A stretch of 64,000 bases of DNA from Acidobacteriota bacterium (GCA_965263035.1 OZ253580.1:5376001-5440000), one strand, 5' to 3'; positions 1 to 64,000 are shown, counted from the first letter of the stretch. Notes: generated from the sequence alone by a model not told the origin. Made by a program: numbers and translations.

Positions 1-441
1 TTGGAAACGGCCCAGAACAAGTTCGAGAGGGAACGGCAGCCTGGCGTCGTTCGTCACGCCGAACGATTTTTCGAGCGGATCACCGGGGGCCGATACCCAC
101 AGGTGTACGCCCCCCTGGGAGAACGGACGATCATCGTCACCGACGATACCGGTCGCCGGAAGTCGCCGGACGAGTTGAGCCGGGGAACCCGGGAGCAGTT
201 GTTCCTGTCGTTGCGTTTCGGACTGATCCGGGAACTGGGCCAGCGGACGGAACCGTTGCCCGTGGTCGTGGACGAGGTCCTGGTGAATTTCGATCCGGAC
301 CGTGCATTGCGGGCGGCCCGCGCCTTTGTTGAGTTGTCTCGGACCAACCAGGTCCTGGTCTTTACCTGTCACCCGACGGTGGTTGAATTATTCCAAGAGG
401 CAGCGGGAGAGAAGAGCCCGGATTTGATCCGCGTTGGGTAG
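1..441 (+). CDS. C-terminal part of a YhaN-like/AAA_27 SMC-type ATPase (5' end outside the window)
   Basis: ABC signature-like LSRGTREQLFLSLR and Walker B/D-loop PVVVDEVLVNFD, followed by the H-loop VFTCH. Confidence 0.8.
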   Translation: METAQNKFERERQPGVVRHAERFFERITGGRYPQVYAPLGERTIIVTDDTGRRKSPDELSRGTREQLFLSLRFGLIRELGQRTEPLPVVVDEVLVNFDPDRALRAARAFVELSRTNQVLVFTCHPTVVELFQEAAGEKSPDLIRVG

Positions 442-687
442 ATTCCGGTCAAGTTTCCACGAAGGTTGGACAAGACCAGTTTCGGCAATCAGTAGAGGGT
501 ACCGGAAATGCTCATTAAACCCGTCCCCCTTGCATCGGCTTGGCGTACGACTCACACCGCTGTTTCTGGCCGCATGCTGTTGTTTCGGGAGGTATTGGTT
601 CAGGAAGGGGGAAGCGCCCGGCAGGAGCTCGGTGGCAAGTGGCTCACGGACACGGACGTAAGCATTCGGATAGGGGAAAAAACATAG

Positions 688-885
688 TTGACACTGGGCG
701 TTCACAACCTGTTCAATGTCGTTCCCGACGAGAACACGGTTGGACAGTCGCGGAGTGGGCGACTCGAAGATTCCGCTGGTAATATGATCATCGACTCGCC
801 GGGTATCTTCGTCTTCTCGCGCCGGTCTACCCCGTTCGGCCTCAACGGTGGATTTCTCTACGCTCGCTATAGTGTTCGATGGTAA
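688..885 (+). pseudogene. Remnant C-terminus of a TonB-dependent receptor
   Basis: TLGVHNLFN...TPFGLNGGFLYARYSVRW matches the terminal beta-strands of a TBDR with an aromatic C-terminal residue; no upstream barrel is present. Confidence 0.6.
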
Positions 886-923
886 CCAATTGCAGATGTG
901 AACGTGGAACGGAGTTGAAGCAG

Positions 924-1757
924 ATGAAGAAGAAGATCGTATCTCTCGCCATTTTCGTGTTCGGTTTCCAGGGAATGGCAGCAGCCCAGGATTCCATCTA
1001 TTCGGCATCCGGAGACCTCGTCTTCGCCACCAAGTACATTTGGCGCGGGCTGCGAGCGACCAATGACTGGAGCCTGCAGCCGGCGATGACCCTGGGAATC
1101 GGCGGCTTCTCGGCCAATGTCTGGGGGACGATGGACTTGACCGCCGTAAACCCGGGCGATTCCTTGCCGATCCAGCCTGGTGACGGCCTGAAGGGAAAGT
1201 TTTCCGAGGTCAATTACGTCTTTTCCTACGATCATTCTTTTGAAGGCGCTACGGTCAGCGCCGGCACCATAATCTATGCCTTTCCCGATCGGTCGGATTC
1301 GCTGCCTTCCACCACCGAGATCTACGGGGGAGTGAGCCTGGATTCCGCGCCTCTGGCTCCTTCGTTCACCCTCCATGTGGATCTGGACGAGAGCCAAGCC
1401 GGCGGTGGAAGCGCCGGAATGTACTTTCTAATCGCAGCCGGGCACAGTTTCCCCCTCCAGCACGACGTCCTGACCAGTTTCGACCTGTCCGCCACCGTAG
1501 CGCTGGTAAACGCCGGATACACCGATTTCTTTTATGGTGTCAGTGCCGGCGGATTCCACGATGCCAGCCTCACGGCGACCCTTCCCATCACCATCAACGA
1601 CAACTGGTCCGCCGGGTTCTTCGTTACCTATAGTGCCCTCCTGGGCCAGCAGATTCGCGACAGCCAGCTTCAGGATCCGCGGGAACCGCCCAAACCCACC
1701 GGCGCCGATCTGGCGGACACGCTCTGGGGTGGCTTTAGCCTGAGCGTCTCTTTCTAG
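924..1757 (+). CDS. Outer-membrane beta-barrel, TorF/TIGR02001-like putative porin
   Basis: Signal peptide MKKKIVSLAIFVFG (ATG at 924), KYIWRG and SLQP motifs, C-terminal F. Confidence 0.7.
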   Translation: MKKKIVSLAIFVFGFQGMAAAQDSIYSASGDLVFATKYIWRGLRATNDWSLQPAMTLGIGGFSANVWGTMDLTAVNPGDSLPIQPGDGLKGKFSEVNYVFSYDHSFEGATVSAGTIIYAFPDRSDSLPSTTEIYGGVSLDSAPLAPSFTLHVDLDESQAGGGSAGMYFLIAAGHSFPLQHDVLTSFDLSATVALVNAGYTDFFYGVSAGGFHDASLTATLPITINDNWSAGFFVTYSALLGQQIRDSQLQDPREPPKPTGADLADTLWGGFSLSVSF

Positions 1758-1778
1758 CCGTTCGGTATCGAGCCGAAT

Positions 1779-2654
1779 TTGATTTCAATGCAGTCGTCAG
1801 CGGTAGATCTGTGCGCCTTCAGGGGTCTCCTGGGAGGTGTGCTTCTCTTGCTGGCGATGGGAGAATCCGCGGCGCAATCACGCCCATCTCAATGGTACGT
1901 GGGCGGCGGGGCCGGGGTGAACTGGCCGTCCAGGATGGAGCAGGAAGGGCACAATCTGGATACCACCTGCTATCCGGACGAGGACTGCGGTCTCTTGCCC
2001 GGCGGGGGACCGCCCGGGTATCGATGGCGCTACGATGTCGAAGGAAAGAGGGGAACAGCGTACGAGTTTTCCGTCGGCCGCATGTTCAGCCACCTCCGGG
2101 TGGAACTTTCGGTCACCCAGCAGAAGAACGACCTCGAATCGGACTTTTCCGGGATCAGCTACGTGGACGGGTCACCCATCCTCTCCATCGAAACCGACCT
2201 TCAGGCGGAAGGAAGTGCCTCGGTCGGGGATCTGATCGCCCGCACGCTGTCGTTGAACCTCTACTATGACTTCCCGATGGCGTCGAATCACGTTACTCCT
2301 TATGTCGGCGCCGGACTGGGGGTTTCCTTTGTCGAAGTGACCGATCTTTTTTACGAGAGCTCCTATAGCGGTCCCGGCGGCCCCTACGACCCGCCGTTGG
2401 AGTTTTACTCCGGTCGGACCAACGAGGACCTGTCCGATCAGATTCTGGCGAAACACCTGTACGCCGGCGTCGACTTCGGATTGAGTGAAAGGACGTTGTT
2501 GGGCGTGAAGTTGTCCCACACTCGGATGGGGGACTTCGCGGCCACGGGGGGCTACGACCTCCATCCGATCCCGGGATTGACCAGCGAGACCCGCTTCAGC
2601 GGCATGGACCACTGGTTGCTGGGCCTCACCGTCAAGTTGTGGCTCGGCCGCTGA
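1779..2654 (+). CDS. Outer-membrane beta-barrel protein (opacity/Msp4/OmpA-like)
   Basis: Signal peptide, WYVGGGAG, LNLYYDF and TPYVGAGLG strands; the start may be the ATG at 1788. Confidence 0.7.
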   Translation: MISMQSSAVDLCAFRGLLGGVLLLLAMGESAAQSRPSQWYVGGGAGVNWPSRMEQEGHNLDTTCYPDEDCGLLPGGGPPGYRWRYDVEGKRGTAYEFSVGRMFSHLRVELSVTQQKNDLESDFSGISYVDGSPILSIETDLQAEGSASVGDLIARTLSLNLYYDFPMASNHVTPYVGAGLGVSFVEVTDLFYESSYSGPGGPYDPPLEFYSGRTNEDLSDQILAKHLYAGVDFGLSERTLLGVKLSHTRMGDFAATGGYDLHPIPGLTSETRFSGMDHWLLGLTVKLWLGR

Positions 2655-2719
2655 TCCCCTCTTTCCGCTGGCCGGCAAACACCGATCTGGAATCAATCCG
2701 GGCCGTGCCAGACCCGTGG

Positions 2720-3532
2720 TCAGAGTTCCAGCTTGCCCTCGAAGACCATGTCCTTGAGCTTGAACTTCTTGGAGACCTTACGACCCATGAGCCGGGTGAT
2801 GAACTCGATGTTCTTTTCCTTCACGGTGATGGGGTTCGATGTGGGGCGGGGAAAGACGAAGATCATCTCGACGCCGGACTGGCCGGTTCGTGCGTTCAGA
2901 AGGTGAACCTGTTCCTTTCTCATCTGGACGGTATGGAGAGCAATGGGTTCGCGGCCCTTGACCTTGAGGAAAGTCTCGGACCTGAGCCGTTCGACCACCG
3001 CCTGCCGCCGATCGGGGGGAATCCTCGTCATGCGGGCGGGGACTCCGGAGATGCCGATGATGAAGTAGTTCTCTTCCGGAGCCAGGAGTTCGGCCAACCC
3101 GGCTGCCGTCTCGGCCTGATCGCCGAACTGGGCCCGGGCGAAGGCCTGCTTGATGGGCAGGGCACTGTACCATCGCAGCGTCAGAATCATCGCCGGGGGG
3201 AAACCTCTGGTTAAGCCACCACCTCCACGCCCTCGACCACCGCCCCGGCCACCGCCTCGACCACCGCCTCGACCACCGCCACCGGAACCAATGCCCCGTC
3301 CCGACCGGTTGGGCCCGTCCCGACGGCCCGTTCGCATGGTGGTCCCAGTGACTCCCCGGGGTCGCTGCAAGCTCACGGTCATCTCCTTCGCCCAGGGGGA
3401 TTTGTTGAGCATCCGCATCACTTCCTTCTCGGACCAGTCGGAGTACCCGGATTCCTTCCAGAATTTACGGGGCCAGACCGGGGTCGTGGTCAGCAACAGG
3501 ATGCAGGAGACAAGCAGGAACGGTTTCCTCAT
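2720..3532 (-). CDS. Exported hypothetical protein with an RGG-rich insert
   Basis: Signal peptide, WSEKEVMRMLNKSPWAK, GGRG repeats, C-terminal FKLKDMVFEGKLEL. Confidence 0.75.
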   Translation of the reverse strand: MRKPFLLVSCILLLTTTPVWPRKFWKESGYSDWSEKEVMRMLNKSPWAKEMTVSLQRPRGVTGTTMRTGRRDGPNRSGRGIGSGGGGRGGGRGGGRGGGRGRGGGGLTRGFPPAMILTLRWYSALPIKQAFARAQFGDQAETAAGLAELLAPEENYFIIGISGVPARMTRIPPDRRQAVVERLRSETFLKVKGREPIALHTVQMRKEQVHLLNARTGQSGVEMIFVFPRPTSNPITVKEKNIEFITRLMGRKVSKKFKLKDMVFEGKLEL

Positions 3533-3567
3533 GGGCGAACCTCGTTTCTCAGGCGACAGCTACGATT

Positions 3568-5661
3568 TCAGACCCCGTCCGGAACGATCTGGAAATCCTC
3601 AGCCAGACGGTGCTGCTGGGATTCGGCGAAGCGCACCTCCACCACGATTCGATACTTGCCGTGGCCGAGTTGTTGCAACGGAAGCCGTGCATTGACGCTG
3701 GCCGCACTTTCCAATCCCCCAGGAAGGGCCTTCCAAACTCCTTCGTATATGTTCGTCCCCCCGGCGTTCAGAATCAAGATCCTGTATTCCCCGCCACCGT
3801 TGTCGGCGGTTTCCACCTGACCGTGCACGTAGAGGGTCTCGTGCCGGTGGAAGCGACCGCCGACCCGAGGAATGATCACCCGGCTTCCAATTTCCAGGGG
3901 ATTGGCGATCTCGGTCACCTGCTTGCCCGTCTTGATCCGGTAGCGGGATTTAGACGCCGATTCCTCCAGCTTTCCTGCCAACACCAGGGAGCTGGACTGA
4001 ATTCTCCCGCGCGTCGGAAGGTCCAACCGATGGTCCATTTGGGACAAATGTCCCGACCGGTTGTCCCGGAGCAGCACCCGGAGCACATACTGACCCGGTC
4101 CCAGGACCAGAAGATTCTGGTAGACGAAGCGGGTGTCCTTCTCCCCCTCCTGGCGCCGGCGGATTTCCACTCGGTCCCGGAGCCCGGACCGGGCCACGTC
4201 CTTCAGGTCGCGCGCCAAGATGATCACCTCCAGGTTGAGCCGTCCTGATTCGTCGAAGGAGGGGAAATCGGCGCGATCGAACGCCGCCAGGATGGGAACC
4301 CGGTACTGCCCCGTGAAATCGGGGAAGTATTCCGCCGAGATCTCCAACGGGAATTCGATCTTGGGGGCGCCCTCCAGAACGACCTGAAGCAGCTTGAATT
4401 CCTTCTCCGGAGTGCTCAGAGCGGCGTACGGCTTATCCGCGTAGAAGCCTTGCCGGTAGGCGACACGGAGGTCCTGACCCCTGATCGCCACCTCGACTCT
4501 TCGAAAACGGCCGTCGCTGGGAGGCGTGGGAGCGTAGTAGCCCAGCAGGTAATAGTGGCTCGAATCTTCCTGGGCCTTGCGGAAGATCTTTCCCAGGTCG
4601 TTGTCGTCCAGGAGCACCGCACCGCCGGTTTCGGCCGCCAGCGTGATCAGTCCCTCGCGGGACTGACTGAGGCGAACCAACTGGTTGAGATCTCCTCGAC
4701 CCGTGAAGATGCCCTGTCCCCCTCCCGAGCGGTGGGCGCCACCCCCGGGAGAGAGGGCCACCAAGCCCCGGGCATCGACGGAATAGATGCTGATGTTGGC
4801 CCGATTGCAGAGATCCGTGGTCCAGCGGAGTTGGTCGTCGTTTTCGATTCCCCGGCTGGTGAGGCCGGCCGAGAAGTAGACCAGCGCCTTGCGGCCGGGG
4901 ACATCCCGGAAGGCGTCGGCGATGGCCTGGATGGCGCTGAGCTGGTGATTGCTCTCGAAGAGGGCGAACTCGGTTTCGTCCGCCAGAAACTCCCCGTCGG
5001 AAGCCGCCTCCGAATCCTCATCCGGCAATGAGACGCCGCTTTCCCGATCCTGTTGGGAGAGTCGTCCCAGAGCCCGGGACAGTTCCCCAGGATCGGAGGT
5101 GAAATCCACGAGAAGCTCCAATCCCTGATCGTACGCCAGCACCGCAACGGCATCTTGCGGAGTCAGTTGCCGGTCCAGAAATCGAAGCGCCGACTCCCGC
5201 ATCATCCGAGAGTCCTGGATGCTGGCGTTGGAGAAATTGAAGAGGAGGATCAGGTACCGTTTCTCAGGCGTCGACGGAAAACCGGCCTCGGGTCCGGAGG
5301 GTGAGGAAGGGCGGGGAGTCTCGGGCACGGTCCGGGGGACGGTGAGGCGCTCGCTGTCGAGCGGCAGGGAAACCTCTCGGAAATACCCGAGCTTCTGGCG
5401 GACTCCCTCCTCCAGAAGGGTGAAGTCCTCCACCTTCAGACCGCGGACCGGGCGGCCTGCCGAATCCCGGACCTGGACATCCACCAGAATCAGATTCGTC
5501 CGCACGCGGAAGCGGATGGGGGAGTCCTGGCTCCACAGGCAGTTCCAGGCCAAAACGCAGACCATGGCGGACAAGACCATCCGGGCCGGGACGCGGCCTG
5601 GGGGCGTACGCCGGCTCGGAAGATCCCTGTTTCCGGTTTTGGGGAATAGCTTTATGGACAC
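3568..5661 (-). CDS. VWA domain protein (Acidobacterial VWFA-related type)
   Basis: FRVRTNLILVDVQVRD, GRKALVYFSAG, SIYSVDARGL, LAAETGG and YYLLGYY motifs. Confidence 0.85.
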   Translation of the reverse strand: MSIKLFPKTGNRDLPSRRTPPGRVPARMVLSAMVCVLAWNCLWSQDSPIRFRVRTNLILVDVQVRDSAGRPVRGLKVEDFTLLEEGVRQKLGYFREVSLPLDSERLTVPRTVPETPRPSSPSGPEAGFPSTPEKRYLILLFNFSNASIQDSRMMRESALRFLDRQLTPQDAVAVLAYDQGLELLVDFTSDPGELSRALGRLSQQDRESGVSLPDEDSEAASDGEFLADETEFALFESNHQLSAIQAIADAFRDVPGRKALVYFSAGLTSRGIENDDQLRWTTDLCNRANISIYSVDARGLVALSPGGGAHRSGGGQGIFTGRGDLNQLVRLSQSREGLITLAAETGGAVLLDDNDLGKIFRKAQEDSSHYYLLGYYAPTPPSDGRFRRVEVAIRGQDLRVAYRQGFYADKPYAALSTPEKEFKLLQVVLEGAPKIEFPLEISAEYFPDFTGQYRVPILAAFDRADFPSFDESGRLNLEVIILARDLKDVARSGLRDRVEIRRRQEGEKDTRFVYQNLLVLGPGQYVLRVLLRDNRSGHLSQMDHRLDLPTRGRIQSSSLVLAGKLEESASKSRYRIKTGKQVTEIANPLEIGSRVIIPRVGGRFHRHETLYVHGQVETADNGGGEYRILILNAGGTNIYEGVWKALPGGLESAASVNARLPLQQLGHGKYRIVVEVRFAESQQHRLAEDFQIVPDGV

Positions 5662-5676
5662 TTGGGGACCTTGACG

Positions 5677-8600
5677 TCAGAACATGAATCTCAGGCGAAG
5701 CTGGATCCGCCGCATCTCGGAGATCGATGTGATCTGTCCAAACCCGCGGGAGTTCACGATTGTGTTCAGTCCGGTGTAGTTGACATGATTCAGCAGGTTG
5801 GTGGCATCGGCCTGCAGGATCAGCCGCATGCCTTCGCCTCCCAGCGGGATGGATCGCGCCAAGCTCAAGTCGACGGTCCAGGATCCGGGACCCGGGATGG
5901 TGTTGCGGCCCGCGTCCCCGAAATTTCCCGGATCGGGGAGACGGAACGCCGAGGTATTGAACCAGCTTCCGGTGGATCGCTCCGCTGCGGGCAGCGAGAC
6001 AGGAAGTCCGGTCACGCTGGCCCGTTCGCTGGCCTGGGAGGCGCTACCGCTATTGTTGATCTGGTTGCCCAACACGCGGGCCGTCAGGAAGCGGCCGCTG
6101 TTGACCGTGAGACTCGTGTTCAGAAACCAGTTGGCGAAGATGGAACTGAGGACTCCCCGGTCTCGAAGCCAACGGTGCCGGTCGCCGAAGGGGAGTTCGT
6201 AGAAACCGCCCAGCCGCAGGCTGTGGCGCCGGTCCAAGTTGGAGGGTCCCCACTCGGAGCTCAAATTGTCGTCGTTCTGGGCCACCACTCGTCCTCCCCC
6301 TGAGAGCGTGGCCGCGTTGTCCAGCGACTTGCCGTACTCGTAGCGGAGATTCAGCGTGAAGCCGGATCGGACCCGTCTCATCGCCAACGCCTGGAGGCCG
6401 TGGAAATAGGAGGAGGCCCCCGGAGTCAGGAACAGGAACTGGGCCGTGTCACTGATCCGCAGGATACCGTCCTGGAGCCGGTTGGGTGCTCGCAACAGTT
6501 CCAGACCCGTCCCCCGGGAGCCGGCATATCCCAGGCTCAGGAAGAAGTTGCGGGGGAGCGCCTGTTGCAGAGACAGGTTCCAGGTCTGAACCGTTGCCAG
6601 CCGGAAGTGGGGGTCCACGGCGTAGGTGTTTGGGACCTCCTCCTCGAGATTTCCGGAAAACGCCGATTCGATGGGAAGAAAATCCTGTCCGGCCACCGTT
6701 TCTTGAATCGCGAATCCGAAGGGGGGCTGCGAGATCAGCTCTCCGGCCAGGGCGGTGTAGGATTCGTGGGGATAGAAGACTCCGTAGTTGGCCCGAAGGA
6801 CCGACGCCGATCGGCCTGATCTGAGGCGGAGGGCCAGCGCGACTCGCGGGGCCAGGTTGTTGCGGTCATCCCGGATCAGCCCTCGCGGAACGATTCCCGA
6901 ATAGGGTCCCCGGCTTCCTGGAAATACGGTCGCCGCCGCCTGGAACCCGGGCGCCACGTCCAGATTGGCCATCCGGTCGTACAACTCTTCCCACGGCGCC
7001 ACGTATTCATAGCGGAGACCCCACTGGAGCGTCAGCCTGGAATGAATCCTCCAGTTGTCGTTGAGAAAGAGGGAATACTCGGGAGCCCGCAGGTAGTGGT
7101 CGCTGTTGCCGTACTGAATCCGGCTGCTCTGGGCCAGACCCAGCAGGAAGTCGGCCAAGTCGTAACCGGTCCCTGCCAGGGGCCGGCGCGACTGGTAGGC
7201 GCTGGTGGCCACTCCGGCGAAAACCTGGACCCCGGCGCCTTCCGGGTTGCCCAGTTGATTCCTCCGGTTCCAGGCCACTTCGCCGCCGATACGGAAATGA
7301 TGGCCCCCCAGGGTCAGCTGGAGGGAGTCGCTCAAGGAATGGGTCTCCCGAATGTTCAACGAGGAGCTGCCGTCCGACAGCGGGCTATAGTTGGTGAACT
7401 GGATCTGGGGAAGGCCGAAGTCGATGGGAGCGGACGAGGTGTTCCCGATTCCCAACTCGGAACTCACGTTGGTTTCGTAGGCGAAGGGGTTGAGGCGCCG
7501 GTTCCGGTTGCGGTTCCAGCGGACGCGCAGGTTGTGGATCAGGCCGCCCGCAGTGGTTTGGACCAGGTTCAGGGAAAGGTTCTGTCTCCGGGCGCTCCGT
7601 TGTCCGTAAAGCGCTGGAAACGCATTGAATTCATCCCGGTCATTGCGGTCAAGGTTGTAGCCCCCCGTCAGTCGCAGGGAATCTGACAGGGAGTAGAAAA
7701 CCCTTGAGTTGAGACGGTTTCCGGCAACCCGCAGGGGGTCCAGGTTCAAATAGTTGAGATAAGGATCGGCGCGGTTGGGAAGGGGATAGAACCCGAGCAG
7801 AGACTGGGAGACGGGATTGAGCCGGCCAGCGGGAAGCGATGCCTCCGGGTAGGCCTGGCCGCTCGAGGGATCGAAGATTCTCACCGATTCTCCGGCCAGA
7901 GGACCGGAGCGATAGACGGTCCGGGAGAAGTCGCCCCGCCGCTCGGCAGCCGTGGGCACCGATGCATACTGCGATCGCAGCTCGTCTCCCCAATTGGTGT
8001 TGAAGTCGACGAAGAAGAAGGAACGGCGGCGCCGGAAGAAGGACCCTCTCGAGGAATTGTCCTGACGGGTCAGGGGTCCGCCGGCCGACACCCCGGTGTT
8101 CCAGGAAACGTATTCCGGGTCCGGTGTGTCGCGGCCGTCCAGGGAATAGGGCTTCGCGTCCAGTGCCGAGCCGGAGAGTCCCATGGAGACGCTGCCCTGG
8201 ACCCGATTGACTCGGCCCCCGGCGATGCGGGCTCCCCGGAATCCCCCGCGTCTGCCACCTGCACCACGACCCATGACCGCACCCATGATCTGGCTCTCGC
8301 TGGCTCCGAATCCGCCTCCCTGGCGGAGCGATGCCCCTTGAATCAGCACTTCGTCGGTGGTCTCCCCGAGACCTCCGTCCTGGGCCCCGGCGCTCTGCCG
8401 ATCACCGATACGGATTTCCTCGAAGGGGTCGTCCTCCAGAGTATTCCGGCCACGCTGACGGCGTTGCCTGGGAGGGGGAGGGGCCGCTTCGGCCTGGAAA
8501 AAGTCCCTCTCGAACTCGAGACCCCACTGGTAGCCCTTCCACGACTGGGAGGTTTCGATTTCGAATCCTCCTCCAAACCCCATTCTTCCGCCCCCGCCTC

Positions 8601-9306
8601 GGCCGCCGGGGCGATTCCCCCTTCCGAAACCGCCGCCTCGGCCGAAGCCACCCATCGTAACGGTGGCCGTTTGAAATCGAGGAACCGCGATCCCTTGATT
8701 CGGGTCGAGGGCCAGGTCCAGGGTCAGGCGGGCTTCGCTGATGAAGACACCGGCCGAGAATCGCATCTGAACTCGCAGCGGCATGGCGGTTTCAGGATCG
8801 ATCCAGATCCGGGCTTCCTTCACCTTCAAACCACGGATCTTGGGCTCCGTCTTCACCTCGACGGCGGATCGTTCGTCGACCTCGGCCGGGCCTACGACCT
8901 CCGCCTTCCTCAGGAAGCCCTGAGAGGTCAGAATGTCGAGCCCCTCCAGCGGACCGAGAACATTCATGAAACGTCCGCCCCGGCCGCGTCGGGAGGAGGG
9001 GTCCAGGGGTCGGCCATTCCGTCTCAGGCTCAGGATCTCTTTCTTGAACTCCTTCGTGCCGCCCAGATAGTGGCGTTCCCGAGAATCGAACCGCTGATTC
9101 CCGAATGGCGTGTTGGCCACGGTGCGGCCTTCGACCTCCACCGAATAGCCCGTCAGAAGTTCCTTTCTGAGCTCGAGCACGCGGGCGAGACGCTGCAGGA
9201 GATCCGGGTCCGGAGATCCGGAGCAGGGAATCGAGGCAATCAGCAGCGCCACTGCCGGAATCGTCCAACGGTGGCGCCGCGTCCTGGATAAAGGGTGTCG
9301 GCTCAT
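5677..9306 (-). CDS. TonB-dependent receptor-like (Oar-type) barrel with an extra N-terminal domain
   Basis: NDNWRIHSRLTLQWGLRYEY, DRNNLAPRV, GDAGRNTIPGPG and a C-terminal RRIQLRLRFMF. Confidence 0.85.
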   Translation of the reverse strand: MSRHPLSRTRRHRWTIPAVALLIASIPCSGSPDPDLLQRLARVLELRKELLTGYSVEVEGRTVANTPFGNQRFDSRERHYLGGTKEFKKEILSLRRNGRPLDPSSRRGRGGRFMNVLGPLEGLDILTSQGFLRKAEVVGPAEVDERSAVEVKTEPKIRGLKVKEARIWIDPETAMPLRVQMRFSAGVFISEARLTLDLALDPNQGIAVPRFQTATVTMGGFGRGGGFGRGNRPGGRGGGGRMGFGGGFEIETSQSWKGYQWGLEFERDFFQAEAAPPPPRQRRQRGRNTLEDDPFEEIRIGDRQSAGAQDGGLGETTDEVLIQGASLRQGGGFGASESQIMGAVMGRGAGGRRGGFRGARIAGGRVNRVQGSVSMGLSGSALDAKPYSLDGRDTPDPEYVSWNTGVSAGGPLTRQDNSSRGSFFRRRRSFFFVDFNTNWGDELRSQYASVPTAAERRGDFSRTVYRSGPLAGESVRIFDPSSGQAYPEASLPAGRLNPVSQSLLGFYPLPNRADPYLNYLNLDPLRVAGNRLNSRVFYSLSDSLRLTGGYNLDRNDRDEFNAFPALYGQRSARRQNLSLNLVQTTAGGLIHNLRVRWNRNRNRRLNPFAYETNVSSELGIGNTSSAPIDFGLPQIQFTNYSPLSDGSSSLNIRETHSLSDSLQLTLGGHHFRIGGEVAWNRRNQLGNPEGAGVQVFAGVATSAYQSRRPLAGTGYDLADFLLGLAQSSRIQYGNSDHYLRAPEYSLFLNDNWRIHSRLTLQWGLRYEYVAPWEELYDRMANLDVAPGFQAAATVFPGSRGPYSGIVPRGLIRDDRNNLAPRVALALRLRSGRSASVLRANYGVFYPHESYTALAGELISQPPFGFAIQETVAGQDFLPIESAFSGNLEEEVPNTYAVDPHFRLATVQTWNLSLQQALPRNFFLSLGYAGSRGTGLELLRAPNRLQDGILRISDTAQFLFLTPGASSYFHGLQALAMRRVRSGFTLNLRYEYGKSLDNAATLSGGGRVVAQNDDNLSSEWGPSNLDRRHSLRLGGFYELPFGDRHRWLRDRGVLSSIFANWFLNTSLTVNSGRFLTARVLGNQINNSGSASQASERASVTGLPVSLPAAERSTGSWFNTSAFRLPDPGNFGDAGRNTIPGPGSWTVDLSLARSIPLGGEGMRLILQADATNLLNHVNYTGLNTIVNSRGFGQITSISEMRRIQLRLRFMF

Positions 9307-9923
9307 TCCTTTTCGAAGACCAAAGTATGGTCCATCTCACCCCGGGGGGTGCTTAGAGTGATCTTTTGAGTCAAGGTCCTGCCGTCGTCCGAGAGACTCC
9401 AGAGTGCCTTCTGCTCAAGCTTGAAGGATCCTCGGGAAGTCTCCCGTTCCTGGACCTGCTTGACTTCCAGTTTCGAGCCCTTCCATTTGGCCTCCACGGT
9501 TGCGACACCCATGAAGGAGGAGATCTCCTGGGGGCCGGCTCCAGGCTTGAGAGTGATCTCCCGGGAACCGCCGCGGCGGCTCTCTTGGGTGACGGTCAGG
9601 GTATCGCTCTGCTGGCTCACCGACAGCTGACCGGAGATCAGTCCCCTTCCTCGACCGCCACCTCGCCGGCCTCTCCCAAATCCACCGCCACGACCTCCTT
9701 CGCCGCGGCCGCCACCGCCGCGGCCGCCGCCCCGAAATCCGCCCTCTCGATCGCCGCCGCGGCCGCCTCCACCGCGGCCGAAACTCGGCAGCTCGCTCTT
9801 TTCCTCGTTGAGGGTCCAGTTGCCCGAGAAGTCCGGGGTCTTCTCGGCCAGGCTGAAGCTGCCGGCCCAAACCAGGACCAGAAGCGCAGGAAACCATCCC
9901 CTGATCCGTCCCAATCGAGACAT
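9303..9923 (-). CDS. Exported lipocalin-like hypothetical protein with an RGG-rich insert
   Basis: Signal peptide, PDFSGNWTLNEEKS, WSLSDDGRTLT; ATGA overlap with the downstream gene. Confidence 0.75.
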   Translation of the reverse strand: MSRLGRIRGWFPALLVLVWAGSFSLAEKTPDFSGNWTLNEEKSELPSFGRGGGGRGGDREGGFRGGGRGGGGRGEGGRGGGFGRGRRGGGRGRGLISGQLSVSQQSDTLTVTQESRRGGSREITLKPGAGPQEISSFMGVATVEAKWKGSKLEVKQVQERETSRGSFKLEQKALWSLSDDGRTLTQKITLSTPRGEMDHTLVFEKE

Positions 9924-10073
9924 ATCGAATCTACCTCCCGTGTCCGTCCGTTATCGTGACTGGCTCTGCCAGTTTCACCCAATCAGTACGGTAACCGTTC
10001 CCAGTTGTTTCGTCGCGGTTCTACGAGGGCCGTTGACCGTTTCCAAGGCCCGGTGTTATAGACTGCGGCACCT

Positions 10074-12407
10074 ATGACCCCGGAAATAGGCTTCCTCTTT
10101 GTTCTTCTGGCGGTCATGGCCTACCTGTTCCTGACCGAAAAGCTTCCTGTCGATCTGACGGCCTTCCTGGGCCTCGTGGTCCTCACGCTGGCGGGATACG
10201 TCACGCCGGCGGAGGCTTTCACCGGATTCTCCTCGCCGGCGGTCATCACCATGATGTCCGTCTTCATCGTCAGTGCTGCCCTTTTGCACACCGGTGTGGC
10301 CGATCGTGCCGGGGGGGTCATCTATACGCTCGTGGGGAGCCGGGAGATCCCTCTCATAGTGATCCTGATGGCGATCGCGGGTTTGCTTTCCGCCTTCATG
10401 AACAACATAGCGGCGACGGCCGTTCTCATGCCTGCCGTCGGCAGTATCGCCTACCGGAGCGGGATTCCTGCGTCCAGGCTTTTCATGCCCCTGGCCTTCG
10501 GAGCCATACTGGGAGGGACCACGACGCTGGTCGGGACGCCTCCCAATATCCTGGCGGGGACCATCATGCGGGAACGCGGCCTGGAGCCCTTCGGGCTCTT
10601 CGATTTCACCCCCGTCGGCTTGGTCCTCCTGGCGGCCGGGATCCTGTTCATGGTGACCCTGGGCCGAAAGTTGCTTCCGCGGCGCGAGGTGGGACCCGTC
10701 ACCAGCGAGTCGTCTCATTTGAGCCAGGTCTATCAGTTGCACGAACGGTTGTTCTCAATCCGGATTCCACCCCAATCCCGGCTGGATGGAATCTCCCTGG
10801 GAGAGTCACGGCTCGGGACCGCCCTGGGGATCCAGGTCGTCGCCATTTTGCGGCGCGGCAGAAAACGGCTCGCACTGGAACCTGGCACGCTCCTTAGAGG
10901 TGGGGACGTGCTGCTGGTGGAGGGAGACCGGTCGGATCTGCGAGATCTGATGAGAGTTCGGGACTTGACGATTCAGGAGACCACGGCAGGCCAGCTGCCG
11001 CGGCCGGTCAAGGGGGTGACGGGGGTTCGGCTCCGATTGTCGAACGATTCCGAGCTGCTGGGACGGAGTCTGCGGGAAGTTCGTTTCCGGAAACGCTTCG
11101 GTGCCGTGGTGGTGGCCATCCATCGGGGTGACGAGTATCTGAGAGATGACTTGGCGAAGAGGACGCTCCGCAAAGGCGACGAGTTGTTGGCGTTGGGGGC
11201 TCGAGCCCAGCTGGAACGACTGCGGTCCCAAAGTGACCTGCGGGTCAAGGAAGTGGGATTGTCCGTGCTGAAAAACGTATGGGAGCACCTCTTTGTGATC
11301 CGGGTTCCAAAGGGGTCCGCCTTGGTGGGCTCAACGGTCGGCAATAGCCGGATCGGCGAGTTGGCGGGTGTCACCGTGGGCGCCATCATCCGGGGAGGCA
11401 TGACCCATCTGGGGGTGTTCGCAGATGCCGAGATCCGGGAAGGCGACGGGTTGTTGGTTTCGGGGAATGCGGAGGAGTTCGTGCGCCGTCTAGGGACGGG
11501 GGACGTGGAGCTCGATCCGGGAATCGGGGGAATCTCCCTTGAAACGGACGACGTCGGCGTTGCCGAAGCCGCACTCGCGCCGCGCTCGTCTCTGGTGGGC
11601 CGTACCCTCAAGGAAGTGAAATTCCGGGATCGATTCGGCCTTCAGATCCTGGCCGTCTGGCGGGAAGGCCGGCCCGTCCATTCGGGATTGGCGAATCTTT
11701 CCTTCCGTTTTGGAGACGCCCTGCTGCTACAAGGACCCTGGGACCGGATTCGCAATCTGGGAATGGACCCCGACCTGGTCCTTTTCTCCAGGGTAGAACG
11801 CCGGCTTCGGCGAACCCACAAGGCGCCGTTCGCCCTGGGCGGACTGCTGGTGATGGTCGCCATGGTGGTCAGCGGTTTCCAGCCCATCCACGTGGCAGCT
11901 TTCACGGCGGCGAGCCTGGTTCTCCTGTTCCGCACTCTGACCATGGAGGAGGCCTACCGTGCTATCGAGTGGAGAGCCATCTTTCTGGTGGCGTCGGTGC
12001 TGGCCTTCGGGTCGGCCATGGAACAAACGGGAGCGGCGCTGTTGCTGGCCGATACGGTGACCGGATTGGCGGGTCCCTGGGGCGAATATGGGGTTCTGGC
12101 TGCGTTGGTGTTGCTGACGAGTCTGATGAGCCAGTGTCTCGACGGAGCCCCCGCGGTCGTGCTCCTGGCGCCCGTGGCGTTGCAGGCGGGCGGCCAGTTG
12201 GGACTTGACCCGCATACGGTCATGATGAGCGTCAGTTTGGCCGCATCGGCTGCCTTCATGACGCCGTTCAGCCACAAGGCCAACCTCCTGGTGATGGGGG
12301 CAGGCGGGTATCGAAGCATCGACTACATCCGGGTTGGGACCCCTCTCACTCTGGTGGTTTTGATTCTCCTGGTCCTGCTGGTACCCCTCGTTACTCCCGG
12401 AGGATAG
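10074..12407 (+). CDS. SLC13/DASS-family permease with multiple TrkA-C (RCK_C) domains
   Basis: SAFMNN, LGGTTTLVGTPPN and AFMTPFSHKANLLV motifs; repeated soluble RCK-like units in the middle. Confidence 0.9.
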   Translation: MTPEIGFLFVLLAVMAYLFLTEKLPVDLTAFLGLVVLTLAGYVTPAEAFTGFSSPAVITMMSVFIVSAALLHTGVADRAGGVIYTLVGSREIPLIVILMAIAGLLSAFMNNIAATAVLMPAVGSIAYRSGIPASRLFMPLAFGAILGGTTTLVGTPPNILAGTIMRERGLEPFGLFDFTPVGLVLLAAGILFMVTLGRKLLPRREVGPVTSESSHLSQVYQLHERLFSIRIPPQSRLDGISLGESRLGTALGIQVVAILRRGRKRLALEPGTLLRGGDVLLVEGDRSDLRDLMRVRDLTIQETTAGQLPRPVKGVTGVRLRLSNDSELLGRSLREVRFRKRFGAVVVAIHRGDEYLRDDLAKRTLRKGDELLALGARAQLERLRSQSDLRVKEVGLSVLKNVWEHLFVIRVPKGSALVGSTVGNSRIGELAGVTVGAIIRGGMTHLGVFADAEIREGDGLLVSGNAEEFVRRLGTGDVELDPGIGGISLETDDVGVAEAALAPRSSLVGRTLKEVKFRDRFGLQILAVWREGRPVHSGLANLSFRFGDALLLQGPWDRIRNLGMDPDLVLFSRVERRLRRTHKAPFALGGLLVMVAMVVSGFQPIHVAAFTAASLVLLFRTLTMEEAYRAIEWRAIFLVASVLAFGSAMEQTGAALLLADTVTGLAGPWGEYGVLAALVLLTSLMSQCLDGAPAVVLLAPVALQAGGQLGLDPHTVMMSVSLAASAAFMTPFSHKANLLVMGAGGYRSIDYIRVGTPLTLVVLILLVLLVPLVTPGG

Positions 12408-12441
12408 GGGACTGATTTCCGATACGGATCGGCGAACAAGA

Positions 12442-12954
12442 TTGGCATGGCTGCTCCTGGCTCTGCTCGCGGCACTGTGCCTGGTGCTGGTTCTGCTTAT
12501 CCTGCGTGGCGGCGGACGCGTCTGGGGGCCCGTTGACCATCCTCAGTTTCCGACGGTGCAGCGGAGTGGGTGGAGTTGGGACGACGCTGACCCCCTGCTG
12601 GCCTGGGTCTGGATCGTGGGGGTGCTGCAGATTGCCCTGTACCTCTGTCTCCTGAGCCTGGGGCTGGCCGGGCGGGCGGGCTTGGGCCGTCTGCGAAGTC
12701 CCGTCTTGTTGGGAGGCCTCCTCCACGCCGGAATCTTCTCCTGGTTGATTCTGGCTCACCTCTTTCCGGTCGCGCCTGCTCTCTGGTCCTTGCCACCGCC
12801 CACGGTGGTGATGCTGTTTTTTTTCTGGATTCTGCCGCCCATCTACTTCGTGATCCTGTACGTCGTCGGTTTCGACCGGTGGATACTGACGGATGAGAAC
12901 CACCGGAGCTTTCTTGAGTCGGTTCAATCCCGGCGAGGGAAGGGATCGGGGTGA
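12442..12954 (+). CDS. Hypothetical membrane protein coupled to the SSS transporter
   Basis: About four hydrophobic segments; stop overlaps the start of the symporter gene. Confidence 0.6.
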   Translation: MAWLLLALLAALCLVLVLLILRGGGRVWGPVDHPQFPTVQRSGWSWDDADPLLAWVWIVGVLQIALYLCLLSLGLAGRAGLGRLRSPVLLGGLLHAGIFSWLILAHLFPVAPALWSLPPPTVVMLFFFWILPPIYFVILYVVGFDRWILTDENHRSFLESVQSRRGKGSG

Positions 12955-14435
12955 TGGATCCATCCCGAAGCACGGTGATCCTGGTCTTCGTGGGCTTGTA
13001 CATGGGGATGTGCGTCGCCGTCGGGCTTTGGGCCCTGAGCCGGACACGTTCCACCCGGGATTTCTTCATGGCCGGCCGCGATCTCGGCGTCTGGGTCACC
13101 GGCCTGGCCGTCTTCTCCAGCACCATGAGCGGGTTCGGGTTCGTGGGCGGGCCCGGGCTGGTCTATCGAATGGGGATGACGTCCGTCTGGATGGTGATGT
13201 GCATTCCCCTCGGATACGTCCTTTGTTTCGCATTGCTGGCCAAGCGGATCCGGCTTCTCGCGGAGCTCAGGGAACCGATCTCGCTTCCCGACGCCGTGGC
13301 GGCCCGGTACGGGAGCGAGGGGTGCCGTTTCCTCGCCGCCCTCGCCATTCTTCTGGGGGTGATGGGGTATCTGGCGACTCAGATCCTGGCGATGGCCACG
13401 GTGCTCAGGGACTTGGTGGCCGGCGCCGGGTTGGGAGACTTCAGCATGGAGGCGTGCGTGGCCTTTTCCTGCGCTGTCCTGGTCTTCTACTGCGTGACGG
13501 GCGGCATCATCGCCTCGGTCTACACGGATCTGGTGCAGGGACTGGTGATGGTGGCCGCCGCCGTCCTGGTCTTCCTGGCCACGGCCAACGTGGCGCCCGG
13601 GGGTTGGAGCGGGATCGTCTCGACCATCGCGGCCGACGACGCCGGATCCATGAGCCCGTGGGGCACGATGGGGGCATTTCAGGCCCTCTCCTGGTACCTG
13701 CTCTTCATGCTGGGGGTTGCCGGCCAGCCTCACGTCGTCACCAAGATGATGATGACCCGGCGGATCCGGGACGCCAAGTACATCCTGCCGGTCGCGGCCC
13801 TGGGATACGCCGTCTCGGCGCTGCTCTGGATCAGCATCGGGCTGGCGATGCGGGCACTCGTGATTCGGGGGATGCATCCGGAACTCGCGGGAGCCGATTC
13901 GGCTGCTCCTCAATTCCTCGCTCACTACGTTCCCCCGGTTCTGGCCGGGCTCGTTTTCGCCGCGCTCTTCGCGGCCATCATGTCGACGGCCGACGGCTTT
14001 CTGAACATCGGCGCGGCGGCCGTCGTCCATGACATCCCCCGGGCTCTCCGGGGCCGGTCGTTGAGAGGGGAACTCTTCTGGGCCCGGACAGCTACCGTGA
14101 TCATTGCCGCCGTGGCTTCCGTTTTCGCCCTCTACAGCGGTGATCTCGTGGCCATTCTGGGAGCATTCGGTTGGGGGACGTTCGCGGCGGCACTGTTTCC
14201 GGTTGTGGCTCTGGGATTGAACTGGAAGCGGGCCACGGCGCTGGCGGCCAAGACGGCCATTCTGGTCAGTCTGTCCATCAATTTCGCGTTTCGCCTGCTG
14301 GACGTCGAAATCCCCTGGGGCATCGATGCGGGTGCGATCTCCCTGCTGGTCTCCGTCACCCTCTTCGTCGGGATCTCTCTTGCCTCGCGGCCTCCGGTAC
14401 TGGACCCGGACATCGAGCTGCTACTGGACACGTAG
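12951..14435 (+). CDS. Sodium:solute symporter (PutP/PanF-like)
   Basis: DFFMAGR, SGFGFVGGPG, YTDLVQG, GQPHV and AAIMSTAD motifs. Confidence 0.92.
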   Translation: MMDPSRSTVILVFVGLYMGMCVAVGLWALSRTRSTRDFFMAGRDLGVWVTGLAVFSSTMSGFGFVGGPGLVYRMGMTSVWMVMCIPLGYVLCFALLAKRIRLLAELREPISLPDAVAARYGSEGCRFLAALAILLGVMGYLATQILAMATVLRDLVAGAGLGDFSMEACVAFSCAVLVFYCVTGGIIASVYTDLVQGLVMVAAAVLVFLATANVAPGGWSGIVSTIAADDAGSMSPWGTMGAFQALSWYLLFMLGVAGQPHVVTKMMMTRRIRDAKYILPVAALGYAVSALLWISIGLAMRALVIRGMHPELAGADSAAPQFLAHYVPPVLAGLVFAALFAAIMSTADGFLNIGAAAVVHDIPRALRGRSLRGELFWARTATVIIAAVASVFALYSGDLVAILGAFGWGTFAAALFPVVALGLNWKRATALAAKTAILVSLSINFAFRLLDVEIPWGIDAGAISLLVSVTLFVGISLASRPPVLDPDIELLLDT

Positions 14436-14542
14436 GAGGAGGAGAAATGAGGAGTGGGAGAAGAGGATGCATCGACAGGAATAGAAGGGGCTCGGGGCTC
14501 CGCCTTGACCGGTCGCGGGAGGGCGGCTAGGCTCCCGGTATC

Positions 14543-16690
14543 ATGAACAAAACGCTCGGAAAAGCATCACTCGCTATCATTTTATGCCTCTTGACGGTTT
14601 CTCTGGACGGGCACGAGGGTCCCCCCACCACTCTGGTTCCGTTCACAGCCCCTGACTTTATCGGAGATCCCGTCATAGGCCGCCAGCTCTCCGATCTGGC
14701 CGAGTTCTCCATCCATCTGCTGCAATGGACCGAAACCGACCGGAGCGTGGCGAAGCTGCAGCGAACCCTCAAGGGCAAGGTCGGAGGATTCTACCGGCGC
14801 TGGAATGGCACCGCCACCGAGGCTCCGGAGTTGGAGGAGATTGTCCGGTTCACGACCGAGAGTTACGAATCCCTCACCTGTCCCCAGCTCACCAAGATTG
14901 AAGTCGGCTCCGCCGTGACCCTGTTGGAGGCTCCCGCGAAACTGGATCTATTGGGGTTCGCGGGAACGGAAGTTCCTGTGATCATTCGAAACTCCAGCCC
15001 CAAAGAGGTGGCCGTGACCATCGGTTCCGGATCCCAGGATGTGGAAGTGGAGCCGCGGATCGTCCGGCTCAGCGGAGGAGAGACCCAGGGCGCCTGGCTG
15101 ATCGTCTCCCCGATCCGGCCGGAGGCCTCGGCGCTTGTGCTCACGGTGGATGCGGGCGCCGTCAAGGGACGGGTATCGGTCCCGGCGCGGGTCAGAAATA
15201 TGAGTCTGCTGCGGGTCAAGGTGGTGGATGAATCTGGTCTCGCGACGCCCGCCCGAGTTTATCTCACCGGTGCCGACGGGAGGCGTCACACACCGGACGA
15301 CATCATTCCCCGCATCACCAGCGCCGACTACGGTCAGCCCTATGGCGGCGAATACTACTTCTACACCGACGGTGGTTTCTCCTTGAAGCTGCCCGCGGGC
15401 GAGACCCATCTGGAGGTGATCAAGGGATTGGAATACGCGCCGCTCAGAAAGACCTTTCAGATGCCGGCGTCCGGTCAGAAGGAGATCGTGGCCCGTTTGG
15501 ATCGGCCCTACAACATGGCGTCCAAGGGCTGGTTCTCGGGGGACATCCATATCCACCCCAACCTCTTTTCCGACACCCGGATTGGGCCTCAGGACGTGCT
15601 GCGGATCACCAAGGCCGAAGATCTCAACGTACCCCACCTGCTGGCCTGCAACGACACCGACGGATTCATCACGGACCTGGTTTATTTCGAAGGGAAACCC
15701 AACCGTCTCTCGGAGAAGAATTACATCCTCTACTGGAACCAGGAGATGAGGAACCTGAGGGTCTACGGTCACATGGCTTTCCTGAAGCTCAAGGAGTTCG
15801 TGCATCCCTCCTACGTCGGATGGCCCCGGACCGATCATCCTTACGACTATCCACCCAATCACGATCTGGCGGCCGCCGCCAAGCAGCAGGGAGCGGCCGT
15901 CGTCTACGTCCATCCGGGGTTGCCCCAGGAATACCCGGTGGACATCGCCCTGGGAGTGGCCGACACCATCGATGTCATGTGCCAAGGGAACGAGGAGAAG
16001 AACACGGCGGACTGGTACCGGCTTCTCAATTCCGGATTCAGGTGTGGGATCTCGGCGGGGACGGACTGTTTTCTGAATGTCCCCTATCACTTGCTGGCGG
16101 GAGCGGGCCGGGTCTACGTCAAGACCGGGACCCGGCTGACCTATGACAAGTGGATCCAGGCCTATCTGGAGGGCAGGAGCTTCGCATCCAACGCTCCCCT
16201 CCTCGATTTCAGCGTCGACGGCAAGGGGGCAGGGGAGGAGATCCGCTGGAGTTCCGGGTCCCGGACGGTGCGGGTCGAGGCCCAAGCGGTATCCCACGTC
16301 GCCATGCAGAGCATGGAGGTGGTGGTCAACGGAAAGCCGGTCTTTACGGTGGAGGCCACCGATGAGGGCACGCGGGCGAGCCTGTCACGGGAGGTCCAAC
16401 TGGACGAAAGCGCCTGGATCGCCATTCGGGTCCGGGGTGAAGCCCATCGCCTGGTGCCCAACGACACCGAACTCTACGCCCACACCAGCCCGGTCTACTG
16501 CTATCGGGACGGGTCCCGCATCCATTTTCGGGAGGATGCGCTCTATTTCGTGGAGCAGATCGACCGTCTGGTGGAGCGAGTCGACCGCAACGGGGTCTTC
16601 AAGGATGCGGTCCAGAAACAGAAGGTCGTGGACCTGTTTCGCAAGGGTCAGGACGTCTACCGAAAAATCGCCCGCGAGGCGACGCGGTAA
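14543..16690 (+). CDS. Exported CehA/McbA-family (PHP-like) metallohydrolase
   Basis: GWFSGDIHIH, WYRLLNSG, AGTD, GRVYV and AHTSPVY motifs. Confidence 0.8.
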   Translation: MNKTLGKASLAIILCLLTVSLDGHEGPPTTLVPFTAPDFIGDPVIGRQLSDLAEFSIHLLQWTETDRSVAKLQRTLKGKVGGFYRRWNGTATEAPELEEIVRFTTESYESLTCPQLTKIEVGSAVTLLEAPAKLDLLGFAGTEVPVIIRNSSPKEVAVTIGSGSQDVEVEPRIVRLSGGETQGAWLIVSPIRPEASALVLTVDAGAVKGRVSVPARVRNMSLLRVKVVDESGLATPARVYLTGADGRRHTPDDIIPRITSADYGQPYGGEYYFYTDGGFSLKLPAGETHLEVIKGLEYAPLRKTFQMPASGQKEIVARLDRPYNMASKGWFSGDIHIHPNLFSDTRIGPQDVLRITKAEDLNVPHLLACNDTDGFITDLVYFEGKPNRLSEKNYILYWNQEMRNLRVYGHMAFLKLKEFVHPSYVGWPRTDHPYDYPPNHDLAAAAKQQGAAVVYVHPGLPQEYPVDIALGVADTIDVMCQGNEEKNTADWYRLLNSGFRCGISAGTDCFLNVPYHLLAGAGRVYVKTGTRLTYDKWIQAYLEGRSFASNAPLLDFSVDGKGAGEEIRWSSGSRTVRVEAQAVSHVAMQSMEVVVNGKPVFTVEATDEGTRASLSREVQLDESAWIAIRVRGEAHRLVPNDTELYAHTSPVYCYRDGSRIHFREDALYFVEQIDRLVERVDRNGVFKDAVQKQKVVDLFRKGQDVYRKIAREATR

Positions 16691-16868
16691 ACAGCCCGTG
16701 GCAAAAGTCGCCACGGCATTCGACCGTCCCTGCATCCCGGCGGACTGCGTTGCGACTCGGTCACATACTCCCGGTATGCTCCCTCCGTTGCGCCTGGTCC
16801 GGCGGGCGCAGGAACGGTCTCGGTGCTCGCGGGACTTTCACCACGGACTGTAAAGGGTTATGGAAGGC

Positions 16869-17264
16869 TCAACCCTTCTTGTCGAGGCTCCAGATTCCGG
16901 CGCCCTTGGCCGCGATGTACAGAAAGACAAAGGCGTAGATGGCGGCCAACTCGCCCTTGTTCTGGATCGGCCACAATCCGTGAGGCTGATGGGCCACGAA
17001 GTAGGCCACGGCCATCTGACCGCTGGAGATGAAGGCGGCCCAACTGGTCAGCAGTCCTACGGCGATCAGAAGGCCCCCCACCAACTCGACGATTCCGGCC
17101 AGGCCCATCAGGCTGATCAGAGGCGCCGCCGCACCGGATTCCCCCCCGACGCCGCCGAACAGGCCGAGGACCTTCTGAGCCCCGTGGAAGGCGAAAAGAA
17201 AGCCGGAGACGATCCGGACCAGAGCATACGTCTCATTCGAGTACTTCGACAGGATACCTTTCAT
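16869..17264 (-). CDS. DoxX family membrane protein
   Basis: RIVSGFLFAFHGAQK, ELVGG, MAVAYF and NKGELA motifs. Confidence 0.9.
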   Translation of the reverse strand: MKGILSKYSNETYALVRIVSGFLFAFHGAQKVLGLFGGVGGESGAAAPLISLMGLAGIVELVGGLLIAVGLLTSWAAFISSGQMAVAYFVAHQPHGLWPIQNKGELAAIYAFVFLYIAAKGAGIWSLDKKG

Positions 17265-17563
17265 AACTCCCCCGTTAATTAGGACAAATTAGTGTAACCA
17301 GATGACGGCTTCGGCACCCGGCGCCGATCAAGGTCGAATCATACCAAATCGGGGAAATGAGGTAATAGCAGTCAGAAGAGAGCGCGGGACAGAAACGGAC
17401 CTCGGGCGGGGGACCGCAATGACCGGGGGGTGGGCGACACCGGGTTCCTCAAGCCTGAATGCCGTGGCGACTTTTTCCGTGGACTGTTATAGTGCGCGCC
17501 CTATCGGGGGGCCGGATGGAAGCCGCTCGTTGAGGCCCTCTGGTTGACGGGGCCGGAAAGGAC

Positions 17564-18346
17564 GTGATGTTGGAGAATCGGGTCAAGAGACTGCTGGCAG
17601 AGGGCAAGGCGGCTTGGGGGTCGGCCCTCTCGGACGCTTCCGAGTTGATGGCGAAGGCAACCCTCAATCAAGGCATCGACTTCCTCTGGATCGACACGGA
17701 ACATCGACCCTTCGGGATCAACGAGGTCCAGTTGGTGCCCATGATCTGCCGGCTCGAGGGCCGGGACGCCCTGTTGCGGGTCCCCAATCTGGATCCGGGC
17801 CTCATCAAGAAGGGCTTGGACATGGGCTGCAGCTGCATCATGGTGCCGCAGGTGGACAATGCGGAGCAGGCCCGGCTGGCCGTGCAGTATTGCAAGTATC
17901 CCCCCGAGGGGAATCGGGGAGTGGGTCCGGTCTGGCCGATGCTGTTGGATGTGGATATCAACGACTATCTGGAGTCGGCCAACCGGGAGACCTGCGTCGT
18001 CGTTCAGGTGGAGACGGCGGAGGGCTTGGCCAACCTGGAGCGGATCGCCGAGGTCGAGGGGGTGGACGTGGTTTTCGCCGGCCCCGCCGACATTTCGGCA
18101 TCGTTGGGTCATCTGGGCAACATCGGTCATCCCGAAGTTCAGAAATGCCTGGAGAGCTTTCCTGCCCGCGCAGCCGCCTGCGGCAAGCCCAGCGGCATCA
18201 CGTTCAGCGACTTCGACGCCTGTTGGAGAGCGTACGAACAGGGTTACCGCTTCATCAACGCCGGCAACCTCATGCACTTCGGCCAGGTCGCCATGAGAAA
18301 GTGCCTGAACAGACTGCGGGAACTGGAACGCTCCGCCTCCAGCTGA
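17564..18346 (+). CDS. HpcH/HpaI aldolase family protein
   Basis: WIDTEH, LDMG, YPPEGNRG, QVET and FAGPAD motifs. Confidence 0.9.
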   Translation: MMLENRVKRLLAEGKAAWGSALSDASELMAKATLNQGIDFLWIDTEHRPFGINEVQLVPMICRLEGRDALLRVPNLDPGLIKKGLDMGCSCIMVPQVDNAEQARLAVQYCKYPPEGNRGVGPVWPMLLDVDINDYLESANRETCVVVQVETAEGLANLERIAEVEGVDVVFAGPADISASLGHLGNIGHPEVQKCLESFPARAAACGKPSGITFSDFDACWRAYEQGYRFINAGNLMHFGQVAMRKCLNRLRELERSASS

Positions 18347-18367
18347 ACCCCACGGTTCCGGAATCCT

Positions 18368-19450
18368 CTACCAAGTCCGGGTGGTTGGCGCAGGGCTGGT
18401 TTCGGTCCCAGTCTGCGGATGAGAATCGGCAAATGCGGGCGCCTCGGACACTTCGACAGTTCGTCCGGACTGGGTCGCTGAATCGAAGAACCCCTGTTGC
18501 AACCCGCGGTCCAAGACGGGCAGTCCGATCGCCAGCACGACGCTGACCGCCAGCCCGATGGCCGCCTTCCCCACGTCCTTGCCGGCGAGAAGGATCGATT
18601 CGGAAATCGTGCGGTGTTTGAGCCGGAAGGCCAATGCCAGCTCGCGGCCCGCCAACAATCCCAGAAAGACCCACGTCGTGCTCATGGGGATATTGGACAT
18701 CTCCTTGAAATACAGGAGGATGGACGCATAGATGAAATCGATGAGGGTGGCCACGCGGATATCGGTGGTATTGGTCTTGGAGGTGACGATCCCCTGAATC
18801 CGGCCCCCCCGATTCTTGAAGATTATGGCGTGCAGCACCACCATCACGATTGCGGCAAAAACAAGGATCTCGATATCTGCCGTGCGCGGCAGATAGACGA
18901 AGATATTGGCCAGGTCCTGGATCAGCCACTGGCTCCACAAAAAAGCGGTCGCGGCCCACTGCAAGGCGACGAAGTAGGGTCTGGGTGGACGGTCTTTCGT
19001 CGCCATGAAACGGGACTCGAGGAGGTTGGCGACGATCAGGTAGATGACGAAACCGACTCCGATGGCAACCCCGTAACCGAGCAGAGATTTCGTCAGAATC
19101 TTCAGCAGGTTCGTAGGAGCGAACACCGTGAGCACGAGAAACGTGGTGCTGACCGGCACTCCGAATCGGGTGAGCAACAGGATGAATACGGGAGGAATGG
19201 CATGTAGCCACGTGATGCCGCCCACAGGCACGGGGAACTGCTCGAGGCGCCCGTAGGCGATGTCGCCGTCGTTCGCCAACCATCCGTACACCAGAACCGC
19301 CAGGAGAATCAGGCAGGCGTAGATCCACAACACCCACCAGGGACGGCGAGAGTTGGAACTGAGAAACGTCCCCAGGGTCTGGATGGCGTCGTTGGCCACG
19401 ATGGAATAGGCCGCCAGGACAAACCCGACGAGCATGAACAGTTCCGTCAA
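18368..19450 (-). CDS. Membrane protein, distant PiT/PHO4-like transporter
   Basis: ANDAIQTLGT, GVPVSTT and IPMSTT motifs; TTG start at 19450 preceded by AGGAG. Confidence 0.65.
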   Translation of the reverse strand: MTELFMLVGFVLAAYSIVANDAIQTLGTFLSSNSRRPWWVLWIYACLILLAVLVYGWLANDGDIAYGRLEQFPVPVGGITWLHAIPPVFILLLTRFGVPVSTTFLVLTVFAPTNLLKILTKSLLGYGVAIGVGFVIYLIVANLLESRFMATKDRPPRPYFVALQWAATAFLWSQWLIQDLANIFVYLPRTADIEILVFAAIVMVVLHAIIFKNRGGRIQGIVTSKTNTTDIRVATLIDFIYASILLYFKEMSNIPMSTTWVFLGLLAGRELALAFRLKHRTISESILLAGKDVGKAAIGLAVSVVLAIGLPVLDRGLQQGFFDSATQSGRTVEVSEAPAFADSHPQTGTETSPAPTTRTW

Positions 19451-19677
19451 AAGAAACGCTCCTTTCCCCGCCTTCCGGTTTCTCCATCGAGGGCCATTCT
19501 TTCGTTCATCATCGGGTCCACAGCACCGATAGTAGCGGAGACTCACCCAAGAATTCACCGGGGGGCGCACCCGTGGACCTGGCAAAACGATCCCCAACGA
19601 ATGGATGCCGGTGATTCGCCGGTTGAGTATGCGCGTTTCGGTGTGTCAGTCTGAGATTTTCCTGGAGGAGACCGGAA

Positions 19678-20790
19678 GTGCCTGAAACAGTCGTACTCTG
19701 GGGGCCGCCGGACCTGGACGGATCCCCCGAAGGGACCGAGGACAGCCGTCTGTTGTCGGGATGGATGAAGAAATGCGCCAATGCCGGCGTCACCAAGATC
19801 ATCGACGGCAGCGCCAGGGTCCTGCCGGCAGGCGAGCGGACGTTGGCGCGTCCCCGGGCCGCGCACCAGGCCGGAATGGAGTTCGATACCTATGTCGACT
19901 ACAACGGCTTTCCCCGGCACGGTAGCGCGCGGATGACGTACGGGTGGTCCCTCGACTTTCTGCGGCCGCCCGTGACTTCGGTTCAGGCTCGAGAGCTTCT
20001 CGACCGGCACCGGCCCGTCTATCACGGCCCCTATGTCACCACCGAGATGTCCGATTTCGCAGTCCGGCATCCGGAATTCCGGAGTCTGACCCGCAGCCGG
20101 TCCTATGTGCTCGAGCCCGGGCAGGATCTCTACCTGAGCGCCGCTTTTCCCGAGGTGCGGGATCACCAGGCGCATCTGTTCGTCGAGGCTCTGGAGGTGA
20201 CCCGCGCCGACGGGCTTCAGGTCGAGTTCGTGTTGGGGAACGAAGATGAGAACGGTGTCGTCCCCTACGGCTACGAGGACCGGACCGTATCCGAGTTTCG
20301 CGCCAAGTTCGGCAAGGATCCGTTCGACTTGCCCAACAACGGCCCGGAATGGATGCAGTTCCGCGCCGGCTACGTCACATTGTTCCTCTCGGAAGTCCGG
20401 GCGAGGATCAAAGGGTCCTCACCCCAGGCGGTTCTTTCGACCACCATCATCGCCGGCGAGCCGGAGGACTACATCAAGGTGTTGCAGGACTGGCCGGCGT
20501 GGATCGAGAGGGGTCTTCTGGATGAATTCTACCTCTGGTTCAGGACCGACTCGGATCTGAAGGCGGTGGAGCGGCAGGTCAAGCACGCCGTGGAGGTGGC
20601 AGCCGGCCGCGTTCCCGTGATCGTCGAGCTCTCGTGCTATCACCCGGGGAGCTTTCAGGATCCGGACACCATGTTGACTGCCGGCAAGATCGCCGTCGGC
20701 AACGGAGCTTCGGGGATCGGCATCTACCGGAGCCATGCCGTCCAGCAACTGAACTTCTGGCCGGTCCTGGAAGCCTTGAGCAAGATCTGA
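19678..20790 (+). CDS. Putative glycoside-hydrolase-like TIM-barrel protein (GHL10/DUF187-like)
   Basis: HPEF, LSAAFPEVR, DGLQVEF, WMQFRA and QDWPAW pattern. Confidence 0.6.
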   Translation: MPETVVLWGPPDLDGSPEGTEDSRLLSGWMKKCANAGVTKIIDGSARVLPAGERTLARPRAAHQAGMEFDTYVDYNGFPRHGSARMTYGWSLDFLRPPVTSVQARELLDRHRPVYHGPYVTTEMSDFAVRHPEFRSLTRSRSYVLEPGQDLYLSAAFPEVRDHQAHLFVEALEVTRADGLQVEFVLGNEDENGVVPYGYEDRTVSEFRAKFGKDPFDLPNNGPEWMQFRAGYVTLFLSEVRARIKGSSPQAVLSTTIIAGEPEDYIKVLQDWPAWIERGLLDEFYLWFRTDSDLKAVERQVKHAVEVAAGRVPVIVELSCYHPGSFQDPDTMLTAGKIAVGNGASGIGIYRSHAVQQLNFWPVLEALSKI

Positions 20791-20791
20791 A

Positions 20792-22402
20792 ATGGGGAGA
20801 CATCGACCGGGGCCCCGGCATTTCAGGCGCGCGGCGGGTCCGGAACCGTTCCTCCGGAGTCCCTTTGGGCGGTTCGGCGTCCGGGTCCGGACCCGCCGGC
20901 TCTTCGGTCCCCTGGTATCGCTTTTCCTGGTCTTTGTTTCTCTCCTCGGGGAAGGGAACCATCCTGTCGAGCTGGGCACCCGGCGCGAATTGATGCTGGA
21001 CGACACCCTGTTCGAGACGATCCGAGACCTGGAGTTCCGTCAGCACTCCCCCCGCGACGCCGAAAAGATCCTGGATCTGGATGCTCCATGGGAGGGCCGG
21101 AAATACCATGGGTTCACCGTCTGCGGTTACCCGGTGGTGTTGGAGGACGGGGGCGGATTTCGTCTCTATTACGCCTCCTACCTGGGACTGCGTTTCGAAC
21201 CCAGGGACCCCGAGACTCAGTTCACCTGCTACGCCGAGAGCAACGACGGCGTGACCTGGAGTCGGGTCCGCCTGGGCCGGGTTGAATTCGAGGGATCGAC
21301 CGACAACAACATACTGCTCAAGGGGAAGACCTCACATAATTTCGCTCCCTTCATTGACGCGCGCCCTGGTACGCCGGCATCGGAACGATACAAGGCCGTC
21401 GGGGGAAACTCGCAGGCCTATGTCTTCGCCTCCGCCGATGGACTCGAATGGCGCAAGCTCAAGGAGGAGCCCGTCCTGAATGGTGAGGAGCCGGCCTTCG
21501 ACCGCCATGGAGCGATCCGTTGGGGAATGGATCCAAGCCGCAGGAGGGCGATCCTGGATTCTCTCAACGTCAGCTTCTGGGATCCGGCGAACCGCCGGTA
21601 TGTCCTGTTCTTTCGGGCCTATCTGCCCTGTTGGTCCCGGGATGGAAGGCGCCGGCTTCCCGAGACCCGATCGGTGATGCGCGCCACTTCACGGGACTTC
21701 CTGAAATGGGAGAACATCGAGCCCATCGAGTATGGGGAGCCGCGTCGAGAATGGCGGCACTCCCTCTACACCAGCGGCCTGAAACCATACCATCGGGCGC
21801 CCCACCTGATACTTGGGTTCCCGCTGCGTACGGCTCCCCGGAAGCCCTTCCACGGCACCTCCTACGGTCTGAGCGAGACGGCCTTCATGTACAGTCGGGA
21901 CACGCGAAACTTCGTCCTGGTGGACGAGCCTTTCCTGCGCCCGGGGCGCGATCCCGGGAACTGGAGCAAACACGGGAACCTCATGGCTTGGGGCATGCTG
22001 CAGACGGCGCCCGACGAGCTCTCCTTCTACTACCTGCAGCACGACCATCAGCCGGACACCTTCATTCGGCGGGGTGTGCTCCGGCTCGACGGCTTCCGGT
22101 CCCTTCACGGCGGCGGCTATCCGGGCGGGACGGCGATCACTCGTCCTCTCGTCTTCCAGGGAACCCGGTTGGAGATCAATGCCGCCACCGGAGCCGGAGG
22201 CGGTATCCGGATCGCCGTTCTGGATGCGGCCACGAAGCGGCCGGTCGCCGGGTACGAGTCCAGCAAGGAGTTTTTTGGCGACGAGGTTCAGCACTTCGTC
22301 GAGTTCGGCGACGGCAGGAATCTGGCGCCCCTGTCAGGAAAACCGGTCCGGCTCCGCCTCGAGATGTACGAAGCGGATCTTTACTCCTTGAAGTTTCATT
22401 GA
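20792..22402 (+). CDS. Putative beta-propeller glycosidase-like protein
   Basis: RRELMLDD, YAESNDGVTW, SADGLEW, SRDFLKW Asp-box-like repeats and LRLDGF; the true start may lie downstream. Confidence 0.6.
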   Translation: MGRHRPGPRHFRRAAGPEPFLRSPFGRFGVRVRTRRLFGPLVSLFLVFVSLLGEGNHPVELGTRRELMLDDTLFETIRDLEFRQHSPRDAEKILDLDAPWEGRKYHGFTVCGYPVVLEDGGGFRLYYASYLGLRFEPRDPETQFTCYAESNDGVTWSRVRLGRVEFEGSTDNNILLKGKTSHNFAPFIDARPGTPASERYKAVGGNSQAYVFASADGLEWRKLKEEPVLNGEEPAFDRHGAIRWGMDPSRRRAILDSLNVSFWDPANRRYVLFFRAYLPCWSRDGRRRLPETRSVMRATSRDFLKWENIEPIEYGEPRREWRHSLYTSGLKPYHRAPHLILGFPLRTAPRKPFHGTSYGLSETAFMYSRDTRNFVLVDEPFLRPGRDPGNWSKHGNLMAWGMLQTAPDELSFYYLQHDHQPDTFIRRGVLRLDGFRSLHGGGYPGGTAITRPLVFQGTRLEINAATGAGGGIRIAVLDAATKRPVAGYESSKEFFGDEVQHFVEFGDGRNLAPLSGKPVRLRLEMYEADLYSLKFH

Positions 22403-22418
22403 GTCGCAGAGGTCAGGC

Positions 22419-24839
22419 CTATCGCTCCAGGACCATGGCCTTTCGGACCAGTTGGACGAACTCGCCTCTGTGGCCGTGAGGATCGTCTCCGGTGGAGTCC
22501 AAAGCCCAGCCCAGGACCCGTTCCAAGGTGGCGGTTCCCCGGTGGGGCGAGTCGCGCAGGATCATGCCGAAGGCAGCCACGGCGGAGGCGAACCTGAAAT
22601 CGGGGGAGGCTTCCTTGAAGCCGGCGGCGGATCCGCTGTGGGTGAACTCCAGAAGCCGGCTCTCGGCCTGATCCGGCGGCTTGGACCGGATCTTCAGCGT
22701 GAGCCACTCATCGGCATTGCCGGCTTGATTCGGTTCGGGGGGAGTCTGGTACTTGAGGGGATCGACGCCGGCGGCCGGAGATGCGCTCCCGGCGGGAACG
22801 ACCTCGTACAGGACAGTGACCTGATGGCCGGCTCCGATCTCTCCGCCATCCCGGCTGTCGTCGTTGAACTCTTCGTCGCGTAGCGCCCGGTTCTCGTACC
22901 CGATGAGACGGTAGGAATCGACCCGGGCCGGATTGAATTCGATCTGGATCTTGGCGTCCTTGGCGACGGTGACCAGGGTGGCTCCTATTTCCCGGACCAG
23001 CACTTTCCGTGCTTCCTCCAAGCTGTCGAGATAGGAGAAGTTGCCGTTTCCCCGGTTGGCCAGGGACTCGAGGACGGCGTCCTTGTAGTTGCCCATTCCG
23101 AGACCCAGCACACTCAGGAAGATTCCGCTTCGAGACTGCTTCCGGATCAATCGGATCAGGCTGCCCTCATCCGTCATGCCCAGGTTGAAGTCCCCGTCCG
23201 TCGCCAGGATCACCCGGTTGGTGCCGCCGGGGATGAAGTGGGCTGCGGCGGTGGCGTAAGCGTCGCGGATACCGGCCTCCCCGTTGGTGGGACCGCCGGC
23301 CATGATCTGCTCCAGGGCCCGGAATATCTCCTCTTTCCGATCACACGGCGTCGAGGGAAGGACCACCACGGACTCTCCGGCGTAGGTGATGAAGGCGACC
23401 CGGTCCTTTTCTCCCAAGTGTTTGATCAGGAGCCTCATGGCCCGTTTCAAAAGGGGCAGTTTGTTGGCGGGCCGCATCGACCCGGAGACGTCCAGGAGGA
23501 ACACGAGATTGCTGGGAGGCCGCTGCCCGGGATCGATTTCCTTGGTTTGGATCCCGATGCGCAGCAGCAGATGTTCCTGCTTCCAGGGAGCCTGGGCCAG
23601 TTCCATGAGGGCGGAGACGGGATTCTCTCCGCTGGGCGCGTCGTAGGCGTAAGAGAAATAGTTGACCATCTCCTCGATGCGGACGGCATCCCTCGGAGGA
23701 AGCGAGCCCTGGCGGAGAAAACGGCGGAGGTTGGCGTAGGATGCCGTATCCACGTCGATTCCGAAGGTGGAAAGGGGGGCCCGGCTCACCTTTTGGAACG
23801 GGTTCTCCTCCTGATAGCGGTAGTCCTCGGTGCTGGACCGGCTGGGGACGGGTGCCGGTGCGGCCGGCAACTCGTCGAGGCTGGCGCGAACTTCCACCGA
23901 TGGAGAAAAGGGAATCGACGGCGCCATTCGCGATCTTTCCCGGAGAGAGAATCGCCTCTCAACGATTCCCTCGGGGAGCCCGCCGGGATTGATGATCCTC
24001 AGTCCCGGGATTTCCCCGGGTTCGATGATCCTTGAGCCCGGGATCTCCCCGGGCTCTATTACCCTTCCTCCCGCGGTGGAGACCAGGGAAGGGCCGGAAT
24101 TGGAACTGTCGGCCACGGGCTCCGAAACCGGAGCGGTCTCGGTCAGGGGGGCGAGACCCCGCTCGGAGCGCGACGAACGAAGGAGTTCCTCTTCGTTCGA
24201 CTGGACGGGGTCCGACGGCGAAGTGGTCGGCCGATCAGCCGCCTCGGAAGGGACTGGGAGCGAGGACCCGGAGGTATCCTTGTCGACAGGAGGCGCCGGA
24301 GACACATCCTGCTGGAGCGTGCGAACACTTTGGATCCGTCCTGGCGGGGGAGTGATGGCATCAGGAGCGGGGCTGGTCGTGTCGTAGGCTTTCTTCGTGA
24401 GTCCTCGCATTTCAGCCGGGGCTTCGCCGACGGTAGATTTCGGCCGCTGGAGAAGGGCAGAGAGAGGTGACTCTTCCGTCTCCTGAAGGAAGAAGATCGC
24501 AGTGGAAACAACAACGGTTGCCGCGGCGGCCGTCGCCAAGCCCACGGGAAACCACCAGGACGGGTTCCGAGGAGGACCCGATCGCCGCAGGTTCCACCAG
24601 CGTGGCTGCTTGCCAAGATTGGCCAGTTGGTGGGGACTGAGGGAGGGAACAGGTTCCTGCTCCAACTCGAACCGGATCAGCTCCGCTGTTGCTCGCAGCG
24701 ATTCCACTTCCCGTCTGAGTTCGGGAGACCCTCGCAACAGGGTCTCCACCGCCTCGATTTCCTTGGCGTCGGTGAGTTCCCCCAGGGCATAGGCCGTCAG
24801 TCTGGGATCTTGGGCCGGGTCTTGGAAATCTGATTTCAT
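22419..24839 (-). CDS. Anti-sigma-like N-terminus plus TM helix plus YfbK-type VWA protein
   Basis: LTAYALGEL, TM segment, STFGIDVDTASY, LLDVSGSM (MIDAS), NRVILATDGDFN and YRLIGYENR; ATG at 24839 overlaps the sigma stop. Confidence 0.85.
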   Translation of the reverse strand: MKSDFQDPAQDPRLTAYALGELTDAKEIEAVETLLRGSPELRREVESLRATAELIRFELEQEPVPSLSPHQLANLGKQPRWWNLRRSGPPRNPSWWFPVGLATAAAATVVVSTAIFFLQETEESPLSALLQRPKSTVGEAPAEMRGLTKKAYDTTSPAPDAITPPPGRIQSVRTLQQDVSPAPPVDKDTSGSSLPVPSEAADRPTTSPSDPVQSNEEELLRSSRSERGLAPLTETAPVSEPVADSSNSGPSLVSTAGGRVIEPGEIPGSRIIEPGEIPGLRIINPGGLPEGIVERRFSLRERSRMAPSIPFSPSVEVRASLDELPAAPAPVPSRSSTEDYRYQEENPFQKVSRAPLSTFGIDVDTASYANLRRFLRQGSLPPRDAVRIEEMVNYFSYAYDAPSGENPVSALMELAQAPWKQEHLLLRIGIQTKEIDPGQRPPSNLVFLLDVSGSMRPANKLPLLKRAMRLLIKHLGEKDRVAFITYAGESVVVLPSTPCDRKEEIFRALEQIMAGGPTNGEAGIRDAYATAAAHFIPGGTNRVILATDGDFNLGMTDEGSLIRLIRKQSRSGIFLSVLGLGMGNYKDAVLESLANRGNGNFSYLDSLEEARKVLVREIGATLVTVAKDAKIQIEFNPARVDSYRLIGYENRALRDEEFNDDSRDGGEIGAGHQVTVLYEVVPAGSASPAAGVDPLKYQTPPEPNQAGNADEWLTLKIRSKPPDQAESRLLEFTHSGSAAGFKEASPDFRFASAVAAFGMILRDSPHRGTATLERVLGWALDSTGDDPHGHRGEFVQLVRKAMVLER
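23983..24070. repeat. 33-bp tandem repeat (about 2.7 copies) encoding (R-x-I-E/N-P-G-E-I-P-G-x)n
   Basis: Units start at 23983, 24016 and 24049. Confidence 0.75.
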
Positions 24840-25408
24840 CGGATCGTCCTCGATGCGGCGGCGGCCGGCTCGGAGTGCCTCTCCAGCTCGGCGCGCACCT
24901 TTTTCACAGCGGTATGAATGAGATAACCGACGTTGCTCACCGAGATGCCGACGGTGGCGGCGATCTCCCGGTAGCTGAGTCCGTTTTGAAACTTCAGCCG
25001 CAACACCTCCTGCTCCCGGGGGGACAGGCATTCCAATGCCAGGAGAACACGGCTCATGGTCTCCCGGCGCTCCAGCAGTGTCGCGGGCCCGGGCGCGGTG
25101 CTGGCCGGTTCCAGGTTCCCGGTCCCCGTCATCCGGTTCATCCGGTTCATCCGGTTTTCCTTGCGTAGCAGGTCCAGTGCCCGGTTCCGGCATACCGTGA
25201 AGAGCCACTGGGCCAAGTGTCCTTCGACCCGTTGCTTCTTCTGTTTCCAGAGGCGCAGAAAAGTGTCCTGGACCACGTCCCGGGCGAGGTCCAGATCACC
25301 GGTGAGGTGCGTGGCGTAACGGACCAACGGACCCTGATAGGCGTCGAGAACGGATCGCATCCAATCGGCCTCCTCCAGCGTTCGAGAATTGGTCCCGGAA
25401 TTGGTCAT
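24836..25408 (-). CDS. ECF RNA polymerase sigma-70 factor
   Basis: ARDVVQDTFLRLW, WLFTVCRNRALDLLR and GLSYREIA motifs. Confidence 0.92.
   Translation of the reverse strand: MTNSGTNSRTLEEADWMRSVLDAYQGPLVRYATHLTGDLDLARDVVQDTFLRLWKQKKQRVEGHLAQWLFTVCRNRALDLLRKENRMNRMNRMTGTGNLEPASTAPGPATLLERRETMSRVLLALECLSPREQEVLRLKFQNGLSYREIAATVGISVSNVGYLIHTAVKKVRAELERHSEPAAAASRTIR
25130..25156. repeat. 9-bp tandem repeat CATCCGGTT x3 (NRMNRMNRM in the sigma linker)
   Basis: Exact copies at 25130, 25139 and 25148. Confidence 0.85.
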
Positions 25409-25474
25409 CCTCTATGAGGGTAACGCTCGAGTCGGGATTTTCTTAGAAAAATGCGGCGAAACGACGGCTTGCGG

Positions 25475-25579
25475 CGGCAATCAGTGACCGGTCCGGCCCT
25501 GAAGGAGGTCCACGGCGTGGGGAAGCAGTTTGAGGACGGCGTCCAGAGATTCGACGGCGCCTTTGGGGCTGCCCGGGAG
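25475..25579. repeat. Island boundary direct repeat (att-like): duplicated mogA 3' end
   Basis: 105 bp matching 49847-49951 with 3 mismatches. Confidence 0.92.
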
Positions 25580-26077
25580 TCCGATGAGGACCAGCGTCCG
25601 GGGCCTCATCGGTCGACCACCCTTCCTGGAAGGATCGCTGGCCGGGAACGACCCACCGGCAGAGGGTGGGATGGGCGTGCCCATCGGAAGGGCGATTTCG
25701 TGTCCACCCACCCCCGATGCCCGATGGGCACCCGCGGATCGGCATCGGCGCCGGCGGGGTTAGCCGCGGAGGAAGGGCCGGAGAAGGCGGGCGTCTCCGT
25801 CCAGTTGCCGAGGTTTGTCTGCGCGCTCCATCTCCCTGCGCGTTTGTACGGCGGCAACGATCTCGACGGACCGGCTGCGGTCCCCAAGTGCTTCCCGGAG
25901 TCCCCAGTGAGCATGGCCGCACGAGCGGAGCGCGGTCGAGGCCGCGCGGAAACGGGTCGGCGGGTTCGTTCTCTGTTCGATCGGTTGTTCAGTCATCACT
26001 CTGCTCCTCCTCGTTCTCCTCGTTGGAGACGAAAGCCTGCGGCCCCGCCTGCGCCGGGACGAGTCCCGAGTGCCGCC

Positions 26078-26197
26078 CGCCTGCGGTCCGCAATCAAGAG
26101 GCTCCGCCGCAAACTCGGCGATCACGCCGCCGGACCCGCCTACATCTTTAACCAGCACGGTGTCGATTACCGTGTCCCGGAGCAGGAGGAGAGATAG
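26078..26197 (+). pseudogene. Relic of an OmpR/KdpE-type winged-helix C-terminus
   Basis: RSAIKRLRRKLGDHAAGPAYIFNQHGVDYR resembles the end of the Trans_reg_C domain. Confidence 0.55.
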
Positions 26198-26350
26198 GAG
26201 ACCACCCGGTTACGATAGGCGGGATGAGGCGTCGCATCGAAGAGCAATCATTGCTTCTGGTTGGAGTTGCCCGCTATGACGGACATCTTTCCATTTGGGC
26301 TAACAAGGGAGGTGAATCATGGCGGAGAGCAGAGGCGGTATCCGCCCGAG

Positions 26351-26567
26351 TAGAACCTGTCTCAAAACCCCCGTTGACCTTGTGCTAAGCGACGGCAGGG
26401 CTTAAATATAGAATGTTTTGAAGCTCACGGATGTACAGTGGAACCGGATCCGCCATCTCTTCCCGGAGGAACACCGGCCGAAGCGGCAGCGTAGGCGTCC
26501 TCCGGTGCCTGCCCGGCGGGTCCTTGAAGCCGCCCTATGGATACTGAAGACCGGGACGCAGTGGCGG
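26351..26567 (+). pseudogene. IS5-family left end and truncated transposase N-terminus
   Basis: TAGAACCTGTCTCAAAA end-like sequence; LTDVQWNRIRHLFP...RRVLEAALWILKTGTQWR (DUF4096-like), after which homology is lost. Confidence 0.7.
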
Positions 26568-26689
26568 ATTCGGATTCGTCCAGTTCGCGGCTCTACGCCT
26601 GTTGCTAAAGCCGCTTTATTATTTAGATAGGTGCTAGCCAGCAAGCTCTGTCCCACCCATTTTCTGCCCCTCCTCAACCCAACGACTCA

Positions 26690-29644
26690 ATGCCCTTCTT
26701 GACTACCCTATCCCCCCCACTTCCCGGTACCCGCATCGTAGTCCGTGACGCCGAGTGGGTGGTACGCCGCGTCGACCCCATGCGCGACGGCGGTTCACAG
26801 CTCACCTGCACCGGTGTCTCTGAACTGGTGCGGGAGCGCGAAGCCGTCTTCCTGACCCGCCTCGAGAATCAGATCAAGGTCCTGGACCCGGCCACAACCA
26901 CCCTCGTCCCCGACACGTCGCCCCGATTCACCCGTAGCCTTCTCTACATGGAGAGCCTGCTACGCCGCGCGGTGCCCAACGACCAGCGCATCCGGGTGGC
27001 CCGTAGCGCCGCCATGGACCAGGTGCCATACCAGCTCGATCCGGCCCGCCAGGCGCTCCGGCAGCCGCGCCAGAGGATCCTGATCGCCGACGACGTGGGC
27101 CTTGGTAAGACCATCGAAGCGGGTATTCTCGTGAGCGAACTCATTGTCCGGGGACGGGGCCAGCGCATATTGGTGGTCGCCGTCAAGAGCATGCTCACGC
27201 AGTTCCAGAAAGAGTTCTGGAACCGGTTCACCATCCCACTCACGCGCTTGGACTCGGTGGGCATCCAGCGGGTACGGCGCCGGATTCCGTCGAACCACAA
27301 TCCGTTCCACTACTACGACAAGTCGATCATCTCGATCGACACGCTCAAGCAGGATCGTGAGTACCGGACCTACGTGGAGAACGCCTGGTGGGACATCATC
27401 GTGATCGACGAGGCTCACAACGTGGCGGAACGGGGATCACGGTCGCTGCGCAGCAAGCTCGCGAAACGGCTCGCCAAGAGGTCTGACACGCTCATCATGC
27501 TGTCGGCCACCCCACACGACGGAAAGGCGCGCAGCTTCGCCAGCCTGATGAACATGCTCGATCCGACCGCAATCGGGGATCCGGACGACTTCACGCGCGA
27601 GGACTTCCAACACAAGGGCCTGGTGATCCGCCGCTTCAAGAAGGACGTGCGTGAGCAGGTGAAGCAGTCTTTTCGGGATCGCAAGATCTTCCCCGAATCG
27701 TTCCCGCTCTCAACCGAGGAGGAGACCGCCAACAATGTACTTCTGGCTGTAAGGGTGCGCGGCCAGGCCACTGGCGGCGGGCGGAAACTGTTCTCCGTGA
27801 CGCTAGAGAAAGCCCTGTTCTCAAGCCCCGCCGCCTGCCTTGAGACCGTGGAGAGACGCCGAAATCAACTAGAGCGGGAGCTTGCCGATCAACACAAACC
27901 GGAAAGCTGCGACATCATTCGCCGTGAGCTTGAAGGACTCGGAGCGCTGACCGACGCACTCAAAGCCATCCGGCCTGTCAACTTCGCCAAGTACCAGGCA
28001 CTCCTCCGTGCCATCCGCGGAGACGAGCCCTTCCGCTGGAAACCCGGGAACCGGCGGGACCGGCTGGTCGTTTTCAGCGAGCGCATCGCGACCTTGCGCT
28101 GGCTTCGAGAACGTCTAACGCATGATCTGCGGCTCCGGCGAAATCAAGTCGGCCTGCTTCACGGCGGCCTCTCTGACACCGACCAGCAGGAGATCGTCGA
28201 GGCGTTTGGCAACGAAACGACGCCGCTCCGGCTTCTCTTGGCGTCGGACGTGGCGTCCGAGGGGATCAACCTGCACCATCAGTGCCACCGGCTCATCCAC
28301 TTTGACATCCCCTGGTCGCTCATGGTGTTCGCCCAACGCAACGGACGGGTGGATCGCTACGGGCAGCGTCGGGACCCCCAGATCGTGTACCTGTTGTCCG
28401 AGAGCGTCAACCAGACGATCCGAGGCGACGCGCGCGTTCTGGAGGTGCTGATCGAGAAAGACGAACAGGCTCACCGAAATATTGGTGACCCGTCGATCTT
28501 CATGAACCAGTACGACGTGGATGCCGAAGAGGACGTAACCCGGCGTGCGATCGCGGCTGGCGAGAGCGCCGAGGACTTCGACACGCGTCTGACTCCCAAA
28601 ACGAGTGAAGGCGACGACTTGATGGCGCTGTTCCTGGGGAGGGGACCGACAACCACAGAGGAGCCGACCAACGACCGGGTTGCCTTGGGGCAGTTACGCA
28701 GACTGGACAGTAACGGCCGGGGCGGATCGGCCAACGACTCCATCCCCGAGTCAATCTTTGCCAGCGACCTGACCTACGTGGAAGCGGCCCTCGAACACCT
28801 GCGCGAGTCACATCCGGAGCTCGACTCCCGTGTTGACCATGCATCGCAGACACTAACCCTGGACGCGCCGACCGATCTGCGCGCGCGTTTCCGTCAGGCG
28901 CCGCCCGAGATCAGGCCTAAGGCTTGGCGCTTCGTGCTCACCGCCGATCGGACGGCTATGGAAGCGCAGATCACCGAGAGTCGGCGCCAAGAGTCCCACT
29001 GGTCGCGGGTTCACTACCTGTGGCGGCTGAACCCTATCGTACAGTGGCTCAACGACCGCATGCTTGCCTCATTCGGGAGGCACGAGGCCCCGATCCTCGC
29101 CGGTGTCCCGGGGTTGGAGCTAGGCGAGGCCGTATTCGTCTTGGCGGGACACGTCGCCAACCGGAAGGGTCAGCCCCTCGTGTCGGATTGGATTGCGGTC
29201 CCGTTCCGAGGAAGCGAAGCGATGGATGTGGAACCGTTCGCCGCATACGCAAAGAGCATCGGGCTGGGCCGCACGCTATTCGCCAATGTGGGAGCCGATG
29301 TGGACGTGGAGCAGTTGAAGGCGGTACTCCCCGAGGCGGTGGAGCTTGCCCAGATGTGGGTGGGAGACGAAGCGCGCAAGTTCGGGACGCGCATGGAAGC
29401 CGAGCGCCACAAGGAACTCGAGGCGTTGGCAGCACTCCAGACCCGCCGAAGGGAACAGATCGAATCCAGGTGGAAAATCTCCTACCAACTGCCGATCGCC
29501 GGAATAGACAACTGGCGCGCCAAGAACGAGTTGCAAGAAGCGGAAGAAGCGTTTGCCGATTACTGCATCTGGGTCGAGGATACGATGACGATCGCGGGCC
29601 CGCCGCAGATGTCCGTCGTGGCCGTCCTCACCGGAAAGAGCTGA
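26690..29644 (+). CDS. SNF2/RapA-like SF2 helicase (DrmD-like)
   Basis: LIADDVGLGKT, DEAH, LSATPHDG, SEGINL and QRNGRVDRYGQ motifs. Confidence 0.9.
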   Translation: MPFLTTLSPPLPGTRIVVRDAEWVVRRVDPMRDGGSQLTCTGVSELVREREAVFLTRLENQIKVLDPATTTLVPDTSPRFTRSLLYMESLLRRAVPNDQRIRVARSAAMDQVPYQLDPARQALRQPRQRILIADDVGLGKTIEAGILVSELIVRGRGQRILVVAVKSMLTQFQKEFWNRFTIPLTRLDSVGIQRVRRRIPSNHNPFHYYDKSIISIDTLKQDREYRTYVENAWWDIIVIDEAHNVAERGSRSLRSKLAKRLAKRSDTLIMLSATPHDGKARSFASLMNMLDPTAIGDPDDFTREDFQHKGLVIRRFKKDVREQVKQSFRDRKIFPESFPLSTEEETANNVLLAVRVRGQATGGGRKLFSVTLEKALFSSPAACLETVERRRNQLERELADQHKPESCDIIRRELEGLGALTDALKAIRPVNFAKYQALLRAIRGDEPFRWKPGNRRDRLVVFSERIATLRWLRERLTHDLRLRRNQVGLLHGGLSDTDQQEIVEAFGNETTPLRLLLASDVASEGINLHHQCHRLIHFDIPWSLMVFAQRNGRVDRYGQRRDPQIVYLLSESVNQTIRGDARVLEVLIEKDEQAHRNIGDPSIFMNQYDVDAEEDVTRRAIAAGESAEDFDTRLTPKTSEGDDLMALFLGRGPTTTEEPTNDRVALGQLRRLDSNGRGGSANDSIPESIFASDLTYVEAALEHLRESHPELDSRVDHASQTLTLDAPTDLRARFRQAPPEIRPKAWRFVLTADRTAMEAQITESRRQESHWSRVHYLWRLNPIVQWLNDRMLASFGRHEAPILAGVPGLELGEAVFVLAGHVANRKGQPLVSDWIAVPFRGSEAMDVEPFAAYAKSIGLGRTLFANVGADVDVEQLKAVLPEAVELAQMWVGDEARKFGTRMEAERHKELEALAALQTRRREQIESRWKISYQLPIAGIDNWRAKNELQEAEEAFADYCIWVEDTMTIAGPPQMSVVAVLTGKS

Positions 29645-32600
29645 CCGAGAATGAGCGTTAGCGCACCTGGCGTTTTAGCCGGAATCTCAAACGAGAACGA
29701 GTTCTTCAGCCACCACTACCTGTCTGAGCTCTTTCAGGGCGATATCAGGGAGACGGTGAATCGGTGGAACGAGGCCGAGGCCGCCGACTCGGAACGCACC
29801 TCCCCGCACAAACGGCTGTGGGCCCTACGTAAAACGCACACCCAGTTGCTGCGCCGAGCCCAGAATGCCAGGGATCACGCCGCCCAGTTGGCGCACCAAC
29901 GGGAATGGCACCGAGAGCTTCTGGGCGCGCTCGGCTACGATTTCCGCCCCGCGAACCACCGCCTCGAAGACGGCGACGAGATCCCGGTTCTTTGCACAGC
30001 CGGAGGCCAAGGACCGGACGGGGGCGGCACAGCCGCAGGCAAAGCGCAGCGTTCCCCAAGCCTGCTGGCCTTCGCGGCCTTTGCCGGGAATGTTGGTTCG
30101 ACTGAAGACCCGCTCACCGCCCGTCCCTCGGCCCTACAGTTCCACGGCGAGGTGCCGCCGCCCGAAGATCTCCTCGACGAGAACTGGGAGCATATTGTTA
30201 CCCGTCGGGTCTTTGCCCAGAATCGTCCGCCCCGCTGGCTGCTCCTGCTCTCATTCAGTCAGCTCGTTTTGATCGAGCGTGGCAAGTGGGCGCACAGCCG
30301 CCTCCTCCGCTTCGACTTCGAGGAGATAATGGGGCGCGCCCAACGCGCCGAGGACGCCACACTCAAGGCAACCGCCGCTCTGCTTCACCGCTTCTCGCTC
30401 CTCCCGGACGAGGGTGCCCAGCCGCTGCTGGACGGCTTGGACGAGAACAGCCATCGCCACGCCTTCGCGGTCTCTACCGATCTGAAGTACGCCATGCGTG
30501 AGTCGATCGAGCTCGTCGGCAACGAGGCGATCCGCTACCTGCGCGAGGTGAGCCGCGAGCGCGTTTACAACCTCGACGACCGCCTGGCGGGCGAATTGGG
30601 CTTGGAGTGCGTCCGATACATGTACCGGTTGCTATTCCTTTTCTATATCGAGGCGCGGCCAGAGCTGGGCTACGCCCCGGTCAACTCCGACGCTTATCGT
30701 GCGGGGTACAGCCTCGAACGGCTGCGGGATCTGGAGCTGGTCGAGCTCGCCACGGAGGAATCGCGCAACGGTTTCCACCTTCACGAGAGTATCCAGACTC
30801 TTTTCCGCCTGATTCGGGACGGGTTCGACGGGCACCACTGGGGTGGGAGCGTAGACCTCTTCGCCTCTCCCACCCTCCTACGGCACGGCTTCCGCATCCG
30901 CGCGCTGGACAGCGCACTATTTCGCGAGGGCTCCACCCCCCTTCTGGACCGCGTGAAGCCGCGCAACCACGTACTGCAGCGCGTGATCGAGCTGATGTCG
31001 CTGAGCCGCCCCGTGAAGGGCCGTGGACGCAAGCGCCGGGGCCGCATCTCGTATGCGCAGCTCGGTGTCAACCAGTTGGGCGCGGTCTACGAGTCGCTCC
31101 TGTCGTACCGCGGCTTCTTCGCCGAGACCGATCTGTACGAGGTAAAGAAGGCAAAGGACAAGCAGGACGACTTGGCGGGAGCATGGTTCGTGCGAGCCGA
31201 GGAGCTTGACCGCTACGCCGAAAACGAGCGCGTCTACGATACCGACGAGAACGGACACAAGCGGCTGCGCAGGCACGCCAAGGGATCGTTCATCTACCGG
31301 TTGCGGGGGCGGGATCGCGAAAAGTCGGCCAGCTACTACACCCCAGAGTCGCTCACGCGATGTCTTATTAGACATAGTATGCGCGAGTTGATATCGAATT
31401 CGACATCAGCAGACGAGATCCTGGACCTGACGGTATGCGAGCCGGCGATGGGGTCGGCCGCTTTCCTGAACGAGGCCGTCAACCAGTTGGCCGAGCTGTA
31501 CTTGGAACGCAAGCAGAAGGAGCGGGGCGAACGGATCCCACACGAGCAGTACCCCGACGAGCTTCAGCGCACTAAGCGCTTCATCGCCGACCGCAATGTG
31601 TATGGTGTGGACCTGAACCCGGTGGCGGTGGAGCTAGCTGAGGTATCCCTCTGGCTCAACGCCATTCATAGGGACGGGCATGTGCCGTGGTTCGGGTACC
31701 AGTTGGCGTGCGGCAATTCACTGGTAGGGGCTCGGCGGCAGGTGTACCCGAGGGCGCGACTGCGGGGCCGGAAGAAGGCCGATCTGTGGTTTGACAAGGC
31801 TCCAGAGCGGGTGGCGCCGGGACCGGAGGGGCCGGAGCTGAAGCGGCCGCGGGAGACCATCTACCACTTCCTGCTACCCGATCCGGGAATGGCGCACTAC
31901 GGCAACAACCTGGCAAGGAAGCTGGAGCCCGGGAACTTCAAGCGGTTGAAGAAGTGGCGGCGTACCTTCTTTCAGGCGTTTGCGCCCGACGACACCGCCG
32001 AATTGGAGCAACTTTCGGATGCGGTCGACAGGCTCTGGACGCTTCACACCCGTCAACTCGTCCGGGACCACCGCGATACCGAAGATCCCCTGCCGGTGTG
32101 GGGTCACCCCGACCCTGTACGGGCGGGAAGCTCGAACGAATGGAAGGACCGAATTCGTCACCAAGGCATCTTCGCCGAAAGCACGGCCAGCCCCTACCGG
32201 CGCCTGAAGTTGGTGATGGACTACTGGTGCGCGCTGTGGTTTTGGCCGGTGTCGCGGGCAGCCGACCTCCCGTCGCGGGACGAATTCCTTACCGAGATCT
32301 CGCTGGTGCTCACCGGGGATGTGCGGCCTCCGGGGCGGCAGCCGTCGCAGAGCGACCTGTTCGGTGAGGAGTACGCTGAGCACGCGGGCGACATGGCGGC
32401 AGAGATCTTGGACGAGGTAGGGATGCTGGACTTGGACCAGCTCTTCAAGGTGTTTCCGCGCCTGAAGCTAGTTAACGAACTTGCCAGTCGGCACCGGTTC
32501 CACCACTGGGAGTTGGTGTTTGCAGACGTGTTCTACGGGCACCGCGCGAATGGTGAGGTGCGGGGGGGCTTCGATCTGGTGGTGGGGAATCCGCCATGGG

Positions 32601-34147
32601 TGAAGGTGGAGTGGGAGGAGAAAGCTGTCTTGGGCGAGTTCGATCCGTTGGTTGCAGTGCAGACGATCCGACCTCGGGACGCTACCCGTAGGGTGGAGGC
32701 TGCCGTCGCGGCGGACGCAGCGGTAGGTGCTGCGTGGTTCGCGGAGATGGAAGCCACGGCAGGGACCCAGACCTTCCTGAACGCTACTCAGAACTACCCG
32801 CTCTTGTCGGGCCAGAAAGTCAACCTCTACAAGTGCTTTCTGCCGATGGCATGGAAGATGGCCAGCCAGAGTGGAGTGGTGGGCCTGCTGCATCCGGAAG
32901 GTCCGTATGACGACCCTAAAGCGGCGATCCTTCGGGCAGCCATGTATCCGAGACTGCGAGGCCACTTCCAGTTCATCAATGAACGCAAGCTGTTCCCGGA
33001 GGTCGATCACCACACCAAGTTCAGCATCAACATCTATGGAGATGGAGTCAGAGCCGACGAGAAAGGGCGTTCCCCCGACTCGGTAGCGTTTACACACATC
33101 GCTAATCTCTTCGCGCCGGCCACAGTGGACGTTTGTCTGGAGCATGATGGAAGTGGCCTAGTCCCCGGAGTAAAGGATGGCCACGGCGATTGGAACGTCG
33201 CCGGGCATTTGCAGCGGATGATCCCCGTTTCTTTGGACGAGCTCGGGTTGTTTGCCGCGTTGTATGATGAGCCGGACACGCCACCGCTCGAAGCTCGCCT
33301 GCCGGCGCTGCACACCCGGCGCCTTGTGGCCGCTCTGGACAGATTGGCAGCTCAGGGAATGTCCTTGGGGGACGTACGTAACGACATCAAGATCACACCC
33401 GGATGGAATGAGACGATTGCCCAGCGCGACGGCACGATCCGCCGCGACACCGCTTTCCCAGAAGACCCGGACGAGGTCATTTTCTCGGGACCGCACTATT
33501 TCTGCGGCAATCCGCTGTATAAGACTCCCCGACGCTCGTGCACGAAGAACAGCGACTATGACGTTCTCGATCTTGGCGAACTGCCAGACGACTATCTGCC
33601 GAGGACAAATTATGCAAGAGCCTGCGACCGCGGAACCTACGAATCGCGGACGGACGAGGTGGTGTGGGTTGAGCGAGGGAAGGCAAACGCACGCAGAGTT
33701 ACTGACTACTACCGAGTGATCAATCGGGAGATGGTCGGGTCGGGCTCTGAGCGGACATTGAGTACGGCGGTTGTTCCGAAGGGTGCCGGACACATTCATA
33801 CAAACCTGTCCACGGCATTCCGCGACACCGCTCTTTGCTGCGACTTTGCTGCGCTCACGATGTCGATCGCCTTGGACTTTTTCGTCAAGACAACAGGCAC
33901 CGGTCATGTCAACCTGTCCTACTTGCACCGCTTCCCCCTCCTCCCGCCCAACTGCCACCCAGACCTCAACTCCGCCATCCGCCTTCGGGCCCTCATTCTC
34001 AACTGCCTCACCAGTCACTACGCCGATCTCTGGGAGGAGCTTTTCGTCCCCAAGTTCCGCCGAGACTCCTGGGCCAAACCAGATCCACTCCTTCCCGCTT
34101 CGTTCTTCGCAGACCTCACCCCGTTCTGGTCTCGCCACGTGGCACTG

Positions 34148-35930
34148 TGAAGGTGTCCCGTTTTCGTGGACGGTTTATTAGTGCGGTTTACGTTGGTCTA
34201 GGTTGTAATACTCCTTCTGTCGTTGGGGAGCAAGACTTCCTCCCGCTGAATGTCAATGGCCATAGAAAATGTCAGGGTTTTGACCATTGACAGAGCGTTC
34301 TTTCTTCTGTGGGGGGACTGATGGAGGCGTCAGCAAAAGGGCTCACGTTGTGGGAAATCTCTGATTTTCCACAATGGGATACCGCGTAACGAGGGGGCCT
34401 CGGCGCTTTCTTTCCAGGGATTTAAGAGTGGTGTGTATCTCTTTGCATCCGGGGGTCTCAGGGGGGCAGCGCCCCCCTGCCCTCTTCAATCGTGTCGCGC
34501 GCGACGCTTGGTGCGACGGTGATGGTGCTGGCTTCGTGGTCGAGCAGCGCGAAAACGAACCGGTTCGTGAGGCGGCGTCAGTCCTTCTGAGCCTCCCGGC
34601 CCGCAGGACCGGCATTGGAGGCAGGAAAGACGACCCCAGCAGGTCATCACTGCACTCGGCGAGAGCACGAATCGAGGATCTCGTCGTCCGGATCGAGTTT
34701 CGACGACGCCGTGGGTCCTACGCTGCCTGCTGCTCGTAGCGGACCGGCGACTCGTAGCCCAGCGCCGAGTGTCGGCGGCGCCGGTTGTAGAATCCCTCAA
34801 TGAAGTCGAAGACGGTCCGCCTCGCCTGATTCGGATTCCGGAACTGGTGACGGTCCAGCAACTCGCATTCCAGCGTCGCGAAGAAGCTCTCGCACATCGC
34901 GTTGTCGTAAGCGTCCCCCACCGAGCCCATCGACGGCCGCACCCCGGCCTCCCGGCATCTCTTCCCGAAGGCCGTCGAGGTGTATTGTGCCCCCTGGTCC
35001 GAGTGGTGGATCACCTGCTTCGGCTGTCGCCGTATCACCGCCATGGCGAGCGCATTCTCGACCAGTTCGGACCGCAGATGGGTCTCCATTGCCCAGCCCA
35101 CGACCATTCGGCTCCAGGCGTCCAGGACCACGGCCACATACAACCAGCCCGCCTGCGTGCGAACATACGTCAGGTCCGCCACCCAGAGCTGATCCGGTCC
35201 CTCAGCCGCGAAGTTCCGGTTCACCAGGTCCGGTGCGGGACGCGCCTTCCGGTCCCTCCGGGTGAGCCCGGCCTTCCGGTGCCTCCGGCTCACCCCCTGA
35301 ATTCCCGCTTCCCGCATCAATCGGCCCACACGCTTCGGGCTCGTCCGTTCCCCTCGAGCTCTCAGTTCGGCATGCAGACGAGGCCGACCGTAAACTCTCC
35401 GGTTCTCGTTCCAGATCTGCACGATCTTTTCCCGAAGCGCCTGGTCCTGGCGAGCCCGGTTCGAGGGCAGACGTTTCAACCAGGCGTAGTACCCACTGGG
35501 GGAGAGACCCAACACGCGGCACATCACCCGAATCGGAAACTGGGCCCGGTGCGCCTTTACGCGCCTCGAATCCTTTCCGGGGATCGAGTCGCTCTCCCGG
35601 GCGAACCAAGCCGCGGCTTTTTTTAGGATGTCCCGCTCCATCCGCAGGCGCTTGATCTCCCGCCTCGCCTGACGCAACTCCTGGCGCTCGAACTTCGTCA
35701 ACCCGTCGCTCCGGTGCCCCTCGTCCAGATCGGCCTGCTTGACCCACTTCCGGATCGCCGAAGCCGAGGGCTCGAACTCCCGCGCCAGTGCCTCCGGCGA
35801 TCGCCCCGAGCGCACCAGCCCTACGATCTCCCGCCGGAACTCCGGCGGATACCGTCTCTGCTTTCTTGCCATCGTGGATCCCTCCTTACTCCCCTACTTT
35901 GGATGTGTCCACGAAAGCGGGTCAACTCCA
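34148..35930 (-). mobile_element. IS3-family insertion sequence, 1783 bp
   Basis: TG...CA ends, 24-bp terminal inverted repeats (20/24 match), CTG target duplication at 34145-47 and 35931-33. Confidence 0.93.
34718..35872 (-). CDS. IS3-family transposase (OrfA and OrfB in one frame)
   Basis: HTH N-terminus, WVADLTY, HHSDQGAQY, DNAMCESFF and YNRRRRHS (DDE) motifs. Confidence 0.93.
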   Translation of the reverse strand: MARKQRRYPPEFRREIVGLVRSGRSPEALAREFEPSASAIRKWVKQADLDEGHRSDGLTKFERQELRQARREIKRLRMERDILKKAAAWFARESDSIPGKDSRRVKAHRAQFPIRVMCRVLGLSPSGYYAWLKRLPSNRARQDQALREKIVQIWNENRRVYGRPRLHAELRARGERTSPKRVGRLMREAGIQGVSRRHRKAGLTRRDRKARPAPDLVNRNFAAEGPDQLWVADLTYVRTQAGWLYVAVVLDAWSRMVVGWAMETHLRSELVENALAMAVIRRQPKQVIHHSDQGAQYTSTAFGKRCREAGVRPSMGSVGDAYDNAMCESFFATLECELLDRHQFRNPNQARRTVFDFIEGFYNRRRRHSALGYESPVRYEQQAA

Positions 35931-36394
35931 CTGCGCACCGATTACGCCCGCCGCCAAACCCTCGTCGAAATCGACGTACTCACCGCCATGGCCTTCGGTC
36001 TCACCCTAGACGAGCTGTGCACCATCTACCGCGTCCAGTTCCCCATCCTGAAGCAATACGAGCGAGATACTTGGTATGACCGCAACGGCCGCATCGTCTT
36101 CACCGTCTCCAGAGGTTTAGTCGGGGTCGGCCTCCCACGAAAGAAGCGGAAGGACGACATCTGCTACGGCATCCGCACGGACCGACGCCACGAGTACGGC
36201 ATCGCCTTAGGCTGGGAAGATATCCGCGACTTGAAGCACGGCGTCGTCACCCGCGCGATCATGGACGACACCCTCCCCGGCGGCCCTTTCGAGCGCACCA
36301 TCGAGTACCTCGCACCCTTCGACCGCTGTGACCGGGAAGAGGACTACCGCACAGCGTGGGCCGCCTTCGAAAAGCGGCTGAGGCACGTGCCCAA

Positions 36395-39300
36395 ATGATT
36401 CCTAGTGTCGTCGCCGCCGAAGCCGCCCACGCGCTACGCGACTTCCTCGTAACCGGGTTCACCCCGTCAAACCCGGAGTTGGCGAGCGTCATCGACGACT
36501 TTCTGGCCGAACCCGCGAATCTGACCCGCGGTCCGTACCTGTCGTTGGCGTTGCCCTTCCGCAAAGCTCCTGGTGACGAGCCGTTTCCACAGGTGCCGCT
36601 GGAGTTTCCCCCCTACCACCACCAGCGCGTCGCCATGGATCGCCTGGCGAGTGCTTCGGGGAAGTCCACGGTAGTCGCCACCGGCACCGGCTCGGGCAAG
36701 ACCGAGTGCTACATGCTGCCCATTCTCGATCATTGCCGCGAACAGGCAGGTAAGCCCGGAATCAAGGCGATCATCATCTACCCAATGAATGCGCTTGCGA
36801 TGGACCAGGCGACTCGGATCGCGCGCGCTATCCACCGCAACTCCGCTCTGCACCGCAGGATTACGGCAGGGATGTACGTGGGCGGGCGCGAGGAGACGCC
36901 TCGCAAGAGGATGGCGGCCGAGCACATCATCACGGATCGCGAAACCTTGCGGCGGAACCCGCCGGACATCCTGCTGACGAACTACAAGATGCTCGATTAC
37001 CTGATGATCCGGCCCGGTGACCAGCGGCTCTGGCGGCACAACGAGCCGGGGACGCTCCGGTACCTAGTGGTGGACGAACTGCACACCTATGATGGTGCCC
37101 AGGGGACGGACCTTGCATGTCTGATCCGCCGGCTGCGGGCGCGGCTCCAAGTTCCGTCGGATGGGTTGGTGTGCGTAGGCACGTCGGCGACGATCGGGAC
37201 GGGCGACGATGCCCCGGTGCGTGACTACACGTCTCGCGTCTTCAACCAGGAATTCGAGCCGGGCTCGGTAGTGGGCGAGACTCGGCAGGCGGACGAGGAG
37301 TTCCTGAGCGGAGCGCTCATCACGGGCTACTTGCTCCCAACGGACGGGCTGGCGGAGATCCTGGATCCGCGTCGGCATGCCACGAGTGCATCGTATTCGC
37401 GCGCAGCCCACGAGGCATTCATCAACGAGCCGCCCGCGGGGGATCCGGATGCGGACGACTGGAAGGTTGCGCTCTCGGATCGGCTGCGCGAGCACACGGC
37501 ATTCCGGAATCTTCTACAGGTATTGAGCGGGGAACCGAAGCCGCTTCCTGAGGTAGCGGCGACGCTACGCCGGACTTTGCCTGTCGAGAGCGACGAAGAG
37601 GCCGCGGCGGTGCTCAACGCGCTTTGTGCGCTGATCTCGGCTGCACGCCTGCGCGACGATAACGGAGACCTTCGGCCCTTCTTGGATGTGGGAGTTCACC
37701 TCTGGGTGCGGGAGTTGGGGCGCATGGTGTGCAGCGTATCGGAGGGGGGCGTAAGCGAGTCGGCCGCGGCGGGTCCCGTCCGGCGGCTGCGCCATTCGGA
37801 CGAGCTGCAGGCCCCCAGCGCGGACGATCGAAGCACCGCCCGGTCCGTCCACCTTCCGCTCATTCAGTGCCGCGAGTGCCGCGTGACCGGCTGGGCGGCG
37901 GTGAAGCGAGCAAATGAGCCCTGTGTCGAACCAGACCTGCGCGTGTTCTACAACATGTTCTTCCGGCGGGATGTGGACGTGCGGTTTCTGTTCCCGGGGG
38001 ACAAGCCGACAATACGGTCGGCCCAGCACATGCTATGTGGGCGATGTGGGGGGTTGAGTATGGATGGGAAGGAAAGCGGTGCGGGCGACGCCCCCGCGTG
38101 CGTCAGGTGCGGATCAAGCCGGGTAGTCTGGCTGCATGTGCCGGACGCGGTGAAGACCCGCCGCCGCAATGGGAGGGAGGTCGCTGAACTGAGCCGGGAC
38201 TGTCCTTACTGCCGTGCAAGTGAGGGGCTGATCATCTTCGGCGCCCGTGCCGCCAGCCTTATCAGCGTGCTGTGCAGCCAGACGTTCGCTTCACACCACA
38301 ACGACGATCCCAAGGCGCTGGTCTTCTCCGACAACGTTCAGAATGCCGCGCACCGTGCCGGGTTCGTGGCGGCGCGTAGCCGACAGACGCACACTCGTGC
38401 GGCAATCACCCATGCGGCCGCTGCCCACGACGGGATCTCCCTCAAGCGTCTACCCGGGGTGGTGGCCCAACACTGGCGGGAACGGGCGGTCGAACCCGAG
38501 GATTTCGTTGGCGAGCACATCGCCGACGATTGTCGCTGGATGCGGGATGTCGCGCATCTTGAGCGCGAGGGGAATCTCCCGTCGGGCTCCAATCTTGCCA
38601 AACTGGTGGGTCGGCGCATGGAGTGGGAAACTCTTCGCGAATTCACCTTCGGGTCTGGTATCGGCCGGACGCTGGAGCGGACCGGCGCGGCAGCCGTCGC
38701 ACTCGATCGCGAGCGTGTGCAAAAGGCGTATCGGACGGCCCACACCCGCATCCGGGAAGAAGTGGGCGGCCTCCGCGACATGGGCGAGGACGCCGTGCGT
38801 GCACTGGTTCTGGGTGTGCTACGGCACATGAAGGACCGGGGGGCCGTGAAGCATGCGCTGATGAAGGCGTATCTGGATGGCGGCGGCAATCCCTGGGTCT
38901 GGCACCGCGATCCGGCTTTGCCGCGATTTGGCCTGCGCTCGCTGATTCCCGTTTTTCCAGTCTGCCCCGACACCTCCGGATCGCGTTCGTTCACCCGGTC
39001 CCGCTCTCGTTCCCACGAAGGCGTGGAAGAGGTCGCCGGCGCGGGTGGGCGGCGATCCTGGTATCGGGGCTGGTGCGAGTCGGTGCTGGCAGGCGAGAGC
39101 GCACTGGGCCCGGCAGAGTCTGGTCATGTTCTCCGGCTGGTGTTCGCTGCACTCCAGCACTCGGGACTGGTCAACAAGGTTGCGGCAAAATCCCAATGGG
39201 TGTGGGCCTTGGAGCCCGGACGCCTCTCAGTCACCACTGACGCCACCTTCCTCCAATTGGACGGACCGGGACGCCCTCTTTCCGTCGCTGCCGCCGACGC

Positions 39301-42300
39301 GGATCTGTGGGCGGGTGTTCCCCGCCTCGATGCCCCTGTGACTTCCAGCCGCTATCGCCGCCCGGACCACTCTGGTTCACGCTACTCGGACTCGCCTACC
39401 TGGTTTGGCCGGTTGTATCGGGACGGACAGGTCCGCCGCATCGTCGCCGCCGAACACACAGCCCTGGTGGAACGCGAGGATCGGGAGCGTCTTCAGCGGA
39501 TTTTCGCGAAGCCGAACAGGGTGCGTCGGCCCTGGGAGCCCAATCTGGTGTCAGCCACTCCCACTCTGGAACTGGGAATTGACATCGGCGATCTGTCCAC
39601 CGTGACCCTTTGCTCTGTTCCACCACGTACAGCCAGCTACCGCCAGCGGGCGGGGCGGGCGGGGCGCCGAGATGGAAATGCCCTGATCCTCACCGTCGCC
39701 AACGCCGAGCCTCACGACCTCTATTTCTACGCCGATCCTCTGGAAATGCTGGCTGGCGGCATCGAGCCGCCGGGCATTTTCCTCGACGCAGTGGCAGTCC
39801 TGGAGCGGCAGATGACCGCGTACTGTTTCGACAACTGGGTGGCGTCCGGGGTTCCCGAAGACGCGGTGCCGCAGAAGATCGGCACGGTGTTGACGAACGT
39901 GGAGAAAGAGCGCCACGAAGGATTCCCGTACCCGTTCTTCGCCTTCGTTCGCAATGAGGAGGAACGGCTGATCAAAGGGTTTCTCGATGCCTTTTCCGAG
40001 GACTTGGCACAATCGTCGCGCGCCGAGTTGCGCAGCTTTGTGCGCGGCGATGTAGACAGGAAGAAGCCGTCGCTCATACTCAAGATCCTCGACCGACTGA
40101 ACGAGGTGATCAAGGAGCGGAGTTCGGTGGCCGCCGACATACGGTCGCTCGGGGAGCGCATTCGCAAGCTGAAGGCCCAACCGGAGGACGAGGCCACCCG
40201 GAACGAAATCGACGAACTCGAGAATGTCCGCAAGGGGCTCCGCGCGGTGCACGGAAAGATCAATGGCCGCGACACATTCAACTTCCTGACCGACGAGGGG
40301 CTGGTGCCCAACTACGCGTTCCCGGAGGCGGGCGTCAAGCTCCGTTCGGTCATACTGGAGCGAAAGGCAGATCGGGGCGAGAAAGGCGGTACAGGGACAC
40401 GGGCCATCACCCACGAATACGAGCGGCCTGCTGCGATGGCGCTGGGAGAATTCGCGCCGGAGAACCGCTTCTATGCACGCGCGCACCAAGTTGAGATCAG
40501 CCGCGTGGACACACGCGTCTCCGAACTGGAACGTTGGCGAATGTGCCCGTCCTGCGTCTACGCCGAGAATGTGGATGCCGGGGACCACCACACAGCCTGT
40601 CCCCGTTGCGGCAATGTGCAGTGGCAGGACAGCGGACAGTTGCGCGACCTGCTCAAACTCCGGCTGGTACACGCGGTAGCGGACGCTCGCACCAGCCGCA
40701 TCGACGACCAGAAGGACGACCGCGAGCACCTCTTCTACACTCGGAACCTGATCGCGGACTTCGATCCCGCCGATGTCCAGCACGCCTACGCGATCCGCAA
40801 TGCCGACGCCGCGTTCGGGTTCGAGCACATCGCGTCGGCCACATTCCGTGAAGTCAACTTCGGGCGAATGGGCCAGCCCACACAGTCGGTCAGGGTGGCG
40901 GGGATGCAGCTTCCCCGCGAGGGATTCCGCATTTGCCGACGGTGCGGCATGGTCAACCCGGGCCCGGGCTCGGAGCCAAAACACATGCCCACGTGTCCGG
41001 CGCGGCGGGCAGGGCGAGATGCGATCGTCGACTGTCTGTACCTGTATCGCGAGTTCCAATCGGAAGCGATCCGCATGTTGCTGCCCGCGACGGTCGGGCC
41101 CGACGCGGAGCGCTGCGAGCGTTCGTTTGTGGCGGCCCTGGAGCTTGGGCTCCGTCGACGGTTCGGCGGAGAGATCGCGCATCTGCGTGCCATGACCTGT
41201 GCGTACCCTGTCGAGGGGTCGGACCAGCCGCAAAAGTATGTGCTGCTTTACGACACCGTTCCGGGAGGCACGGGTTACCTGAAAGACCGGATGACGGCGC
41301 CGGAGAGGCTGCTTTCGGTATTTGAGGCGGCGCTGGCAGCGATTGAGGAATGCCCGTGCAACCAGGATCCGGAAAGGGACGGTTGCCACCGCTGCGTTCT
41401 GGGGCATCGGCGCAGCCGAGACATGCAGGACACCTCACGCGAGACAGCCCGTCAGCTACTGCGGAACATCTTGGATGCCCGTGACCATCTCGAGCAGGTG
41501 GAAGGGTTGCGCAAGGTACGGGTCGTGGTGCAAACAGACAGCATTCTGGAGGATCGCTTCATCGAGGCGCTGCGCCGGGTGGCGGTTGCGGACGGCCGAC
41601 AGCCTTCGCTCCGCTATGACCTGGTCGACGGAAAGCCGGGATACGTACTTGGCGTCGGCAGCGGTGACGCGGGTGGGCAAGTTTGGTACGTCGTGCCACA
41701 GGTGGACGTTGGGCTCGCCGATGGCGTCTTGCACCCCAGCCGTCCCGACTTTCTGATCCGCCCTGCCAAGGCTTCAGCCGTGCACCCGCCCGTAGCGGTG
41801 TTCATGGATGGGTTCGAGTACCACCGGGATCGCGTCGATGACGATTCCGTCAAGCGAATGGCGCTGGTCCGGGCCGGATTCGTGGTGTGGTCGGCAACCT
41901 GGGATGATGTGAAGGTGGTATTGGGCGAAGCGAAGCCGCCGGACGATATGATTCCGGGTAGAGATCCACAGCCGCCGATGGACCAGGTACAAAGGGGGCT
42001 GGAAGCCCAATGGCAGATCTCGGAACTGCGCTCGGCGCTGGGCGAACCGTCCCTCAAACTGCTCGGCCGGTATCTCGCTGAGCCGAATCCCGAATTGTGG
42101 AGGCGGGCCGTGTTCACGCAATTGGTGGGCGAGTTTGACCAGGCGACCATGACATCCGCCGACTTCGCGCAACGGTTTGCGGCAGGGGCCAAAGCAATAC
42201 TTCCAGAAGGCGCAACGGACTTCCTGCACTACAACCCATCAGATGCCCCTGCCCACGAAGCGCACGTGTTTGCGGGCCGCGAAAAATGGCGCGCATCGGG

Positions 42301-42916
42301 CTGGGATGAGCCCGCCGCTCCCTTCGCCCACGGGTTGATCGATATTTTTCTGGCCATGCCGCCATCAGCCCTGCAGCGATTCGACCCGGATGCGATGTGG
42401 GCCGCGATCCATCTTCACGATGACGACCCAAGCCGAGCCCGGGAAGACTTCCAGACCTCGTGGAACGGCGTGCTTCGTCTCTTCAACCTGCTGCAATTCC
42501 TGCCGTTGGCCTGGTGGACGACACGGCGGGGAACGGAAGCGAACCTCTACCACGAGCTCCCCATCAAGTCACACCCATGGCTGGCCTCCCTTTCCCACCA
42601 AGCAGACGGCCCGGAGACCGCGAGTGCCTGGGCCGACGCGCTTAGGTTCGCCGCCAGTGAACTTGAGGCTGATCTGCTGCGGCTCCGAGAACGGGACCTT
42701 CCTCCACCTGAAGCTGGCTTTGAACTCACGGGGCCGAGGGGCCGGGTCCTGGCAGAGGCCGAACTGGGTTGGGAAGACCATCGGGTTGCCGTCTTGATGA
42801 CAGACCGGAGCGCGGACCGCTTTACCTTCGAATCGCGCGGTTGGCGCGTTCTCCTCGCTCACGCCGACGACCTCACGAAATCGGTTGCCCCCCTCCTCAC
42901 CGGAGGCCCATCATGA
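36395..42916 (+). CDS. Giant DEAD/DEAH (YprA/DrmA/DruE-like) helicase with Zn fingers, DUF1998 and a putative C-terminal nuclease, ~2173 aa
   Basis: TGTGSGKTE, YPMNALA, DELH, LELGIDIG, QRAGRAGR, several CxxC pairs, YDTVPGGTGY...CxC...GCHRC, RPDF...FMDGFEYH; ATGA overlap at 36395. Confidence 0.9.
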   Translation: MIPSVVAAEAAHALRDFLVTGFTPSNPELASVIDDFLAEPANLTRGPYLSLALPFRKAPGDEPFPQVPLEFPPYHHQRVAMDRLASASGKSTVVATGTGSGKTECYMLPILDHCREQAGKPGIKAIIIYPMNALAMDQATRIARAIHRNSALHRRITAGMYVGGREETPRKRMAAEHIITDRETLRRNPPDILLTNYKMLDYLMIRPGDQRLWRHNEPGTLRYLVVDELHTYDGAQGTDLACLIRRLRARLQVPSDGLVCVGTSATIGTGDDAPVRDYTSRVFNQEFEPGSVVGETRQADEEFLSGALITGYLLPTDGLAEILDPRRHATSASYSRAAHEAFINEPPAGDPDADDWKVALSDRLREHTAFRNLLQVLSGEPKPLPEVAATLRRTLPVESDEEAAAVLNALCALISAARLRDDNGDLRPFLDVGVHLWVRELGRMVCSVSEGGVSESAAAGPVRRLRHSDELQAPSADDRSTARSVHLPLIQCRECRVTGWAAVKRANEPCVEPDLRVFYNMFFRRDVDVRFLFPGDKPTIRSAQHMLCGRCGGLSMDGKESGAGDAPACVRCGSSRVVWLHVPDAVKTRRRNGREVAELSRDCPYCRASEGLIIFGARAASLISVLCSQTFASHHNDDPKALVFSDNVQNAAHRAGFVAARSRQTHTRAAITHAAAAHDGISLKRLPGVVAQHWRERAVEPEDFVGEHIADDCRWMRDVAHLEREGNLPSGSNLAKLVGRRMEWETLREFTFGSGIGRTLERTGAAAVALDRERVQKAYRTAHTRIREEVGGLRDMGEDAVRALVLGVLRHMKDRGAVKHALMKAYLDGGGNPWVWHRDPALPRFGLRSLIPVFPVCPDTSGSRSFTRSRSRSHEGVEEVAGAGGRRSWYRGWCESVLAGESALGPAESGHVLRLVFAALQHSGLVNKVAAKSQWVWALEPGRLSVTTDATFLQLDGPGRPLSVAAADADLWAGVPRLDAPVTSSRYRRPDHSGSRYSDSPTWFGRLYRDGQVRRIVAAEHTALVEREDRERLQRIFAKPNRVRRPWEPNLVSATPTLELGIDIGDLSTVTLCSVPPRTASYRQRAGRAGRRDGNALILTVANAEPHDLYFYADPLEMLAGGIEPPGIFLDAVAVLERQMTAYCFDNWVASGVPEDAVPQKIGTVLTNVEKERHEGFPYPFFAFVRNEEERLIKGFLDAFSEDLAQSSRAELRSFVRGDVDRKKPSLILKILDRLNEVIKERSSVAADIRSLGERIRKLKAQPEDEATRNEIDELENVRKGLRAVHGKINGRDTFNFLTDEGLVPNYAFPEAGVKLRSVILERKADRGEKGGTGTRAITHEYERPAAMALGEFAPENRFYARAHQVEISRVDTRVSELERWRMCPSCVYAENVDAGDHHTACPRCGNVQWQDSGQLRDLLKLRLVHAVADARTSRIDDQKDDREHLFYTRNLIADFDPADVQHAYAIRNADAAFGFEHIASATFREVNFGRMGQPTQSVRVAGMQLPREGFRICRRCGMVNPGPGSEPKHMPTCPARRAGRDAIVDCLYLYREFQSEAIRMLLPATVGPDAERCERSFVAALELGLRRRFGGEIAHLRAMTCAYPVEGSDQPQKYVLLYDTVPGGTGYLKDRMTAPERLLSVFEAALAAIEECPCNQDPERDGCHRCVLGHRRSRDMQDTSRETARQLLRNILDARDHLEQVEGLRKVRVVVQTDSILEDRFIEALRRVAVADGRQPSLRYDLVDGKPGYVLGVGSGDAGGQVWYVVPQVDVGLADGVLHPSRPDFLIRPAKASAVHPPVAVFMDGFEYHRDRVDDDSVKRMALVRAGFVVWSATWDDVKVVLGEAKPPDDMIPGRDPQPPMDQVQRGLEAQWQISELRSALGEPSLKLLGRYLAEPNPELWRRAVFTQLVGEFDQATMTSADFAQRFAAGAKAILPEGATDFLHYNPSDAPAHEAHVFAGREKWRASGWDEPAAPFAHGLIDIFLAMPPSALQRFDPDAMWAAIHLHDDDPSRAREDFQTSWNGVLRLFNLLQFLPLAWWTTRRGTEANLYHELPIKSHPWLASLSHQADGPETASAWADALRFAASELEADLLRLRERDLPPPEAGFELTGPRGRVLAEAELGWEDHRVAVLMTDRSADRFTFESRGWRVLLAHADDLTKSVAPLLTGGPS

Positions 42917-45042
42917 CCCCACGTGCCCGGCTGGCCATTTCCAGCGACTTCCTGGAGGCCTACGCGTTCCTTCCCAAGCCCCAACAGCGCAAGGTCCGTA
43001 CCCTGATCACGCAGTTTACGGCCGATCCGACGTCTCCCGGTCTGAACTACGAGCGCGTTCAGGCGGCGGACAGCTTGCGTTCGCTCCGAATCGACAGGTC
43101 CTACCGGGCGATCGTGCTCAAGCCGAAACGCGGCAGCGTCCATCTGATGCTGTGGGCGGACAAGCACGACGAGGCCTATGACTGGGCGCGTCGGCATCAC
43201 TGCCGTGTCAACCCAGATACCGGTGCCCTGCAAGTCTACGAGCCGCAAGAGCCCTCCGAAGCAGTCCATAAGGCAGCCAGTCCGGCGGACATCCCATCAC
43301 AGCCCGGGCCGTTTGCCGCCTTGCGGGACCGCCAGCTACGTCGGCTCGGTGTTCCCGAAGCAATGCTCCCCGAGATCCGAGTGCTCGATGGGGAACCAGC
43401 GCTCGACGCCATCCAGAAGCGCCTTCCCGTGGAAGCCTACGAATCCCTCTTTCTCTACCTGGCCGGAGACAGCTACGAGGAGTTGATCCGCAACCGCGAA
43501 GCCCCCGACGACAAGGTGGACACCGACGACATCGCCAAGGCCCTGGAGCGAATGGAATCGAGGGGACGGTTCGTTGTCGTGGACAACGAAATGGAACTCG
43601 AGGAGGTGCTAAGCGCCCCGTTGGAGAAGTGGCGAGTGTTCCTGCATCCGTCGCAGCGTCGCTTGGTCGAAAGACCATGGAACGGTCCGGTGCGCGTCCT
43701 TGGTGGCGCCGGAACAGGAAAGACCGTGGTGGCCATGCACCGCGCCCGCTGGCTTGCCCGCAACTTGCCCGAAGGCGAACGCATTCTCTTTGTGACCTTC
43801 ACACGGAACCTCGCAGCGGACATTGAGAACAATCTGCGCTCCATCTGTTCGCCGCAGGAGATGAGGCGCATAGATGTGACCAACCTTGATCGCTGGGTGT
43901 ACGGCTTCCTGCGGCGGCGAAGCTACGACTTCCGCATCGTCTACTCCCGTGGGCAGGCGCAGTGGAACAAGGTTTGGCAGCAGGCACTTGCGCTCAAGGA
44001 CCCCGGTCTCAACCTGCCCGACGCCTTCTACTCAGACGAACTTGACCAGATTGTCCTGGCCCACGGGATCACCATCGAAGCTGAGTACCTTCGCGTTCCG
44101 CGCGCCGGACGTGGCACGCCGCTGCGCCGCGCACAGAGGGCCCGGGTGTGGCCGGTCTTTGAAGAGTACCGCCTGAACCTGTCGCTCCAAGGCGGCAAGG
44201 AGATGGACGACGCCTACCGCGCAGCCGCCTCACTGCTGGCGGACGACCGGGGTAGCCTGGCCTACACTGCGGCCATCGTTGACGAGGCGCAGGACATGGG
44301 CGCACAGGCTTACCGGCTGATGCGTGCCCTCGTGCCCGAAGGGCCTAACGACCTCTTCGTCGTCGGCGACGGGCACCAGCGGATCTACGGCCGCAGCCGC
44401 GTCGTCTTGGGGCAGTGCGGTATTCGTATCGTGGGACGCTCATACAAGCTCAGGATCAACTACCGCACCACGGAGGAAACTCGTTCCTGGGCGGTACGTC
44501 TCCTCGACGGGCGGGAGATAGACGATCTGGATGGTGGCCTGGACGACCACAAGGGCTTCAAGTCTCTTACGCATGGGCCCTCGCCCCAAGTCATCGTATT
44601 CGACTCGGCTGAGCAGCAAGCTGAATTCATCGTCCGGTGGCTGGGCGACTTGGCCGGACGTGGCGAGCGCCTGCGGAGCACGTGCATCGTGGCGCGGACC
44701 CGGGCGGAGCGAGATTCCGTAAGGCAAGCGATCGAGGAAGCAGGTCTGCCCGGCGTCGTCCTCGAACAGGACCTTCCCGACGATGCCGGCGATGACGCCG
44801 TGCGCCTGGCGACCATGCACCGGGTCAAGGGACTGGAATTCGACCGCGTCATCATGGCCAGTTTGAACGAAGGCCTCGTTCCGCTGCCCAGAGCCATCAA
44901 GGGGCACGCCGATGACAACGCCCGCGAGTGGGCGGAGACTGAAGAGCGGGCGCTGGTGTACGTCGCGGCGACGCGAGCTCGGAAGGAGCTACTCGCGCTC
45001 GGGCACGGCGTGGCGAGCTCTTTCGTGAGCGGGCATGGATAG
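42913..45042 (+). CDS. UvrD/Rep-like SF1 helicase with a RelE/ParE-like N-terminal domain
   Basis: FLHPSQ, GGAGTGKT, VDEAQD, GDGHQRIY, NYRTT, TMHRVKGLEF and YVAATRAR motifs; ATGA overlap at 42913. Confidence 0.9.
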   Translation: MTPRARLAISSDFLEAYAFLPKPQQRKVRTLITQFTADPTSPGLNYERVQAADSLRSLRIDRSYRAIVLKPKRGSVHLMLWADKHDEAYDWARRHHCRVNPDTGALQVYEPQEPSEAVHKAASPADIPSQPGPFAALRDRQLRRLGVPEAMLPEIRVLDGEPALDAIQKRLPVEAYESLFLYLAGDSYEELIRNREAPDDKVDTDDIAKALERMESRGRFVVVDNEMELEEVLSAPLEKWRVFLHPSQRRLVERPWNGPVRVLGGAGTGKTVVAMHRARWLARNLPEGERILFVTFTRNLAADIENNLRSICSPQEMRRIDVTNLDRWVYGFLRRRSYDFRIVYSRGQAQWNKVWQQALALKDPGLNLPDAFYSDELDQIVLAHGITIEAEYLRVPRAGRGTPLRRAQRARVWPVFEEYRLNLSLQGGKEMDDAYRAAASLLADDRGSLAYTAAIVDEAQDMGAQAYRLMRALVPEGPNDLFVVGDGHQRIYGRSRVVLGQCGIRIVGRSYKLRINYRTTEETRSWAVRLLDGREIDDLDGGLDDHKGFKSLTHGPSPQVIVFDSAEQQAEFIVRWLGDLAGRGERLRSTCIVARTRAERDSVRQAIEEAGLPGVVLEQDLPDDAGDDAVRLATMHRVKGLEFDRVIMASLNEGLVPLPRAIKGHADDNAREWAETEERALVYVAATRARKELLALGHGVASSFVSGHG

Positions 45043-45121
45043 ACCGCAAGACACGGGCACCGGCAATGATTTCTGGCAACAAAGTGCCCGGTGTACCTGA
45101 ACACAGACCCGGGCACGCGCT

Positions 45122-45144
45122 TGACCTGCCCCGTTTTCACGGAC
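45122..45144. repeat. Isolated IS3-type terminal inverted repeat
   Basis: TGACCTGCCCCGTTTTCACGGAC resembles the ends at 34148 and 35930; no partner end or transposase nearby. Confidence 0.5.
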
Positions 45145-45179
45145 GATTAGTTCTTGGGGTTGATGGTGTCTGATTTGGT

Positions 45180-45648
45180 TTCCTCTCGACGATCCCACGC
45201 CGCTTATACCTGCGGAGGCGGTGCCCGTCCTGCGTCTTCGGGCGCCTCCGGTTCCTCCGGTGGGGCGCGACCATCTCGACGCCTCGCTTCTTGACCTCCG
45301 CGTCCAGAGGATCGCTGTCGTACGCCTTGTCGCCGACCAGGTTCTCCGGGAGATCGTCAATGAGCACCAGATCGAGTCTCAGCTGGACGAGCTTGGCTTC
45401 ACGCCGTCGGGCCGAGTGGGTGCCGATGGACAGCGGAAGACCGCAACGGTCCAAGATCGCCATGATCTTCACATCTTTTCCGGCCTTCGTGAGCCCCACA
45501 CCCGCGCCTCCGCCCTTCGCACGTGCGAACGAAGGCGTCAATGAACGCCTCCGACCCGTCGAGCACCCGAACCTCTTGGAGTTTCCGAAGCGAAATCCTG
45601 CAAAACGTCCGCCAGCACCCCGTTGCGGCAGCATCTGCAACTGGGCCC
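45180..45648 (-). pseudogene. IS5-family transposase fragment
   Basis: GVGLTKAGK.VKIMAILD..GLP, LVGDKAYDSD and RYKRRGIVER motifs; truncated at both ends. Confidence 0.8.
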
Positions 45649-46871
45649 TAGTACTCCGTAACACTTAAAGTTGTGGATACAGGCTCTTCAGCTTGATCCG
45701 TGCATCCTCCGTCTTGAACTGCCAGTCGATCTCGGTTTGCCGTTGGTTCCGATCCGCAACCCAAGCCCCGATCTCACGTTGCATCCCGGCCAGGCTTGGA
45801 ATCCGGCGGTCCAGGCATTGTCCGCACAGCGCGCTCAATTCGATTTCTGCAATGTTGAGCCAACTGCCGTGCTTAGGCGTGTAGTGGATTTCCAGTCGTT
45901 GTGCCAGTTGGCGAGCGTGTCGAGGCTCGTAGGTCGCGTACAGCGATTCGATTCCGTGCGGGTTCAGGTTGTCCAAGACCAGGACCACCCGCTCGGCCTC
46001 CGGGTATCGCCTCTCCAACATGCCCTCGATCCACCGGGCCCAATCCTGTCGCGTGCGCCGCTCGGTCGCCTCCACATGGCAGCGGCCGGTCAGTGGCTCC
46101 ACCTCCAGGAAGATCTGCGCGACCCCGTTGCGCACATACTCATGCTCGACTCGCTCCGGCTGGCCGGGCGCGACCGGCAAAGGCTCCCGCACTTCTCCGA
46201 TCAACTGCTTGTTGGTCTCGTCCATGCAGACCACCGGACGACGGGGGTCGTACGGACGGGCATAGACTTCTAAAACGTCCTCCATGCAGGCTACGAATGC
46301 GGCGCTGCCCCGGGGCGGGATCCGCCAATACTTCTTCCGATGAGGCTGCAGTTGGTTTTTTTTAGCGTCCGCTGCACCGTCATCACCGACACCCGCTCGA
46401 CCCAGCCCAGTTCCACTACTTTCTCCGCCAGCAGGCGCAGGGTCCAGCGCTTCCGTCCTGGCGGGGCCGGGGAGCAGGCCAAGGCGACCAAGCGAGCCTC
46501 GAACGCGCCGTCGAAGATCACTTTCCGCGGCGGCTGCACCCGCCGCTTGCGCTCCAAGGCGAACTCCAAACCCTGCTCCACAAACCGCCGTTTCAAGTGC
46601 TCGATCGTGCGGGCCGAGACGCCCAGCGCCTCGGCCACCCGGGCCACGGTCCATCCCGGCCCTTCCGGCCCGCGGTCGCACAACAACAGCGCCCGCGCGT
46701 ACAGGAACCGCTTGCCGGTGGTCTTGGTCGCGGCCCGGGTCAAGGCCTTCAATTCTGAGCGCTCTTCCACAGTGAGCGTGACACGATAGCGTGGTGCCAT
46801 GAGAACTCCTCCTTCCGAGTCCTCCAGCCTCCCACCATAGTATACGAACAATTACATGTTATTGGGTGCTA
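45649..46871 (-). mobile_element. IS630-family insertion sequence
   Basis: CTAG at both ends (45648-51 and 46869-72), imperfect inverted repeats, two ORFs joined by an A8 slip site. Confidence 0.88.
45665..46800 (-). CDS. IS630 transposase (frameshift at the A8 run near 46360)
   Basis: ORF A MAPRYRVTLT...WTLRLLA...TLKKT; ORF B CMDE, VLDNLNPH and PKHGSWLNIAEIE. Confidence 0.88.
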
Positions 46872-47978
46872 GTCTTCAGTACCCACAGGACGGACCCTCT
46901 GCGCGGAGCTAGACCCGCCTATCCCGATTGTCTCCAACATTTCCGCATGAATCGTCCGCCAATCCTGGTTGAGGTCGAGTGTTCGGGCCTGAACGCGGAA
47001 GCTCTCAAGCCGGATGTCGGCCCTTAGCGGCTCGTCGCCCACCTGCGGGTATAGCAGGATGCCGTCGTGCTTCGCACCGTCTGGCCTGGTCGCCTGGCGG
47101 TTCCGCAGATACGCGAGGAGCTGGTAGAGGTTGCCGGAGTGCAGCTTTCCAGTACCGGAGCCGTGTCTGCGGGCCAGTGCGTCCGCGTAGTATTTCGTGT
47201 CCAGGATGATGCGGCGGTCGGGCGATTCGAGGATCACATCTGCGATCATTAGGGGGATCCTCCCCCGGTCCTCGTCCGTCGCCCAGCCCTTGTCCGCCCA
47301 CTTGACGTTGCGGCCCCCCGGATTGACGCGAAACACGCGTTGCTCGCGCTGGTAAAATCCGGTGACGAATTCCTCGAAGAGCGCCCACATGGTGGCCTCT
47401 TCCTGCCGAAAGTCGCGGAAGGTAGTGCGGCCGGTTTTCTCGTCGACCACGGAGCTCTCGTACAGGAGCCTGCATACCGAGAGCAGGAACTGGTAGAGCC
47501 TCCGGTTGCCCCCGAGCTGGACCTGGCCAAAGGTGTTCCTCTTCAGGCGGGTGCATGATACGCCGTCGAGCCTCCTGTACGCGGAGCGCACGTCGCCACG
47601 GACATGGCCATCCAAGGTGACTCGTCGGCCCAGCAGCCCGCTCAGCGAGGTGCGCAGGATGCGGTTCGGCAGGATGTCGACCGATAGCTCCTCGAAATCG
47701 CACGCTGCCCGGCCTCGGGCCCGGAGAGCACGCTTCGCTGTGTCGCTGACCGCCAGCTTCCCGCGAATGCCGGCAAGGTCCTCCTGTCTTTCCACGTACC
47801 CGCGGTCGATGCCGCGGCGGAAGAGGTGGTTGACGCCGCCGGCGAGCACCTTGCCCAGCAGGTCCTGTACTGTCGAGAGTCCGCCCAGTGTGGCCAGCCG
47901 CCTGGTGTCCCGCTCCTGAACCCGTCCCCAGGCGTAGCAGAGGAGGTAGTAGACGTTGAGGATAGGGATGTTCTTCAA
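46869..47978 (-). CDS. mcrC: McrC-like restriction nuclease subunit
   Basis: IPILNVYYLLCYAW, LFEEFV, ADVIL..IILDTKYY and NLYQLLAYL motifs. Confidence 0.9.
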   Translation of the reverse strand: MKNIPILNVYYLLCYAWGRVQERDTRRLATLGGLSTVQDLLGKVLAGGVNHLFRRGIDRGYVERQEDLAGIRGKLAVSDTAKRALRARGRAACDFEELSVDILPNRILRTSLSGLLGRRVTLDGHVRGDVRSAYRRLDGVSCTRLKRNTFGQVQLGGNRRLYQFLLSVCRLLYESSVVDEKTGRTTFRDFRQEEATMWALFEEFVTGFYQREQRVFRVNPGGRNVKWADKGWATDEDRGRIPLMIADVILESPDRRIILDTKYYADALARRHGSGTGKLHSGNLYQLLAYLRNRQATRPDGAKHDGILLYPQVGDEPLRADIRLESFRVQARTLDLNQDWRTIHAEMLETIGIGGSSSAQRVRPVGTED

Positions 47979-47980
47979 GG

Positions 47981-49489
47981 TCAGGCGTCGGCCGTGAGTC
48001 TAGCCACTTCCTTCTGGGTGTCTTCCGGGGAATCGAACCAATACTCGCGAAGAAGCGGCGCGATCTGGGTGTCCACGATGTGCTTGTACCAGTCCTCCGA
48101 AGGCGTGTCGCCGTCGCCGGGAACGAAGTAGCTGTGACCGATCTGGAAGCCCCGGCCGAGTTCCTTGTCGTTGCTGATCGTCTCGTTGAGTTTGTCCATC
48201 CGGTGGGAGATGCGGCGGGCCAGATCTTGGTTGGTGCCTTTGTCCATGAGGTATTTCTCGAACGCCGCCCTGCCATAGTTCGTCCCGTAAGCCGGCTCCA
48301 GCGTCTCGAAGGCGAACCGCCGGCGCAGCGCGTAGTCGACCAGGGCCAGCGACCGGTCGGCGGTGTTCATCATGCCGAGGATGAAGACGTTCTCCGGGAC
48401 GTGGAACTGCTCATCGGAATAGATCAGCGCGACCGCGTAGTCCTCGCTGCGCTTGTCGGCTTCGATCAGCATGAGCAGTTCGCCGAAGATCCGTGAGAGG
48501 TTGCCGCGATTGATCTCGTCGATGATGAAGACGTGGGGCGTGTCGGAGTTGGCCCGCGCACGTTCGCAGAAGCGGTGGAAGACGCCATCCTTGAGTTCGA
48601 ATCCACCGGCGTCGGTGGGGCGGTAGCCTTGGACGAAGTCCTCGTAGGCGTAGGACTGGTGGAACTGGACCATCTCGATGGGCACGTTGTCCTTGCGGCC
48701 GATGAGGCACCAGGCGATTCGGCGGGCGATGAAGGTCTTCCCGGTGCCGGGCGGGCCTTGGAGGATGATGTTCTTGCGGGATTTGATAGAGGTGAGGAGG
48801 CGGGCGAAGTTGGGGCGAGGGATGAAAATGTTCTGATGGGCGTCTTCGATCGTGTAGGGATTCTCTACCGGCTCCTCCGAGCCCTTGCCACCATCCGAAC
48901 CCAAGTCCCGAGCACGCCACCAGAGGGCGTCCAGGGTCCAGAGGTCAATCCCAAGCTCCTTAGCGAGATCCAGAAGTAGTTCATTGACCTTGAAATATTG
49001 CTCGGAGAAGGGGGCGGATCGGGCGACATCCGGCCACAGACCGACTCTCTTGAGCGCGGCCTTCGACGTCTCGTTGAACACCCCATATTTCTCTGGGTTC
49101 CGAACAAAAAGAATTGGAGTGAAGGTCGCGGGTCCCAGACCCTTGATCCGTCCTTTCCCGGAAGGAGGGCGGAGCTCGTCAAGACGCTCACGCAACGGGC
49201 GCGACTCGTCCAGAAGAGTACGAAGGGCTTCGCGCAGGGCGTCCATATCCTTCGTGATAGTTCGCCCGTACCGGTGAATCCCGTCCCAGTGGCGATTGTT
49301 CTTGATCCAGAGGAAGCCCAGGAAGTCTTCCTTGGTCAAGTTTGGTAGGTTCTCATCCGAGAACACCCGCTGGTATTTCCGAAGGACTTCCTCTTTGGCC
49401 CCGACCATCGGCGAGAGTTCTTCGTCCTCTCCCGCCTTGATCCGGCCCAGGATTCCCCGAAGTTGTCCCAGAGCTTCTGCCTTGCTCAT
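47981..49489 (-). CDS. mcrB: McrB-like AAA+ GTPase with a non-canonical N-terminal domain
   Basis: GPPGTGKT, QFHQSYAYEDFV, IIDEINRGN, MNTADRS, DYALRRRF and IGHSYF motifs. Confidence 0.92.
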   Translation of the reverse strand: MSKAEALGQLRGILGRIKAGEDEELSPMVGAKEEVLRKYQRVFSDENLPNLTKEDFLGFLWIKNNRHWDGIHRYGRTITKDMDALREALRTLLDESRPLRERLDELRPPSGKGRIKGLGPATFTPILFVRNPEKYGVFNETSKAALKRVGLWPDVARSAPFSEQYFKVNELLLDLAKELGIDLWTLDALWWRARDLGSDGGKGSEEPVENPYTIEDAHQNIFIPRPNFARLLTSIKSRKNIILQGPPGTGKTFIARRIAWCLIGRKDNVPIEMVQFHQSYAYEDFVQGYRPTDAGGFELKDGVFHRFCERARANSDTPHVFIIDEINRGNLSRIFGELLMLIEADKRSEDYAVALIYSDEQFHVPENVFILGMMNTADRSLALVDYALRRRFAFETLEPAYGTNYGRAAFEKYLMDKGTNQDLARRISHRMDKLNETISNDKELGRGFQIGHSYFVPGDGDTPSEDWYKHIVDTQIAPLLREYWFDSPEDTQKEVARLTADA

Positions 49490-49846
49490 CGCCTCACCCT
49501 CTCAGACGGAATCGGGCGCCAATCACAAGCTGTTCGACGCGATAGAACTAGAGCGCCCGTTCTGGGCGAGCGGCCCAAAGATGGCGTCTGCCCGACGCCA
49601 TCTCAAGTGCGGTGTCGCCCGGGAATAACGTAACCAAGGAGAGAGGCACCGTATCCGCCGTCGCTGAAACACACTCTCAACCCTCCGACCTACTCAATGC
49701 CCGCACCTGCACATACTCTGCTCCGAAACGTGCCCACCAGCACCGCCGGGGGCTCGGTCGCGTGCGTGGCGATCCGGCGTCGGCCCGTCCGATCACAGCC
49801 ACGACGGGCGAAGACAATCCGTTCGACGGCGTTCTGACGCCGCCGC

Positions 49847-49951
49847 CGGCAATCAGTGACCGGTCCGGCCCTGAAGGAGGTCCACCGCGTGGGGAAGCAG
49901 TTTGAGGACGGCTTCCAGAGATTCGACGGCGCCTTTGGGGCTGCCGGGGAG
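49847..49951. repeat. Island boundary direct repeat (within the mogA 3' end)
   Basis: Matches 25475-25579. Confidence 0.92.
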
Positions 49952-50329
49952 ACAGAGGATCAGGGTCTGGCGGCGAGCGCCGGCCAGGGAGCGGGACAGG
50001 GCGGCAAAGGGAGTCTTTTTCAGGCCCTCCAGGCGCATGAGTTCGGCCAGGCCCGAGGCCTCTTTGGCCAGCAGGGGCCGCACTGCCTCCGGGGTGACGT
50101 CTCTGGGACCGAGTCCGGTTCCACCCGTCGTGACCAGGAGGTTGGTGTCGCCGGAGTCGCTGCAAGCGAGAACCTGTTCTTGAATATCGGTCATCTCATC
50201 CGGGACGATGCGGTTCGCCGTCACTTCCCATCCCGCCTGCCGGAGCTGTTTCGCCAGAGCCTGCCCGGAAAGATCGGGCCTCTGGCCGTGATAGCACCCG
50301 TCGCTGACGGTCAAAACGACGGCCTTCAT
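49853..50329 (-). CDS. mogA: Molybdopterin adenylyltransferase, MogA/MoaB family
   Basis: [26 protein letters not shown] and LPGSPK motifs; ATG at 50329. Confidence 0.9.
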
Positions 50330-50739
50330 GCGCCGTAACCCTCGATCCAGACCTCTCCATCCTCGTAATGTTCCTTCTTCCAGATGGGGACCGAGGTCTT
50401 CAGCGTGTCGATGGCGAACCGGCAGGCCTCGAACGCGTCCGCGCGATGGGCCGAGGCGACCGCGATGAAGACGCTGCTCTCTCCGATCTCGAGTCGTCCC
50501 GTTCGATGGACGATGGCCAATCCCTGAAGCGGCCACTTCTCCAGGGCCTGCTTGCGGATCTTGGCCATCTCGGTCTGGGCCATTTCCGGGTAAGCCTCGT
50601 AAAAGAGATGAGTGACCGATTTGCCTAGGGCGTGATCGCGCACGACGCCGTCGAAGGTGACCACCGCACCCGCCTGGGGAGAAGCGACGCTACGGACGAC
50701 CTGATCCCGATCGATGGGAGTCGTGACGAGCTCGATCAC
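50326..50739 (-). CDS. moaE: Molybdopterin synthase catalytic subunit
   Basis: [25 protein letters not shown] and PIWKKE motifs; GTG start overlaps the moaD stop. Confidence 0.93.
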
Positions 50740-50990
50740 ACAGTTCCTCCACTCACGGGGGGGAAGAATGCGATCTCGTCCCCGGGAAAAATCTCCTGAT
50801 TCCAGTCCGAGTACTCTTGGTTGACGGCTACCAGGAGCACCTTCCCGTAGCGCTCCAAGCCGGGAAACTGCTTCGCCAGCCGGCGGAAGACCTGGCGCGC
50901 CGTGTCTCCGGGAGGGACCGAGTCGAGGAGTATCTCGGACTGGCCCACGACGTCTCGGAGGGAGGCGAACAGACAGATCTTGACGACCAC
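50736..50990 (-). CDS. moaD: Molybdopterin synthase sulfur carrier
   Basis: LFASLRD, AVNQEY and GDEIAFFPPVSGG followed by TV. Confidence 0.92.
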   Translation of the reverse strand: MVVKICLFASLRDVVGQSEILLDSVPPGDTARQVFRRLAKQFPGLERYGKVLLVAVNQEYSDWNQEIFPGDEIAFFPPVSGGTV

Positions 50991-51077
50991 AGATGCAGTA
51001 TAGCAGCCGCATCCGGACCAGGGATGCGCGTTGGACGGGGCCTGACAAGGGCAATGATCGCTTCCGTAAAACCTGGG

Positions 51078-51135
51078 AAAGAGAAAAGAGAAAAAAGGAA
51101 AGAGTGAAGAAAGAAGGGTCGTTTACGCGCAGTGG
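51078..51135. repeat. Purine-rich dispersed repeat, copy 1
   Basis: AAAGAGTGAAGAAAG and GTTTACGCG shared with 59170-59231. Confidence 0.55.
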
Positions 51136-51185
51136 GGCGCCAGCCGGTGGGGAGGCTGCTATTCGATTCCCGATTCATGAATAAG

Positions 51186-51238
51186 GGTCAGTTTTTACTA
51201 TCTATAGTAAACTCAAGGTCAGTTTTTACTATCTATAG
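51186..51238. promoter_or_regulatory. Tandem 22-bp direct repeat with an internal palindrome; putative operator
   Basis: GGTCAGTTTTTACTATCTATAG at 51186 and 51217; palindrome TTTACTAT-CT-ATAGTAAA at 51194-51211. Confidence 0.6.
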
Positions 51239-51502
51239 CGAATATTCTGCCAACGGACAGCGTATGATCGGGTTGCAGTCTGCGTGAAACCGCCCTGCGG
51301 CCCGCACGACCCTCCCCAATTTGCGACCCTGATCCAGAACAACTCGATGCCCTGTTTCTTCGCCGACCCCGCCGGGCTCCGGGTGGGGGGGAGTGTCTCT
51401 GAAGGTTCCCGTTCGGTCGCGTTTCCTCGCCTTCGGGCGGAGTCCGGAGCCGGCCGGATACCTTGGCGATTTTCGCCTGGGACTGATAAGATCGCAGGTC
51501 AG

Positions 51503-52810
51503 ATGATGAGGGCGCTGGGCCTGCTACTGCTCCTGTCGACATCGGTTGTGCAAGCCGAAATCGTCAAGGTCGAGATCGACGGCCCCATCGATCCCATCAC
51601 CTCCGAATTCATCACTTCCGCCATCGACCAGGCAGAGGCATCGAATGCTGAATTCCTCTTGATCCGTCTGGCCACGCCGGGCGGCCTCGGCATCTCCATG
51701 CAGGAGATCATCCAGAGCATCCTCAACTCGCCGGTTCCGGTCGTCTGCTTCGTGGCTCCCCAGGGTTCCCGAGCCGCGTCCGCCGGCTTCTTCATCCTGC
51801 TCTCGGCGGATGTCGCCGTCATGGCTCCCGGGACCAATACGGGGGCGGCGCATCCCGTTTTCCCCTTCGGCATGGAGAACAAGATCATGCTGGAGAAGGT
51901 CAAGAACGACGCCGTGGCCGGTTTGAGGGCGATCGTGCAACAGAGGAAGCGCAACTACGAGCTGGCCGAGAAGGGTGTCCTGGAGAGTAAATCCTATACC
52001 GCCCAGGAAGCCTTGGAGGGAGGTCTCATCGACTTGGTGGTGGCCGACCAGAACGCACTCCTGGTGGCGCTTGAGGGAAAGCGGATCCAGCGGTTTTCCG
52101 GAGACTCCCAGGTTCTGACCACCACGGGGCAGGATATTCGGGGCATCGAGATGACGTTCCGGCAGAAGGTGCTCAGCTCCATTGCCAATCCCAACGTCGC
52201 TCTCATTCTGGGGGTGGCGGGCCTCTTGGGGTTGTATTTGGAATTTTCCAGCCCCGGACTGATTCTCCCGGGCATGTTGGGAGGGATCAGTCTGCTCCTG
52301 GCTCTTCTGGGATTCTCATTGCTTCCGGTAAACTACATCGGAATTCTGCTCATCCTTTTGGCCCTGGGTCTGTTCGTGGCCGAGGTCACGGTTCAGGGAT
52401 TCGGGCTCTTGGGCGCCGGAGGAACCGTCGCAATGCTATTGGGCATATTGTTTCTGGTGGACTCCCCCTTTCCCGAACTCCGCATCAGTTTCGAGTTGGC
52501 CCTGGCGGTCGCCATTCCCTTTGCCTTGATCGCCATCCTTCTCCTGCACCTGACCTTGAAGTCGGTGAGATTGAAGGTGTCGACCGGGACGGAGGGGATG
52601 GTGGGAAGTTATGGCGTGGCCCAGACACCCATCGAACCGGATGAAGGACGAGTGCTGGTTGTGGGTGAGCGATGGAACGCGGTATCGGCGGCGCCGATTC
52701 CGAAGGGGGCCAAGGTCAAGGTGGTGGGCGCCAGGAATCTGGTCCTGGTCGTTGAGCCCTATGCCGGGTCGGGAGTATCTTTGGCCATGCCGGCCGAGGA
52801 CGAGGGGTGA
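51503..52810 (+). CDS. nfeD: NfeD-family membrane-bound serine protease
   Basis: TPGG, RAASAG and MAPGTNTGAAHP motifs, TM block, C-terminal OB domain (GERWNAVS); likely ATG at 51503. Confidence 0.9.
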   Translation: MMRALGLLLLLSTSVVQAEIVKVEIDGPIDPITSEFITSAIDQAEASNAEFLLIRLATPGGLGISMQEIIQSILNSPVPVVCFVAPQGSRAASAGFFILLSADVAVMAPGTNTGAAHPVFPFGMENKIMLEKVKNDAVAGLRAIVQQRKRNYELAEKGVLESKSYTAQEALEGGLIDLVVADQNALLVALEGKRIQRFSGDSQVLTTTGQDIRGIEMTFRQKVLSSIANPNVALILGVAGLLGLYLEFSSPGLILPGMLGGISLLLALLGFSLLPVNYIGILLILLALGLFVAEVTVQGFGLLGAGGTVAMLLGILFLVDSPFPELRISFELALAVAIPFALIAILLLHLTLKSVRLKVSTGTEGMVGSYGVAQTPIEPDEGRVLVVGERWNAVSAAPIPKGAKVKVVGARNLVLVVEPYAGSGVSLAMPAEDEG

Positions 52811-52831
52811 GTAGCCCCGGTTGATTTTTTC

Positions 52832-52996
52832 TAGGAGTCTGCGCGGTAGAAATGATCGTAGCGAGAAAGTGGGGAATCGAGGCCAGATTTTCTCGATTTT
52901 GAGGTGCATAGTTGTTCTATTCGCCGAGAAATCGAGGAAATATGGACCGATTCTACCGCTTTCGCAGTAGATCAATTTCTGCGGCGCAGGCTCCTA
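52832..52996. mobile_element. MITE-like long imperfect inverted repeat / structured RNA
   Basis: ~75-bp arms (TAGGAGTCTGCGCGGTAGAAAT... versus ...ATTTCTGCGGCGCAGGCTCCTA), TA at both ends. Confidence 0.65.
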
Positions 52997-53033
52997 ACAT
53001 ATTGCGGGCCTTCCTGCAGGAGTGGAGGTTTCC

Positions 53034-53831
53034 ATGTTTGAGTCTGTATCGTTTACGACTTTGATACTGGTTGGCATCGTCGTTCTCTACGCACTGTCGG
53101 TCATCAACATCCTGAGGGAGTATGAGCGTGGGGTCATCTTCCGCCTGGGTAGACTTCTGCCCGCGGCGAAGGGGCCCGGATTGATCCTGGTTTTCTGGCC
53201 CATTGATCGCATAGAGCGCATCAGCCTGAGGATGGTGGTCATGGACGTCCCGGCCCAGGATGTCATTACCAAGGACAACGTCTCGGTCAAGGTCAACGCC
53301 ATCGTCTATTTTCGAGTCGTCGAGCCGACCAGCGCCGTCGTTTCCGTGGAGAATTATTTGTTCGCCACCTCCCAGCTCTCCCAGACGACCTTGCGCTCGG
53401 TCCTGGGGCAGGTGGAGTTGGATGATCTGTTGAGCAAGCGGGAAGAACTCAACGACCGGCTGCAGTCGATTCTGGATCAACACACCGACCCCTGGGGAAT
53501 CAAGGTGTCCCTGGTGGAGATCAAAACCGTGGACCTTCCGGCGGAGATGCAACGGGCCATGGCTCGGCAGGCCGAAGCCGAGCGGGAGCGGAGAGCCAAG
53601 ATAATCCATGCCCAAGGAGAGTTCCAGGCGGCGGAGCGCCTGAGAGAAGCGGGAGCCACCCTGGCCAAGGAGCCGGTGTCGCTACAGCTCCGCTATCTGT
53701 CCACTCTCTCGGAGATTGCCACCGAGCAGAACTCCACCATCGTGTTCCCCCTCCCCATAGATCTGGTGACTCCCCTGATACAGTTGGCCAAGAAGGCCGG
53801 GGCTCAGAGCGGCGGTGATTCCGAAGATTGA
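53034..53831 (+). CDS. SPFH/stomatin (slipin) family protein
   Basis: [30 protein letters not shown] and [13 protein letters not shown] motifs. Confidence 0.95.
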
Positions 53832-54369
53832 TTGGCGAGAGATAGTTCACCTTTATGGGCTCACTCTCCTCACAGTAACTGGATTCTTCCTCCTCGGCCT
53901 CCATGTGGGCCGCAGTTTCCCGGTGGAGACGGAGCCGGCACGTTTAAGGGCGCCGGCAGGGGGCGGCTCCTCCGGGTCCGAATCGAAGCCTCAGTTGGAG
54001 TTCTACGGGCGTCTGAATGACCCGACGACCCGGGGTTCGGATACACCCGGCGCCAAGTCTTCTCCCCTTCCGATACCGGACGCAACAGGCTCCGGCGCCC
54101 TGAGCAACGCGCATGTGCCGCCATCAGGCGCTGGCCGATTCACCGTTCAGATTGCCGCCATGGAGCGGGAAGCGGAGGCGCGGAAGGAGTTGACGCGAGT
54201 TCGGTCCCGGGGATACTTGGCCGAGATACGCCGCCTGGGGCCAAACGATCGTTACTATCGGGTCTGGGTCGGAGACTTTCCCACCAAGGAGCAAGCCGAC
54301 CACTTGGCCGGCCGATTGTACGAAGACGGGTTCCCTACGTTCGTGCGGAGCATGTCCAAATCCCCATGA
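53815..54369 (+). CDS. SPOR domain cell-division protein (FtsN/DedD-like)
   Basis: N-terminal TM, low-complexity linker, FTVQIAA and YYRVWVGDF. Confidence 0.8.
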
Positions 54370-55856
54370 ATGGTTGGGCGCTGCGTCCGCTGGTCTCCGG
54401 GGTCGGGATCTGTCTGGCCTTCCCTGGATTTTCTCTCTACCCTCTGGCGTGGGTCGCATTGGCGCCCTACCTCCAATTCCTCCTGGGGACCAGCTCCCGG
54501 CGCCGGGTTCTGGCGGGACATCTGATCTTCTCGTCCCTTTACTTCGGAGGAGTCCTCTACTGGATTCCGCGTGTCCTGGTCGAGTACGGCAATCTGGACT
54601 GGTTCACGTCCGCCCTCGTCTTCGGGCTCATGATCCTGTTGCTGGATCTGTTCCTGCTTCCTTTTTCCCTCCTGACCCACACCGTGGCCCGAAGGTCTGC
54701 AAGCCTCGCTCTCTGGTCGGTTCCGGGCCTGTGGATCTTGACCGAGCTGCTGCGTAACTACTACACCGTAAACGGATTTCCCTGGGCGTTGGTGGGACAG
54801 ACCCAATTCCCCTACCGCTGGATCGTTCAGGTGGCCGATCTGAGCGGCGTCTACCTGATCTCGTTTCTGGTGCTGCTGGGGAATGCAGCTCTGGTGGCGG
54901 TCCTTCGATACCGGAGTTGGAGAATCCCCATCGTTTTCGCACTCTGTTTCGCGGGGGCCAATCTGTATGGGTTGTACCGCTGCCATATCTGGACCCCGCC
55001 GCCCGGCCCAGAACTGCGCGTGGCCCTGGTGCAGCCCCATGTCGGGCTCTTTGCCGATCGCCGGCACTATGCCGGGAAGTACTTCGATGAACTTCCCCGG
55101 CACTACCGGAAGGCGGCTGAAGAAGGAGTCGACTGGGTGATCTTCCCGGAGGCCCAGAACCCCTACCTGTTTGAGACGAACTCCGAATTTCGGGAATTCT
55201 GGCGACGTCAGGTCGAGACGGCGGGCGTGCCCCTTTTGTTGAACGGCACCTCGATTGAACCGCCCCCATCCACCCGCTATTTCAACAGCGTCTACCTCCT
55301 GGAGGGCGGGGAATCGGCGTCCTACCGCTACGACAAGATTCATCTGGTTCCATTCGGAGAGTACGTCCCGATGGCGGAGTGGCTCGAATTCGCCACACCT
55401 CTGGTCCAGGAGGTGGGCGGGTTCCATCCGGGGCGGGAACCTGTCCTCGGTCAGGTTTCCGGGGTCCGGTTCGCGACGCTGATCTGCTTCGAGGGCATTT
55501 TCCCCGAGTTGGCCCGAGACTTTGTCCGGAGCGGGGCGGAAGTCCTGGTCAACATCACGAATGACACTTGGTATGGTGCAACGGCGGCCCCGTTGCAACA
55601 CTTTCAGTTCGGTGCTTTTCGAGCCATCGAACAGCGCCGTCCCCTCCTGCGCTGTGCCAACAGCGGCTTTTCGGCCCACATCGACGCCACGGGTGCGGTT
55701 CGGCGCCAGACCGGTCTCTTCGAGGAGGGCCTGCTGGTCGACACGGTCCATTCGAGTTCCTACCGGTCCATATACTCCCGGGTGGGCGAATGGATTAATA
55801 TGTTTCTGGTCGGCTTGGCGCTTCTCGGTCTGTTTTTCCCTCGGAGGCGGCAATAA
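54366..55856 (+). CDS. lnt: Apolipoprotein N-acyltransferase
   Basis: GFPW, IFPE, YDKIHLVPFGEYVP, ICFE, NITNDTW and RAIE motifs. Confidence 0.95.
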   Translation: MNGWALRPLVSGVGICLAFPGFSLYPLAWVALAPYLQFLLGTSSRRRVLAGHLIFSSLYFGGVLYWIPRVLVEYGNLDWFTSALVFGLMILLLDLFLLPFSLLTHTVARRSASLALWSVPGLWILTELLRNYYTVNGFPWALVGQTQFPYRWIVQVADLSGVYLISFLVLLGNAALVAVLRYRSWRIPIVFALCFAGANLYGLYRCHIWTPPPGPELRVALVQPHVGLFADRRHYAGKYFDELPRHYRKAAEEGVDWVIFPEAQNPYLFETNSEFREFWRRQVETAGVPLLLNGTSIEPPPSTRYFNSVYLLEGGESASYRYDKIHLVPFGEYVPMAEWLEFATPLVQEVGGFHPGREPVLGQVSGVRFATLICFEGIFPELARDFVRSGAEVLVNITNDTWYGATAAPLQHFQFGAFRAIEQRRPLLRCANSGFSAHIDATGAVRRQTGLFEEGLLVDTVHSSSYRSIYSRVGEWINMFLVGLALLGLFFPRRRQ

Positions 55857-55943
55857 GGCGTCGCCGTAAGATCTGATTGAATCGCACCGTCGGGAAAGCG
55901 TCATCGCCGGAATCCGTAGCTTAGATACAGGGAGGTTGTTGCC

Positions 55944-57096
55944 ATGGAGGATATTCAGGAACGCTATCGGGGTCTGAGGGCCAGGGTCGACAACCTGTGG
56001 GAGTATCTTTGACGTCGAAGCCAAGGAAAGGGAATTGGCGCAAATCGAGGAGGTGATCTCGGACCCGGCCTTCTGGACCCGGGCCCAGGAGTCCCAACAC
56101 GTTCTCCGCCGCCGCCGTTACCTGCACCGGAGTCTGGAGTTGTCCCGGAAGTGCGGGAACGGTCTGGAGGACCTGGAGGTGTTGATTGAGCTGGAGAGGG
56201 AGGGGGAGGACGTCCTCGGCGATATCCGGCAACAGGTACGGGACCTCGAGGAACGGCTCTCCAAGGCCGAGTTGAACACGCTCCTCTCAGGCCAGAACGA
56301 CGCCTGTAACGCCATCGTGACCATCCATCCGGGTGCCGGAGGCACCGAGAGCCAGGATTGGGCCCAGATGCTTTTTCGCATGTACCTGAGATGGGCGGAA
56401 AAGCAGGGCTACAAGACGGAGATCGTGGACTTTCAGGAAGGTGAGGAGGCCGGGATCAAGTCGGTGACGTTCCTGGCTCAAGGAGACTACGGGTATGGAT
56501 ACCTGTTGGGTGAGATCGGTGTCCATCGCCTGGTGCGCATCTCTCCCTACGATTCCGCCGCCAGACGCCACACCTCGTTCGCCTCGGTCTTCGTCTCACC
56601 CGAGATCGACGACAGTGTGCAGGTTGTCATCGACGAGAAGGATCTCAAGATCGACACCTACCGGTCCTCCGGTAGCGGCGGGCAGCACGTGAACGTCACG
56701 GATTCGGCCGTCCGCATCACCCATCTGCCGACGGGAATCGTCGTGCAATGCCAGAACGAACGGTCCCAACACCGGAACAAGGACACGGCGATGAAGGTCC
56801 TCAGGGCCAAGATCTACGACTACGAAATGGCGAAGAGGCGGAAGGAACTGGATGAGGTCGAGGACTCCAAGGCCGACATCGCGTGGGGCAGCCAGATTCG
56901 TTCGTACGTGCTGCACCCCTATCGCTTGGTCAAGGACCACCGGACCCGGATCGATATCGGGGACGTGGATTCGGTACTGGACGGGGGAATCGATCGCTTC
57001 ATCGAAGCCTATTTGAAACGGCGTAGCCGAGAGAAGAGCCGGCGCGGGAGAATTTCACGATCCGGAACCTATAATAACGACTCGAAAGGTAGTTAA
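55944..57096 (+). CDS. prfB: Peptide chain release factor 2 with programmed +1 frameshift
   Basis: ATG at 55944; GGGAG-TAT-CTT-TGA-C at ~55999-56013; GGTESQDW, SPY, GGQ and WGSQIRSY motifs. Confidence 0.96.
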
Positions 57097-57102
57097 GTAT
57101 AT

Positions 57103-57831
57103 TTGGTGAAAGCAGACTCTGAACCCCAGGAGAACACTTCACCGGAGGAATTTCCGGAACCGCAAGGTCGGGTCCCGGATGAAGAGTTGCGGGAACAGGC
57201 CCGTAGACTCCGGGTGGCGGTTCGAAAGGACGGAACCGGTCCGTCCGATCCGTCCTTCCTCGGCAAGTTCCTCTACCTGATGTTCTTCATGGGGGTGATG
57301 GTGAGCACCATCTATCTCCTCATGTTCCCCTCCGTCCGGCATGGGTTGGTCCTTCAGGTTTCGGAACTGTGGATGGACGCTGCCCGCGACGTCAACCGGT
57401 CCCACATCTATCGGCTTCCGCCCCCTCCGCCCAAACCCGCCGAGCAGAAGGTGGTCTTCCAGGCCCCCGTCCCGATCGTGTCCGGTTCGAATGTGCCGGA
57501 GGGTGGAACCATCTCTACCGGAGCGAACTCGAGCGGCGGTCCCCGCCAAGCCAAGGCTCTGAAGAAGACTCGAGACTCCGAGACGGCCTACCGGCTGCTC
57601 CTGGAAAAGTCGGCCGCCGCCAAGGATCTTGCGGAGGGAAAGACTCCCGGGCAGGCGTTCAAGGAGTGGAGATTGGTGAAAGACGACGTTCCCGTCTTGT
57701 GGATCGACCTTGTCGCGACTCGGGAGGCGGGTCCGGAAATCCACTTTATCTGGTCGGTGGATCTGGAGACCCGATCCGCAACCGCGTTGAGCCAGGCGGC
57801 ACGGGACCTGGAGCAGCCCGCATCCAATTGA
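57103..57831 (+). CDS. Hypothetical single-pass membrane protein
   Basis: One TM segment and a Pro-rich linker; fills the gap after prfB. Confidence 0.65.
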   Translation: MVKADSEPQENTSPEEFPEPQGRVPDEELREQARRLRVAVRKDGTGPSDPSFLGKFLYLMFFMGVMVSTIYLLMFPSVRHGLVLQVSELWMDAARDVNRSHIYRLPPPPPKPAEQKVVFQAPVPIVSGSNVPEGGTISTGANSSGGPRQAKALKKTRDSETAYRLLLEKSAAAKDLAEGKTPGQAFKEWRLVKDDVPVLWIDLVATREAGPEIHFIWSVDLETRSATALSQAARDLEQPASN

Positions 57832-57834
57832 CGT

Positions 57835-59037
57835 TCATCCAATTGATCGCTTCCGAATCGGTGGCGGAGTGGGTTTGGGTTCCCCTCCGCCCGGCACGAG
57901 ATAGCGCCGCCGGAGTTCATGGGCCAGAACCCGTCCTGTGATGCGGTTCCCCTCGCTGGTGAGATGAGCGAAGTCGAAATAGAGTTCCGATCCGCCGGCT
58001 TGCCGCAGATCGTGAGACAGATCCAGATACGGAATCTGCCGGGATCGACATTGTTCGATGGCTCGATCCATCAGCTTGCGGGCAAAGAGGGCATGCACCG
58101 GAGCGTCTTGCTGGAACACGAAACGGGAGGGGACCAACATGAGGAGAAACGGAATCCGCTCACGCTCAAGTAGATCCCGGATGCCTTCCAACGCCCCAAA
58201 AAGCCTTTTCCAACCGGAGTCGATCCGATGCCGATCCAGGAGAAACTTCTCGTAACCCATGGCGTAGTAGGTCAGGCCCCGGGTGCTGTGGAACGGCTCG
58301 GTGGGACTGATTCGGTACAGAGATTCAAGTATTTTGCGAAGTATAAGCGTGTAAGTATAGGTTTTTTCAAAGAAATAGGGTCCTCGAGACCAAGTTCCCA
58401 GAAGCTGGCCGTCCCAACCCACCACGTACCGGCCGCCGCGGACCCCTCCCGGGAGACCCGCTTCAACCCCTGACGACCAACCGAGCAGAGCCTCGTCGGT
58501 CACGTCGTTGCAGAGTTCGATCTGGACCAATACCAGATCGGGGTTCAGTTCGAGACCTTCCTGATGGATGTAGGCTGCGTAGCTGGAGGGGCTGTAACCT
58601 TGCCCGGACGCGTTGACGACCCGGAAGCGGAAGGCTCCAGGCGGTTTATTGAGTTGCCGTTGCAGAACCTGTCCGTAGCGGTCCCGGGACGGGACGCCGA
58701 GGCCGAATCCGATCGAATCTCCCAGCGAGAGGATACGGAATTCCCCCTCCGGGGGGACGGGGTCCAGAGGCGGCTCGTCGCGGAAACCGTAGGTGTTGGT
58801 GGCGAAGGGTATGTCCCACATGACACCTTCGTAGTCTCCCCTCAAGCGGACCGGCAGGTACCAGGTCTCTTCGGCGTGATCCCGAGGTTCATTGGAGTCC
58901 CCGAGATAGGAGTGGCGGAGCCAAAACTCGGTCGCGAGCAGAATCAGGACGGCTAGAAGCCCGAAGAAGATCAGAGTCAGAAGCAGCAGTCGACTCCGCA
59001 ATTCGTTTCCTGCCTTGGCCGGTGGAATCTCAGACAC
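57835..59037 (-). CDS. SGNH/GDSL hydrolase family protein
   Basis: TM anchor, NTYGFRD, LGDSIGFG and DFAHLTSEGN motifs; start uncertain (ORF open to 59181). Confidence 0.85.
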   Translation of the reverse strand: MSEIPPAKAGNELRSRLLLLTLIFFGLLAVLILLATEFWLRHSYLGDSNEPRDHAEETWYLPVRLRGDYEGVMWDIPFATNTYGFRDEPPLDPVPPEGEFRILSLGDSIGFGLGVPSRDRYGQVLQRQLNKPPGAFRFRVVNASGQGYSPSSYAAYIHQEGLELNPDLVLVQIELCNDVTDEALLGWSSGVEAGLPGGVRGGRYVVGWDGQLLGTWSRGPYFFEKTYTYTLILRKILESLYRISPTEPFHSTRGLTYYAMGYEKFLLDRHRIDSGWKRLFGALEGIRDLLERERIPFLLMLVPSRFVFQQDAPVHALFARKLMDRAIEQCRSRQIPYLDLSHDLRQAGGSELYFDFAHLTSEGNRITGRVLAHELRRRYLVPGGGEPKPTPPPIRKRSIG

Positions 59038-59169
59038 GGAAGTCAGCTTCCGGTTACGGGTAGTCAAGATATGGAATCCAGGGAGACGATTCAAGGGACG
59101 CCGTTGCAGTCGCCTGACCTCCGGCCGACGCAAGTGCTTCGGGAAGCTCCCTTCTCCTCTGAGAAACCG

Positions 59170-59231
59170 AGGAAAGAGCAAAGAGGAACGAGAAAAGAGT
59201 GAAGAAAGGGGCGTAGTTTACGCGTAGCGGG
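59170..59231. repeat. Purine-rich dispersed repeat, copy 2
   Basis: Shares AAAGAGTGAAGAAAG (59194-59208) and GTTTACGCG with 51078-51135. Confidence 0.55.
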
Positions 59232-59386
59232 CACCTCTACCGAAAACGATCTGGTTAAGGATTCTGGAGCCAGATTGTTTCGAAGGCTTGTTTCTTCCAT
59301 GAATCCTCCGGAGCCCAGCCGGTGAGGGAGCTCTCCTCGTTTCTCGCCGTCCGGTGGGCGTCAGCAGACGTTGATAAGATCCGGTC

Positions 59387-61144
59387 ATGACACGCACGTG
59401 GACACTGCGGGAGCCGAAGCCCGAGGCGGTTCGGACTCTGACCTCCGAACTGGACGTGTCGGTGCTGACGGCTCGCCTGCTGGTAAACCGCGGCATCCAG
59501 GATCCGGATGATGCCCACCGTTTTCTCCATCCCCGGTTCGAGAATCTTCATGACCCCTTTCTCATGAAGGACATGGACAGGGCGGTGCCGCTCATCTGGC
59601 AGGCTCTCGAGGGGAAGAAACGGATCATGGTCCACGGAGACTACGATGTGGACGGGATCACCTCGAGTCTGATCCTGAAGCGGGCTCTTGAGATTCTCGG
59701 TGGCCGCGTCGCCATCCATATCCCCAGACGGCTCAAGGACGGATATGGGATTCGAACCGGCTTCGTGGAACGGTGCCACCGGGACGGCGTGGGATTGCTG
59801 GTGACCTCGGACTGTGGAATTCGTGCCTTCGAAGCGTGCGGCCGGGCGCGCGAGTTGGGCCTCGACGTTCTGGTGTGCGATCACCACCTGCCTTCCCCGG
59901 AACTTCCTCCGGCGCGTGCCATCCTCAATCCGCACCGTGCGGACTGTCATTACCCGGACAAGAACCTGTCCGCGGCAGGCGTCGTATTCAAGCTGGTGCA
60001 AGGACTCTTCAAGAAAGCCCAACGGGATCGGCTGCTGCCCCATTTCCTGAAAGTCGTGGCCCTGGGAACCGCGGCCGACATGGTGCCCCTGACCGGAGAG
60101 AACCGGATCCTGGTCAAACTGGGGTTGGAGGGCCTGGCCCAACCGCACAACGTGGGACTTCGGGCTCTGCTGGACGGCGCCGGAGTCTCCGGAGAGGTGG
60201 AACTCGACGACGTGGCCTTCAGGATCGCTCCCCGCATCAATGCGGTGACCCGAATGGGGGGCGGACCCGAGATCTTGGATCTTTTCGATACCCGGGACCG
60301 GTTGCGAGCCCAAGCGATCGTCCGGGACATGAACTCGAAGAACCGGGAGCGTCGGCGGCAGGAAGAGGCGATCATGGGGGAGATCCATGAGTGGGAGCGT
60401 AGCCGGCCAGAATTGTTCCGGAAGACCTTCATCGTCGTGGCCGGAAGGGACTGGCACCGGGGCGTGATCGGGATCGTCGCCTCGAGGGTTGCCAGGCGTT
60501 TCTTTCGACCTGCGCTGGTGCTCTCAATCGGGGAATCCGACTGTCAGGGTTCGGGGAGGAGCATACCCGGCTTTCATCTGTTGGAGGCATTGGAGGCGTG
60601 CGGCGATCTCCTCGACCGGTATGGCGGGCATGCGCAGGCAGTGGGTTGCTCCATGGAGGGAAGCGATTCTCTGGAAGACCGCCTCCTGAAACTATCGGAT
60701 CGACTCGATTCCCACGCCAGATCTGTGGTGTCACCAGAGGATCTGACGCCCTTGGTCTCATTGGACTCCTATTTGAGGGCGGACCACCTTTCGTTTTCGC
60801 TGTACCGGGATATCCAACGGCTTGCGCCATTCGGGGTAGGGAATCCGGTTCCCGTCTTTGCCACGAAGGGGTTGGACGTGACCGGCGGTCCTTGGGTATT
60901 GAAAAACAGGCATCTGAAGGTCCGTCTCGGCGCCAACGGAGCCGGTGTGGACGCCATCTGGTGGAAGAACGGGGATGCCGCTGCTACCATACCGAGAGGA
61001 TCGAAGATCGATGTGGCCTATACCTTGAACCGAAACGAGTACCGGGGCGTGGAGAGTCTGCTCATGACGGTCCAGGATCTGCGCACGCATCCGATCCCGT
61101 CTGATTCCGGGCAACCTCCGGCGCACGTCGTCACGGGCCCGTGA
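59387..61144 (+). CDS. recJ: ssDNA-specific exonuclease RecJ
   Basis: HGDYDVDG, DCG, DHH, PRINA, GSGRS, GGHAQA and PFGVGNP motifs. Confidence 0.96.
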   Translation: MTRTWTLREPKPEAVRTLTSELDVSVLTARLLVNRGIQDPDDAHRFLHPRFENLHDPFLMKDMDRAVPLIWQALEGKKRIMVHGDYDVDGITSSLILKRALEILGGRVAIHIPRRLKDGYGIRTGFVERCHRDGVGLLVTSDCGIRAFEACGRARELGLDVLVCDHHLPSPELPPARAILNPHRADCHYPDKNLSAAGVVFKLVQGLFKKAQRDRLLPHFLKVVALGTAADMVPLTGENRILVKLGLEGLAQPHNVGLRALLDGAGVSGEVELDDVAFRIAPRINAVTRMGGGPEILDLFDTRDRLRAQAIVRDMNSKNRERRRQEEAIMGEIHEWERSRPELFRKTFIVVAGRDWHRGVIGIVASRVARRFFRPALVLSIGESDCQGSGRSIPGFHLLEALEACGDLLDRYGGHAQAVGCSMEGSDSLEDRLLKLSDRLDSHARSVVSPEDLTPLVSLDSYLRADHLSFSLYRDIQRLAPFGVGNPVPVFATKGLDVTGGPWVLKNRHLKVRLGANGAGVDAIWWKNGDAAATIPRGSKIDVAYTLNRNEYRGVESLLMTVQDLRTHPIPSDSGQPPAHVVTGP

Positions 61145-61315
61145 ACGATCCATTTCGGTTTTCCGTCCAATTGGGAGCGGGTCAATAGGCCTGTCGTTTC
61201 GTTGGGCGGGGCGATTCGATGACCCCTCGGGGACGGCTTCGAATCGCGGCCGGAGCCGGGTAGCCCGCTGGCGTTTTGCGACGGGCCGAAAGGACTGCTT
61301 CAAACCGGACTCTCT

Positions 61316-63673
61316 ATGCGTCCCCGTTCCCTCAAACTCATCCGGCTGGTTCTGATAGTGGTGCTGGTGACGGCCATGGGGGCCGTGGTCTGGAGTTTTC
61401 TGACCCGGCGGGACGCGAGCCCGCCCTTGGTTCGGGAACGGCTGCTCTCTCCCGAGCTGCAGCAGCAGAGCACCGAATTCGAGCATACCCAGCACAAGGA
61501 AGGGCGAACGGTCTACAAGGTGGAGGCCGGGACCAGCACCCAGACGGTCAAGAGAATCCATCGTCTTTTTGGCGTGAAACTGACTCACTTTGGTCCGGAC
61601 GGAAGCGCCGCCGAGGAGATCTCGGGAAACGAAGGCATCTACCGGGTCGTCGATGAGGAGATCGAGTTCACCGGAAAAGTTCGAATTGAGCTTTCGGATG
61701 GGACCACGATCGAAGCGGATCGCCTGAAGGCCGACCTGGCCCGCAATGTGGTGGCCATCGAGGAAGGTTTTCGCTTCGAAATGGAGAAGCTCTCCGGCCA
61801 CGGCCGATCTCTCAGCTATGAGATCCGACGGAGCCGACTTCAGGTCGACGAAGAGTTCGAACTGAACATCAGGCAAGGGTCGGATCGGCTCCAGGTCACC
61901 GCGTCGAGGGCTTTGTACGATCTGGAGGATCGGCGGGTCGATCTCATGGACGGAGCTCACATCCGAGGTCCGCAGGGAGACTTGACCGCCGGGTACGTCC
62001 GGGTTTTTCTGACCGAAGACAGGGGCGTGGAGCGGATGTTCACCTCGCGTGGTGTTCGTCTGGTCCTGGATTCGGGCCGGTCCTTCACCGGTGAGTCCAT
62101 CCATCTGTTCTCCGACTCCGCAGACGGAAGGATCGAACGCTTCTACGTCTACTCAGGCAAAGCCACTCCGGAATCTCCCGAGCAGCGGGCCGTATACGAA
62201 GATCCCGAGACCTATCTGGAAGCGGACCGCATCGATGGCTTGGCCGGGATTCCGGGTTCGGATGAGCCTCGGTTCCTGGCGCACCGGCGTGTCGTCGTCC
62301 GTTCCCGGACGCTGGGGCTGGAAGAGGGGCGCGCCGACCGGTTGTCAGCTCGCCTGAGTCTTGAGCATCAGCGGCTCAAGTGGTTGGAGATGCGGGGAAA
62401 AACGTCACTGGTCGGACGCCTTCGAGACCTCGACGATTCTCGGAAGTCCATCCAGGGAGATCTGCTGGTTCTGGAGCTTGGCCCTGACGGAGTCCCGGAT
62501 CGTGCGACCGTTTCAGGGAATGCCGTGGCTTGGTCCCGAACCGGAGACGGGGCTTCGGCTCAGCTTCAAGCAGGACGAATGGACGCGTTCTACCGGGGTG
62601 GGGAACTGAAGAGGGTCGTTGCCACGCAACATCCGGTTCTGCGCCAGCAAGTTCCCGAAGGGGAACGGACAGTAGAGTCCGAACGCATGGAGGCCGTCTT
62701 CAAGGAGGGGGGCGTGTTGAGTGTTGCGGCCGTGGGCGGGGTCCATTGGACCATGAACTCGGAAATGATGCGGCGAGACGGGGAAAGCGAGAGACTCGAT
62801 CTTGGATTCTTGGGCCAGCAACTCCAGGATGCCCGAGGGCAGGGCCAGGTGGTCTATCGGGAAGAGAGACCTTCGGGGCGCCTTACCCTGACGGCGAACA
62901 ACGCGGCGTATGACCCGGGGCCGAACCTGTTCTCCTTTTCGGACCCCGAAGGTGCTCATCTGTATTACTCCAAGAATGCGATGGAAGGCGCGGGTTTCGT
63001 GGAGTCGCGGACTCGGGCGGACGGTTTTCGAGTGGACGCCGACCGGGGAGAGCTGTCTGCGGCCGGGGGAGTCCAGACCATCTTCAGTCGTCCCGGAAAA
63101 GAACCGGTCCTGATACAGGCTGAAAGTCTGGTGCTGGATTCCGGTGTCAAGTCGCTGTCCTACGCCGGAAATCCGCGGATCCTACGGCAGTCCTACCTGA
63201 TCCAGGGAAAGCTGATTCGTTTGGACTCCGTCGGCGAACGGCTGGAGGTTCAGGACGTGGACAGCACCTTTTGGGAACCTGGGGGAGATTCGGACCGCAG
63301 GTGCCGGATCCAGGCGCCCGAGCTCGTCTATGAGCGGAGCTCCGGCAAGGCGGCCTACAGGGGTGGAGTCCGGATGCAGTCCGGTGACTTCAAAGTGGAG
63401 TCCTCCCAGTTGGACCTGCTGCTGGACGATTCGCCTTCGAGCACCATTCAAAGCATTGCCGCGGGAGGTGAGGTCGAGATCCGGGAGGGCCACCGATGGG
63501 CTCGGGGAGATCGGGCGGTGTATCATCCGCAGGAGGGTCGCGTGGAGTTGACCGGAGAGCTCGTCGAGGTGGTGGAGCCGCTCCGCGGCAGCGCGTCCGG
63601 ACGGAGGGTGACTTTGTTCGTTGGAACCGACAAGATCGTGATCGATCAGCCGGCCTCGCTTCCGGCGCCGTGA
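61316..63673 (+). CDS. Long LptC/LptA(OstA)-like beta-jellyroll protein
   Basis: N-terminal TM and repeated jellyroll-like motifs (ADRL, ASRALYD, GDRAVY); lies directly upstream of lptB. Confidence 0.75.
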   Translation: MRPRSLKLIRLVLIVVLVTAMGAVVWSFLTRRDASPPLVRERLLSPELQQQSTEFEHTQHKEGRTVYKVEAGTSTQTVKRIHRLFGVKLTHFGPDGSAAEEISGNEGIYRVVDEEIEFTGKVRIELSDGTTIEADRLKADLARNVVAIEEGFRFEMEKLSGHGRSLSYEIRRSRLQVDEEFELNIRQGSDRLQVTASRALYDLEDRRVDLMDGAHIRGPQGDLTAGYVRVFLTEDRGVERMFTSRGVRLVLDSGRSFTGESIHLFSDSADGRIERFYVYSGKATPESPEQRAVYEDPETYLEADRIDGLAGIPGSDEPRFLAHRRVVVRSRTLGLEEGRADRLSARLSLEHQRLKWLEMRGKTSLVGRLRDLDDSRKSIQGDLLVLELGPDGVPDRATVSGNAVAWSRTGDGASAQLQAGRMDAFYRGGELKRVVATQHPVLRQQVPEGERTVESERMEAVFKEGGVLSVAAVGGVHWTMNSEMMRRDGESERLDLGFLGQQLQDARGQGQVVYREERPSGRLTLTANNAAYDPGPNLFSFSDPEGAHLYYSKNAMEGAGFVESRTRADGFRVDADRGELSAAGGVQTIFSRPGKEPVLIQAESLVLDSGVKSLSYAGNPRILRQSYLIQGKLIRLDSVGERLEVQDVDSTFWEPGGDSDRRCRIQAPELVYERSSGKAAYRGGVRMQSGDFKVESSQLDLLLDDSPSSTIQSIAAGGEVEIREGHRWARGDRAVYHPQEGRVELTGELVEVVEPLRGSASGRRVTLFVGTDKIVIDQPASLPAP

Positions 63674-63820
63674 CCCGTGCCCAACGGGACCCGCCGCGGC
63701 CTGAACAGGCTTTCCTCTGGACCGGGTGTCGGATTCCATCGGCCGCGGCTTTCTGCAAAACGTGAGCTGTCCCGGGCCGTATTGGCCACGGTTCGATAAA
63801 GTCTTTTTTTCCCGCTTCAA

Positions 63821-64000
63821 ATGGCCGAGGAGGGCATTCTGGACAAGGTTCTCGAGGCGCGGAGCCTCTGTAAATCATATCGGAGCAGGCAGATCGTCGC
63901 CGAAGTGAGCCTCACCATCTCATCGGGTGAGGTCGTGGGTTTACTGGGCCCCAACGGCGCCGGAAAGACGACCACCTTCTACATGATCGTGGGGCTGCTG
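63821..64000 (+). CDS. lptB: LPS export ABC ATPase (5' part, truncated by the window edge)
   Basis: My translation gives ...[24 protein letters not shown], the LptB Walker A context. Confidence 0.9.

Follow-up and report, generated by a model that had tools for sequence, protein, structure and literature searches.

The sequence analysed here, referred to as the window, is a 64,000-nucleotide stretch from an Acidobacteriota bacterium (GCA_965263035.1, OZ253580.1:5376001-5440000), and all positions are counted from its first letter. Between 26690 and 45042 on the plus strand it contains four genes in the same orientation, encoding an SNF2 helicase, an NPPW methyltransferase, a giant YprA/DUF1998 helicase-nuclease and a UvrD helicase. 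These genes, designated armA to armD on the basis of the comparisons set out below, and the features within and beside them are as follows.

26690-29644, plus strand: armA, SNF2/BrxHII-like (DrmD-like) helicase, 984 aa (Pfam SNF2-rel_dom and Helicase_C)
29651-34147 (ORF to 34150), plus strand: armB 5' part, PglX-like N6-adenine methyltransferase, codons 1-1499 (Pfam Eco57I/N6_Mtase)
34145-34147, no strand: target-site duplication CTG, left copy, which is codon Leu1499 of armB (sequence)
34148-35930, minus strand: IS3-family insertion sequence, 1783 bp, with TG...CA ends and imperfect terminal inverted repeats (34148-34171 and 35907-35930)
34148-34717, no strand: tail of the IS, approximately 570 bp, no recognised gene (sequence)
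34718-35872, minus strand: transposase ORF of the IS, 384 aa (Pfam HTH_Tnp_1, HTH_21 and rve)
35931-35933, no strand: target-site duplication CTG, right copy (sequence)
35931-36398, plus strand: armB 3' part, 155 codons including the duplicated Leu (54 % identity to Escherichia coli ArmB residues 1483-1637, E 1e-44)
36395-42916, plus strand: armC, YprA-family DEAD/DEAH helicase with OB-CON-DUF1998 (MZB) and a C-terminal predicted Vsr-like nuclease, 2173 aa from the ATG (Pfam DEAD, Helicase_C and MZB)
42913-45042, plus strand: armD, RelE-like N-terminus (approximately residues 1-100), helical linker and GajB-like UvrD helicase, 709 aa (Pfam UvrD-helicase and UvrD_C)
45137-45664, minus strand: DDE_Tnp_1 fragment, transposase ORF between armD and McrBC, not part of the ARMADA locus (Pfam)
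45665-46681, minus strand: DDE_3 transposase ORF between armD and McrBC, not part of the ARMADA locus (Pfam)
46869-47978, minus strand: McrC, a separate system in the same island (Pfam McrBC PF10117, 1.2e-25)
47981-49489, minus strand: McrB-like AAA_5 gene, a separate system in the same island (Pfam AAA_5, 1e-26)

A preliminary description of this DNA had recorded four co-oriented genes, with one gap of 6 bp and two ATGA overlaps between them, that encode three helicases and one NPPW methyltransferase and lie next to McrBC, and all of this was borne out by the ORFs, the junction sequence and the Pfam domains, together with a GNPPW motif containing N980. The armA stop codon (TGA, 29642-29644) is separated by 6 nt from the armB ATG at 29651, and the ATGA stop/start overlaps at 36395-36398 (armB/armC) and 42913-42916 (armC/armD) indicate translational coupling. 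The McrC and McrB-like genes are both on the minus strand, and the two transposase ORFs separate them from armD. A scan for sigma-70 promoters upstream of armA returned 0 sites, using a consensus that may not suit Acidobacteriota. As each of the four proteins has full-length homologues with E = 0, the operon is far beyond chance, and the gene order SNF2, methyltransferase, YprA, UvrD holds once the IS at 34148-35930 is discounted.

The IS had been mentioned only in passing. It is present, but it lies inside the methyltransferase gene rather than between genes. The armB reading frame breaks off after codon 1499, where a TGA stop codon is formed by the initial three bases of the IS (34148-34150), and it resumes at 35931. 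The truncated ArmB ends at residue 1499 and is without the conserved last 154 residues, and no second armB was found in the genome. An IS-free form of armB was seen in a metagenome contig from a relative that is approximately 90 % identical (run X7), where exactly 364 letters follow position 33783 before the sequence continues at 35934, which is the join predicted for a gene without the IS. Contigs from two further runs (X1 and X4) end 28-29 letters inside the IS, short of the 31-letter bridging criterion, and hence independent read-level support for the junction is weak. A joint in X6 from 33036 to 35931 (side 31, intervening letters unread) is too weak to be relied on. The genome has at least 10 full-length copies of the IS, sharing 98-100 % identity, and 3-4-bp direct repeats flank eight of the nine full copies examined. 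This IS3-family element is recently active. Among the matches listed, five copies including the one in armB are 100 % identical, making it plausible that the insertion in armB is also recent.

Bell et al. 2025 (PMC12458937; see also PMC13463889) named ARMADA Type II, validated it in E. coli and described ARMADA as a 'missing link' between DISARM and Druantia (PMC12458937). The strict gene order published for Type II starts with ArmA, a BrxHII/SNF2-like helicase, followed by ArmB, a PglX-like methyltransferase, and ArmC, a YprA-like helicase with a fused nuclease (PMC12458937). E. coli ARMADA II is known from NCTC 12900, ATCC 8739 and EDL933, and when the window proteins were compared to those of ATCC 8739, the same four-gene order and orientation, similar lengths and full-length identities of 36-54 % were found. 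The proteins of 984, 1653 (reconstructed ArmB), 2173 and 709 aa correspond to ArmABCD of E. coli ATCC 8739 at 952, 1642, 2113 and 704 aa, respectively. In pairwise comparisons, ArmA shares 48 % identity over 976 columns with ArmA of ATCC 8739, the N-terminal part of ArmB shares 46 % identity with residues 3-1483 of E. coli ArmB, ArmC is collinear over residues 1-2161 with ArmC of ATCC 8739 at 39 % identity (36 % by BLASTP), and ArmD shares 48 % identity over 708 columns. The two pieces of ArmB abut at E. coli residue 1483, with nothing lost between them.

In E. coli, ARMADA II gives direct protection against many phages that is not abortive infection, and all four arm genes are needed (PMC12458937; PMC13463889). 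Mutation of Walker A or B of ArmA and ArmC, Walker A of ArmD or the NPPW motif of ArmB abolished defence, while ArmD Walker B and ArmB GxG mutants showed only a partial loss (PMC12458937). The residues mutated by Bell et al. are all retained in the window proteins (8/8), namely K140 (Walker A) and D240 (Walker B) of ArmA, G601 (GxG) and N980 (NPPW) of ArmB, K102 and D227 of ArmC, and K270 and D457 of ArmD.

In the published description, the C-terminus of ArmC has a Vsr-type PD-(D/E)xK nuclease predicted to be active, and EEP and Vsr domains, both inactivated, often come after it; ArmC also has a BrxA-like insert behind RecA1, and its RecA2 begins with a Zn-binding beta-barrel that bears CxxC motifs (PMC12458937). 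In the window ArmC, the MZB/DUF1998 domain was detected by Pfam (1.3e-11), and four CxxC motifs at residues 492-606 are in the region expected for the beta-barrel, with others at 1384-1667. In the first putative nuclease domain, the motif SRPDF...FMDGFEYH at 1782-1810 has the form RPD[FY]...F[ML]DGF..H common to E. coli ArmC, and fold matches there are weak; for the last domain (2085-2173) the nearest folds to the model are Vsr-like endonucleases. Pfam MTES_1575 was matched weakly in the first of these domains by 10 of 13 relatives, but not by the window sequence. Pfam at E ≤ 1 found nothing significant on the ArmC C-terminus or the insert region, and no family, nucleases included, in ArmB residues 1-550 or 984-1499 or in the ArmB C-terminal fragment. 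Foldseek of the whole 484-residue multi-domain model of the ArmC C-terminus against the PDB gave no match at E ≤ 0.001, and the A2 profile found 0 matches in the PDB at E ≤ 10 (hmmsearch). No ARMADA structure was found in the PDB by phmmer using ArmC and ArmD, the nearest matches being a 2108-aa 'DEAD/DEAH box helicase' (9tu7, 1.1e-40, local), YprA/MrfA (6znp) and UvrD/PcrA. The AlphaFold2 model of the ArmD N-terminus has a pLDDT of 80.9, and its top Foldseek matches are the RelE, YoeB and YafQ toxins (probability 1.00, TM (target) 0.70-0.79), with a weak Pfam ParE_like match (E 0.01). Hence, as modelled, the ArmD N-terminus folds as RelE. This RelE-like N-terminus and the ArmC C-terminal nuclease motif are common to the window locus and E. 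coli ARMADA II.

PADLOC had been proposed as a check on the locus, and it matched all four genes but under other names. ArmA was called DrmD (7.6e-103) and BrxHII (5.2e-60), the best match to ArmB was REase_MTase_IIG (PDLC03614, 1.7e-222), with DrmMI (8.1e-49) and PglX (6.9e-09) also matched, ArmC was called DruE1 (1.6e-102) and DruE3 (3.5e-95), and ArmD GajB (7.8e-29). PADLOC-DB 2.0 (2023) is without an ARMADA model, and hence the genes are split among DrmD, REase_MTase_IIG/DrmMI, DruE and GajB; for ARMADA loci these labels mislead, armB being called a Type IIG enzyme and armC DruE. DefenseFinder already calls ARMADA (PMC13463889).

If the best labels were taken literally, the locus would be a set of independent adjoining modules, namely a Type IIG enzyme that acts on its own, a Druantia-like DruE and a Gabija-like GajB. 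We consider this extremely improbable, as the stop and start codons overlap, in E. coli the same four genes are also found together and none can be dispensed with, neither a DruH-sized ORF nor a GajA match is nearby, and no nuclease domain was detected in the N-terminal 550 residues of ArmB. A stand-alone Type IIG enzyme is also disfavoured, ArmB being an orthologue of E. coli ArmB, which needs three partner genes. The mosaic look that the PADLOC labels give might alternatively be read as a new class of system, intermediate between DISARM and Druantia and unlike anything described. This too is very unlikely, given that each gene has a full-length orthologue in the named and validated ARMADA II of E. 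coli and that the published papers describe exactly the same architecture.

As in the preliminary description, the DrmA and DrmB equivalents are fused (in one 2173-aa ORF), there is no PLD gene and a UvrD is added, according to Pfam and PADLOC. ArmA is homologous to DrmD of class 1 DISARM (DrmD, DrmMI, DrmA, DrmB and DrmC), ArmB is related to DrmMI, and ArmC has a DrmA-type helicase core and a DrmB-type DUF1998. However, in the window the helicase and DUF1998 are in a single ORF to which a predicted Vsr-like nuclease is fused, and there is an extra UvrD-like ArmD. No PLD or DrmC was found in the four operon proteins and seven neighbouring ORFs (Pfam and PADLOC), nor in 26 more ORFs of the window (Pfam). 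Class 1 DISARM was rejected, as DrmA and DrmB are not separate genes and DrmC is absent. Druantia Type III (DruH-DruE) also includes a giant helicase of the YprA family that contains DUF1998 and ends in a nuclease, but the ArmC nuclease is Vsr-like in the model rather than PLD, and the SNF2, methyltransferase and UvrD genes are extra. There was no DruH-sized unassigned ORF beside the helicase and no PADLOC match to DruH. When DruE of E. coli ATCC 8739, a neighbour of ARMADA in that strain, was compared with the window ArmC, only local matches were found (residues 73-274 and 1047-1155).

The helicase phylogeny that had been proposed was performed in part, as a quick maximum likelihood tree (IQ-TREE, 13 rows) built without ARMADA Type I, DrmA or DpdJ and with a YprA-like gene from the same genus (G005) included as outgroup only. 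In it the ten ArmC rows form a clade (SH-aLRT 100) apart from the three DruE/YprA-like rows. No ArmA, ArmB or ArmD homologues are beside the G005 gene. Druantia III was rejected on the lack of DruH, the collinearity of the ArmC C-terminus with ArmC and not DruE, and the separation in the tree. The ArmD helicase core matches GajB models of Gabija; there is no GajA, and ArmD has an added RelE-like N-terminus. ArmB is, like the BREX methyltransferase, a large NPPW enzyme that is weakly PglX-like, and ArmA is a BrxHII-like SNF2 helicase, but BrxA, BrxB, BrxC, BrxL and PglZ are absent, and a YprA helicase-nuclease is present. In BREX, the PglX methyltransferase is needed for defence itself.

From its sequence, the window operon is an ARMADA Type II locus and an ordinary copy of this known and already validated class, where Type II is assigned from the order of the genes, from ArmD being present and from orthology to the E. 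coli Type II proteins, and not from placement in the published tree. The suspicion that it resembled ARMADA was thus confirmed by the full-length orthology to E. coli ArmABCD, the eight retained residues and the ArmC clade. The broader claim, that the defence system is linked to methylation and is akin to DISARM and Druantia yet distinct from both, is supported, as the locus matches ARMADA II gene for gene. The claim of novelty falls, since a full match to an existing system was found.

The ARMADA and McrBC genes share an island of approximately 24 kb that is not in relatives from the same genus. In the window, 26.1 kb lie between the flanking VWA and NfeD genes; among the seven same-genus genomes that have both genes on one contig, the distance is 1.6-1.9 kb in five and 5.3-5.7 kb in two. 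In 40 relatives, no close ArmC was found, the best matches being partial and sharing 34-44 % identity. Differences from E. coli ARMADA II are that the host belongs to the Acidobacteriota and not the Enterobacteriaceae, that armB is split by an IS, and that the neighbour is McrBC, with no adjacent Druantia III or Zorya II. The main text of PMC12458937 does not name Acidobacteriota in connection with ARMADA; in its Table S1, 'Acidobacteriota' appears at least 298 times, and the four of these passages that were listed, two of them duplicates, are all Type I rows.

The nearest ArmC relatives found, in gammaproteobacterial metagenome-assembled genomes (MAGs), share 49-52 % identity with the window ArmC and do not keep the contiguous A-B-C-D order, showing that the 'strict order' is not universal. 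In these relatives armA follows armD, and armB and armC are 2.9-9.2 kb apart, with a fused PARIS AriAB, a PDC-M11A-like GNAT protein, a 5-hmdU-kinase/MazG protein and a ThiF-type protein encoded between them. Such embedded defence cargo and permuted order may interest curators of ARMADA detection rules.

It is conceivable, though we think it doubtful, that the armB 3' end, together with the junction of armB and armC, is a recurrent insertion slot and that ARMADA II tolerates being broken up into modules. If this were true, an IS-split locus could still defend using a truncated or two-piece ArmB and IS-driven armCD, and the 'strict gene order' as published for Type II would need revising.

The IS in the window is in the same neighbourhood as the armB-armC cargo of these relatives.

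The locus is probably inactive, as armB is split, there is no second armB and all four genes are essential in E. coli; here they are not all intact. In addition, the oppositely oriented IS parts armC and armD from the upstream region of the operon. We regard it as unlikely that ARMADA II is still active in this organism, either through the 1499-residue ArmB alone or together with a separate C-terminal fragment, and with armC and armD expressed by read-through or from an outward promoter at the IS end. The catalytic motifs G601 and N980 are upstream of the break and the whole catalytic region is kept, armA, armC and armD are uninterrupted ORFs in which the assayed residues are conserved (6/6), and the separation of armB from armC by other genes in the gammaproteobacterial relatives indicates that tight coupling is not obligatory. 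However, the missing 154 residues of ArmB are at least as conserved as the rest, sharing 54 % identity with E. coli ArmB compared to 46 % for the N-terminal part, and 55-63 % compared to 52-61 % with the MAG homologues. The orientation of the IS is opposite to that of the operon, and intact ORFs would also be expected if the insertion were simply recent.

The explanation we favour, and hold to be very probable, is therefore that the locus is an ARMADA II system that was horizontally acquired in a defence island of approximately 24 kb in an Acidobacteriota chromosome and is probably inactive through the splitting of armB by an IS3-family element. In an intact system of this type, ArmB would methylate adenines in a host-specific motif and, like PglX of BREX, may also belong to the restriction machinery; this would account for loss of armB abolishing defence rather than killing the cell. 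ArmA, as an SNF2 translocase, and ArmC, as a YprA helicase, would act on invading DNA that lacks the modification, probably at junctions between single- and double-stranded DNA like DrmAB and DruE, after which ArmC would cut using its Vsr-type PD-(D/E)xK domain, with the UvrD-like ArmD assisting in unwinding.

Though this locus should no longer be treated as a candidate for a new system, it contributes a divergent ARMADA II from Acidobacteriota, 36-54 % identical to the validated E. coli proteins. It also represents a natural IS knockout of armB that leaves armA, armC and armD intact, in agreement with the published growth curves, in which E. coli strains deleted for arm genes, armB among them, grew in culture (PMC12458937; PMC13463889). 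ArmB may thus be viewed as needed for restriction, as in BREX, and not only for self-protection.

The four co-oriented genes at 26690–45042 were taken in the preliminary description to be an intermediate between DISARM and Druantia, possibly belonging to the ARMADA class. That description and the ARMADA suspicion were correct, and novelty falls: the system is already known and validated as ARMADA Type II, and the copy here is a divergent one disrupted by an IS. In Bell et al. 2025 (PMC12458937), this system is defined by a BrxHII/RapA-like SNF2 helicase (ArmA), a PglX-like methyltransferase (ArmB) and a YprA-like helicase fused to a Vsr-type nuclease (ArmC), in a gene order described there as strict. 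The genes and their neighbours, with Pfam domains, are:

26690–29644, + strand: armA, 984-aa ORF with SNF2-rel_dom and Helicase_C
29651–34150, + strand: 5′ part of armB, 1499-aa ORF with Eco57I and N6_Mtase
36395–42916, + strand: armC, 2173 aa, with DEAD, Helicase_C and the MrfA Zn-binding (DUF1998) domain
42913–45042, + strand: armD, 709 aa from the ATG at 42913, with UvrD-helicase and UvrD_C
46869–47978, − strand: McrBC neighbour, PF10117
47981–49489, − strand: McrBC neighbour, AAA_5

The armC frame is open from 36356 and the conserved start is the ATG at 36395. The McrBC neighbour noted previously is real, and the junctions read as had been described: armA and armB are separated by 6 nt, stop to start, and the next two junctions are ATGA overlaps (36395–36398 and 42913–42916).

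A search of the E. coli ATCC 8739 chromosome with the window ArmC, followed by a reading of the annotation, gave the validated locus. It encodes ArmA, ArmB, ArmC and ArmD of 952, 1642, 2113 and 704 aa, and homology is full length gene for gene: 48 % identity for ArmA, 46 % and 54 % for the N- and C-parts of ArmB, 39 % for ArmC over residues 1–2161 (36 % by BLASTP) and 48 % for ArmD. In contrast, the adjacent E. coli DruE aligns with the window ArmC only at residues 73–274 and 1047–1155. All eight residues mutated in PMC12458937 are kept (ArmA K136 and D236, ArmB G605 and N971, ArmC K110 and D234, ArmD K266 and D454, in that paper's numbering). A quick IQ-TREE analysis of 13 rows, namely the ArmCs of the window, E. 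coli and eight metagenome-assembled genomes (MAGs), E. coli DruE and two same-genus YprA-like proteins, with ARMADA Type I, DrmA and DpdJ outside its sampling, placed the ten ArmC rows in one clade (SH-aLRT 100).

A mobile element inserted in the methyltransferase gene accounts for the 2.2 kb that separate the second ORF from the third. The element (34148–35930, 1783 bp) has imperfect inverted repeats at its termini (34148–34171 and 35907–35930), a non-coding tail of ~570 bp and, on the − strand, a single unbroken ORF for a 384-aa transposase, which places it in the IS3 family because of its HTH_Tnp_1, HTH_21 and rve domains (Pfam). CTG is duplicated on either side (34145–34147 and 35931–35933). 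ArmB is terminated right after codon 1499 by a TGA that is the first three bases of the IS, and the frame picks up again at 35931 for 155 codons, ending in the ATGA overlap with armC. On E. coli ArmB, the window N-part stops and the C-part starts at residue 1483. Judged from these alignments, the insertion removed no armB sequence, and uninterrupted ArmB would be 1653 residues long.

A metagenome contig from a ~90 %-identical relative (record 25 of sequencing run X7) aligns over 784 letters with 33000–33783, continues through 364 unaligned letters, the exact length of 33784–34147, and resumes at 35934; this is the IS-free form of armB. Contigs from runs X1 and X4 show no differences on both IS flanks, reaching just 28–29 letters into the IS, below the 31 letters used as the bridging criterion. 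Contigs from X1, X4 and X6 also contain an IS variant whose tail is 145 bp shorter (joint 34520 to 34666). The 6.2-Mb genome carries at least 10 full-length copies of the IS sharing 98–100 % identity, indicating recent activity; five of the copies listed, including that in the window, are 100 % identical, and 3–4-bp flanking repeats were found for eight of the nine full copies examined. The insertion is probably a recent event, as the other three arm genes remain intact and this IS copy has identical counterparts elsewhere in the genome.

The locus itself is probably inactive, because ArmB is truncated by 154 C-terminal residues whose conservation equals or exceeds that of the rest of the protein, the genome has no second armB, and the IS, in the opposite orientation, lies between the upstream region of the operon and the armC–armD pair. 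According to PMC12458937, E. coli ARMADA II guards against many phages with the cell neither killed nor arrested, and defence is abolished by ArmA and ArmC Walker A/B, ArmD Walker A and ArmB NPPW mutations and partially lost with ArmD Walker B and ArmB GxG mutations. A ΔarmB mutant has been made and grew in culture (PMC13463889).

Four CxxC motifs in ArmC residues 492–606 lie at the position of the Zn beta-barrel described in PMC12458937. The first nuclease-like domain of ArmC includes a motif, SRPDF...FMDGFEYH (residues 1782–1810), invariant in all 13 aligned sequences and present in E. coli ArmC; fold matches were weak, and Pfam gave weak MTES_1575 matches in 10 of 13 relatives and none for the window sequence. 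For ArmD residues 1–235, an AlphaFold2 model built on 11 sequences (pLDDT 80.9) had the RelE, YoeB and YafQ toxins as best PDB matches (top match 3bpq_B, E 5.3e-4, target TM 0.79). Searches of the PDB with ArmC and ArmD returned no ARMADA structure, and a literature search found no solved molecular mechanism. Going by the domain set and the established facts for DISARM DrmAB, Druantia DruE and BREX PglX, ArmB would mark host DNA by adenine methylation and belong to the restriction complex, ArmA and ArmC would move along invading DNA that lacks the modification and unwind it, the Vsr-type domain of ArmC would cut, and ArmD would assist.

The host is a member of the Acidobacteriota, as the window release factor shares 96 % identity with one from an Acidobacteriota MAG (49–59 % for the 79 other matches listed, many from Acidobacteriota). 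A close ArmC is absent from all 40 related genomes, where the best matches are partial (34–44 % identity), and the nearest homologues found are from gammaproteobacterial MAGs (49–52 %). The flanking VWA (22419–25208) and NfeD (51284–52810) genes are 26.1 kb apart here versus 1.6–1.9 kb in five and 5.3–5.7 kb in two of the seven same-genus genomes with both on one contig. Hence, ARMADA, two transposase ORFs and McrBC form an acquired island of ~24 kb (approximately 25209–50300), which also holds two small ORFs (25451–26197 and 49677–50165). The remaining window (5677–9306 on the − strand and surroundings) resembles ordinary chromosome, and other genes encode an OMP_b-brl_4 outer-membrane protein, CitMHS and SSF transporters, HpcH aldolase, MoaE, NfeD/SPFH, the release factor, RecJ and an LptD-like protein.

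In the 14 related gammaproteobacterial loci (L025–L038), the contiguous A-B-C-D order is not kept, departing from the 'strict gene order' published for Type II (PMC12458937). armB and armC are 2.9–9.2 kb apart in nine, and four (L028, L029, L033 and L034) have their armA homologue on the downstream side of armD. The armB–armC gaps hold fused PARIS AriAB (PADLOC 1.5e-172), a PDC-M11A-like GNAT protein, a 5-hmdU DNA kinase+MazG protein and a DUF6791+ThiF protein. An AbiU/AIPR gene is directly upstream of armB in L025. Examples from these loci are L033:4131–6227, L025:403–2115 and 7067–9463, L036:6488–8782 and L034:7790–9001.

Two more YprA-family loci are present in the window's genome:

L040 (G000:C1:4626000–4645500), 8059–14379, − strand: intact 2106-aa DruE1-like helicase (PADLOC DruE1, E 0, 1441 bits)
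L040, 6188–8053, − strand: 621-aa NERD+UvrD-like helicase, directly after the DruE1-like gene
L039 (G000:C1:468000–487000), 8443–8904, 9164–10354, 10468–13872 and 13876–16083: broken third YprA/DruE-like gene

The L040 pair is reminiscent of ArmC/ArmD, with NERD in place of the RelE-like domain; DruA–D and DruH had no matches among the neighbours scanned. The L039 gene is disrupted by a DDE_Tnp_1 transposase ORF and by an in-frame stop, and RmrA-like and pAgo/SIR2-related matches lie nearby; it is the second case in this genome of a defence helicase damaged by a mobile element. A same-genus relative encodes a 1974-aa YprA-like helicase (L121, G005:C1:362000–381900, 2812–14451) that has KAP-NTPase, NACHT+LRR and SLFN/AlbA_2+HATPase_c_4 genes ahead of it, a TnpB/Cas12f-like ORF after it and no adjacent ArmA, ArmB or ArmD homologues.

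With PADLOC-DB 2.0 (2023), the best label for ArmB (29651–34147) was REase_MTase_IIG (PDLC03614, 1.7e-222), a match along almost the whole protein; ArmC was labelled DruE1/DruE3 and ArmA DrmD. Automated annotation without an ARMADA model would give a mosaic of partial systems.
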